From the NCBI GenBank assembly GCA_003344405.1, contig NOWV01000019.1, positions 558,001-622,000 on the forward strand: DNA of 64,000 nucleotides. Reading direction: 5' to 3'. A model generated the notes under the pieces. It was not told where the DNA came from. It did no database searches and saw nothing but the letters and a program-made list of their open reading frames with translations. The position numbers and the translations under genes were made by a program. The stretch comes from Trichoplax sp. H2. Its lineage: Eukaryota. Of the stretch, positions 1 to 64,000 are shown one piece after another (the first letter of the stretch is position 1; every line of letters starts with the position of its first letter).

Positions 1-30
1 ATTAACTCAAATTTTAGCATGATATCCTAC

Positions 31-3000
31 CCATAAGTGAAGGCCGTGAACAAGTTATCCATAAATCTTCCGAATGAGTACATTCATTCTTGCCCCATGA
101 TAGAATGTGGCATTGGCCAAGATTACTTGCTTTTGGATTGCAATTGAAATACCGTGTAGATGTCCATATTTGTCCTCGTCCTGGATTATCAGACACTAAA
201 GCGCAATTATTCAATAAAATAAATGCTCATTAAAGTGTGTTTCGTTGATCGATTTTAAAAGTAACAAGTGCAAATCCAACATATACAGAAATGGTATTAG
301 TTTAGATGCTCATGCCAGTAACAGTGGCTATCATAAACTGATCGCAATGATTAAAATTATGAAAAAAAAATAATTTGTATGCCAAATATTCTTAAAATAA
401 TCAAATGGCCTCTAATTTATCACAATATACTAAATAATGATCTAGACCTAAATTCTATGGCACTGTGCATTTTCAAATGTTATTATAAGCAATAAGTGTA
501 CCCCTAGCTCCTAAGACTGCTTCGTTGTACTGATGGAATTAACATATTAGCAAGAGACCAATAAATAGACGATGCTATTAAGTTTTATTATAGTATTATA
601 TTACTAACTTGCAACCGTGCCAAATTCGCTTTCATTAGCTTGACGGCAAATTACAGAAGCCACTAATGATGTTTTATTATTTAAGCATATTGTTCCCCAT
701 TGTTCGCGATGATAAATTGCAACTCGGCCAGAATTTAAGACTGAATAATATTTGCGAGCGATCATAATTGGATAAATACCTGTTTCATGAACAATAAGAA
801 TAGCAAGTATTGAACTATCAAGCTTTTATTGCAATGATTCTTACGCTATCAAATACTTAGATCTACAAGTTCAGGTGTCATAAAGCATTATGTCAAGAGT
901 ATTTGAGCAAGCAATGACTGAGCTTTAGTGCGGCTTGTTAGCTTACTGCCTAACGGGTAAGGTGGAGTATTGACTTTAGGGCGTTTGCAAGCCGTAATAT
1001 TGCATGATTGCCAACTTAGATTGGATAAGGTAGTATAGCACCATGGAGCACTACGAAGGCCTCCAGGATTTCGACAATAATTAGAAGATAAATCATCATC
1101 AGTATATAACGACGAATTATAAGGGTGCGAGTGAGGATTCTGTGAATTCCAAGATTGGCAAGAGTAGCCCTGCTTGGTAATAGATGTCTTTCCGCGATAA
1201 CCTTGTCCTCGATCACTGTAGCAATCAGTTTCTAAGGAAAATAATGATATAGATCAATTAATGCAGTTGCTTGAATAATTTGATATTCTTATGTCCCTAT
1301 CTTGTCTTGTTTAATCATAAATTGACTTTATTTAATTTACTTTTACGTTGTGCTGACTTACCGATTGGATAAACAGAGACATCATCGATGAAAATGTTGC
1401 TGTTATATAGGTTAATTGCAATTCCGCGTAGCAGGATCTAAGACATTTCATTAATGATTAATAGATTGGTAATTTTTAAGTTATTATCATGATTACGTTT
1501 CACTAGTAGCTATTACTCTAGATTTTATCTTGCAGACATAGCTAAACATTTAAGTCTATAGATTTAAAGATTTGCTGTAACGCTGTCATTTTGTATTTAT
1601 TGCGATTAACATCATTTCAATTAAATATGTGTTATTCTTATTCTTACTCTGTAATCTGCATGTTCGGGACGAAATCGTATTAATAACTTTTGCCAGATTT
1701 TTCTTGAATTTTGCTTTGGAATAGTTGTAATTAAGTATAAAGTTGTGCTATATAATGGGTATGTAACGTAGATATTGAAGGTTTGATGATTTGGCCGATC
1801 GATGTAATAAAAAAGGGAAACCTAAATAATAACAGAATATAGAACTTTCAGCTTTAGCAGCCCTCTGAATATTTTAGTAACCTCCAGTCCTAATTATGGT
1901 TTCAGCTGCAACAACTAAAAGCTTAGCTATTCACGGCTATAAAATAAAAATTTATCTATATTTTCGTAGTACTGTATAGTTAAATTTTTTAACAGCTAAT
2001 GTTTATTGAATAAGGCTACCTGAACTTCTTTAACAGTTTCTGGCAACAATAGAGGGCTACTAATTAAATCTGCATAATTTCCTTGCCGCTTTAGAATATT
2101 AGGATAGATATAATGACCTGAAGCTAGCCAGTTACGAAAAGGTTTTTCGTCGGTAAGACGTTCGTAAACAATATAGCAATAAAATAAATATAAATTACAT
2201 GTAATAAAGATACGGTACGCTATTTACTACCATGCTCATATTTAGTGTTTTTTGCATTGATAGCTTTAAGTTTATTTGACTTCAAACTAAGCGAATTATT
2301 TTGAAATTGGATCATTTCCACTCATCTTCATCAATCCTATGGCGCATATTGAAATTAAGGGCTTGTTAACTACACCCCAATAGTTATAATCGTGAGCAAA
2401 ATCGGTAATCTTACTTTATGAATTCGAAAGAAATGTAGCTATACTTAGTGACTTTGTGGACCGATCGCTTATTTAAATCAGTACGAGTTCAATTAATTAG
2501 TAAAATCTCATGTCTGGAAATACACTAGCGAAACTGGTATAAACATGATCATATGCCAGTAATATTTGATACAATAAATTGCTTACCATTTCCGAGTGTG
2601 TAATCAGGGAAATTATATTTACTAAATTCACTTGCAGATCTAATCCAATCATTGAAGTCAATATTTTCCAACTGATTCCAGCCACAAAAGCCTTTTTCAA
2701 AGTTACAAAACGTGGAATGTGTAGATTTAACTAGAAAATAGTTATAGTGGTGTTAGGCTAGCATGGGATATATTAACTTCATTCGATAACAGGAATTATC
2801 TTATTTCTTCTAGAGTAATCTGCAAAACCAAACTATTAAGTAGGAATATACCTCCAAATTGATAAGGCGATTGGATACTTCCATTAGCTGCTTTTTTGCT
2901 GCGATGCTTACCCTGTATTTTAGCTAAGACACAATACAATTTCATAATTAATCAGTAATTTAGCATAAACTCTGAATAATATTCTCCGCTACAAATAGTA

Positions 3001-4271
3001 CAATTTTAGCTAACATTTCAACTAAAATGATTAATATTTTCTTGAGCTTGGTTTTAGTAAGAAATCAGTTGCAATACACGTATAGTACCCAAAGATTGAT
3101 TTGATGCATCATAGCTAGCGCTAATGGCTTCAAGAAGTCGTTCAGGTGGAAATTTATTAAATCTTTCACATCTTCCTATGAATCTAATGTCATTCTTAAT
3201 GGCAAATTGTCGTAAACGCTGAGCAATAGGTTTAGAACAGGCTAGTACATCCTTAAAAACTCTATAAAAATTTATTTGAAAGAAAAATATAGATATTTTG
3301 AGAGTAGAAATATTTTTAAAAAGTCAATACTGATCTTAACAAAAATTTTGATTAAGTAGCTAATAAATCGATTATTTAAAGACTAAATTATTGAGAACAG
3401 AATTTTGTAAGCTTTTCTACTTTCACCTTACTATCTACTAATATACCGCAAAACTTCATCTGAATATACCGCTCAATAGAAAACAACTTCAGTTCTTAGT
3501 AATTCTTTAAAATATATACACAATGATACGAGGTGTGATATTATCCTTGGAAGTAATAACAGGAAGTAAAGTATAAAGTTTAATATTCGATTTAAGATTA
3601 CTAAGATTACAGTTTATATGGATCATCATTGATTTTATAATAAATCTCCCCTTTTTCCTGAGGACCAAGATTAAAAATATCTAATTTTCCATCTCTGATT
3701 GTTGATTTCAGTCAGTTACGTTTGACTGTAAAATTTCGAACTAGGTAGTATATCACTTGTATCGTAGTCCGAGGATCAATGACATAGTAATTAGCGAACT
3801 CAACTATTTTATCCTTCTTATATGATAGTTCATAGAACTGGGGGTATACTGAGATTATTGCTTTTTAATAATTTTGAAAACTCAACATAGAAGTACCAAT
3901 AACTTGACCGTTAGTACACAGCATTAACATTATTTCATGATGAACTGTATCATGCTAATGGCGTATTTACGAGAACAAGATATCTTAAATAGCTAGATTG
4001 GTAGGATATTACTTGTGCCGGTTTAAGTCTTTAAATACATCTAACTGGCACGCGAACTATGTCTACTGGATATTACTTACATCTCGCGGACTCGATTAGA
4101 AATCAGTATTATGTCTGAAGTCAATTTTAGGCAATTAATTTTTATAGTACCACAGTAACAGCCTTGTGGGCAATAACTTGCTTCAGCGAAACCGTTCCTC
4201 ACTACAGAATCTTGAATTTCGTAAGAAAAGAGAATAATAGCAATAAAAGCTAGAAAAACGTTGTGATTCAT
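31..4271 (-). CDS. Multi-exon cell-surface/secreted protein, 5' part: signal peptide - LRRNT-like Cys cap - (unresolved, LRR-like?) - MAM domain - SRCR domain; continues past the window start
   Basis: Phase-consistent GT-AG exons: 4271-4081 (MNHNVFLAFIAIILFS...YCPQGCYC...INC), 3261-3089, 2923-2852, 2730-2587 (TFCNFEKGFCGWNQ...DW...PDYTLGNG), 2117-2020 (GHYIY...ADLISSP), 1821-1648 (VSLFYY...IWQK...YR), 1437-1362 (ILLRG...NIFIDDVSV) = MAM motifs. Exons 779-609 (SGRVAIYHREQWGTIC...ASVICRQ) and 195-31 (GRGQIW...FNC...SNLGQC....WGKNECTHSEDLWITC) = SRCR motifs. Exons between 4081 and 3261 could not be resolved. Confidence 0.8.
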
Positions 4272-4751
4272 ATGTACTAAAGTAATCAGAGTTATCAAAT
4301 TTAGATTAATTTTACGATTAAAATTAAAGTTTTTCGTTGTGATTTCATGTCTAAGATCAAGTTGTTATTTAGCAATTAATGGAAGATTGAAGTCAATTAT
4401 ATGACAACAGGTAATATCAAAAGACAATAGACTACGATAATAACCATAACAACAACGCATTGATATCAATAAAAGAACTAATTTGATCAATACTTTCCTT
4501 GATATTAATTGGCACTGTTATCTCAGATAATAATTATTTCATTGTAGCATAAAGGTAAATGAGAGATAAATAAATAATTATAATAATATAAGATAATAAG
4601 GCTAGTGAAATTGTTTAAAAACAGTATAAGCTAGATCATTTGACGGGTTATCTCTATCCGTTATTGATAGTACGCTCTTGGATGGAAGACTATCAGATCC
4701 GGAAGTAGTTACTAGAGTAATCAATTTATCAACAAAAATTAAATCTTATGC

Positions 4752-5030
4752 TTGAGATTAAACGTCACCGGAGGATAGAGATTTCGTGGTCTTCGAACGA
4801 ATTTATTTGATGGTTGTAAGGCGTATTGAACTTCACGATGTAGCACAGTTCAACCTTACTGCACAATTTATTTTATCAATTTATTAACTGAAATTAAACC
4901 TCACACTTGGAGTTAAACATCATCAGAGGATAGTAATTTTATAGTCACCGAATGAATTTACTTTATATTAGCCACGTATACTAAATATAGTAATTTGCAG
5001 TACCTCAGCCTTATTGAGCACTATATTTTT
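4752..5030. repeat. Degenerate tandem duplication, unit about 157 bp
   Basis: GAGATTAAACGTCACCGGAGGATAG...CGAACGAATTTA (~4754) recurs as GAGTTAAACATCATCAGAGGATAG...CGAATGAATTTA (~4910). Both are followed by a similar CAGT(T/A)C...CCTTA segment. Confidence 0.5.
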
Positions 5031-5322
5031 GATGTGTCTTTTAGATCAAACTGTGTTGGATAGAGCTTAGTTTATAGTGGCCAAGTATATTAAATGTCGC
5101 AGAATTATGATCTTAAATGCTAGACAATAGCATCAGCATTTCGTAGCCTTATGGAATTATTATATTGTAGCTTTATGTAGCCTTATCGAAATATTTAAAA
5201 TTATGTTAAAATTGATTGGATTTCCAGTCAATGGTAATCAATGTAAGATCGATGCCATGATATCATTAGGTTTCGATAGTGTTTTGATTATCATTTATCC
5301 ATGAAATTTATATTTATAACTG

Positions 5323-5931
5323 TGTTACGAAGCCAAGCTCTGAACTAATAATGGCCGTGTTAATTAAAATATCTAATATAATTTGTTGTTGTTCCAGTAG
5401 TTTAATAAGCCTTAATGGCTCTTATTTATTGTAAAGATTAATGTCTAAGTAATTGAATACTAATACCTAAGCGTAAAATGTAATTCGTGCTGAGCCTTGA
5501 GGCTCTAATTGGCACATATTAATTTATTATTGTTAATTAGCGTTGACTTATACTGATTTATGTTAACTTCTTCTATCTAAATTCCTATACTATACAGTGT
5601 AAGTCGCTATATCTAAGATGTTAACATATGCACCATCGGTGGAGGCCAAGGCTATATAAAATCGAGCACTAAATTAGCTGTTCAGTTCCATTTAACCATT
5701 TTGAGATCCCTTTGATCATTATTGCTAAGAGTTTTCTGACGGGCTTTTCAATAGATTTTTTAACTAGGATTTATCTCAATAAAGTAAAGTCCTTAAACCT
5801 ATTACCCGTTGACCACTTATCTGTATACTTGAGAGTTAGTTTAACTACGATAAGTCTCCTAAGTCCGTTGGGAATACGAGTATTAGTGACAATAGTAATT
5901 AAGACCCATTTCAAAAGGCTAAATTGTAACA
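5323..5931 (+). mobile_element. Solo LTR, family 2 (609 bp), TSD AACTG
   Basis: Starts TGTTACG, ends TGTAACA. AACTG on both sides (5318-5322, 5932-5936). TATATAAAA ~5653 then AATAAA ~5778. TATA region resembles 7199-7800. Confidence 0.8.
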
Positions 5932-6332
5932 AACTGAAATTAAACGAATTTATTCGGTTATCTAACTGGCTCTATAATGCCGTTCCGGCTAAGGTTGTAT
6001 ACCTGTCGTATTATCAAATTAATTCTAAATTTGACAAATCGCACAGTAAGGACATATGGAAGCAATCATTTTAACTCATCTTAGTGGCCTTGCTAATTTA
6101 AACAACTTCGTGAAAGCGTTGCTATCACTATTGCTCGTTGTGACGGATAGGATAATACTGATTCTACGGTACTAGCTGCAAACTAATATTTTGTGTATTT
6201 GCATGAACTTTACCAGCAATATTTTTGCTGGTGGCATTGATTGGCGACAAGCATATAGCAAAGAATTGCGTTCGTTATCAATACACATTCCTTTCCATAC
6301 TTTCACAATGAATGTTAACTTTTATAACTCTC

Positions 6333-6905
6333 TGTAGGAAAACTAGATTACGTTGAGCCCTCGGGTAAATAAGATAGTAGATTAGCGGTGTTAGAGGCAC
6401 TCTATTAAGCGTTATAGGCCTAGCGGATTATTAGTGGATAATGTCAGGGATGTTAATCGTACGATTAAGTGGGACTACATTGCGCCTCGATAAGCGGCAC
6501 AGGCACGTTTCAGTAAATGACGTATGATTGGTCCAAAGTGAGGGATGACAATCATACGTAGCTTGGCGTCTTGCACTTGCAAGAGCCATGTTAAATGTTC
6601 ATTGGAATAAAAAGTAATATAGGGAAGATAAAATAAGATATTACTTGAATTATCTGAGATAGGGATTAGGCAAACATATTTATCAATAATCCTTCCTAGA
6701 AATATATAGAAGGCCCACTTCTTGGAGTGGGAGAAGGGTCGATAGCCTTGAGCTAGTTGTGAATGCAATTGCGTCAACTTAATTTTTACCAATGTAATAG
6801 TCAACAGTAATATTTTAAGTAATAAACTATTTTTAACCGCTACGTAGAGGGCTAAATTAGTTTGTGTGAGTAGAGACTGTAGGGTTGGAAATAGTACATA
6901 TTACA
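6333..6905 (+). mobile_element. Probable solo LTR (573 bp), imperfect TSD CTCTC/TTCTC
   Basis: TGTAG...TTACA ends, 4/5 TSD match, GC-richer than the flanks, TATATA ~6703 and AATAAA 6821. No second copy in the window. Confidence 0.45.
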
Positions 6906-7198
6906 TTCTCTTTAGAGATTTTATATTGTCATAGAGTGATGCTAGCTTTAAATTAGTAATAGCTTCAATAATAGTGGTAATAGCTTTAGATTTAACAGCT
7001 TAAATTAATAAAAACAGCTTATTTGGTCATTTAATTATATATAGGTAACTTCTTTATTTATGGAATTTATTCGCCACAAGTATATAGTCAAGAATTGCAT
7101 TCGTTGTTATCATATACTTCTCAATATATCTATGTAACAAGGGTAAACTTAGAAAATTCTATTTAAAGATTTCATATAATAGTAACTGCTATTATACC

Positions 7199-7800
7199 TG
7201 TTACGGTGTCTGACACCGTAAGCTAAATTAATATTTCTAATTGCTTTTAATGTTGTTTATCCATTCTTGTTAATTGCGATTCGCTATTGCTAATTGAGTT
7301 TCGGATTATTAATATTAGATGTAAATGCACCGTCTATATTGTTGCCATAGAATTACTTAGCTTAGTATTAAGTAATCTAATGATAGGCTATAGCACCTAT
7401 CAAAAGCGTGTTAATTTAGTGTAGAGCTTCAGGGCTCTAATTGGTTATTTATTGATTTATTCTAATTAATGTTGTTTACAAACTTTGTCTATACTAAGTC
7501 CTGTTATCAATTGTAAAGAAATTCTAATATAAATTCTAGTAAAATAAGCAGAGCCCAGTTCGCTGCAATGCACCAACGGCCTGCACTAAGGGTATAAAAG
7601 GGCGAGCTCAGACTAGCTTGTTCAGTTCCAAATTCCGATCGTAATAGACAGGCCTGCAACCCGGACTTATACCAATAAAGTATATTATAACATTAAAACT
7701 CTTCTAGTAGTTCTAATCTCGACCATAATAGCCAGTGTTCAACGAGAGTAATAGCAACGAGAGAAGTTTAATCGCTCACAAGTAGGAGATATTTGTGACA
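7199..7800 (+). mobile_element. Solo LTR, family 2-related (602 bp), TSD ATACC
   Basis: Starts TGTTACG, ends TGTGACA. ATACC at 7194-7198 and 7801-7805. TATAAAAGGGCGAGCTCAGACTAGCTTGTTCAGTTCC aligns with TATAAAATCGAGCACTAAATTAGCTGTTCAGTTCC of the 5323 element. AATAAA ~7674. Confidence 0.82.
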
Positions 7801-10513
7801 ATACCATATAATTCAAAAAGATAAAATTATTAGTTCAATTGCCATGCATTTTACTTAATATCTTGGTAAATTGTGAACCCAAACTATTTTACTCGTGTTC
7901 TAATTAGACAATATTTGGCAGCATATCTTCATTTATGCTACCGGTTTGTAATATGGTATTTTAGGCGATATATTTATTTAACATAATCAGGGACTATTGC
8001 AGAAAAAGAGAGGACTGAAAACGAATTTCATCAACCAAAATAAGAAGGCTGATGTTTTTACTGTTCATTTTAAGTACACAGTACGTCTTTAGCCGTATAA
8101 AGGACTGTTTTAAGGTGTGTTCACCTCTTGGATTTGGCGAAATAGCCAGCAAAAAAGTCGGCCCTCACGTTTTTGTCGATGAAATGTCGTTTTCTATCCC
8201 TCTCTTCTTCCTCAATAGTCACCGGTATAATATTTATGATTTAATTACTATAACAATGATAACTAATTTAAATTGTAAGCTACAATGGAAGTTATGCTAT
8301 TGATTACTTATTGGAACAAGGTCAATCGGTAATTACAATCGATAAATTACATTTTAATAGATTGCAATGCCTTAATTGTCAACTTTTCCAAGGTGCAGTA
8401 TACGAAATTGGATGAAACGTAGGGATGTTTCCTTTAGTATATTGTAATAGTGTGAGTTAAAATAATGAAAAACATCAATTTCAGGTTTTAGCTTTTTGAT
8501 GACATTATTTGGCACTTTTATATTTTTAAGAACGACAATCAATAGATATTTTTAACAAATCTTCGTATTTATAACCTAAGAATTTAGCTTAACAAACGTC
8601 ATAATCTATTTAGAGATACTTTGCCTTAAGTAGCCGGAATGAATTGGTAAACTCGCGACTGTTGAAGAAATGGTGAAGTATCGATAAAAATGACATCAAC
8701 GAAGAGAGTTACTAAGGTAGTAACTATTAGAATTAACGATGAGGAATATCTTGTTCGTAGAAGGCCAAGATTATCCCGGTTCATTTATTAATTTTAACAC
8801 ATGTTTGATAACAACTCGCGACATATCGTACCTTAAGCACAAACTGACACTATTCTTCAAAATGTTAACAAGAGAGGCTGGAAGTTCTGCTGGAAGTTCT
8901 AAACCTAATTTCTACTTAAAATTTAGATAATGAAGATTTTGATTTATGCCGTATTAAATTTATTCCACAAGTTGCATAGAATGATTTAAAAGGCTTTCTT
9001 AAAGTAAAAGATAGTGTGCTATGATTACATAGTGAGGCAAATTCAGCTTTAATTTCTAATTTGATTTCGCTTTACTAGCAGTACTGGTAATATTACCATA
9101 CTGATTACCGGAAGATTCCACCAATAGATAGCATATCATAGCAATTTTGATCATTCCTAGAACAATTTCTTTTTAAATTATTCCTTTTTCTTTATTAAAT
9201 TTTTTAAAACTATGTACCGATAGAGGCTATAAGCAAGGATCCAAGTTACCTAGCTATGTACAGAGTAAGCAAGTATTACCTAGAATTCATGATTAAATTA
9301 TAAATTAGAAGGATCGGAATAAAAAATGTTTCCCCGTAGTAACAAATCAAAATAAAATGTTTATTTTTGTTTCCAGAATTATTAATTGACGTATGTCTTT
9401 AAAATACTTTAAATACCAAGCTTAAACAAGAGCTTATCTATGATAGTACGGGAATAATACTGAGGTATTGAATAAGAATCAGGTTACCGATCAGTTTATT
9501 ATTGTATCTTGTGTAGATTCCTCGAGGCTATAAACTTACCAGTTCTTCAATCAGCCTGTTTAAGATTTAATATCTGGAGCATACCTCTGTTTTTGCCTAT
9601 TCTTGCATACAGTCACAGATGCAAATACTTAATTTTTGTACAATTATTTACAGTTACTAATGATATATTATAATTAAATCGGTTTTATTATAGCTTAAAT
9701 CTTCGGAATCGTGCTAAATTTTGAGATTCTTCAATAGATAAAAAATCTATTGCGAGCATAGAGAGGCAGGTATTATGGCACTTTAATGATAACAGGACCT
9801 CAGAATATTGCTTGTGGATATGAAAATGGTGATTCAATATGTATATGTGAGATATGAAAGAGGTAAACGCACGCAGCATAACAAAATCTAAGTATTTTTT
9901 CCCCAATTCTTACGCATGAAGATAAATAACATTATAGGCATTCTACCAAGTCCGTAGTAAGATCAAACGCTTTGTACTATTCGGTGGTGATTAAAATTCT
10001 ACGAAATTGAATGCTAACAGGGCGTTTCAAATGCTTGAGGCTATGCCTGGATTTCTAATGATAGACGAGGGTAAACATCCTATCGCTAAATTTTAATGTA
10101 AATTTAATCAATACAACAAACTACATTGTAGCGGCTAAACCAAGCAATTAAATTTATAGAGTATGTTTCTATATATCAGTTAGAGCTATTAGTATTCTGT
10201 TTATTAACATTGATGACAATTTAAGTATATAAAGTGGGAATCTACATGGTTTATGACCAATCTAGTTTGATCATCACTATGTGGTTGCCATACAAGTATA
10301 GTGATGATATAAAAAATGCACTGGTCCTAGTATCAAGGACATGCGTTGAGCCAGTTTAGATTTACTATTTCTCATATTGTGATAAAATTGCGAATAAGAA
10401 AAATATTAAAGAAATTGGATATAGACAGACCCATGGGTGATAGTATAAGTTACAAATGATAGCATTTTCAGTCTAATTTGCAAAGACATCGTTATAGAAC
10501 ACCGTCCTCTATA

Positions 10514-10722
10514 TATATGTTACGGCCATTCCTAAGAATGATTTTGTCCTTAAGATTTAACATTGGTCATGGTCAATGCTAAGACTACGGCCGTTCCTAA
10601 GAATGATTTTATCCTTAAGATTGTTCATGGCTAATGCTAAGACTGCAACCATTCCTAAGAATGACCGCCCATTCCTAGGAATAATCGACCAAAATCATTC
10701 TTAGGAATGGCCGTAACATATA
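10514..10722. mobile_element. MITE-like element with perfect 33-bp terminal inverted repeats (including the flanking TA) and internal TIR-derived tandem subrepeats
   Basis: TATATGTTACGGCCATTCCTAAGAATGATTTTG at the left end, exact reverse complement at the right end. CC(A/G)TTCCTAAGAATGA is repeated internally. TA context. Confidence 0.8.
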
Positions 10723-11383
10723 CATAAAATAAAATTTATTTAGCAAGGATTCACTTGCTTTGCATTTTTAAATCAATAAATTAATTTCAAAGTCTTAATA
10801 ATTCGATTGATTTTTAAATGTTACTACATTCTCATATGAAATAAAATACTTTTACTCCTAACTTTAAGTTCCTTACAACTACAACTCTGGCACGCATACT
10901 AACCCNNNNNNNNNNNNNNNNNNNNGAATACTTTCTAAACGCAGAAAGCTACAAATCTTAGATTTTGGTATTTAATTTACAAGTTGCAATACCTCAGCCT
11001 CTAATGAACTAATGTAGTGGTTTAAGCGCTGTTCTACGATTTTACTACTAATCTTAATGGCGACACTATCATATCATAGATTCACAGCCTGATATGAAAC
11101 GGAAGTATATCGTTACAAAATCAATGCTCGCGATAAACTTTCTTCGATGACTATGAAATCACTACCGCTATCATCAGACCATTTAGACAATGATAGTATA
11201 CATAAAATAAAATTTATTTAGCAAGGATTCACTTGCTTTGCATTTTTAAATCAATAAATTAATTTCAATGTCTTAATAATTCGATTGATTTTTAAATGTT
11301 ATTACATTCTCATATGAAATAAAATACTTTTACTCCTGACTTTAAGTTTCTTACAACTACAACTCTGGCACGCATACTAACCC
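10719..11383. other. Gap-flanking duplication (10719-10905 repeated at ~11197-11383) around N gap 10906-10925
   Basis: Near-identical ~187 bp on both sides of the gap with a few SNPs; typical of an unmerged haplotype overlap. Confidence 0.7.
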
Positions 11384-13949
11384 ATTTACTTACCAATGGA
11401 ACAATTTCTGAACAAAGTGATTCTTGCAATAGTTGTGCATTGACTCTTGCCTATGAAATGGAGTCAATATTCTGCGGTAGTAATGATACTGCGTATCTCA
11501 TAACTTAAACTACAGTCATGATTAGTTTTACATTATGACAATCATAACGTCTAAAAATTTCTATTTTTAGAAGTGGATGAATATAAGCATGCCATTTAAT
11601 ATTGGTCATGGCAATCCGGCAGCATTGCTACCTAAATTATTCTTGCATTTAAATACGGCAAGTCAATTCTATGGCTATTAAATGTAGCAAATCGTTCAGG
11701 ATCAAGTATAAACTGTAGTAAAAAGTGTTTTTTATCGCTTTGATTCGCAATTCTTCAACTAGAAATTTAAGCCATGAAAATTGAGCAAATATATGAAACA
11801 AACAGTTGTAGGACAACTCTGCATTCAATCTAAAAAATATCGTTTATCAATAGACCATTGCAATGAACGTGTAATAATTTCTTGTTATTACTTATATAAT
11901 CCTATATTTGACTATCAGATACAGCCTTAACTAGCGAATCCCAGTCTTATACTAGAAACAGTAAAATTGTGCCGTATATCCTATTAGCCATATACTGTAC
12001 GACCGCAATTAGCTGACATCATTACAACTACCTGTAAGGGAAGAATTCTTATTTCTTTCCTTCATAATAAAGATTAAAAAATAGTTAAAATTAAGTGAAC
12101 AATCGACTATATCAGCAATGTGATTCAACTTATTTATAATGCAAGATCAAATATTTTTATATAATGTATTACTCAGGAATTAAGAATTACATTAGTGCAT
12201 TACTTTAAAACAGAACTTGAATCGTGTTTTGTATTACTATCTAGAATTGTACTAGCAACCATGTTGAAAGTTGTTACTGCTCTCAATTAGCATTGAAGAT
12301 AGGAAATGAAACAAATAGTTAAATTTATTGTAAAACTAGCTACGTACTACTATGCTCTTGATTTAACGAAAAATCGTGGCTTACATACGTACGCCGTTCA
12401 TAATCATAACGTAATATTTACAAGTTGCAACGTAAGTTAGTATTAGATTGTAAACAATTAGCCATGTTTATTATAGCGTACAGTAGTTTAACCTTCCATA
12501 TTTATCATAAGCTTTACTTAGTAACTCATAGTTATAGGCTGTAATTTAAGATTTTACATTAGAATACGAATGACTATATACGCATAGGAAGGTGTGGAGT
12601 CAATATTGCCGCTAGAGGCAAAAATAAATATTTAGCCCGTATAATACGAAATATTTTGTTCATGGCACTTTGGTAGGCAAAAATCATGTTTACATAGACA
12701 TAGCAGCAATTATCAAATTGGATTATAAGTGATCCTCTGTAAAATGTTGTTAGTAGTAATAATCTAAATAGTTGCTAAATAAGGCAGAATGTCGCGGTGC
12801 GGATTGAGACAGCAACCGATACGAAGAGCATATAAACAAGCAGCGTTAGATTGTTGCGTAGTTGAATCTAAAACTTGTTCTAGTAGTTTTACTCGGCTAC
12901 AATAGAACTGTTAGTGGATTATCTTTGCATATATATCGAACATACTTTTAATTTTCTACGAATTTTGGAATTTCGTAATTGACTATATTACAAATACATG
13001 TCTACATCTTCGTAGCTTTGACAGCTACTGTTTACAGAAATATAGTCAAAATATACAAATTCAAGAAATCAAACGAAGAAATAGCCTGATATTTATTATC
13101 TTTACTGCTTAAGTGAGACTATTATATCTAGCATTATAATTTAATATGCAGTTGCATTTAGAGATGTTGCACATTACTTCAGTTGCAAGCGGTCATAAGG
13201 TACGTCTTGTTTACAGAATGGAAGGAAAGATATCTCGAAACCACGTTATTCTGTATTCGAGTGATTATATTGACGCATACTAGATTATTACGTTTCTTAA
13301 ATATCCTCAGAGTATATTGGAAATGCTGTTTAAGTCCTATAATTTAAATGGAAGTAAGTACTAATAGCTTATGATGTGCAATGTTGATTAATTGATCCAA
13401 GGTATTTCGATGTTAGCATATCTTATCGTGTTAAGTACGAGTAAGTATTTTGAACGTATTAGCATACACTAGTTGTCTAGCTTTTACATAATATCGAATC
13501 ACAATTATCGATTTTTTTAGATATAAGATTAAGTGTTACCAAGCTATTAATCTACTGATGAGTGTAGATCAAATAATAACGATAGCAGTATGTATAGGAC
13601 ATTTGATATGGTTTTTAATAATACAATATATATAGAATTCATGTATTCTGCAAAATAATTGATTTTGCAAATTGGCGGTAACTTTAAATACAACAATTGC
13701 GAAATTAAGATTGTATACTAGAAGCTTAATTAATAATTTTGAATCTCGTATTCGTTAATTTACGTAAATTAGAAAAGGATATTGGTATGCAGATTTACAA
13801 GGGGCTGTTATAGTGAATTAATCTAGTAACTTTACTAACATACTGATAATCATTTAAACTTTAATTGCACTACAGTCTTGGTAATCAAACTAAAATATAA
13901 CCTGAAATAATATACAAAACCAAATAAAATTTTTTCAGAATAGAAAATT

Positions 13950-16900
13950 TCAAGTAAGGCATAGAATGCCATCATAAATGGGCTCATACGTAACTGGTTC
14001 GGGATGATTTGAAGTAGAATCTGAATTTCTTTCTATATCTGATGAGATCGAATCAGGTAATGGAGGCAAATCTCTCTCAATCATATGTGATGCAGAACTA
14101 GTAACATTTTCATTTGAGCTCTTTGTATTTCTGTAATTTTTCTTTAAAAATAAGGCAATGAGGATAATAATTAAGAGGATAAGAGTAAGTGAACTGATGT
14201 ATTGCCATTCTAACGTTGCTTGAGAAGCATATCTAGGCGTACCAGTAGTAGGACATCGAGATTCAGGTAGAAGAGTACTTTCGTAAGTAGTTAGACCTGC
14301 TAATTCAGATGAAAAAGTAATAAATGTTTAGTGCTGCTATAATTATAGAAATAGCAGGTATAAATACTAATGCTAAAATAAAATTATAATTTATGGCTCA
14401 TTTAGCTAATGCACGCCTGTAGATTATCTATAGCATTATTATGCACATTAGCTTCTCTGGCAGTTGCTAGTTAATTGGTTCTGTTTTTAAGTAACTGGCG
14501 CTTATATACTTCCACAAAGAACGCAAAACTTTATCACGATGTTCTCAATGCACTAGGTATATTAGAGCTGTGATCTAAGTTGTAATATTTCACTTTGTGA
14601 TCTCGTATGCATTTATATTTAGAGTTGCAGAATGATTGCCTAAATTTACCTTACAATTATAATAATTTGGTTTTACAATACTATACACATATTCTGTTCA
14701 CTAATTAATTAATATTAGATTTAGTAATCTATTGAGCGCTTTTCAATTAAATTCCTTTATCATTTTTGGATTTTGTTGTGTATTTGTAATAGTTACAGTG
14801 TAATATTGTTATTATTTAATAGATGTACAATTAGAACTTATATTTGCTAAATTAGATTTATTTTTGCTACGAAGCAGTAAAAATAATTTGTACACATTTC
14901 TGTACTTTGTAATATAACAACTAATTATTTTTACAAATTGATAATAAAAATTTTATGAAAGTCCGTTAATAGCGACGAAATTGTTGTCTTCCTAAAATTT
15001 TCCTTGCTATCCTAACATGATGAAGAAAGTTTGATAATGCTTCGTATGCATTATACAAATTTCATACCTCCCTCATCGTCTGTATTACTTAGCGTGGCTA
15101 AATTAAATTCTTGGATTGTTGTATTGTCGCTGGTGACATTAGCTTTAGCACTGTTCGCGTACCAAAAATAGACTGTATTAAATCGAAGTTGCTTGAAGCT
15201 TATTCTCATAGTAGTACTTTTAACGTGAAACTTTCGTATAGAAGTTCGAAAGAAAATAATTGTCACACATTAGTTAGTATCTTGCCCTATAAAAATATAT
15301 CCATTTTAACAATGTCGCAGTGTAATGAATAATAGCATTAACTCTGTATGCATACATCATTTTGAAGAAAAAAATTTTAGAAAGTAGGATTAAAAACATC
15401 TAAATTTTATTATATTAGAAACTAGTAATGATCTATTCAGCAAAACATTAGCTATTTGTACTGTATACATTCTTATTTAATGCTAATTCTAATTCAAAAA
15501 ATCATGAAAGTAAGCAATGCTGTTGATCTCTGCAAGTTTGCTTTTACCTTTCTAGGTGTCGTTGTTGAATCATTTTCCAAAAGGTAGAAATTGTACCAGT
15601 AGCTGATTGTACAAGTAGCCTGTTTGAAGCAAATAAAATCTACGACTTCCTGATTATATCTAATGATAGTAGTACAATTTTTAAGCGGTTGTGGTTTAAC
15701 TAGAAGAGTGAATAGCAAAGATATAGTATTAAAGAGTGTCATTAGTAGTTGGTAACAGCTAATTTGTTTCGGACAAAATTCATGGATATAGCAGTTGTTG
15801 GATTGGCGAAAGTGATATTTTTAATATTTGTAGTTCACAGTTTAACCGTATTTGAAAAAAGAATTGATTTTAATAACTTTTAGTGGAATTATGATGAAAT
15901 ATGCGGTAATAGACTATGTTAAATTTTTAGCTTTATGCTTTAAATTTACTAAAATATTTTAATAGATTTTAGTGGTATTACTGTAGTGTGTTTAATTTTC
16001 ACTGTAGTCTTGACATATTATTAAAATATGGATATTTTGTATTATACCAAATATAGATAGCTTTACAGTCTATTTCAAATACAGTACTTTCAAATATAGC
16101 TCGTTATGTTAAGTTATTCGCAGCATCTATGGCCTTCGCTGTTTCCTTCAATTATTCGCTATTACTGTGTCTGCTTATGGTAAATTTCATATTTAATTCT
16201 ACAATCCTGCTCTCTGCGTGTGTTCTTTCTCTTAATCTATAAATACTGATGGTTTCGGTCTCAAATTTATTAGTTGCATTTGTTAGTGTCTGTATCTGCA
16301 CACATTACTTCACGACAGCTTACAGTACATGCCTGATCTACCAATAACTACCACAATGCAGTGTTCTTATTTTCTACAGTAAATATTCCTTTTTCTAGTA
16401 AATACTTCGTGTATTTATTGTGAAATGTCTAAAGTTTCCACATCAACAGACTCTTCGAACCCTCCATCACAATTACAGTAATCAATGAACTTATTAACAT
16501 CTAGGAATCCAAAACTCTCCTACGTGCGATGAAAATATAAAGGATAATACTATTATATGGTGTAATCTGAGTATGCTTCATTGTATCTAAAAATTGTTGA
16601 ATCTGTTTAGGTGTACTCGTTTCTATATCTGATAAACTGATATTGTGATAATCAATATGATAATAAATTCATAAAATGCTTAATCTATTTTAAGAGATTT
16701 ATAGATATTTCACAAATCTACTTACATGAAATATTCGAAGACTTGTGACTACAGCGAATTAGCGATGGTGATTTAGCTTGTTTATGATAATGAAATGAAG
16801 TTATGATTGTATAAGTTATATTAAATCCTAACCATTTTGGCAGTAGTTGTAGCGAGCAATTGGTTTGCCTAGTGATATTGCAAATAAATTTGCTGACTAA

Positions 16901-19900
16901 AGTAAAGCCTGGAGTGTGAACAAGATACCGAATTTGATATGCAACGGACTTTATGTAAGTTCTATCGATTTTTGGTGGGTGCCAATTAATCCACAAGCGG
17001 CTGCATGCAATGGTAGCGGTTATATTGGTTACTGTAGATGATGTTCCTACAATAAAGAAGAATTGCAAAACAAAGTCATTAAATATTTTCGTATTGGGTA
17101 TCACAGATAGTTTTATGAGACGAATGGATGTTTTACTTTCGATAGGGCATTGATTATTATCATTCATAGTTATGGCAGGCGTATTATTGCTAACAGATGG
17201 ACCTGCATACAGAAAATATAGAACTTTATTTCGATCGTTACTTGAGAAACTTAAATATGGAGTATAGTTCAATTTTACTCTCGAATTATATGCAACGAAT
17301 TTAAATCAACAGCATACATAAAAATTATTTAAATTATCTATCTGTTTGTAATAATTTGGAATAGATAAAAAATTGACTTTCTAACGTGTAGTTTTGGTAA
17401 ATTATTCTTACCTGTAGGGCTAATCGAATTAGTGGTATGGACAATATTTGAACTTGTTACAGTAGTTGTATTAACAATAGATGGCGTTATATCTTGGGAT
17501 GACGTTGTGGCTGCTGTTAATGCAGTTATACCAGCATTTTTTATTTCAAAACTAAAGATGCTGCTATTACTACTTAGTTCGCCGTATATTTCACTCTGAA
17601 TGTACCAAATAAACGTCCCATAGCAATCCTTGGAGCACCCAATTTCCGCAAAAGTTAACTCCTTCATTATTTCTTTCTTCACTTTATACTATTAAAATAT
17701 TTTGGAATATCTTTTAAATTCGGATATATAATGTCTTTAGGAAATTTATAGTACTACAGTGGATTGTATTTCTACAAGAGATAGCTTAAGGTCGATTTAT
17801 GTCAGTTATAACCGTTATAAATTAACATAATTTTTATTCCCGCAGCTACTGAAAGCGACAATTCATATTCCGCTCTGCTTATTATATATTTGAAGAGATA
17901 CTTTCAAAATGGATGTCGATATTACTGTGATTAATCTTTATCTGCTATAAAAATATAGTTACCTGTCTATATTGATCGCTGGAAAATTTTTCGTTAATGT
18001 GAAATATATATTGATGTTCCACTCCATCAAAGCAAGTGTCATGTTCTTCGCACCACAATAACAACTTTTGTTTATTGTAGATGATGTCGGTATGGCAATT
18101 CCTTGGAGCTTTTGGTGTAACTAAGTAACAAATCATCAAAACAGATTAAATTAGATTCATTAATAGAGTAAGATAATGCAGCACATTTATTGTTCATTTT
18201 ACGTTAATTACAATTAGATATGTTATTAAAAATTCTCAAGATTTATTAGCATTTCTTGCATATACGCGTATGCTTTATAGAGTTTATTAAATGTATGGAA
18301 TATTCAAAAATTTAAACTGCTACCATAAATCACGTTGTTTAAAATTTTCTATTCAGTAACTGGTTGTATGCAGATAATTGAATTTCTGTTAGAGCCTTAG
18401 AAATTCATGTAATATTAGGATTAGGGTTTTTACACTATATCATATTAATTGTATTATTAATGTAAGAAACATACTATTAGTATCGGAGAAAAAATTTAAT
18501 GATCATTATGTTGTCATTCGAGAACAAAAATAATGGCTTGGAAGATTCCATTTATAAGATTGCAATGCCACTTCTACAGCTTTAATTTCTATCCGGTAAG
18601 TAATTGAAATTTACTGCATATTTGACTATCAATTAAATCTTACATTTCATAGCTGAAAATAATATATAAACTTCGCTGATTGAATTAAGCTTGTTGTTAG
18701 CAAGAGCCTCAATCTTGAACTTGAATGTTGCATCATTCCATTTTCGATTGATTGGAATAGTGCAAGCATAAGTAGTTGACCGATTACCATAATTACAGGC
18801 AGTACTCCACTTGGGATCGCCTTTACTGGATCTGCTTATTATTACATATTGAATCCAGTAATGAATTAAAAATGAGCAATACCGCTGATTGGAAGGTGGG
18901 TACCAAGTAACTTGAACATGATTACAGATAGTTCTAGCTCGAAGTTGAGTAACTGGTTCTAATAAATAAATCAAAGCTTTACTTTTTTTATCAGCTGAGG
19001 TGAATTAAATTTGTTAGATGATAAACTGCTACATATACTTCATTCGATACGGTTACCTAACATTTTACATTTGCTGTTTTTGTTCAGATTTAAACTTGTT
19101 CCTACAAAAATGATGAAAATTGTAATTTATAATGCTTACTGCTATAATGAACTAGAAATTATTTCTGTGATTGCAATGCATTAATTATTTCCTTCTCTAT
19201 CTTATCAGATTTTGTCAAGAAAACTAAGTACAATGTAATAGCTGTTGTTCTACTACCTATAGCAGGTGCGTAGCGCTGATGTTATGTATAATAAATTTAC
19301 GAGTATAAAGCTAAATAATACTGTACAATTCCGATTAGAAAAGTTATTAAACTCCTTGTAATAATTCAAACTAGTATCCAATTAATATGTAAGCATCCTG
19401 ATATCTATAAAATCTGACGTATTGTGTTACTTTTCTACTATTTATCCTATGGCCATTAAACTGTAGCACATGATTCCATGCCCACTGCTTCAAGGTTTAA
19501 TAACGAACAATATGAATGTTTGTAAATTTTGCAAGTTTCATCATTAATGTTCAAAGTAAGGAAATAAGTAAGTTTTACGATGAGTTACGATGCACATTGT
19601 GATTGTGCAGTAATTAGTATTAGTGATGGTATTGAGAATCATTTTTAGAATCTGAAACCTTAATAGAGTCATTTGTTGTATAAATTTATCAGCTATCTAA
19701 TCTACTTTTTTAAAATGCTAATCAACAAAAAATTCGATCTTGTAAAGAGTATAGCATGAATAGTATAAGTGCACAGTTTCATCATCAGCAATCATGAAAT
19801 TGGCTTATAAGCATAGTGCACTATTCTACTTCTTAATGCTAGCGTTCTTCAATTACTACTGTAATTATCTGAAACTATGACAATCCTAATAGCCACTTTT

Positions 19901-21606
19901 TACTGTTGTAATAAGAGGAGGGATGCAAATTCTTCTCCGTCAAGCATACTATCTATAAGCAATGCTTTTAAAAAGCAAAAATACGCTAATGTAACCTCAG
20001 AATTGGAGAGTTTGCCTCTGTATAAAGCTGACTAAACTATCTAAGGTATTTATCGCTTACTATCAAACCCTGTTTCTTGTAATATATGCTAATGCCACTT
20101 AGAGACAAAATTGACCTGTTCAAATGCTTTATCGCCGGTTTCTATAATTTCTTTACATATTGATATACTTTACATTGTACAGTGTACAGGCTTCGGCAAT
20201 AATTAAGTTTCTGTACGATAGGAATTTCCGACTGAATTCGACTCGCAATTAAAAGAGGAAATGTCACAAAACAGCTTTGCAACAAGATAACGCAATATAC
20301 GATCAATAAGTCAATTCCTTGAACCACGTATCAAGGAACGATATCTTCACTATCAGAAACACTCTTGCTCTACTAGCAGACTACATAAAGACTTAAACGC
20401 CTCGTATTTTACGTTAAACACTAAGTATAAGAATCCCGTTTATTACACGATATACTGCATTTATATACTCTTCCTCAATAGTTCATGAGTCATAGTTAAT
20501 ACAATTAACATTGGAATCGTTTACTGAATTAGATATTAATTTTAGCTACTGCTCCCTTAATGCAAACAACAATGTTTACGAACATAGACATGTAATGACT
20601 AATACAGAATAGTCAGATTACGATATGTCCTATCACGGAAAATTTCAATGATAATTTACAATCTACCATAAGTAAATTACAATCACAATGATTCGAACTG
20701 TAAGTAGATGATTTGCATTTCCTATTATAACTATTAATTTCAGTTTGTGTATATGTGTCACTGTGATAAAAAGTCAGTACTATATTAAAACACAGTATAT
20801 CCTAATTAGAAGTTAACTAAATAAGGATAGTCTAACAGGATTATCCTTAAATATTTCTACTCTAATACAGTATATAACACTATCACAGGAAAACTTTTAG
20901 TTTAGTGCACCGATAATTTCTTAAAAAGGAGTATATATGAAAATTGGCATTGATATAACGCCTATGGATAGTATCTATTTTAATTATAATAATATAGAAG
21001 TCACTTTTATAAGTACTTCGGTAATAAGCAAAAGATACAGTATTTTGGACTCTATGAAAGTAGTTTCTGACTATTATTAAGTACTTGCATTAGTCATCTT
21101 CTCATGCTTGCGTATATTTTTTCTCCGTTTTTGACTATCAATTTGCTCATTTTAACTGTATTTATTTGTATGTTTTCATGAGCATTATAATTAAGTTTCA
21201 ATAGTAGTACTGAAGTCATGGCACAAAATATATAAGATTACTAATGACTTCAACATTGCTTTATCTATTACATAAAATCTGACGTCATTTTCTCGCTCAT
21301 GGATGTAAATTTAGAGCTTTTATAACGACATAGTAAAGCGAATGAGTCTTTACTAGAAATAAAATAATAGATTCGAAAAGATATCGAAATAGAAATTATG
21401 ACAAACGTTTAATCAGCAAAATATTTCTCCAGAATCTAATAGGTTTCCAGCCCTTTTTTCTAGCTAAGTTCAAAGATTATTACTTTAAATTATACTGATA
21501 TAATATTTTAATTTATAATCAGTTTATACTAATTCACGACTTTACCTCGGGTTAAACCAAGAACTAGAAAAATGATGAGCCCGAATGGTTTACTGTCTGT
21601 CGCCAT
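13950..21606 (-). CDS. Receptor A: type I membrane protein with two tandem FN3-pair (cytokine-receptor-like) modules, TM helix, short Tyr/Pro-motif tail
   Basis: Exons 21606-21546 (signal MATDSKPFGLIIFLVLGLTR), 19101-19057 (Cys micro-exon), 18958-18644 (D1), 18120-17963 and 17688-17412 (D2 + Thr linker), 17202-17137 (Cys linker), 17046-16726 (D1'), 15699-15548 and 15230-15068 (D2'), 14296-13950 (stalk, TM YISSLTLILLIIILIALFL, KKNYR, tail ...RDLPPLP...VTYEPIYDGILCLT*). All GT-AG and in frame. Confidence 0.8.
16060..16330 (+). repeat. Diverged interspersed repeat with TATA-like core, copy 1 (intronic in receptor A)
   Basis: TAATTCTACAATCCTGCTCTCTGCGTGTGTTCT...CTATAAATACTGATGGTTTC...CAGCTTACA matches ~25090-25230. 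Boundaries unresolved. Confidence 0.6.
20262..20887 (-). mobile_element. Solo LTR family 1 (626 bp), TSD GGAAA, in intron 1 of receptor A
   Basis: Reverse-complement copy of 37380-38009. GGAAA at 20257-20261 and 20888-20892. Confidence 0.88.
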
Positions 21607-23831
21607 CACGTAATGATTAGTGAAATTTTCTGTGTCAAGGACTTAATCGATCTGCAGAACAATTTTTACTCGGAAAAAATACAAATCTTTTCTAAAATAA
21701 GTTTAAGAACTACTAATAAGCAAGCATTATCGGCGTTTATTAATATTATTATAGGAATATAAGTAAAATAAAAATATAAAGTGGGTAATTATATTTGCAT
21801 GCTGACACGCCCAGTCGAATTTAGTTAAATATAGCAGCCGCTCGCGTAGTTGTCAAAGTTTCTTGATTTTCTAGTACCTTCTGAGAACGGGCATAAAACG
21901 CTTGACTATCGTATCTTGAATATATGTTAACTACAAAACAACTTTTGTTGCAGTGAATGTTGGTAAGGGTAACTTATGTCTCATATTTCCATGAAAGTGC
22001 ATCATAAAGGCGTACAACATTAATCTACTTTAATTATACAAGGCTAAGGAAAGATTTAACAGATTGATGAGCACATCAAATTGTTGGCGATTATGCTATA
22101 ATTAAACGAAATACCGCGGTAAATTCAATGTGCAAATCTTACGTGCAGTAATTAACGGTTTAATTAAATTGTAAGACTGAGATTGAATTTAGAGTGCATT
22201 TATTAAAATGTTTAGTGACGAAGGCGGTAGTAAACGTATTTAAAAACTGTTACACCTGTGCGTATACGAAGTAACTCTTATTCAGTAAATAGTAACCGAA
22301 ATTGTTTATTTTGATCATTCCGTATAAGGCTTGGGAGAAATAAAATTAAGGGTAAGAAATTCAAAGTAAACAAAACAGCACGGTAAAATCTTGTTATTTC
22401 GCGAAGTCATATTCGAAATAGAAGATCTATTTAACAATTGGCCGTATCGTAGAGCACATTAAGTGGCATCTGATAAATATGAAGACAGATTAATAGCAGA
22501 AATCCTTTCAGTTCTCGGATTTATACCATGTATTGGTCGGCAAATTGTTAATCTTTTCAACTACAAGTGAAGGATTTAGCATATCTTGGCGATTTTGCAG
22601 CCAAGAGAGTACAGACGTTGTAGAATAGGCTTCTAATGAATCAGATCTTCCATTAAATAATATTAAACGGTAACAGCCGTAATCAGTACGTGATTACAAT
22701 CAGATTTATGCTACGTTAGTTCTATTTCAGTTTCAGTATATAGGTTAGATGCTAAGCACTATGATTGTAATTAATCTCTTTTGGTAGCTTAAATTCTAGT
22801 AATAGCGAGTGTTTTAATACTATATTAATCGCAGAATAAAAGCAACCTTTTCTGCTTTAATCGGAAACTTACGAGAGCTAATCTTTGACAATAAGGCTCC
22901 TGGAAGGATATAAATTATAATTTGATGTATACTTCATATTAAATGAGAATCAGTATCGATTTAGTGGAGAATTCTGGCAAATAACTACATCACTAGGACC
23001 ATCATATCAAAATTTATGCTAATTAGATTCTACAATTTCTATAAGCTACATAACTATCATCTCCTACTTAATGGATAGTATGAAATACCCTGGGATAGTG
23101 TTTTATATCGTTGTGATTTATCGTGTAATATTTAGCCACTATACTGACTAACATTTTAGAGGTAGCCATTGAGCCTTTTAATTTGGAACTTAGTATTTTG
23201 ATAGACGTTAACAATGTTGTATGACATAACCTATTTACTTGTTACATCTATTAACAGTTGAAACTAATGATAGTAAATGATAATTTTCTACTATTTTTTT
23301 CCGTACTCTATTTAGATTTCATGTTAATTACTCTGTAACGGAAGTTTACAACATTGAAGATTGTTATCCCGTAATCTTATGCTAATCTGCTTGAAATGGT
23401 GAATCAAGTAGTACAGTACTTTATGTATGACTGCGTTTTTATCATGAAATCTATATTTTAGTTTCATAAACTGTAAAATTTAAAGCAGGAAAAAGGATAA
23501 TTAGGAATGACATGCTTTATATTATGGGGATAGACATTACTAGCGATTTCATGTAATTAATGTTTCAAAATTAAAGAGATAAGATTTTCGTAAACAAATT
23601 TAAGCTAAATTATACAGTATTATCCACAGATAAATTTTCGAATGTATTGCATTACTTGCATTTATATAGTCATGAATTTGTAATTATATATCTTAAAAGT
23701 ACTACATCAAGAATATTGATTGCACTCTATTTGTATAAATTTGTTGGTCTATTAAATTACCGTACTAAGAGCCTTCCGTCTTCACTTTGACAAACTGTTT
23801 TGTTGTTTACATTAATCTTAGTCTACTATAC

Positions 23832-24028
23832 GAATACGACTTGAGCTATTCCTTGCATAGTCCCATAACCTTAAAACTTCACTCTATTGTATGAATTGGC
23901 TTATCCATTAAATTATTAAGAACTTTCTATCTTTAGTTTGATAAGCTGCCTAGTTGTGTGCAACAATCCTGGTCTTCTTTACGAACACAACTTGAATTAT
24001 TTCTTGCATAGTCTCGTAACTTTAATTC
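23832..24028. repeat. Degenerate ~46-bp direct repeat pair
   Basis: GAATACGACTTGAGCTATTCCTTGCATAGTCCCATAACCTTAA versus GAACACAACTTGAATTATTTCTTGCATAGTCTCGTAACTTTAA, about 150 bp apart. Confidence 0.55.
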
Positions 24029-24999
24029 TAGGCTAATTTGGTGACCACTTTATCGAATTATAACTTATTTTCGATAATGAAATCTAGTTCTTCTCTTAAG
24101 TATCAGTTATTCGTTTAAACCTAGCATAAATTGAAGATAACCGATGTGTGATATATCGGTATGCGTGTGATTCTTCGCCTGAAGTATATTTTAGATGGTA
24201 TGTATGGGCCCAGTTAGAATGGAAATTTGATATGCTTCATCTAGTTTAGATATATAAAAGTGCTATAGTGTTAAATTATTACAAAAAAATTAGTAATATT
24301 TAGTTACACAACGACGTTAAAAGTTATGATATAGTTTATAATTTAGATGTTTTAAGCTTTGATACAGTAGTGCTTGTTTGGTACTGTAAATTAGCATGTG
24401 CTTATGATAGATTAATAGGGATGATAGATTGTATGTTATAGCATAAATTATTTACGTGAATGGGTATAATCTAATCTATTTGCCTTGTATTAATCATCGA
24501 ATATGTATATTTTTAAATTTTAACGTATCAATTTTTGCTATTTAGTTATAAAACTATTCACGGATTTAAAACACTATTGATACAAATGATAACTTCTAGC
24601 GACTGCAAAAATTTCTATAAACTCGTCATATTGTCTAACAAAGTTAGTTTTTAAGTTTATTATTTAATATAAAGTTCAAGGTGCACCAATCACCGTGAAT
24701 TTATAGAATCAGGATCAAGGATTTTCAGGGTTTCTTAGACAGATTTAGTTCCTAATACGTTGTTTAAGGACCAGATTTATGGATTTAGTCTTCTCATAAT
24801 TTTATTATTTATCTTATTACATAAATGGTTACGTTACAGCATGAACTCTAGCATACTTTGGATTGATTCACGATTTTAGTTTGTGGTAAGTTGTAGCGTA
24901 TGTAGATTTTACTATAACTGTAATATACTCATTTATATAGACATTTGCTTTGCGCTTAAACAAAGAATTCTTTACAGTTTTTTGCACCATATTCAAAAT

Positions 25000-25230
25000 A
25001 AGCTTATAGTATTTAGTTATTAACAGTACTTACAGCCTTCCCAATTTTCGAAAATCATTTACTATTACATAGTCTGTAATGGTGTACGTTGTATCTAATT
25101 CCACAATCCTGTTCTCTGCATGTGTTCTATCACAAAAGCTATAAATACCGCCGGTTTCTATCTCAGACATCATTAGTTGTCCTAGTCATAGTATATGTAC
25201 TATCACACGTTACTCATGGCAGCTTACACA
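25000..25230 (+). repeat. Diverged interspersed repeat with TATA-like core, copy 2
   Basis: Similar to 16060-16330 (TAATTCCACAATCCTGTTCTCTGCATGTGTTCT...CTATAAATACCGCCGGTTTC...CAGCTTACA). Confidence 0.6.
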
Positions 25231-25538
25231 GATCTAAAGTAACTACCTCATTGAATCTCAGCTACTGTCTTCAATAAAGCATTCTCTTTTATCTAAACCT
25301 CCTGTACAGCAATGTTTTTTTCGTATAAGATATTCTAATAAAAGTATAAATGAAACTTATTGCTATCTATGCTGTACAATCATTTCTACACATACAGTCA
25401 CCTCAAAGAGAGTAGGAGTTGATAATTTGTTTTATAATAAATGTAACTATGAGTTTAATTTTCTGCCCCGTGCAGATTGAGAACCGTACAAACCTTCAAT
25501 AATATTTTTAGTGATAACTCAGGATAATAATACGCAAC

Positions 25539-25924
25539 TGTTACAGTGTTAAATACTGTATTACAGTAGAAATAACTATGTTAGGATAATTATGTTAGAC
25601 TATCCTTATTTAGTTAACTTCTAATTTGGATATACTGTGTTTTAATATAGCACTGACTTTTTATGACAGTGACACTTATACACATACTGAAATTAATAGT
25701 TATAATAGGGAATGCAAATCATCTGCTTACAGTTCCAATCATTGCGATTGTAATTTACTTATGGTAGATTGTAAGTTATCATGGAAATGCTCCGTGATAG
25801 GACATATCGTAATCTGACTATTCCGTATTAGTCATTACATGTCTATGTTCGTAAATACTTTTGTCTGCATTAAGGGAGCAGTAGCTAAAATTAATATCTA
25901 ATTCAGTAAATGATTCTAATGTTA
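25539..25924 (+). mobile_element. LTR family 1, 5' part, truncated by assembly gap; target site GCAAC
   Basis: Starts TGTTACAGTGTTAAATACTG and is near-identical to 37380 onward up to the N gap at 25925. The empty site is visible at 26100-26104. Confidence 0.85.
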
Positions 25925-27939
25925 NNNNNNNNNNNNNNNNNNNNATCATTTCTACACATACAGTCACCTCAAAGAGAGTAGGAGTTGATAATTTGTTTTA
26001 TAATAAATGTAACTATGAGTTTAATTTTCTGCCCCGTGCAGATTGAGAACCGTACAAACCTTCAATAATATTTTTAGTGATAACTCAGGATAATAATATG
26101 CAACATATAAAGCCTTTTTGTATTATAAATTTGCAATATTCTTAGGCTCTACGATTGCATATCGATTAAATTTAAATTAATGCAACTATTTTAGCCGTTA
26201 TCGCTCGCTATGATTCTTTGCAAGAACACAAACAGAGGAATTTAAGGAATTTAGTACAAGATCCATTAGTAAAATTGACTTGTTATTTAGCCTGAATAAG
26301 CATTTACAGCTGAAAATGTCGAATTGATCGTTTATTACGACCATAACTACTAAAGAAACCCACGCATAACGCTTTATCTAACCTAGTAAGCATTACCATT
26401 GTTACGGAAATATTGTAAAAGACTAACAGAGTCAGTTTACAGGAAAATCGGTTTTACAACGACTACTTCTAGTAGTTCCAAAATTTAATATCATGAAATA
26501 GCAACAAGTAGCCGAAAAGTCAATTTTAACACATAAAAACTGCACTGGTAATACAAATACTCAATCAAAATATAGTTTCAGAAAATTTTTGTAATACGCC
26601 TCAAGAATACATTTGCATAAATTTCTGCAATTCTTGCTTGGATCGTATGTATTAAGTACCATTTTTTCGAACATTAAAAATACTCTAAAGTCTAATGGTG
26701 ACCAATAATCGTCGATCATGATATGACAAAATAAAATGCTCATCATTACAATTGCATTAATTATCAGGCATAAGCTATTTATAAAACATTAATGCAACTA
26801 TAGGTGTCCAGTAAAATTTAATTTCGATAGAGTAACTGTCTAGCACTTCACTCGTATATATCTGGCACTCATTAAATCTTGAATAGAATCATTTCAATAA
26901 TATTACACTTTTATAGTCCTGCTAAATAAATTTTCAGAATCAATATTCGCAAATAAGTGGTTCCTACTTATTTCTAGCTCAGCGAAGAGTATCTAACACC
27001 TAATTGTTTGTGAAACCTAACTCTAATTAACTATGGAGTATTTATCGTGGAGTAGTACTGATATCATGCAATCGTCGCTCAACAAATTAACGAAAAGTTC
27101 CAATATCCAATGATAAACTATAGGATCCTGCTAAGATGTCATCGACAGCAAAATCATTTGCAAATCCAATTAATAACAGTTCATAGGTCAAATGAAGTAC
27201 GGTTGTTTTAAATAAATATTCTAAAGTCCTAATAAGCATCTCTAAAGTTGGAAAGAAACTTTATCGTACTCGTAAATCAGAGCAAGGAGATATAAATAGT
27301 TTATGGCATTACAACACCATGATGCGGGAATTATATTTAAAAGATACACATTGAGTTAATTCGCAAAGGGAGTTGAATGCGATGATTATTGCAAAATTGT
27401 TAGACATTATTCGATACAAGATTATCTAAAAGTAGTATGACGATAGCACAAATTAGAATCAAGGCTCATACTAAAATTATGTATGGCATTGCATGTCCCA
27501 TTTATATTGATCTACTTTCTACTCGAATAACATTCATCAGTTCTCATTAAAGAGTTTAATATTTATACATTCCATATCTTGAATAATAATGGAATGCAAA
27601 TATTATTTGAAGTAGAAGTACAGTAATTTGTATTTACGCATATATTCGAGTAACTACGGAATAAAATTTTTTTCATATCCCTCAATACGCAGAAAATCTA
27701 AACACTGGCAGCGTAACAAATGATTATAATAATAATAATAAATATTTTCACATTCAGTAATTAATTTACTATTACTGTAATTTTTCGGTCTTTAGCCACA
27801 CTAAAATATTAATAGCTACTTGCTTTAACTAGAAGCTACAAATTTTTCCTTCAGTCTGCTTCAAATTTGACTGTATGATCGTAAGGCGCAGATGACTCAT
27901 ATAAAGAGGGCATCAGAAAAATTTTCAATTTGATGTGTG

Positions 27940-28388
27940 TGTCACAAAACAGCTTTGCAACAAGATAACGTAATATACGATCAATAAGTCAATTCCTTGA
28001 ATCACGTATCAAGGAACGATATCTGCACTATCAGAAACACCTTTTCTCTGCTAGCAGACTACACAAAGACTTAAACGCCTCTTTTTTTACGTTAAACACT
28101 AAGTTTCAGAATCCACTTTATATGTCCTATCACGGAACATTTCCACGATAATTTTACGATCTATCATAAGTAAGTTACAATCACTATGATTCGAACTGTA
28201 AGAAGATGATTTGTATCCCCTATTATAACTATTAATTCAGTATGTGCATATGTGCCACTGTCATAAAAATTCAATGCTATATTAAAACGCAGTATATCCA
28301 AATCAGAAGTTAACTAAATAAGGATAGGCTAACAGAATTATCCTAACATAGATATTTCTACTCTAATACAGTATATAACTTTGTCACA
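27940..28388 (-). mobile_element. Solo LTR family 1 with ~180-bp internal deletion (449 bp), TSD GTGTG
   Basis: Both termini are present. GTGTG at 27935-27939 and 28389-28393. The segment carrying the TATA box is missing relative to the 630-bp copies. Confidence 0.85.
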
Positions 28389-31300
28389 GTGTGCCGTTAC
28401 TGAATATGTCTTACATGTTCACTGTAACTACTTACTTTCGATAAAGATGCCTTCATTCTTCTTGTAAATAATATAAATAAATACTAGAGTTATTTTTACA
28501 ATATCAAAAATCGTACGATAGCGATAACTAGACTATTTCCTTCCGGTAAAATGTAAGATCACGTAGATTACCCTATACTTCAAGCATTGTGTTAAATTTC
28601 CTAAAGAATTTCATTAATCCCAATAGGAATTAAGTCCTTATTGGTAATTTTAAATTTAGGAATTTTGGTAAATTTTACACCAAATACAGAAAAATTTACA
28701 AGAATTAGCATAAATGCAATAACATGTCTTAGTTGGAACAAGCAAATCTTTAGTTTTAAAATTTAACTCCAATCCTGACTATATTCTCAGAATAAAGCTT
28801 TCGTAATAGATATAAAGTATGCTTATTTTAATAGCTTAGAAATCGAACGAAATTATATAATCGAATCAAAGTGATTCCGATTTCAGTATTGATTATTTTG
28901 AGAAATATAGCATGATCGGTATTATTCGATTTCATCATTATTTGAATTTTCGATGTTAGAATTTATGATTATTTGTTTTATATTTAATAAAGATTTAAAC
29001 TGATTACTATATATACAAGCTGAGATTTACTGCAAGATTGAAATAGTTTATGTTTACTATAAAAGACAATAAATACTATACGCGTACATAAAATTATTTT
29101 CAAATGACACTATTACGTTCTTGCCAGCTTCCTTGAAACTATACCATATCCATCTACGTAATGTAAAATAAATCTTATTAATTATTAAGGGCAATAGCGT
29201 TAGTAGAATTGATTGTTTATCATCTAAGATATTGTGCAGTTTTAATGATGTGATATATCCAATTCGATTCTGCCCGCTAAATTTATATTGAGAATTAATC
29301 ATACTTTAGAGGTGAGTGAACAAATAACTTTTATTAGCGTCGGAAATTGTTATTTGTAACGTATGCAAAGAAACATTACAACTATGGCCAAATAAATTAA
29401 GTTAAACCCTTTGGATGACTTAGTCATATAAAGAAAATATTTATAGAATCAGAGTTTACAAATTCTGATTTTTTTAAATTTGTGTTACATAAAGATTTAC
29501 AGTGAGTAAGAACAAGTATTTCTAATATTTTTGTAATCTGGTATTACTATTCTCCTGTTTATTAGTATAAAGCTTTAATGATGCTCACCCAATGTATGAT
29601 ATGATAATAATGGAATTCACAATTCTAAATGATAAAATGATTTTTATGATTAATGTTTACTCAATCTACGTAATATAAAATAGCCTTTCAGTGACAATAC
29701 TATTACTAAAACCTTACCCGATGCCCTAATTTTAACATTTACTTACCATTAGTAACACCACAAGAATACTCTAGGCTTTATAAGCATTCATGTTGCTGTC
29801 TAGCTCAGTAATAGCTACATTCCAATGGATGGTTACATACATAGTGCCAAGCTAAGGCGCATTTTCCCAAGGATGCAAAATAGCAAAGAAATCCTTCGTT
29901 TAAACCTCTCAACATGAAGTAAGTGCATGCTGAGAATTACAGTAAGCCTCAGCATGAATCGAAGTTAGGATTTGCACACATATGATTATTTGTTTGATAT
30001 GATCAATATTATAACAATATTTTCATTAAGAAGTCCAAAATATAATAAAAATATTAAAGCATGTCACGTATTACCTCGTGAATCGGAAGTAAATTATCCA
30101 AAAAAGATTCCGATTTCATATATGCGCCAATCTAGAAAATTAAAGCTATCGATATCATCCATCTTTCTCAATTTCTAGCTTATATCATATAACGCGTTTA
30201 ATTAAATATCCGAAGCAATGCTCTTTCCTTATATTTGAAATTTGTTAATTTTTAACGTTATATGTTATCATCAAATAAGTGAAAGCAAAAATTTTTCTTG
30301 AGAAATAAGTTTCGACAGGCTGAAACAGATTTACAGCCTTAATTTAATTCAAGTAATCAGGTACCTCACTCATTATTTAGTATAGTGCTGATATTCTCTG
30401 ATAACTAATTAAGCTAAGATGATAAGATAACATCAAAACTTATGATAAAATTCAACATTTTGGACTTTTGTATATCAAACCATCTGTAGTAATTTTGTCT
30501 AAAAGTAGCATCAAGTGGGGGAATTGAGAGATTCAAAGCATACTATATGCGAATCTACTTCTATTTGATAACTTAATAGAATCGTTAGATTAATAATCAT
30601 TTTTAATAAGTATTTATATTTGATTATAATTGAATGGCGAATGAAACATAGTGTTTACTTTAAGTAAAATTTTCATTTAGCTCTTCAATTAATTTAAAAT
30701 TACGTAGGAATTTAACATGCGGGCTGCACTACATCGATATTATTTGAAACTTATATTCCAAATTAAAGTTTATTGATATGTAAATACTCGTTTTGAAAAA
30801 AAATGAGACGGAATCACTTACATTTTACATTAATTTGTAGTCCTGGGTTGTGTTAAAATCAGATCACGGAAATTCCAAAGTTGCAGAAAAAAGAACTTTA
30901 TGAGATCTAATGCAAAGACTAGCTATTCACAGCTCTATTCTAACCGAATGCAACTAATGAAATAGTTCTAAAAAGAATAATGAATTAATCTAATGTCTCC
31001 TGCTTTTATACTTTCCGTAGCCTTCGTAGCTACAATCAACGTAGCAGTATTCTACCTTATTTTACATATATTCAGCTTATTATTTGTCATAATATTTTAC
31101 AGCGAACCATCGTTAATCCAATACGGAAATGATCACAGCATTTTCGCAGACATTATTCCTACCACTCGAAGTGCAACGAACTAAGAATATCGTAATATAT
31201 GATTTACAATTCTATTTTTAGCTCTAACATTATTAGTAGCTCAACATTTTACTGTACATAGTCATCTGCACTCTAGCATGGAGTATATCCGTACAGTCTA

Positions 31301-31912
31301 TAATTATGGGCTACTAAATATATATCATACGATAAATATAGAAAAGACACTACCGTATATCATACTAAACATGGCTGATAGTATACAATCACAATACTAA
31401 TACTTTACATGGGTGTAATTAGCTTTTTCATGCTAGGGATGGTTGAATTGAGACTAATATTAGTTAATGCATTCGACATGGTGTATTGATCAAGAAATTT
31501 AGTTAAAATATTATAAAAAAAATTCTGTGAATGCTTACAGTATTATTAATTAATTATTGTTAATCGAAGTAATAAATGAATTGTGTATCATGTGCAGCTA
31601 TATTTATATAAATATATAATTGGCAATACGAACAAAAATGCTGTGAAGTACTCGGATATTGTAAATTTGCTATAAAGCAATTTATAGTAAATAGTTGCAA
31701 TCATCTATAACTAGAATATCGACGATAGGATTACATTAATATTTCAAATTAAATCTTAACATCTAAGTACTTACAGTCTCTTATCGCTTGATTTATAATT
31801 ATTACAGAATATTCTATTCTAATTTCCTTTAATAATATAATATTGGTATTATATGTATTCACATATTTTAAAAGAGATTAATATTATCGATGTTCTTAAG
31901 AAGGATTCAAAG

Positions 31913-34900
31913 TTATCCCACATTCATGATATCAATTGTTACACTTCTCACGGCATGCTTATTATCTACGGTCATTAAGCAATCACGATTAGAATTGCTT
32001 TGGCAATCATATTTAACTTTAAACGAATTTTCCTGGTCAGTACTTATGTATTTGATCTGATACTGAATCGAAGATAGGCACTGATAGGCAAGACTGGGTG
32101 GACGCCAAAATAATTGTACATGTGTACAGTTGCTTTTAACTCGAATATTCGTCGCTGCAGGTGCGTTCTCTACGAAGTAAAGTGTAAAACCTTCTAAGAC
32201 AAGTTATGCCATTAAAATGAAACTAAGCTGTTTATTGTTAACATCCGATATCTACTAATCTGTAGACTTTTCCTAACTTACTTAATTGACTGCAATCTAT
32301 TTTTTGCTTTCCCGTCGTGAAGTACGTTTGACTTGGAATAGTAGTTTGAGGAGTAGGCAGTGTTGTCGGCTTTGCTTGACTTGTATGGAGACTATCGATC
32401 TTAAATTGTTGTAGTGTACTGTTATCGCTGACTTTATTATCATATTTCATCGCACTTGCAAGCCAATGATATGTAGTATCCAATTGCAATTCGTCAAATT
32501 TAAGGAATAAATTTCTTACATCCCTAATGAACTATGTTAACGTCCAATTAGAATTAGATTAAAATCTACTTCTACATCTGCTAATCCGTCAGATTGACAA
32601 GTAAATCTGCATGATCATATTTTTAGTAAATTATCAGCCAGATTATTTTTTTTATATCTTTCAGAGATTATAGTATGGTGTTAAGGTAGGAATTGGAAAC
32701 TTGGAATATGAAAAGATGCGATCATAATTTGTGCAATTTTATAATGGAATTAAATATATATGTATGCACAAAAATAGGTATCTCCTAACAATTACTACAT
32801 TTATAGTATTATTACGTGAAAGGTTCTTCCTGATTTATTTCCTTCAGATAAAAAGAAGTGATAATGGTAGCTTGCACCATAATAGCATCGATCATGTTGA
32901 TAGCAGGTTAATTTTACTGTTTCCTTCTTATAGTCAATAAGACTTCGACATTCTTTAGGTGGAGCTGGTTCATCTATAAAGTAGAATAAAATTTACTGTT
33001 ACCTAAGATAGAATGACATCACATATGATCTAATTTATATGGCTTACACAGCATATTTGGCCATGTTCTGTAAAATGCGCTAGTAGAGTGGTGGCGATTG
33101 TCGATTGTGCTTGCCAATACTTGATAGACTAAGGTAGAGCCTATTTTCCTTCCATCAAGAGTAATCTGGCATTGGGTATGAGAAGTTTTATTGCAGGCAT
33201 ATTTCCAATCAGTATTGCCACTAGCAGAATAAATTCTATAGTATATGCCATATTGAAGGAAGGGTTGGCAACTCGAATCTACAGCTGGTGGATCCCATGT
33301 AAATGTGATGCGAGTGCAATCAATTTTAACTTTCAGGTTTTTAGCAGCTTCTAAATTGTCTAAAGAAATAATGGATTATATTATTAAAGACGGAAAGTTT
33401 AATTCATTTATGGAATAAACATAATAAAATATGTGGCATTTGATAAGCCAAAACATTTGCTCTTCAACTTTTCAACATTATCTTGTGCGAAAGAGTGCTA
33501 ATTGAATATTTCGAACAATATAACATAACATTTCAAAAGACACTGGAGTGGTTTATTAATATCATTTTTATTTGTGATTAACATTAAATTTGCTAGAAGT
33601 AAGACGAAATGTTAGCATGAGCATACCTACCTTCAATGTAGTAAATTTGTTTACATAAATAAAGGGTAGCAAATCGTTCTAAATATATTTCACAGGGTAA
33701 AATGAAATGTTATCTAAAGGATTAGAGTTACTAATGCTATCTTCATTGTAAACATTCTAGATATTATATTTACCCACGGAATATTAATTTAAGGATTTTA
33801 ATCAACTTAATATAAAACTATGTTAAAAAAAATATTGAATGAATTTCTTGTGACGTATTTGAATATGCAATCTGCTAGAATAAGCATTCAGTGAAATACG
33901 TATTCGTAAACAGTTTTGTGAATCCTAATACCGCTTTCAGTTGCTAAACGAAATTATTTCTTAACAATTAAGTTATAAGTAAAGCTATTTGTTATAAAAA
34001 ATCAACTGATTATTCTGTAATACCACTTTAAGTCTGCAATTTGAGTACGCATACTAATGCATATTATTAGACTAAAAAATTACTTACATGTTTGAGCAGT
34101 ATTCTTATCAGTAATAGTTATCATGTTCTAGTATACACAGTAAAAGGCGCAATCTACATTTACTGTAAACTAAAGTCATTACTAAAAAATAATTTCACAT
34201 TGCAATGCAATGAATTCGCCAAATATCATGTATTTTAAATCAGTAAAATATGGGCTAAAAAATGATGTCATAGGATTGACCAACTCTCGAGTTTGACCGA
34301 AATATATGTGCAGTATGTGAATAATAGCAACAATGCCGACTTGTATTGTCTTTATATACATAAGTATGCACGCATGCATGCTACAGCTAAAGCTGGAAAC
34401 CCCTTTCTTATTCCTCTATAAATAGTTTAAAGACATATACGTATATGCGTAAAATAATATTTATCCATTTTGAAATTTCGGTTTCGCTCAAACAGCTTGT
34501 TATCAAATCGCACGTGAGTGTTAAATGCTAATTATTGACATAAATCTTCATTAAGTTAAAGCTCGAAATAAGAGAAAAATTTTTAAAGTTTTGGTTTGCT
34601 TGCCTAATTTTTTACTGCAATGCGAGCGAGGTACATCTTTTGTAGCCACTGTAGTTGGAACTTCAGTCGTCGCCATCGAAGAATGTAAAGAAAAATTGAA
34701 TTGAGGAGTGAAATTGCTTTCGCGATTGCTGTAGGTCTTACTACTAGCATACCAATAATAATTTACTTTGGCATTTAATTGAGAAAATTGAATCACTTTA
34801 ATTCTTTTGCCATTCAGCGAAAACTGTTATAGAAAAAGAAACATTTATTATTATAATTTAGAAGTCGGCATTGCTCTTACACAGTTTCATAGTTAATGAG

Positions 34901-36426
34901 CGTTAAACTTTTAAATCTTTCTTTCGTCAGATGTAAGATAGTCGCCAATTTCAATTTAAGTATCTATGTATGATATCGATAATTCATAAGAAGCCTACTT
35001 TTTGTATTTGAGTATTGGAATCTCTTCTACCCAAGTAGAAGTAGTAGGAATAACTGGATCCATAATAACATCGATTATGCTTACTACAAGTCAATGTAAC
35101 TGATTTCTGATTCAAATCGATAATTGTTTGGCAGTTTTGAGGTGGTATGGGTATAACTAAAGTATTAGAATAGGCCAATTATGCATTTTTTTATTTTATA
35201 ATTCGTACTTTTATAGCTATTGTAAAGAATTTAAGGCTAAGTTGATGTAGATTTTGTATACATTTCAATTTTGTTACTGAATAATGCGCATAAATTTATA
35301 ACATGATACACTCAAGTAAGATTTTTTAGCCGAATTATAAGCTAACATGTCATCGATGGCCACGATCGATAATAAGGACTTGATGAATTTAAACGGTGAT
35401 TGAAGGCTTGATTTGTCATCTTTGCCATCACTTTATAAATAATGGTAACTCCAATCAATCTGCCATCCAGTTGAATGGTGCATTCTAGCTGGGAAGTATC
35501 CTGGCAGGCAAATTTCAAGTCAGAATCACCGCTACTTGAATATATCTTGTAGTAAATTTGATAGCGAATGAACTTTAAGCAATCCGCATCGATGGCTGGT
35601 GGATTCCAATCAATTTTAAATTTGTTACATTTGGTCGTAGATTTTACGAAAGTTACAGAAGGCAGGATTGCTATTATAATTTATATTTGGTAATGAAACA
35701 CATTGAGTTTAAGTTAACTATGTTAAAAATTACTTACTATGAATAATCATTCAAATTAAGAAAGCTTATAAAGCTAAAAGATTCAACAACTTTATCAAAG
35801 ATTATACTATATACCGATATTATTGCAATGAGATTCTGCCAGAGGTAAACTTTTGCCTATTTTGTTTAAATACATGGGAATAACAAATTAGCAAAAAAGG
35901 CAAAATTCAGATGAATACTGTCGTTCAAATCAAGACAAATAAGGCATCGGTAAACAATACATTTTATCAAATTGTCAAGAAAATTACCGACTAAACTAGC
36001 AAATGTATTCCATGGTTTTATATATTTGTGATAAAGAAATCTCTCATTAATTGAAAGACTACATTTACCAAAAGATCAAATGGAATTGTATTTAGTGAAC
36101 ACTAGTAAAACAAACTATATTCATGAAGAGAGGTTAATTGCTCTTACGATGATCTTACTTATAATATGCAATTTTTTTTCATCGTTTAAATTCGATTTAT
36201 AAGAAATTTCGAATTTTCTCCAAAATTTCTCACTTTATCAGCACGAAGTACAAGAATTTCCATTGATATCATATTTACGCTAATAAGAAATTCTATACAG
36301 AGTATTGGCATTAACGCCTACTTTTTGAAAATAAGTATCATAGCCCTGAGCACTACATAGAACTATAAATAACTTAGAATCACCTAATATAAGGCCAAAT
36401 AGAGTACATAAAGGCAATAACCTCAT
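31913..36426 (-). CDS. Receptor-like gene B: signal peptide + two FN3-pair modules + truncated third D1; no TM exon found (secreted form or 3'-decayed gene)
   Basis: Exons 36426-36384 (MRLLPLCTLFGLIL), 35856-35815 (Cys micro-exon GKSLPLAESHCNNI), 35670-35347 (D1), 35156-34999 and 34823-34604 (D2; probable GC donor), 33359-33048 (D1'), 32973-32816 and 32531-32282 (D2'), 32169-31913 (third D1, NCTHVQLFWRPP...YQIKY...C......C...MNVG*). Confidence 0.75.
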
Positions 36427-37379
36427 TCCAACCATTTTAATATTCAATATAACACACGGAGTAAGATCACGAAAAGGATCGCAATTTGGATAAAGCCAAG
36501 GAGCTTCAGTAAGTTGTGATTACTACGCCTGTGGCTATTTTGCTGTAAGTCTTCGATATTCAATATGGCTAACAGCTTCTGATCCACGTATTGTATGATA
36601 CTTTATTGAGATTTGTTTACTTTCTAAACATCGAACTCTTCACTCATCGCTTTTTCCTGTAAATTTCGCAATAGTTTAGGTCGTAGAGACTTAATGAATA
36701 AATTAACGAAATAATATTTATATATGGAGATTAAAATTAGTTACTGACAGTAGAATCACTAAAGCTATAATGTGTTACAGTAAATTATATATGGTACTGT
36801 AATGCAATTCTTATATAGTAATTAAATACAGTTATGATCAATACTAGAATGTAGGTGTATTGAAATGACTCTTTGAATGGACATACTGTATAATTAAAAC
36901 TGATTCAACAGAAAACATGTACTGGGGAAAGCATTATTACCGGAGAACACACTATTAATTTATTATTTCAAATTTGCTCTATTATGGCATGTTCCAATTC
37001 AAAATTACATTATAAAATTTGGCAAATTTGGTATGCTCGAAATGAAAATTTCTAGTAACAGATGGTTAGCTTTTCTTATAAAATTCTGAATTATGACATT
37101 GTATTTGGCTTTACACCCATTTAACGATTTTAATATTGCGGTGCTTTATAATGTAGTCACTGGTTGGTTGAGGCGGTTGGTAGGGATCCATAGCCGAGAA
37201 ATCAGTATGATTTCTTAACACTAGCTAAAAATCAAAGAAAATCGAAGTGAAATGAAGAAATTTAAATGAAATGAATTTATGGCTATCGAAATATTATCCT
37301 CAGCTTTTTCTCACTGAATCGAAAGAGTGTAAAATCTGAAGAATTCCTAAAAATTATAGGATTATTTCTACTTACCTCA

Positions 37380-38009
37380 TGTTACAGTGTTAAATACTGT
37401 ATTACAGTAGAAATAACTATGTTAGGATAATTATGTTAGACTATCCTTATTTAGTTAACTTCTAATTTGGATATACTGTGTTTTAATATAGCACTGACTT
37501 TTTATCACAGTGACACTTATACACATACTGAAATTAATAATTATAATAGGGAATGCAAATCATCTGCTTACAGTTCGAATCATTGTGATTGTAATTTACT
37601 TATGGTAGACTGTAAATTATCATGGAAATGTTCCGTGATAGGACATATCGTAATCTGACTATTCTGTATTAGTCATTACGTGTCTATGTTCGTAAATACT
37701 GTTGTCTGCATTAAGGGAGCAGTAGCTAAAATTAATATCTAATTCAGTAAATGATTCCAATGTTAATTGTATTAACTATGACTTATGAACTATTGAGGAA
37801 TAGTATATAAATGCAGTATATCGTGAAATAAAGAAAATTCTCCAACTAACTGTTTAACGTAAAATACGAGGCGTTTAAGTCTTCGTGTAGTCTGCTAGTA
37901 GAGCAAAAGTGTTTGCGATAGTGCAGATATCGTTCCTTGATACGTGGTTCAAGGAATTGACTTATTGATCGTATATTGCGTTATCTTATTGCAAAGCTGT
38001 TTTGTGACA
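37380..38009 (+). mobile_element. Solo LTR family 1 (630 bp), TSD CCTCA
   Basis: TGTTACA...TGTGACA ends. CCTCA at 37375-37379 and 38010-38014. TATATAAA ~37804 followed by AATAAA ~37827. Five copies in the window. Confidence 0.9.
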
Positions 38010-40894
38010 CCTCATAATTACTTTAGTAAGGCCTTTTTCAATTTGCGATTCTGAACGTATTCAGTAACTGCGAGCTATGGAAAATATACAACATTGTAAT
38101 AAAAATTGTTTTGTTGATATATTTAGGCACAAGGTAATTAAGAGTTACAGTTACATCGTATATTGATATTAAATTTCAGTGAACGCAAGCTATATCTTGC
38201 TATAAAATTTTCTTGATATAGCCTAAGTAGAATTACTCATATTGGTCAGTCAAGTTTGCAGTTTACTGAATGTATTTCATATTGCTAGAAATCGCCTCGC
38301 TGTATTATTTAAGAAAGTACTTTGGGAAATACAACTAATACATGATTACTAAAGACGAGCTAAATGATACGATTTAGAATCAAATAATTCTATGATATAT
38401 TATCTTATTCTTAAATCAAGATTATTATTCATCTGTGTACATAGTTTTGTTAAGCTAGAAATAATAGAAACTAATGGCTTTCTGAATCTACGTTTTGATT
38501 TTACTTTAATGTTTTATCTGTACTAGAAGTCTCAGCTATAAAAATGAAAAATATGACGTTCTATTCCAATAAAAGGAAGACTTTATTAACGAAATAATCT
38601 GACATTTTTTGCATATTAAGTGGCCTTTTTTCAATTAAACTGCTCTTTTAATATAAAAAAATGACATTATATACAGGAATATAATATAAGCTACAAGTGA
38701 ATAGGGAAAGCCAATCGTAAAGGATCTATTCCATTGCTGTCGATATCAAGAATATTTTACCATTTATTAAAAGAATGCACTCTGTTTCAGTTCAGTTGTC
38801 AAAAATAATATGTTTAAATCCGATGTTATTGCGAGTGTTGAAAGGATTGTGGGTGAAAAGTCTATATTATATTAAAATTTCAATAAGAGATCAATAATTT
38901 AGAACAGACTGATATCAATTTTAAGTCTTTCTAGTAAGAATTAGGATAGCTGCAGTATTCGAACTTTTTAGCTGAATACATTCTATGCGTATAGATAAAT
39001 GTACACAAATGCAGCATGTCTAAATGTTTGAATACTACATTCGTATGCACCGTTGATCTTTCAGGAACTAAAATTATCTATAGATGCAACGCTAAAATGT
39101 GCCTTGAAGTTACAGGTAATGCAAGATTCTTCGGAATCATAATGATGATTTTAATACTAACTTTGACTGATGTGCCAAATGCATGAAAAAAATTAAACAT
39201 ACGCATATAGCCTGGATCTAAAGTCTTTAAAGACATGGCTTCCTTTATAAATATAATCTATAGTAATTGTAACATTTTTAGCCATTACAGGTATATTTTC
39301 TATAGATTTTAGCACAACAAGCTTTGATAGATGGGGAAGAACTTCTCACAGCAGCGGATCTTGAAAGATAATAACTAAGAACAGTAATAAAAGAAGGAAA
39401 ATATGGCTGCTTTAAATACGTTAAATAACTTGTTTACCACCTAAAGATTGCATCACTTAATACTCAAGAGTGTCGAGTATGGTAACGAGATTCTTAGATT
39501 AGTAGTATATTCTACCGAACTGAAATCAAGCTACTGGAATCATAAAAAACATTGCTAATATATACCTATTATTGTCAACGTTCCTAGATTTGATATTATT
39601 TTAAAGCTACATCTAATCTATTTCTGCGCCACATTTTGACAAAATAGCTTATCTAACAGTTTCACCACAAAAGTAAAAATTTAGAAATCAGTTTTACTGG
39701 TTTTTTAGTTAATTTCTTGAGATGGCCTGGAAGTTGAAATTTTATTTATACCGTAGACGTTTATAAATAAGTTCTATTGCACAATATTTATATCAGTCAG
39801 ATGCTATTTAAAAAAAATTAGTTAAATTTTAAAGTAATTATAGTAAAAGTATCAAAACTGTTCTATCTAATCATAAATCTAATTCTCTTAAATAATTATC
39901 TAAACTGAGATGGAATTAGAAAGCCTCCGATACAAGATTTTAGAATAGTAGTGCAGCAATTAACTAATGGCAAGAGTTTAAATTTATGCCTTTTGCGCTC
40001 AGAGTGAAGCAAAGTTCCTATTTACAGCTCTTAAACATATGCGGGTACATTCAAGTTAAATATTCTTACAACAAAAAAGAACCCTACCGTCAAACTTGAT
40101 TATTCAAAAATTAAAACAGTTATTCTCAAATGTTGAACCTAAATATTTTACCGTGTGATTTCATATGCTTAAGATGTACTTACTCTTCTATCAACTTCCA
40201 ACATCGAACGGTATTGTGCATCTTTACTACTGCAATATATTAATTCATATAGACCTAGTCCTTAGTTAATTAACTACTAGCTGTTGAAATCTACAATATC
40301 TAATGTCAGCAATCACGATTAACGATTTCTAATATTAGCAATACAATACGATCCATTCGTTATTAGCAGCCTAACTATATCAAATATTACGATGAACATA
40401 AATCAAATATGATGAACCACTATACAATTCGCAATTGTCATTAGTGCCAAATGCATTTATTCAAGTATGTAATGAACATGCATTGGCTATAGTAGTGAAA
40501 TATTGCTGAAAACATTCCTTTGCTTAGCTTTCTTAGGAATGATATCCTATAGCCATTGTTAGTTTGTAAGTTTAGGAGTATTTTAACTTATGTATAAATA
40601 ATAATTATGATTAGAAATTTAGTATCGCTCATTATGAATTAACATTGGTATCGTACCTGTTTGCTTAAAAATATTATTTATTACAAATAATTCAGGTTGG
40701 TACAATAAAACCTAATTCTGTAACATGAAAGTATTCCTGGAATCTTATTAAATTCTGTTAAATTAGAGTATGAATAATTTAAGTTGCTCTGAAGATTCAT
40801 TTCAAGAATAAATTAGATTTATACGAAACACTTATTCAATTCCTGATAGCTACCGTCATATACTTTATTTATTTTGCCCTATTATCTACCTACT

Positions 40895-41813
40895 TGTTAC
40901 AGTGTTGCCTTGTCATTAGGATAGATTTAAGTACAGTAGTAGCTAGTATGGAGAATATCCGTATTTGTAGTGCTAGGTAAGATAAGTAATGCCTTAACGT
41001 GGATGTTGTTTGTAACAGTTCATTACATATTTGATACTGATTGTTGTGTGATAGATAGCAGTAAGATGATTCAAGTTCTACTTGATGATAGTTGAATTAG
41101 ACAACCTGCGAGCTTAGATTAAGATTAAGTATCAGTAAAAGATTCAAAACATTTACTGATAGAAAAAGCTATGTAAGGAACATCTCAGTTCGAGATGTTT
41201 CTCCTAGTAAGGTATAACAATAATACTGTTGTTGTTTACGAATTAGGCGGTTCCTATATAAACGGGAACATTTGAGTTCAGTGATGGTAAAAAGTTGTAG
41301 ATGTATCTTTGCTAATAAAAGTTTCATCTTTATAGTCTTTTGCTGTGTGTTTAACGTTAAGTAAAAGGGCGTTTAAGTCAGTAGCCACTTATAGACTTTT
41401 ACTGTACGTTACCTTGTCACAGAAGTGAAAATGTGACGATTAGATAATCACAAAACTACTTAAAAGAATTACAGTAGACTTGCAATTGTACATTGAAAGT
41501 AACCTCATATACTGTATTCCTCCAACTTTATGTTNNNNNNNNNNNNNNNNNNNNAGTTCGAGATGTTTCTCCTAGTAAGGTATAACAATAATACTGTTGT
41601 TGTTTACAAATTAGACGGTTCCTATATAAACGGGAACATTTGAGTTCAGTGGTGGTAAAAAGTTGTAGGTGTGCAGTATCTTTGCTAATAAAAGTTCCAT
41701 CTTTACAGTCTTTTACTGTGTGTGTTTAAAGTTAAGTAAAAGGGTGTTTAAGTCAGCATCTACAAATAGGCTTTTACTGTACGTTACCTTGTCGCAGTAG
41801 TGAAATTGTGACA
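40895..41813 (+). mobile_element. Two family-1-related LTR copies around N gap 41535-41554 (40895-41438 and 41555-41813)
   Basis: Start TGTTACAGTGTT is shared with family 1. TATATAAA, AATAAA and a GGCGTTTAAGTC-like motif are present. The 3' part is repeated after the gap with several substitutions and indels, ending TGTGACA. Outer flanks CTACT/GTACT. Confidence 0.6.
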
Positions 41814-43954
41814 GTACTATCATGCTATAATAACGCAATCAGTTCGCAAAAGCAAACCCTAATTGGAAAATGTTAAAAACAAGCCAATAAAATTCATCAT
41901 TGTTGATGTAGTAATTACAACATTTAGGGCTAAAAGCCCAAGGTTGAATGTAAACGTTTATATCCTGATATAATTATCTCTACTTATGGTTTATAGAAAC
42001 ACATAAAAGAATTAAATTGGGATATCTAAATGATAACTAAGATTTTATTTTAATGCAAAGTAATAATTCCCCTTGAAACAGACGAATTCTTGCCTGATAG
42101 TTTGCCAAAAAATTAGATAAAAGATGGCGGCATACCGGAACATTTTATTTTCTAACTACTATTTCAATTAGGCACTTTTTATGCCTTTATTGGATGCTTC
42201 CATCCCTTTCCGTTAAAACCACAGATAAAGATCAAAAATGTTCACTCATTAACTTCAAAGTTAAGGAAAGGTTATAAAAGAAAATTATTTCTTAGGTGAT
42301 CTAATGAATGATCAGTTTTATCCAACATCAAAATAGAACATCTGTTCTTGTAATTTAATTTACTGTTATGAATGCATTCCACTTTACCCTTATGACAGTA
42401 TACTATAGCGCCTGATTTCTGTTCCCAGCAAATTGAGCATAAAAACTTGTTAAATGATACAATTTGGATATAATAGAGAGCCGTCAGCTGTCAGCGTAAC
42501 ACCGCTTCTAATAATTAGCAAGGCTTCAATTTTACATGTAAGCATTGACTATTAGTCAATATGAATAAATCTACTAAACTGATTATCTAAGCTTCAACTT
42601 ACATTTTTAAAAGTGTAACTTCTTTGCTGAAACTTGTTATGATCGCGCAAGAATTGTTTTGCTGATATCAGTATTATTGTGGTCTGGCTTCCAGACCAAT
42701 AAATTTGATTGACTGATAACTGAAATGATTGAAAGCTGTTCCTATCACGTTGAAAAGCGGCTACATCTCTATTCTTTCACATGAATTCTATTTATTTGGC
42801 ATATTGCTACCGAGATCTTTCTACAAAGTAATAATGGTAATATATCGTATGTCTGTATAGCAATTTAACTTTTTATATACTTGTACAATAACTAATTTAA
42901 AGTACTATTTATCCATCTATAGAGTAGTATACTCGTGTATAAGTTTATAGATAGAATTTAAACAGCACATTTGAACTTAGTGCTTGGCGTTAATTATATA
43001 GTAATAGTAGCTAGGCTTAGATACTGTAATGTCTAAAGCACTATACTGCGATGCGATGGTTAGGTAAGGAATTGAAAGTCATGCGCTTTCTAACTATTAT
43101 AATACGTAGCTGTTTACAAAATCCGGCTTATTAAAATGTAAATGAAAATTTCACCGCCACTCATTTAAAGATCCTGATCCTACGTATGATAAAGTTCAAG
43201 ATTAAAATGACACTTTAGATTATTGTTTAAAACTAATTTAAAGCAAATATCGAGCAGCAAATACTATACATATTAAACGATTGATTTTCATCTATAATAG
43301 AAGCTAGCTATAGATAAAGTTAAGATTAAAAGATATTCTAAAATTATAATTTACTAAATCACCATAAAAGGTATATACACTTTCATAAAATTAATTGAAT
43401 ATAAAATATCGAGCAGTAAGTACTGCTCATATTTGATGATTTGTTTATATCTATATCTTCACTTCGGATCTCATTTTGCAAGAGTAATATTTACTTTCAA
43501 TCTATTGTTAGCATACAACAATTTTTATTTTTTAACCGACATTTTTCCTCTCTGTGTAGCAGCTACTGATTATGCAACGAACAGTAAGCAGTTACTTATC
43601 ACAAATAATTAATTGGACTCGAAAATATAAACTCATCCAAAGGGTTAGATTTTGAAACGTACAGCACTTCATTTCTCAAGGAGTTTCTCAATATAGATCA
43701 CAGTCAAGAGTTAAAGACAATTTTGTATTAATTTCTTTGACTTGAATTGAGCTTTGTTGCCAATTTTTAACATCCAATACACTTGCAAAATATTTAAAAT
43801 CTTCGTAAATTGTTAACGCTTTCCAATTACGATATTACTATTAAGTAAATTCTATAAAATAATGCCAATATTTGTCGTCTAATCACAATTTTTAACTGAT
43901 ATACTAATAGCTAAAATATGACTACATTTCCTAATTTAGGTGTATAAAAGTTAC

Positions 43955-44584
43955 TGTCACAAAAGAGCTTTGCAACAAGATAACGCAATATACGATCAAT
44001 AAGTCAATTCCTTGAACCACGTATCAAGGAACGATATCTGCACTATCACAAACACTTTTGCTCTACTAGCAGACTACACGAAGACTTAAACGCCTCGTAT
44101 TTTACGTTAAACACTAAGTTGGACAATTCTCTTTATTTCACGATATACTGCATTTATATACTACTCCTCAATAGCTCATAAGTCATAGTTAATACAATTA
44201 ACATTAGAATCATTTACTGAATTCGATATTAATTTTAGCTACTGCTCCCTTAATGCAGACAACAGTATTTACGAACATAGACATGTAATGACTAATACAG
44301 AATAGTCAGATTACGATATGTCCTATCACGGAACATTTCCATGATAATTTACAGTCTACCATAAGTAAATTACAATCACAATGATTCGAGCTATAAGTAG
44401 ATGATTTGCATTCCCTATTATAATTATTAATTTCAGTATGTGTATAAGTGTCACTGTCATAAAAAGTCAGTGCTATATTAAAACACAGTATATCCAAATT
44501 AGAAGTTAACTAAATAAGAATAGTCTAACATAATTATCCTAACATAGATATTTCTACTCTAATACAGTATTTAACACTGTAACA
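43955..44584 (-). mobile_element. Solo LTR family 1 (630 bp), TSD GTTAC
   Basis: Reverse-complement copy of 37380-38009. GTTAC at 43950-43954 and 44585-44589. Confidence 0.9.
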
Positions 44585-45063
44585 GTTACCAATAGCTATC
44601 GTCTTTGTTCTTTCGATGTTTGTGCTTAAAAACTCTGAATTACATCGCTTGCACAAACTTAAACATTTTGATAGGTCAAGTTAATATTTACTCGTAGAGA
44701 GTAAAGTAAGATTCAAAGTTCCGTTCGAAATGTTTATTAATTAGTCAATTCACAGAAGTTTCAATTTTTTACAGTACATTATAACAAATTCTAAGGATGT
44801 GTAGCTATTACGTTAGCATTTTACTTATGGATCGATGAAATCGAATGTGTAATTTGGCGATAATACCTTAAAAGAGTTACTGTAATAAATGCTAAATAAT
44901 TTGTTGCCTATCATACTTTTACTCGAGACTTTTCACCTTGAGTTTGCTGCAGCAATTCTTAAATTATCAAGAACGCGTAGCAAATTAAAAGTCTTAATTG
45001 AATCGATTGGGTTCTTTCGTTTCTTGAGTAGCCTTTACTCTGCGTACCTCTACTATTGCCTAA

Positions 45064-48000
45064 TTAAGCACATAGAATAGGATGCGTTGTAATGGTAATT
45101 TCCTTACTGATCGGTTCCATATCTCTGCTACAAGACCAAGTCAAAGAAGGATGAAGATTAGCGTCAACAAATAAGCCATTTATTTCCATATTTTTTGCGG
45201 TGATTTCTTTTACGTTTACTTCTGATTGAGGAGATTTTTCACGTAACGTTTCTTTCAATTGATTCTTTATTATTGTATCTTCTGACTTTATTGATGAAGT
45301 GTAATTTTCAACCGATTCTTCGTCTACGCTCGAATTGCTAGATTTCAATTCTTCATCTACGTTGTCCCATTCGTTACTCACTATTTCAGAATCAGCTCTT
45401 CCAAGCGACCAACAGAAAGATGAATAAGTTACAGTTTCCTTAATAGCGCTGATTTGTTCCTCTACGTTTTGCTCCGGTTGATCATGATCATTAGGTAATA
45501 ATGCTGCTAATTGATTCCCTTTGCTCAGATCTTCTTGAGTACTAGTTTCTGGGAATGAATGGTCATTATGATCTATGCTTGATTTGTGTCCTGTAACTAT
45601 TTCTTCTATATGACTGCAAACACTGGTGTTTCTATTGGACTTGATAACCATTTTATGAGGTGGGTTTGTAGTATTATTTTGATGGATAGTAGGTAGACTA
45701 GTTTGAATATTATTTTGCAATTCGCTCCATGTTGAAACATTTCGAGCACTACGATTTATAGAATATCGATTCGGTGTACGAGGACTACTCCTACTGGAAT
45801 TGATACCTTCGATTTGATCGCTGTTTTCTGAATTATTGTCGGGATTGTTAGAAGTACTGGAAACTTCTCTTAACAACATCCCTATCTCAGCGTATGCTGA
45901 TTCTGGATCATCTACGGTGACTTGAGTTAATGTATAATTTATTTCATTACTTGATGAGACAGTAGGTTTAGGTTTTGCCTTCTTCTTGTGTAACCATTTG
46001 AAGTAGCTTATAATGACCAAGACTGCAATAATGATTGCAGTGATGGCTACCAATATATATGGTATTAGGATTGATATAGAATGCTGCGGTTCTATTGAAA
46101 TAAAAAATAATGCAACAATTACTTTAGTTATTGTAGCTTTATCTTTATTTAATCATTAAAGTGATTCGATATCCTTAATGATATTTATCCTTGTCTGGAA
46201 AGTAATGTATTATAAATAGTTTACAACTAGTTCAGTGTAATATTTCGATACCTGTCGAGCCAGAAGAAAGCAATAGCTGAGTAACAGTTGATTCATCAGA
46301 AGTAAATAAGTTCTCTTTAGTTATAGGAGTAGTTGCTAGTCCTTCGTTAACTTTCACCGTAGATTTTGGTGTATTCTTCCATGTATCTACTATTTTATTA
46401 TCCTTCAAATAAGTTGAGGAGGGTGAAGGAGCTGTAGGGGTTAAAGTTGCAGTATTCTGTATAGCCATACTAGTAGGATTTTGGAAATTACGGTCAATAA
46501 TCGATGTAGTAGTATCTCCATGAACTTGATGAGTTATCCAAGTAGTTGTCGATAACGTTGTAGCATCATTATTGTCTGCATTGTCAATTTTTGTAGACGA
46601 AGGGCTACTTTTAGGGGTTGATATTGAAGATAAACTCATCGTAGGCTTGTTTGAAGTTAGACTTGCTTGAACGGGCTGAATACTAAAATTAAACTTACTC
46701 GTATTTGCACTTTTAATATTATACTCTGACGCTGCATTGGCAAACCAAAAGTACTTTTGATTCTTAGAAAAGGGGTTGAGATGATATTGAATGCTTCCAC
46801 TATGAACATTCTAAGGAGCAACATAGATACAAAAGCAATATTCAGCAAGTTTAGAGCCGCTAAAGGGTAATGGAATAATTTGCAGCTGAATGCCTTTTAC
46901 AAAAATGAGACATGGTACTTTCATGTATTGATAGGAAATATAAATGGTTATCTGTTCAAGAATGCTTATTGCATCAAGCAGATCCGGATTTGATTATGTG
47001 CTACTTATAAGCCACAGTAAATGTAAATAATTATCTGCACAGAAATTTTTATTGTATCGAACTGATCTGGGTATTATTAATTAAGGTAGTTTAATATTCA
47101 TGCTAATTTAAGTTACCTTCTGCAATAATTTGACCTCATTATTCACCATCAGGTAAAAGTTATAGGTATAATCGATTAAATAATAGCATGATTTCCTTTT
47201 CTGGCAAGTAAATTGGATAGCTTTTCTCCTATAGTCAACGAAACTTTGACAAAGTGGAGTTTCCGGCTGAACTAAATTTTTATGTAATCAAAGTTGCAAA
47301 TAAAGCTTAGTCTATTAACAAGTTGATTGGTTTTATACCGCTTACTTAATGCACAAGTTTTTGTACAGACTTGATTACGTAAGATACTTATTTAACCGCG
47401 ATATTGTTCGGATATCACTGAAATTTAAAATAGCAAGATTTAAGATCTTTTAAGTTACTTACAGCGCTTATAAGGTAATATCGTGTATTGATCGGATAAA
47501 GATATCATTTTATTTTCAGAAAGTAGCATTATCCGATAGTCAAAAACTGGGCTATTCAGATTTCTTGGTAATTCTATCGTACACTTTGTTTCATTCGTGT
47601 TATAGCAAGCCAGAGAAGAGGAGATACTTGCAGTAAATGACCAATATTTATATTTAACAGCGTAGTGCAAGCGTCTGATAGGTAAACATTTAGAATTATT
47701 CGATGTACGTGACGTCCATGATATTGAGATTCGATTGCATATGACAGAAATCTTGATATCATCAAGAGCAATGTTTGAAACTGGTTTAAAAAAGAATTAA
47801 CGGTTATTAGAGTTTCGTCGATAAATTAAAAATTGGAAGTACTTTACGACAACCAGAATCTACTCGCTATATAATGAAAAATTTCCAGTTAAATCAGCTT
47901 TTTTGCTCTTAATTTCTATATTATATTAAACTAGTGGAGAAGTCATTTGAAGATTACGATCATTAATCCTAAGTTCCGAATAAATGGTATCCAGTTAAAT

Positions 48001-50527
48001 CACCCAACTTAGCCCTTAAAAGTAATATATTAAATTAAACTAGCGTAAAGTCACTTAATGGTTCTCATCAAATTTTAAGTTCCTTATGATTCATAATTAA
48101 ACCTACATTTACGGCTGAAGCCTATTTCTTCTGTCAGATAATCGGATAGGTTATTTCACAAATTAAATTTATTATTAACGTTGCATTACTATCAGTGCTA
48201 TGTGGGATAGAACTTGACGTAATTTTTTACCGTAAACTATATCTTAGCACTTGAAATATCTAAATTTTACTTTTAGGAAATGGGCTCATAATGTAATGGA
48301 TTGCATGTGTGCGTATAATACGCATGTTCAAGAAGCGAAAAATTTTTCGAAAATAGTAAAGCGCATACACTCTATAAGACAAGGAGAAATGAACATGGCT
48401 AAATGTTTAGCCAGGTCTGATAGAATGCCTCTCATTATTAGAAATCGTACTGATCTCAAATTGCGAAGATATCTCCTTGATTACTTTTACAGGTAATTGG
48501 AATATCACTAAAACTATAATATTATTTTAAATTAGGTTAAAATCTATAGTGTTTGCTTACAATCATTTCCTTATATTATGTGCATTGAAAGGCAGTAAAT
48601 GTTGTAAAATATCTTTCACGAGTTTACTAACTTATATTAAAACTTAGTTTAGAAAAAATTCGTAATAGGTTATATGATTGTTTTACCAGTATTTAAAACG
48701 CACAATTTTCGAGTAAAATTGAATATTTTAGCTTTACTTTACTGCACTGCAAATAGAATTTTGTAATAAATGTTTGAGCTTCTAGTCCATTTATGCTACA
48801 CCCTAATTTATTTATATAATTGACGTAATGTTTGGTTTAAAACTCAAAAATAATAATAATAACCTAACAATAACAGATTAATTATAGTATGCAAGACTCA
48901 TTTCATGCGAACTACCATATCAAAGCACATTTCTTATGAAATAGATAAGTTTAAACCAATTATTTCGAATAGCTAAACTTTGCACTCGTTCGAAAGTAGA
49001 AATGGATTTAATGTGAAACTATTTAAATTGGAATTAATTTCTATTGTTGCACTCTATACAATAATAAGTTAGGAATAAAAAAAACAATATAATATTACTG
49101 CACGTTGAGTTGGATATACTAATGAAGATTCGTAGATTTGCAGTAGCTATCCAAATCATGCACTACGTGGTTTGGACGTTTGAACAGTACGTTATATTTA
49201 CTCGCAAATTGAAGAAATAAATTAATACAGGACCGAATAAAAGCTTACCTTTAGGATTGCATGAAGAGCTGCCAGGAAGATTCTTACTCCTTCCTAAGTA
49301 GGCGGTTATTCAGATAGAAATTGTGGCAAAAGATTAAAAATTAGTTTTTGCATAGTAATATAATGACTTCCTATCAGAAAATTCAAAAGCATCGTCTCCA
49401 TAATGAATATGTTAAAAGTGCTTTGATTCATTAATCTAACGTTCTAATTAGTTTCTGCGGCTATCATATATTACTTTATTATTTACTATTAAAATGTGAT
49501 ATAAAATTCCATAATTTGTAGAAAATTAGAACTTTACTCGATCTTTATACAACGATTACGTATACACGACTCTACTGTAGCTGAATATGACTACTAGAAA
49601 GATTTCTAGAAAATAATTACTAAATAGTACTATAACATTAATTGAATGTAACATTAACTAATAAGAATAGTTACTAACATCAGTACAGAAGGATTTATAT
49701 TAGTACAGAGACCTTATCTTAATTGTGTTAATGTCAGCAACCTTATCTAATAAGGAAATCACTAATGTGTAATATGCGATGTGTAGTGTGAATCACTAAT
49801 AAATAAGATCGTTGTATATAAGCCATTTTTTATTTATTATAGTTTAGTTCCTTAATTGCTGGTCTTGACGCTGATCTCTCAACAAACGTAATAAAATAGC
49901 CTATTATTATCTAGCAACGTATAGATTACTGTGAATTTGATTACGTGTATAGAGTTGCCTGCTTACATATTGTACTTTTTGTAGCGTTTATAGCTACAAC
50001 CAGCATTGCAATATACTACTTTATTTTACAATTATCACATTACTTAAAGTAGTAATAACATTTAAGCTGAGCAGCTATAATCCGATATGATAACAGCTAG
50101 AGTATTGACGCAGACGTGATTTCTATCATCCAAAGTACGACAAACCAAGTCCTAATGTATGAGTTACCTATATATTATTACTACTAGCAATAAAATGAAC
50201 TCAAAATCCTACTAAAAAGGTAATCTATACTCTATCATGGAATCTTTAATTATAGTCCATAGTTATGAGCCTTTAATTAAAAATGCTTTATGACAAAAAT
50301 AAAAAGCTACGCTACTGTACGACATGCTAAATATGATTAATAAGTAACAATTCGATATTATATTACGCTAAGTATGATACACGAGTGCATAACAACTTCA
50401 ATGATAATAAAGTACCAGCTTTTGCAATAGATCGGTATTGCAAAAGTATAAAATAATTCATAATTGCCTTACCTGAAACTATGAATGACCATCCAAGCAC
50501 AACTGCTAAACCTAATAGCAATTTCAT
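45064..50527 (-). CDS. Receptor C: type I membrane protein, one FN3-pair module, long Ser/Thr mucin-like stalk, TM, ~310-aa low-complexity cytoplasmic tail
   Basis: Exons 50527-50473 (MKLLLGLAVVLGWSFIVS), 49293-49249 (Cys micro-exon), 47780-47463 (D1), 47271-47117 (D2a FQPETPLC...), 46810-46252 (D2b + stalk), 46091-45064 (TM ILIPYILVAITAIIIAVLVIISYF, KKKAKPKP, tail). All GT-AG and in frame. Confidence 0.85.
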
Positions 50528-53500
50528 GTTGTATCGTAGCTCTTGAAATGCAAATCGGTTATCGTACAAATATTAAATCAGTAACAAATTTATGGATAGT
50601 ATGAACTATTATAACTTAATCTGTAACTAATAATCTTTTATGATATATATAACCGCAAGTATTTCAAATGTTATTTAATCTAAAGATGGACATATATATA
50701 TATATTTAGGTGTATTAATAGACCGATATAGGGGGTATTGTGTTGAATCCCCACATGTAAACGGCGGTACATAATTTGAATAAATGAATATTGTGTAGGC
50801 CCTCTATAGTATTTACTCCAATTTCTATTACGTCATCATGTAACAATATTTCCTACCATTACCTTATTATGGTACCTTAATGCAATATTATTAAAGTCAG
50901 GACGCTCTCATGCGTTTAAATATTCGATATAGTTATTACTCATCATTTAAAGGTCTTACGGCAAAAAAACAATCATAACAGTTTAAGAATAATGATCATT
51001 CCCGGTTTAATTTTCTACCTTATTTGCATATTAGGGAAGTCATAGTTTGATTCGAAGTCTACAATACACCGATAGAATTTTTAAATTGGACATTGCCCAT
51101 ATTGATAAGTATGGAAAATCAGATGCTGTCCTATTAAGTTTAGAGTAATTGATATCAGAAATATATTACAGTACGGTTGAGGGAGTATAAAGAGAATTGA
51201 TGCAAAATCGATTGATTATCTGAAAGTAAGGGGGAAATTTCCCATAGTTATTCGGCTATTCTTCCTTGGCGATTTAACGCTGACAAGGGCGGTATGAGTC
51301 ATTACATAAACTGATGATCGATTACCGGAACTAATTAACATTCAATATAGCAGTAGATGGAAAAAAACTAAATAAGATATTTATAGCTATGTCATCCACG
51401 TGAGCAGAGATTCTTTTCAATTCAATGTTTTTACACTGATCACTTTTCTATCAAACTCCACTGGAAATTGTAGTATAGATAAATTATTGTTTATATTTCT
51501 ATTGCAGTATCCTTTTGATACTTTATTAACATCAAGCTTCTATTATAGATGAATAATGACTTTATAAATGATTTTGGAATTATGATAAAGGTGATTTCTT
51601 CTTATCAGACGTTAACGTGATTTTTCAGTCGATCTCTCACCATGCAAAAAACGTAGTCGCTCCACCAGACATTATATTATGAAAAAGTCGTTTAAGTATT
51701 AAAAACTTGTTCCTGAAATAGATTTATTCGTATCTATTTCTTTATATTCTAACAATTAACTGTCAGTTACAGTAATACTTTTGGTAGTGTTTATTTTTTG
51801 CACAAAAATGCTGTTGCTAAGATTAGAAGTATGTTACTATTAAACTTCATTGAATGTAAAGAAATTTCCGCTATGTTGGAAGAACGAGTAACAAAATAGT
51901 TTATACTGCATTAGAAAAAGAAATTTGATGACCCTTCACGTAATCGCCAAATGTTGACCAGGCTAGAAATTACGATAAAATTCTTAAATTATTGAAATAA
52001 TTTACTTAGGAAGCTCGATATAATAACATACAGCAAGAAACCTACGATATGATTCAATATAAACTATTGATTATAATTATGTATCATCATAGCAATTTGA
52101 AACAATAAATATCTAGAGTCTGCTAGTAATTTTTAAAAGCACTAGGATGAAACCAGAAGCGCTAGCGACTACAAAATTACAGCTAAATGGTAAGGATAAT
52201 TTATATAGTGGTATCCAATGGTTAAGAAATATTATTATCTCCTTATCCCGGTAGCAATTAAATAAAAAATTGTTGAAATAGTAATTTTAGCCAGTTAAAC
52301 TACAGTCAAATATGTCGATTAAAAGCTGCCTATAAATCAGAAAGACTTTGTAGGCCTGAAATACTCATACAGCAACTAGATTCCAATTACGAAAATAAAG
52401 TACGGTAGTAATCTGTTTCATCATTAATCCTCTTGATTGCAACATCGATCCTAACAAGAATTTACCTCTAGCTGTGACTGAGAATGTCTACTTAGTAATA
52501 ATTTTTGCTTGCCATATTATTATTATGATTTATTTTTACTCCTTCTCTTCAATAACAAACAATATTTATTTATTCGACAATTACAGAACATCAGAGATAA
52601 AGATCTCTGCACCTTAGAATTATTTTTGCGTATACTAAATCTTTTCGTAATAAATGAAAAATCTGCTAGTATTACAACGGCTCTAATTGTTGCTTAATAA
52701 ATTGTGAATATACGTATTTAAAGGCGGTAATAAGCATTCTTTACAGTCATTAAGGCTAGAAATGAGATCTTTAGCATTTTCCTTGCAACTTATTGATACG
52801 CCTTCATAATTGTATGTTGACTGCAACAGAATCATGAAATCATAGATCAATAACAATCATAGCATTGGCATTATCGTAAACTCTCAAAGATCAATTATAA
52901 GACAATTTTAACGTTCTCTTACTCTTATTGATGTGCTTATGTAGGACAGTCCTTAAAATAGCGCAATAGGTGGTAGGTAATTGATGAAAGATATTTAATC
53001 ATGTAAGATTGACAGCATATGTTAGTAGTTGTAGACGAACTAAAATTCAAGATTGCTTTAAGCACGGATCTGCGCCAAATAATTAAAAGGTAAATTTTAG
53101 TAGGAATATTTATTAAGATGATTGGACACCAAATTATAAGTTATCGAATTTGAATCACTTCTGATTTTGAGACACTTTATCACACTCTTCAACATGACGT
53201 GATGACTATAATAAAAACTATACAATCATAAGCCGATAGCAATCGCATCATTGACATCTTTTTAAATGCTCAAGAATACGATTCGACTGACCTTTTAATC
53301 ATAGATCACATTAGGCAACTTAATATGCGTCAGTGAGTACAGGAATGATAATATTCGTAGCCCTTCAATAAAGTAAAATTGAAATGTTTGTACGAGAGAT
53401 CTGAAATCAAGTCAAATGCACTATCGTATCATTTATCTGATGAAAGAATTAATCATTCCCTAGCTTTAGAAATAACTATTTTAAAGAAGTGGTAGCTCTC

Positions 53501-53946
53501 TACATAAAGTGTTTGTTATGATGTTACAGTATTTCGATCATTGTTATCGTTTGTCACTTTTCCAGCATGTTGTAAAATGCTACTACTATTGACAGTTTTG
53601 GTGTTATAAATCACTTTGGCACCGCTCTTTTCACAATCGATAGAATCTACAATGATTGAATTTTCGAGAAGAAAATTGAGATAAGAACTTCCTCATATAG
53701 TGATATATCACTAATTTACTTTTTGAGTTCCTCTAATAGGACTAATCAGAACAAATTCGGAGCAAAATGGTTTCTACGAATCCTGATTAATGAATTTCTA
53801 CAACTGCGGATTTAATTTCGGGATCAGGACAGCAGTTACCGTGCTGATTTAGACACTTATGTAATGAACTCTTTCACGATCTCTGAATCATACTATAAGT
53901 AAGAATTATTAAATCGTTAAATTAACTTCTTAGATTTGTATAAGAA

Positions 53947-54132
53947 CTAAATTCTATGATTGTCGTAGAATTCCAGGAAAGTAAAATTAATAATATTGCA
54001 TCCTTTACTAACAACATCACCATACTTGTATTTGGCATAGCTAATGAATACTGCTAATAATGATGTAATTAGTATCATTAAAAGCATTACAATATTGGAA
54101 TAATCTTTATAATATTGCTCAGAACTATGCAA
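53947..54132 (-). pseudogene. Possible decayed copy of a TM/juxtamembrane exon of the receptor family
   Basis: LLMILITSLLAVFISYAKYKYGDVVSKGCN resembles receptor D GILFVLSILACYVQQSTKNVISKCN. It is followed by stops and no ectodomain exons were found. Confidence 0.3.
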
Positions 54133-55202
54133 GATTCGTCATATCTTACTTATATGCTAGGTAATTTTTATTTTATTTAAGAAAAATCATAGAAAATAAA
54201 TCTGTAAAACAAGAAGAATTGATGAATTGATACAGTTTTAATCTAACAGTAATTTTAAGCCCAAATTTCATTTTTTAGCTAACAACTGCTGCTTGAATAA
54301 ATATAGCTACAGCGTACTATATGTGAAACAATCTCATGCAATATATTATAAATCTATTTTCATAATATGACATCGAAAGATTGAACTATCAAATCCAATG
54401 AATTATATCATTTGCAAATTACTAGCCGCTTCTGTAATAAATTCGGAATAAGATCATAATTAACGCCGAAAATTTCCAACTCAATCGAAAGTCGTATTCA
54501 AAAAACTTGTAAATTAAAGTCCAATACTTATTAAAATTTATGCTTAATTATTTGACTATCGTAAACTAAGGAGATAAATTCTTGGTTATTCTATTCGCAG
54601 ATCGATATATAATTATGGCGATATCTTATTACAATTTTCTCAGATGGTGATGAATTAATACATAGATCGTATCAACTACGCAATTAACATTTGAACTTGT
54701 CGAATTTTTAACCAAGTCGAGAATGCTAATAGAATTCTTAAGCATAGAATTCAACAGTCTATTTCGACTGCCTAGCCTTTAAAAATAATCGAATTTTTTT
54801 CATCTTAAGTAAGGTAGACAAAATTATTCAGCTGCAAATACGAAATCGAGAAAAGAATTAATTATATCTATCAGATTTAGTTGCTCTACTATTCTCATCT
54901 TTTGCGACAGCAAGCATGTAGCAACAGCGATAAACTTATTATTTGACTAATTTATTTCACAGTAATTGTATCCCATTTAACTACATACTCTAAGATAAAA
55001 AATTTGCCAATAATTCGTTTTTTATAGAATGATTAATAAAATATTTTTCTTCCTGCAATTGGATATTAAGCGGCTGCTGTTTGTAATCTAAATTTAATTA
55101 AGGCGATTAGCTACTAATTTGTTTTTATTAGAGACAATATAACGTCCCTTCCAATGAAATACGTAAATCTTGTAATATCCAGTTATTAATTAATAGAGGA
55201 AA

Positions 55203-58200
55203 TTATTCTACTCTATTTTCGATTGGATGAACATTAGTCAAGGATAAGATACTTTGGGAATCATAGTTACTATCATCTGACGATTGATCAGACCATTTAT
55301 CAAGTAGGCTAAATCCAGAAATATCATCGCAATTACGCCATGTATAGGAATATTTAGCATAGTTTTCATCAAAATATTGAAATAGTGAATTCGAAGAGTC
55401 CGTTCGCCTAGCAGAATCCATACTTAAATCTCTATGATACCTGTTAGAAAACGGGAAATTTTCATAGGCTGGAAGCCTAGTTAACGAACCAATATCTGCA
55501 GCGTTGCTATTTCCAGCGGAATATATTGCAACTTCAGAATTGGAGTAAGTAATCCTTGAAGTAAATGGATAAAATGTTAGAGTTACATTACTAGGAAATG
55601 ATGCCAGTGAGCTATTAATATCTTGTTCGTTAATATCTATAGCATTGACATCGGTAACTCGATAGCCTTCCGTCAATCTTTTATCATCTTTAGTACCAGT
55701 CTCAAAATTAGAATAACTTCTCATGAGTCGATTATTGTTCATATTACTTATTCCAGATAATCTGTTAAAATTTTCAGTTGTATCGAAATCTTGGAACTGA
55801 TTTTTTGCAAAGGGTAAATCGTAGTAGGAATTTTCTTTCGCATCATTAACCCCGGTTTCGATATTGGAATAACATCTCATTAGTCCATTAATACCCACAT
55901 GAATTAATGGAGGCAATCTGTTAGGCACAACAATTCCACCAGAAGTTCGAAATTGATATCTTCTAAATGAAGAGCCATCATTGAAGATTCTCTCAGTTTT
56001 TGAATCGTTGTGGAAGTTTCTCACGGTATGATTCACTTGCTCTACTGTAGGAGCATAATTATTGATGAGCATCTGTTGAATTAAATCAGTATACCCTATG
56101 GATAGATTAGAAGATACATTTTCTTGTCTAAAAGCGGCAAATTGGGCTTGTTGGTCATCATTTTTATTAGTGAAATCAAGACTGGCAGAACTTTCTCGAT
56201 TGTTGATAGGCCTGTTTTGTAGATTTTCTTCAATATTTATAGCTACTTTTCCACCCTTTTGTCTATGTTGTAATTGATTATCAACACGAGATAAGATCGC
56301 GCTTTCGTAGTTAACTTGTATAATGTTATCAGATAGACTTGCGGTTGGATCTACTTGCTCATTATTTTGATCTTCATTAGCGTTATTTCGATTTAAACAA
56401 GGATTTCTTAAACTATATCCGTTTTGCAATTGATCAGCCACTCGAAATGGAGCCACGCTCTTGTTCTTATCTACATTGCTATTAGGTAGATTTGTGATTC
56501 GATCCATTGGGATATCAACCTGATTTTTATCAATATCTCCACTATTTTTACAAGGATAGCATACAATTACATGGTTAGCAGATCTATCGGCAATATTCGT
56601 TTTTACTTCGTAAGAATTTTCTCCATTGCACTTGCTTATGACGTTTTTAGTCGACTGTTGTACATAGCATGCTAATATAGAGAGTACAAATAAAATACCC
56701 AATAGGACAACTATTATAATATAACATCCGATAGCTGAAGGTGCCGAAGTTCCTATAGATATTCAGAATGAAACAAGATATAGTCGTCTCTGCTAGCTTT
56801 CTATTCAATTAGAAGACACTTGATAATCAAATATTCTTTGCCTCTGAGGTCTAATAAAAGAACATCTAAAATTAATCGGTCTCTTACCAGTTGAAATTGT
56901 TGACCTTGTTGTAGTTGTCTTACTCGTGCTTGTATCTGTATTTTCATTATTCTTGCTATAAGTAGCCTGCCTAGTTTCTAGTAACATTTTAAACAACAAA
57001 TGATGATCATATTACTTTTCAAATATTTGAAAGATATCACAAATTATATTGATTTTGAAGCTCTTCTAGAAGACACCATCATCTAACAATATTTATGATA
57101 TTTATGATATTGCTGTAAAATCTATACCTGCAGTATTTGACATAGTCCATGCTTTAGAACCTAAATCGTTGATGGTAGGCCTGATAGTCTTAAGTAATTT
57201 ATAAGGAATCAAAGTTGAGACCTGACTTTTTCTCGGAGTAGTATAGCCACCCAAACTTGGTGTATAGCCTATATCAAAATTGAAATTTAGATGCTGTTAT
57301 ATAAACATATTTCTCAAGATTGCGTAATCATAGAAAGAGCAATCATAATTTGATTACTTTAAGCCCAGCCTATACTACGAAGTCCATGAATTATATTAGC
57401 TATAATTTGTCAAAATTTTTATTAATACTTTGAGATCAAGTTGATAAGTATACGTATGATAACATCTTTAATAATGTAGTTAAACAGCTCCATGATTCCA
57501 CTTAAAGTCTAGTGTATTCATTTAAATAATGACCAATTCTGGATTAAAATAGACTGCTTAATTTGTAAAATCATCATCCACTTATAAAAGCAGCTGTAAA
57601 AGTATAGAACAACTATCGGTTGAAATTACTTAATTCCATTTGACCATATTTCAATTATTAGTAGCAACATATCACTTTAAGATCACATATGAGCTACTAC
57701 TGCCAGTCTGCAATACTGGCTAGTATTCATATGAAGGGTGAGAGGACTAATTTATACTAAAGATAATAATTTATTTAAGAAAGCCACTAGATATTTTATT
57801 TTAGAGAAACTTTACCATAAACCATGAAATCTTTAACGTCTTAAACTAGAATCAATTTTGTAGCTATACAAGAAATCGCTAGCCATATCAGCTGAATGCT
57901 TAAAGTACTATTAATGGCATAATAAAAGTTATTACTTGCTATTATTGGCTTCCCTGCAGATTCAATTGGTACTGGTGAAATATCTGGATATAGCCATGGA
58001 CATATGATTGGCCGACATGGAAAATTGGTATTCTCATCAGTAGTAGCAGAGCTCCTCGTTTTGGTCGCAGTCGCATCAGGTTTTATCTCACTTCTCTCGT
58101 TAGATGGGATACTAAATGACCATTTCGTGGTATTATCACTAACTAATTGAGATGGGGCTTTGGTATTAGCAAACCAAGAGTAGACTTGATTAAAGTGAAA

Positions 58201-61200
58201 CTGATTAAATGGACGTTGAATGACGCTAATCTTACTATCCTGTAAAAGATGAATACAAAGAAGCTAGTGAAAAATCCTCAACTAGATTTCCGCGTTGTAT
58301 TGATTAATGATATATAATTTATTCTATGAACCACCAGTAATGATGCGACTACTCTCAATCTGCTTTAAGTTATCTAATTATAGTTATCTTAGCATAGTGT
58401 ATAATATCGTATTTTATACATTTTTAATATTGAATGCGATAACGTATATACCTTTGAAAGATGTAGAAGTTAACTAATTAAAATATACTAGTATTACGGA
58501 AATATTGGATACAGAATTTTTAGAGCCTGCACTTGTATATCGCAGTCATAAATGTGGTCACTACATCTTTTTTCTCATAGTTTTAATTTAATAGTTCTAC
58601 TTCAACGTAATTGATTTCCTATTCCTAGATACAGCTCTCATCATGACCATGAAATAATATTAAAAGACACACTATGGTCTCACCAATTGAAGCACTTGAG
58701 TCCTGTCGTTATTGATCAAGTAAAAATTATACATGTAATCGCGTTTGTCAAAGCAATCCTGTGATTCAATGCATTGAAACTTGACTACTTTTTCTCTAAA
58801 ATCAATAAGTGTATTGCATATTTGCGGAGGATCTGGTTTAACTAGTAAAATTAGAAGAAGATTATTAGGAAAAGTCATTCACTCTAAATAAAGTAAGAGT
58901 CATCGTATACTTAATAAAAATGAAAAGCCAGTTTTTATATAATATTATAATTGTCTGCTTGCTCATAAACTAGAAATCTGACAATTTAAAACTAGCGAAA
59001 GCAATTGATGAATGTAATCAAAATCATACTATAACCTTTAACTTATATCATGTCTAATTAATGAACAATGAATTATAATTAGCAGCAAAGTTAATAATTG
59101 CTTTTCAGTACGGTAGAAAATATTGGCTAAAACATATTGAAAATGGCGCACTATTCAAAGAAGATATCTTTTCTATAAGCTAGTCGACTGACTATTACGT
59201 TCATGTGTTGCATTTTCTTCACTATAGCTATCAAAATCGACTGGTGGCTTTAGAATCTAATAGCAGAAAAATATTCATTAATTTTAGGATTATTTTACTA
59301 CAGCGGTAACTTGTCAACGTTAAAGAGCAGGTATATCCTGCTAATGCACCGCTATGTCTGAAGGTCTAACATGCAATCAATTAGTATCAGTTTAAAGCTT
59401 TAAATGCGACTTTCCATCTACGTAATCATTTTGCTTAGTTATAATGAAAGACTGATATTATGAATTTGAATAGCAATGATCTTACATTTTTTTGGAAGAT
59501 CTATAATGGATGAGTCTGTCATATTGACTTTTTGACCGTTATACATGGTCACAATTTGATATCGAAATGTTGGAGCATTCGATACAACAGGCAGAGTTAT
59601 TTCGCATCTATTGTTGTTCATCTTCTTGCAGGAGAGTGATTTCATACACGGAACGAAGAATCCATGACATGGATATTCAATAGAGTATTCAACGAATTTC
59701 AAGCACTCAGAAGGCATATCAATGGGATGATTCCATGTAATTCGCAGTCGATTGCATTGGAAAACCGTTATAATATTGGCTGCAACACCTATTTTATTCT
59801 TAGCTAAAAATATAGGACAAGTCGTTGTTACTAATAAAATTCGAGTAAATTGAATTCTATGAAACGAAATATATGACTTCAATAGTGAATAAGCCTTGCT
59901 GTGAAATAACTATGGGATTTTGGGCAGTCCTAGTTTTAAAGTGGAAAAAAATGTCCTAATACGTTTCAATAAGTCTCATATTATAAGATATAGTTACTGT
60001 GTAATCTTTAGTATTCCTCAAATGCGTGTTTAACCAGATCATAAAAGCAACTTTCAATGCATTACTTTCTGAATTTATTTTAGATTTAGAATCAATACCT
60101 AGATGTCACAAACCAGCTTTGTGACAAAAGTAACGTAAAAAAAATTTCTAAATTACTAAGTCTCCGGGATTCAGTATCCCGTAACTACCTCACAAGAATT
60201 TGGACGCTTTTGCTTCTATGTTAAAACAACTATAAAACTCTTCTTTCATTCAACTATCTACCGAGCTTAAATACCTTTGGGCTGCAACTATCATGTATGA
60301 GTCATAACAGTTCATGCAATTTTAGCTCATATAGGATAGCTAAATTAACACAGACATTAATCATAATTTTGGACATGTACTGAACGATTCTAGATAATTA
60401 GACTACAGTATGTCCACTCACAGAATTATTTATAGTGTCATCCATCATTGAATATCTTCAGAATATTCATCACAAGCGTTACAAGACATAACACTATAAT
60501 CAATTAATATTAGTTACCTTATGAGAACTCTTACTACAATACAGCATAATTTGTTGTAACCAAAATAATAACTACTGTAGTTTTTACTGTAAGTCATCAT
60601 TAATTATCTCCATATATAAATGTTTAACACTAAATTTAGTCATTTACTCTTCACTATGTCTCGTACTATGACTCTAGAACTATAATGTTGTTAGGACCAG
60701 ATTAGGGGAAGGATTAAAGCCTGCTAAAAGTGCTACACAGTTTGATTACTTTGCAGCCTCTTACTACAAAATTGAGATGCTGAAAAACAACAATGCAACG
60801 TCTTGCTTTATCAAAATCTAATAGAGTCCGCTTTAATTTTAATGCAGTCTCAATTTCATTGGATAGATTTTTACTAGAGCTAGACCTTAAAATATGGGTA
60901 AACCTTCTTGGTTATTCGTACACTGTATATCTACAGTAGTTTATTTTGGTTGGTATTCATAAGACCTGATAAGTTTTGACATGGCTCAAGGGTCACTTTG
61001 AAATAAAGTATATTACACTAGGTAATCGAAGATAAGCAGATTTGAATAACTTCTAAGCCGTCGGTCTCTCTCGAGGTGGTCTTATAATTAATTCAACTAA
61101 TGAACCATAGAATTACAACAATGTTTAATATTGTTTCTTGCAGCAAAATTTGTACAGTATTGTAGTGTACGAGTTCTTAATCTACTGTACTATCACTGCA

Positions 61201-62702
61201 TTTCCGTAACACGTAACTACTGTAAATAGCTGAAATCATTTGAAGTATGTACTGATTGTCTTTGCGATGACATAATATTGATATCCTACATTTCGAATAT
61301 TTAGATCAATAAAATACATCAATGTAAACATCTTGGTATGGATACTACAAGTCAACAAACACCAAATTGATCACTCATTATTTTGCTTAGTCCTGCGAAT
61401 GCTTAAGTCTGATATAATAACTACGGCGATGATAATTTGTTTGAATTTTATAAACAGATTGAGATGTTGTTCCAAGCTCATCTATTCAAGTCATGATGAC
61501 GTTATGATTAAATAATTTTGGACGTCTATTAATCTATCTTTGCGAAAGCATTAAAATACTCATTGCTATCATAATTTAATGATACGGTATGTACTGAAAT
61601 CTTTTATAAGTTATGATCAAATCAAATTAAATGGTTGAAGTAGTTCACTTTAATAGCTGAAATCTCTATATTAACTGTGCTAAACGATATAAAATAAGGA
61701 AAATTTAGGACAAAGCTAATCTAGAAAAACAATAAATGACGACGCATGTTGCACGAGAATGCCAATTTTGTGTTATATATTAATATTAATGAAATAGGCT
61801 ATATTCTTATTATCTTTCTACTATTCTTGATATTTTAGTTATTGGCAAAACAATTTGGAAAATATTTCCAGTGCTAAATCGAAATTTAAACTTACCCAGA
61901 TCGCAGTTAGTCCTAGAAATTGTAGTATCGCCTTATTAAAAGAGAATAGAAATTATACGTTAACATCATAAGACTAATGTAAACTGACAATTGCAAACTT
62001 AACATAAAACTGAATTGATAGGGCAAGCGTGAAGTAGTCACATTAAAGAACTTTCGAATTGAGTATTTGAAATTATATGTCTAGATCACAGTAGGCTTAT
62101 CTTATAAGTACATTGAATAGTAATTGGTACTTTTGGTATTCAGGGAAAATGCTTAACGATGTAAGATGATTTAATTTCGTAAATTTCTTTTTAATCTATC
62201 GTAGATCTCTCTGGATTGAAGTCATTCGTACGACAATATTTACTGCCATAACCAGTTACCAATTCCATTGAAAGAAAAGTGATCAATTTTATTTGCTTCA
62301 AATAATAAATGCATTGCGGTCTAATCTGCACCTTTATGGTAAATATCTAATTTGATTCATTTCTAATAAAAAAATTTATTCTCTCAGTTTGATAATTTAG
62401 TTATACGCTCAATTTTATTTAGATGGTTTATTGATGAAATCTTCTATAATAGTCTCTCATTAAATATCTTTCTCTCATTCAACTAGACGTAGCTCATTGT
62501 CCTACGGCTTCTTCGTTACTGAAGTTACTGATAATTAATACAAAGGAGCTGATCAACACTTACAATTAAATTCCTATTACTTCGACGATCATATTCAAGT
62601 TTCGCTGTTATATCATAATTAAGTTAGAATTCACACCCTACCTGAACTTTCACCAAATGACCGAGTAATAGCAACAACAGTTAGCATCAAAATCTGCCAC
62701 AT
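55203..62702 (-). CDS. Receptor D: type I membrane protein, one FN3-pair module, three-exon stalk, TM, ~485-aa Asn/Ser-rich Tyr-motif tail
   Basis: Exons 62702-62642 (MWQILMLTVVAITRSFGESS), 61931-61896 (Cys micro-exon), 59803 (or 59788)-59486 (D1), 58841-58684 (D2a FKPDPPQIC...), 58239-57936 (D2b), 57268-57128, 56977-56888 (Thr-rich), 56752-55203 (TM AIGCYIIIVVLLGILFVLSILACYV + tail). All GT-AG and in frame. Confidence 0.83.
60104..60673 (-). mobile_element. Old, diverged family-1-related solo LTR (570 bp), TSD CTAGA, in an intron of receptor D
   Basis: Left end TGTCACAAACCAGCTTTG matches family 1 TGTCACAAAACAGCTTTG. Patchy internal similarity. CTAGA at 60099-60103 and 60674-60678. The terminal base is mutated. 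Confidence 0.55.
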
Positions 62703-64000
62703 CTTGTATCATCAGCGGCGGTAGCTGTCAAGTTATTCTATACAATTGTTGATTGTGCAATGAATTCAAATAGCTACAGTATTGAAATAACATCAAATGA
62801 ATAAGTTGGAGATTTATCTTATGCTGTTAAAAGTCATAAAGCTATTAATTCATAATACCTTACGCTGCTCTTTAAATAAGAATTTTTTTAATCGAATTTG
62901 ATTTATGTGCAAAAGAGTTTTACGATGCAAATGGCCAATGAATGCTACTTCGATCCTTCGATCGTGTCTTTAGTCAATTAAATTATACATCTAGCGTATC
63001 TTAAAATACAGTAGTTTTGCCTATCTTGTGATAAGGCGAGGCTTCATGATAATGCAAATTACATAATTTGGGCAATCCCCGGAATTATTTATTTTAATTT
63101 AATTTATTATGTGGCATCAGTTCATCCTACACACAAGGTAGGCAAAAGTAATAGTATTTCATAACACGTGTATTTATACACTGATGGTAGTTTTATACCC
63201 AAGTCTTAAGCGAGAAAAATCATATCCTAGACTACATTAGATCACCCAGATGTGAACGATCGATACTATTAGTATGACATCATCGACAATTAAATCATCA
63301 TCGCATGTTAATTTTACAGATTATCATTCTTCGTTACTAAGCATTTGCTCTAACTTAAACGACCAAATAGTTTGATTATATACATAATAAGAATGAAGAT
63401 TTACCAGCCAAATATCAAGGCATAGATTTAGTTGAATGATTTCTTAAAGCTAGGCTTCGTCTCCATAAAGCAATTAGTGATACCTGCTTGAAATGTTAAC
63501 TTACTCATCTGCTCAATACAATCTTATCTACTTAAATTGAATCTTTGTGGAATAGAAATTGCTCACATGCCAATGTCTATTTATATAGAGAGCTAGTATG
63601 AACGATAATGATCCATGCTTTAAGATCCTAAAAGTACCGGTGAATGATAACAGGCAGCTTTAAACTTTAAGTTTGATAGTATTACACCTCTGTAGCCCTT
63701 TGTGTCGATAGATATTTGCTTTAATTATGACTCATCTGGGGACTTTTAACTTTGATTATCCACCTGTGATTGTGGGTATCCAAACAACTCTAATGTAAAT
63801 AATAATTATACTAGCAAGATACTTGATAAAGATTTAAAATTCATCACATCAACAATACTTAAAAGGATATCCTATCCACGTTTAGTCTAAGTCTATCATG
63901 ATGACGATTACATCATATTGTTATCCAATGCTTGTGTTTATGCTTAGAATTATATCCCTAGAATCATCAATACTAAGTAATTAATAGAAGTTGTACCTCG

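What the first reader, a model, noticed from the sequence alone, without database searches (positions are those of the whole stretch)
15068..59803. Every complete module has intron phases 1-1-0-1, a partial match to the cytokine-receptor 1-2-1-0-1 rule
Seen: D1 is one phase 1-1 exon (312-324 nt). D2 is always split into a 152-158-nt exon and a second exon by a phase-0 intron, ending in phase 1. Known: vertebrate class I/II cytokine-receptor domains are typically encoded with phases 1-2-1-0-1. Inference: the shared phase-0 intron in D2 is independent evidence of homology, with the D1 phase-2 intron absent. Symmetric phase-1 borders would explain the module-number variation (1, 1, 2, 2+).
Basis: partly seen in the sequence, partly recalled or inferred. 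Interest (0 to 1): 0.7.

Follow-up and report, generated by a model that had tools for sequence, protein, structure and literature searches.

The report
Placozoan cytokine-receptor-like gene family
Four expressed genes of the simple animal Trichoplax encode two-domain surface modules that fold like vertebrate cytokine receptors and share one intron position with them, which hints that this receptor type is older than bilaterian animals, although most of the intron pattern is common to all such domains.

Summary
The 1-1-0-1 pattern is real: six modules in four minus-strand Trichoplax genes, with spliced RNA contigs confirming three modules joint by joint; six more modules elsewhere in the genome agree. 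The reading needs trimming. The modules are paralogs, so this is one observation. Phase-1 borders are generic here (26 of 30 ordinary FN3 hits are 1-1 exons), and 18 of 23 split ordinary FN3 domains have phase-0 introns. Only the position informs: mid-strand C' of D2, in register with GHR (49 residues from the domain end in both; IL-7Ra 53), a site used by only 1-2 of those 23. Other evidence favours cytokine-receptor kinship: the tissue-factor Pfam passes for two of six proteins, Foldseek's top ten are class II receptors, and an Atlas model returns ten cytokine receptors out of ten. Against: no vertebrate receptor by sequence profile, thin fold margins, no D1 phase-2 intron, no class II D2 profile, no WSXWS, no clear Box1, no JAK found. 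Verdict: probably a divergent, pre-bilaterian branch of the cytokine-receptor two-domain module (about 60%), member of neither class. Not found in the papers searched or in earlier scan notes.

The parts
59486..59803 (-). Gene A, D1 exon (318 nt, phase 1-1)
   Evidence: public model P0007 uses the same donor; not RNA-tested
58684..58841 (-). Gene A, D2a exon (158 nt, 1-0)
   Evidence: not RNA-tested
57936..58239 (-). Gene A, D2b exon plus stalk (starts phase 0; donor 58092 or 57936, both phase 1)
   Evidence: donor unsure
55203..56752 (-). Gene A, membrane span and long tyrosine-rich tail in one open frame
50473..50527 (-). Gene B, signal-peptide exon (ends phase 1)
   Evidence: model P0005
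49249..49293 (-). Gene B, cysteine mini-exon (45 nt, 1-1)
   Evidence: model P0005
47463..47780 (-). Gene B, D1 exon (318 nt, 1-1)
   Evidence: not RNA-tested
47117..47271 (-). Gene B, D2a exon (155 nt, 1-0)
   Evidence: not RNA-tested
46252..46810 (-). Gene B, D2b exon plus S/T-rich stalk (559 nt, 0-1)
   Evidence: model P0005
45064..46091 (-). Gene B, membrane span and tail in one open frame
36384..36435 (-). Gene C, probable signal-peptide exon (ends phase 1)
   Evidence: inferred, the public model starts elsewhere
35815..35856 (-). Gene C, cysteine mini-exon (42 nt, 1-1)
35347..35670 (-). Gene C module 1, D1 exon (324 nt, 1-1)
   Evidence: model P0001
34999..35156 (-). Gene C module 1, D2a exon (158 nt, 1-0)
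   Evidence: joint not shown
34604..34823 (-). Gene C module 1, D2b exon (220 nt, 0-1; GC donor)
   Evidence: RNA joint 34604-33359
33048..33359 (-). Gene C module 2, D1 exon (312 nt, 1-1); best PF01108 match
   Evidence: RNA joints; Pfam
32816..32973 (-). Gene C module 2, D2a exon (158 nt, 1-0)
   Evidence: RNA joints; model
32282..32531 (-). Gene C module 2, D2b exon (250 nt, 0-1)
   Evidence: RNA joints
31913..32169 (-). Gene C, truncated third D1 with stop; no membrane span follows, RNA contig runs on to 31554
21546..21606 (-). Gene D, signal-peptide exon
   Evidence: RNA joint
19057..19101 (-). Gene D, cysteine mini-exon 1 (45 nt, 1-1)
   Evidence: RNA joints
18644..18958 (-). Gene D module 1, D1 exon (315 nt, 1-1)
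   Evidence: RNA joints
17963..18120 (-). Gene D module 1, D2a exon (158 nt, 1-0)
   Evidence: RNA joints
17412..17688 (-). Gene D module 1, D2b exon plus stalk (277 nt, 0-1)
   Evidence: RNA joints
17137..17202 (-). Gene D, cysteine mini-exon 2 (66 nt, 1-1)
   Evidence: RNA joints
16726..17046 (-). Gene D module 2, D1 exon (321 nt, 1-1)
   Evidence: RNA joints
15548..15699 (-). Gene D module 2, D2a exon (152 nt, 1-0)
   Evidence: RNA joints
15068..15230 (-). Gene D module 2, D2b exon (163 nt, 0-1; AAG acceptor)
   Evidence: RNA joint 15548-15230 and contig pieces ending at 15066/15068
13950..14299 (-). Gene D, membrane span and short tail with two tandem YxxI motifs
   Evidence: model P0003

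Best explanation
These are placozoan paralogs of one ancestral gene whose ectodomain unit is a cysteine mini-exon + D1 + D2, a two-FN3 module descended from the same ancestor as the cytokine-receptor D200 domain, but from outside (or too far from) both vertebrate classes. The D2 phase-0 intron in strand C' is inherited from that ancestor; the D1 phase-2 intron was either gained later on the line to chordate receptors or lost here. Shown: gene structure, expression, FN3-FN3 fold (predicted), membrane span and tyrosine motifs in A, B, D, none in C. Inferred: the D1-D2 elbow binds a small secreted or surface protein; A, B and D signal through tail tyrosines to SH2 proteins (the genome has several STAT loci), probably with a kinase other than JAK; C is a secreted decoy or a truncated copy. 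Homology about 60%; the signalling scheme, given homology, about even odds.
Confidence: 0.6

Rival explanations
1. A placozoan-specific FN3-FN3 receptor family built from ordinary FN3 exons; the D1 cysteine pair and the D2 intron site resemble cytokine receptors by convergence or by descent from a generic split FN3 (such as the Ig-FN3 gene on C359). It would work as a fast-evolving surface recognition family (paired or allorecognition-type receptors with ITIM-like tails and a secreted form).
For: Generic 1-1 borders and phase-0 splits; a near-identical intron site in an Ig-FN3 gene; C-x7-C and a high PF01108 score in unrelated P0014; no vertebrate receptor found by profile; module identities only 12-49%; class II D2 features absent.
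Against: Needs the cysteine pair, the D1-then-D2 order next to a membrane span, the intron site and the cytokine-receptor ranking in three fold searches to coincide.
Confidence: 0.3
2. [quoted passage not shown]
For: PF01108, class II chains lead the D1 sequence search and Foldseek, IFNGR1 D1 clusters lead the feature search at 0.91 once fn3 clusters are left out; the IL22RA1 alignment crosses the D1/D2 junction with a D2 cysteine aligned (E 0.016).
Against: Several defining features tested and not met (membership table); VIA-align prefers class I chains; feature counts 160-163 of 256 are under the tool's 170 mark.
Confidence: 0.08
3. The phase pattern is an artefact of predicted splice sites.
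For: Modules A, B and the C1 phase-0 joint were not seen in RNA; two sites are unusual (AAG acceptor, GC donor).
Against: 12 joints in spliced contigs match, three of them phase-0 D2 introns, including both unusual sites.
Confidence: 0.02

Closest known systems
Class II cytokine receptors (IFNGR2, IL-10R2, IL-22R1, IFNAR, tissue factor; soluble IL-22BP)
   Same: Two FN3 domains before a single membrane span; tissue-factor-type D1 with the C'-E cysteine pair; phase-0 intron in D2; one- and two-module forms and a soluble form (the vertebrate parallels IFNAR1 and IL-22BP are recalled).
   Different: No D1 phase-2 intron, no intron behind the membrane exon, D2 not PF09294 and with another cysteine set (three cysteines in the first half), extra D1 cysteines with an upstream cysteine exon, long S/T stalks, no clear JAK motif.
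Class I cytokine receptors (IL-7Ra, PRLR, GHR, IL-4Ra)
   Same: Best VIA-align scores; D2 intron in register with GHR.
   Different: No CX9-10CXW...C motif, no WSXWS, no D1 phase-2 intron.
Ordinary FN3 exon modules of Trichoplax (Ig-FN3 adhesion proteins, multi-FN3 arrays)
   Same: Phase 1-1 borders; when split, mostly phase 0.
   Different: Split sites cluster at profile columns 20-21 and 35, rarely at 48-50; these domains match PF00041 strongly, the modules here barely.
Drosophila Domeless and Ciona gp130-like
   Same: Non-vertebrate cytokine receptors whose intron pattern can depart from the rule (dome's domain is one exon, PMC1963337).
   Different: Class I, bilaterian, JAK-coupled.

Membership tests
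Class II cytokine receptor | D200 of two tandem FN3 domains before one membrane span | tested here: met
   Model; fold searches; membrane spans in A, B, D; C has none
Class II cytokine receptor | D1 is a tissue-factor domain (PF01108) | tested here: inconclusive
   Over cut-off in 2 of 6 full proteins; also scored by unrelated FN3 repeats
Class II cytokine receptor | D1 cysteine pair in the C'-E hairpin (feature recalled) | tested here: met
   Invariant in 12 of 12 D1 rows, aligned to the IFNGR2 and IL22RA1 cysteines
Class II cytokine receptor | D2 is an interferon-binding domain (PF09294) | tested here: not met
   1 of 6 modules at E 0.051; no genomic match (weak exon-wise test)
Class II cytokine receptor | Conserved cysteine pair near the D2 C-terminus (feature recalled) | tested here: not met
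   No conserved cysteine in the second half of D2
Class II cytokine receptor | Intron phases 1-2-1-0-1 (bioRxiv 10.64898/2026.05.30.728932; PMC8863823) | tested here: not met
   1-1-0-1: D1 is one exon in 12 of 12 modules (11 open, 1 frameshifted), RNA-shown for three
Class II cytokine receptor | Phase-0 D2 intron at the equivalent position | tested here: met
   Mid C'; register equal to GHR, 4 off IL-7Ra (both class I); no class II boundary could be mapped on an aligned chain from a read paper, so this rests on two class I genes plus recall
Class II cytokine receptor | Phase-0 intron after the membrane exon (1-2-1-0-1-0, PMC8863823) | tested here: not met
   Membrane span and tail in one open frame in A, B, D; not RNA-checked
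Class II cytokine receptor | Membrane-proximal PxxL/Box1 JAK site and a JAK partner | tested here: inconclusive
   No PxxL in the first 40 tail residues of four proteins; PPLP in D, PKP in B; JAK FERM families not found but the search is weak
Class II cytokine receptor | Binds a class II helical cytokine | not testable with these tools
   No ligand known
Class I cytokine receptor | CX9-10CXWX26-32CX10-15C in D1 (PMC1963337) | tested here: not met
   D1 spacing is C-x6-W, then a C, then C-x7-C in most rows
Class I cytokine receptor | WSXWS in D2 | tested here: not met
   None in 6 of 6 proteins
Symmetric phase 1-1 FN3 exon module | Phase-1 introns at both domain borders | tested here: met
   shared with 26 of 30 ordinary FN3 hits

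The most novel reading that the evidence does not exclude
Placozoans keep a family of true cytokine-receptor homologues from before the class I/class II split and before the D1 phase-2 intron; they bind secreted helical cytokines and signal to an expanded STAT family without a JAK, so cytokine-receptor signalling predates Bilateria and JAK coupling came later.
Probability: 0.25. Interest if true: 0.85.

Novelty: new variant of a known kind. Interest (0 to 1): 0.55.

Why it matters
Reviews I read place the assembly of cytokine-receptor signalling in Bilateria (PMC6797617, PMC12026705, passages), and a 2026 preprint traces interferons to lamprey and lancelet. A transcribed placozoan family with the two-domain receptor module and its D2 intron would move the module back to a non-bilaterian, date the two introns of the 1-2-1-0-1 rule separately, and give concrete orphan receptors to test for ligands and STAT coupling. 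The controls also show that the phase string alone should not be used to call cytokine receptors: only intron position carries weight.

Tried and rejected
Acceptor 15286 for the last D2b exon: gives stops; RNA uses 15230. Donor 34616 (public model) for C1: RNA uses a GC donor at 34604. Alignment A2 (exon fragments on full proteins) was misaligned and not used. The full-length model (mean pLDDT 49.8) resolved only module 1; its fold searches gave generic FN3 arrays by Foldseek and cytokine receptors tied with DCC and LAR by VIA-align. Module tree: no starred branch, so internal duplication versus gene fusion is undecided. hmmalign placed the D2 intron at generic columns 48-50 for only 5 of 11 modules; the other 6 did not align sensibly. 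JAK FERM_F1/F2, STAT_bind and Interfer-bind found nothing in the genome: weak exon-wise searches, and STAT_bind missed STAT genes that one search found, so these show no absence. Run X8 showed none of the splice joints. A scan of metagenome contigs with the D1 alignment could not be run, so introns in other placozoans are untested; ten short D1-like proteins from unnamed contigs are probably other placozoans but carry no names. IL10RA's boundary was read (exon 4 of 170 nt ending at c.537, PMC4730728) but no IL-10R1 chain was among the aligned rows. A search for IFNGR1/IL10RB boundaries found no paper. Not held: Lutfalla 2003, Srivastava 2008. No earlier scan finding bore on this family.
Full report
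What the window holds. The window is 30% G+C with short introns; proteins identical to its exons carry Trichoplax names as hypothetical or FN3-domain proteins. Four genes lie on the minus strand: A (one module), B (one), C (two plus a truncated third D1) and D (two). B, C and D translate without internal stop from a hydrophobic first exon to the end; A's 5' end and one linker exon were not resolved. A, B and D have one membrane span and a tail with tyrosine motifs; C has none, and its RNA contig runs through the stop of the third D1 to 31554, so C is secreted or truncated.

Observation. The six complete modules have D1 exons of 312-324 nt in phase 1-1, D2a exons of 152-158 nt in phase 1-0 and D2b exons in phase 0-1. 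I laid four runs on 15040-35039. X5, X6 and X7, from three studies, show 12 joints that fit the models (8 in D, 4 in C; those in C in X5 and X7 only); X8 shows none; four further joints were not displayed. Three of the six phase-0 introns (D1, D2, C2) are thus shown in RNA, with an AAG acceptor at 15230 and a GC donor at 34604. A and B were outside the stretch. A search of the genome with one D1 gave 13 places; contigs C896 and C337 hold six more modules and one lone D1. Over all 12 modules D2a is 1-0 in 12, D1 is one exon in 12 (11 open, one frameshifted), and D2b was found in 11. Where no RNA was laid I chose D2b donors partly by phase, so the last '1' is circular there. Module identities are 12-49%: these are paralogs, and the pattern counts once.

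How much does the phase string say? Little. With splice sites picked by score and not by phase, 26 of the 30 best PF00041 hits of the genome are single 1-1 exons and 30 of 30 donors are phase 1 (the scoring matrix was trained on mostly phase-1 sites of this window, a small bias). In genes B, C and D every intron except the D2 one is phase 1, signal and linker exons included. In 40 FN3-rich stretches a genome-built profile found 226 hits, 165 nearly whole and 61 partial; 34 partial ones could be joined across a predicted intron; 11 were dropped by rule as false joins and 23 kept. Of these 18 are phase 0, 4 phase 1, 1 phase 2. So 1-1-0-1 is what an unsplit FN3 followed by a split one usually looks like in this animal.

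Position is the informative part. A model of module C2 (six-row alignment, mean pLDDT 81) has the seven FN3 strands twice and puts the intron after residue 156, in the middle of D2 strand C' (154-159). It lies 16 residues after the C-strand tyrosine in 11 of 11 modules and 19-22 residues before the F-strand aromatic in 10 of 11. For vertebrates I read the boundaries: GHR intron 6 after c.618, with a junction primer (PMC7077524, passages); IL7R introns after c.82, 221, 537 and 706 (PMC10606310, table passage); IL10RA exon 4 of 170 nt ending at c.537 (PMC4730728, passages). All three D2 introns are phase 0. VIA-align gives only first and last aligned residues: GHR 32..237 to model 5..205 and IL-7Ra 37..232 to 2..205. 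Counting back from the end, the intron is 49 residues away in the model, 49 in GHR (mature numbering with an 18-residue signal, recalled) and 53 in IL-7Ra. From memory, not from a call, the distance from intron to F-strand tyrosine is 20-22 in GHR, EPOR, IL7R and IL10RA, the same range as here. This is a register estimate, not a residue-level superposition. Among the 23 ordinary split domains the sites cluster at profile columns 20-21 (8) and 35 (7); the D2 site is column 48-50 (5 of 11 modules aligned), shared by one firm case (an Ig-FN3 gene on C359, column 50) and one weak one (10.8 bits). The sample leans to unsplit domains and is predicted, not RNA-checked. My inference: chance of this site in an unrelated FN3 of about 1-10%, a likelihood ratio of roughly 5-50 for kinship. 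Useful, not decisive.

Module number. Each first D1 is preceded by a 42-45 nt phase 1-1 exon with one cysteine; gene D repeats such an exon (66 nt) before its second D1, and in C and in four modules on C896 and C337 a cysteine sits near the end of the preceding D2b exon. The repeated unit is therefore cysteine exon + D1 + D2, and that cysteine probably pairs with the D1 cysteine in the B-C loop (inferred). Lone D1 exons exist (C, C337). Phase-1 symmetry lets all of this stay in frame, but the tree has no supported branch, so the route of duplication is open.

How it may work. Shown or predicted: glycosylation sequons, stalks, one membrane span, tail tyrosines (two tandem YxxI in D, SxYxxI in B, 19 tyrosine motifs in A). 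No PxxL lies in the first 40 tail residues; D has PPLP about 25 residues in. STAT_linker matches 7 loci, 4 over cut-off, and the two loci read have STAT-type SH2 exons (motif label recalled); JAK FERM families gave no match in weak searches. I infer ligand binding at the D1-D2 elbow, tyrosine phosphorylation by a non-JAK kinase and docking of STAT or SHP-type proteins, with C as a soluble decoy. The chief rival is a fast-evolving recognition family of convergent look.

Literature. The 1-2-1-0-1 rule is stated for lamprey class II receptors (bioRxiv 10.64898/2026.05.30.728932, passages and first part of section 7) and as 1-2-1-0-1-0 for IFN-upsilon R1 (PMC8863823, passages and review-file passages; its Supplementary Fig. 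23 was not seen). The rule is not universal: the Drosophila dome domain is one exon (PMC1963337, passages). PMC6797617 and PMC12026705 (passages) place JAK plus cytokine receptor, or the complete pathway, in Bilateria and disagree on whether Trichoplax has CRLF3; PMC11193209 says Placozoa lack one unit of the pathway; PMC13203501 reports JAK and STAT in sponges. The placozoan immunity survey PMC6321704 has no passage on such receptors under the terms searched. PMC3296744, PMC3670263 and PMC6723221 (passages) add nothing on placozoan receptors. Six searches listed no paper on this family; subscription papers, among them Liongue 2016, Lutfalla 2003 and Srivastava 2008, were not seen.

Verdict. 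Observation confirmed; interpretation partly supported. A probable pre-bilaterian relative of the cytokine-receptor module (0.6), failing membership of both classes; new variant of a known kind; interest 0.55.

Noticed in passing
window:17-1253 (-): Exons of a gene with a kringle domain and SRCR domains (PF00051, PF00530 over cut-off).
   Followed up: partly
window:20250-20893, 25523-25924, 27928-28390, 37380-38009, 43943-44600: A non-coding repeat of about 600-650 nt in five copies, both orientations, 89-97% alike in the best pairs, with very high contig depth in the RNA runs; probably a non-autonomous mobile element.
   Followed up: partly
window:25379-25538/25945-26104 and 41187-41304/41555-41672: Near-identical duplicates that begin right at two of the N gaps; probably assembly overlaps.
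   Followed up: no
window:34604 and 15230: An RNA-shown GC-AG intron in gene C and an AAG acceptor in gene D; the public model of C uses another donor.
   Followed up: yes
G000:C819 (six places) and C463:591705-591857 (L096, L097): Seven STAT_linker matches, four over cut-off, six on one contig: a local STAT expansion.
   Followed up: partly
L016-L018 (G000:C337:43803-62980) and L014-L015 (C896:6887-10283): Two more clusters of this family: one D1-D2-D1-membrane gene, one three-module gene with a frameshift in its second D1, one two-module gene.
   Followed up: partly
L056-L095: Ordinary split FN3 domains of this genome reuse two phase-0 intron sites (just after strand B, and mid strand C) across several genes.
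   Followed up: partly
P0014: Unnamed 928-residue protein of nine near-identical FN3 repeats with a tissue-factor-like cysteine pair, on a 105 kb contig; possibly prokaryotic.
   Followed up: no
window:13950-14299 (-): Gene D's tail ends in two tandem YxxI motifs behind a PPLP motif.
   Followed up: no
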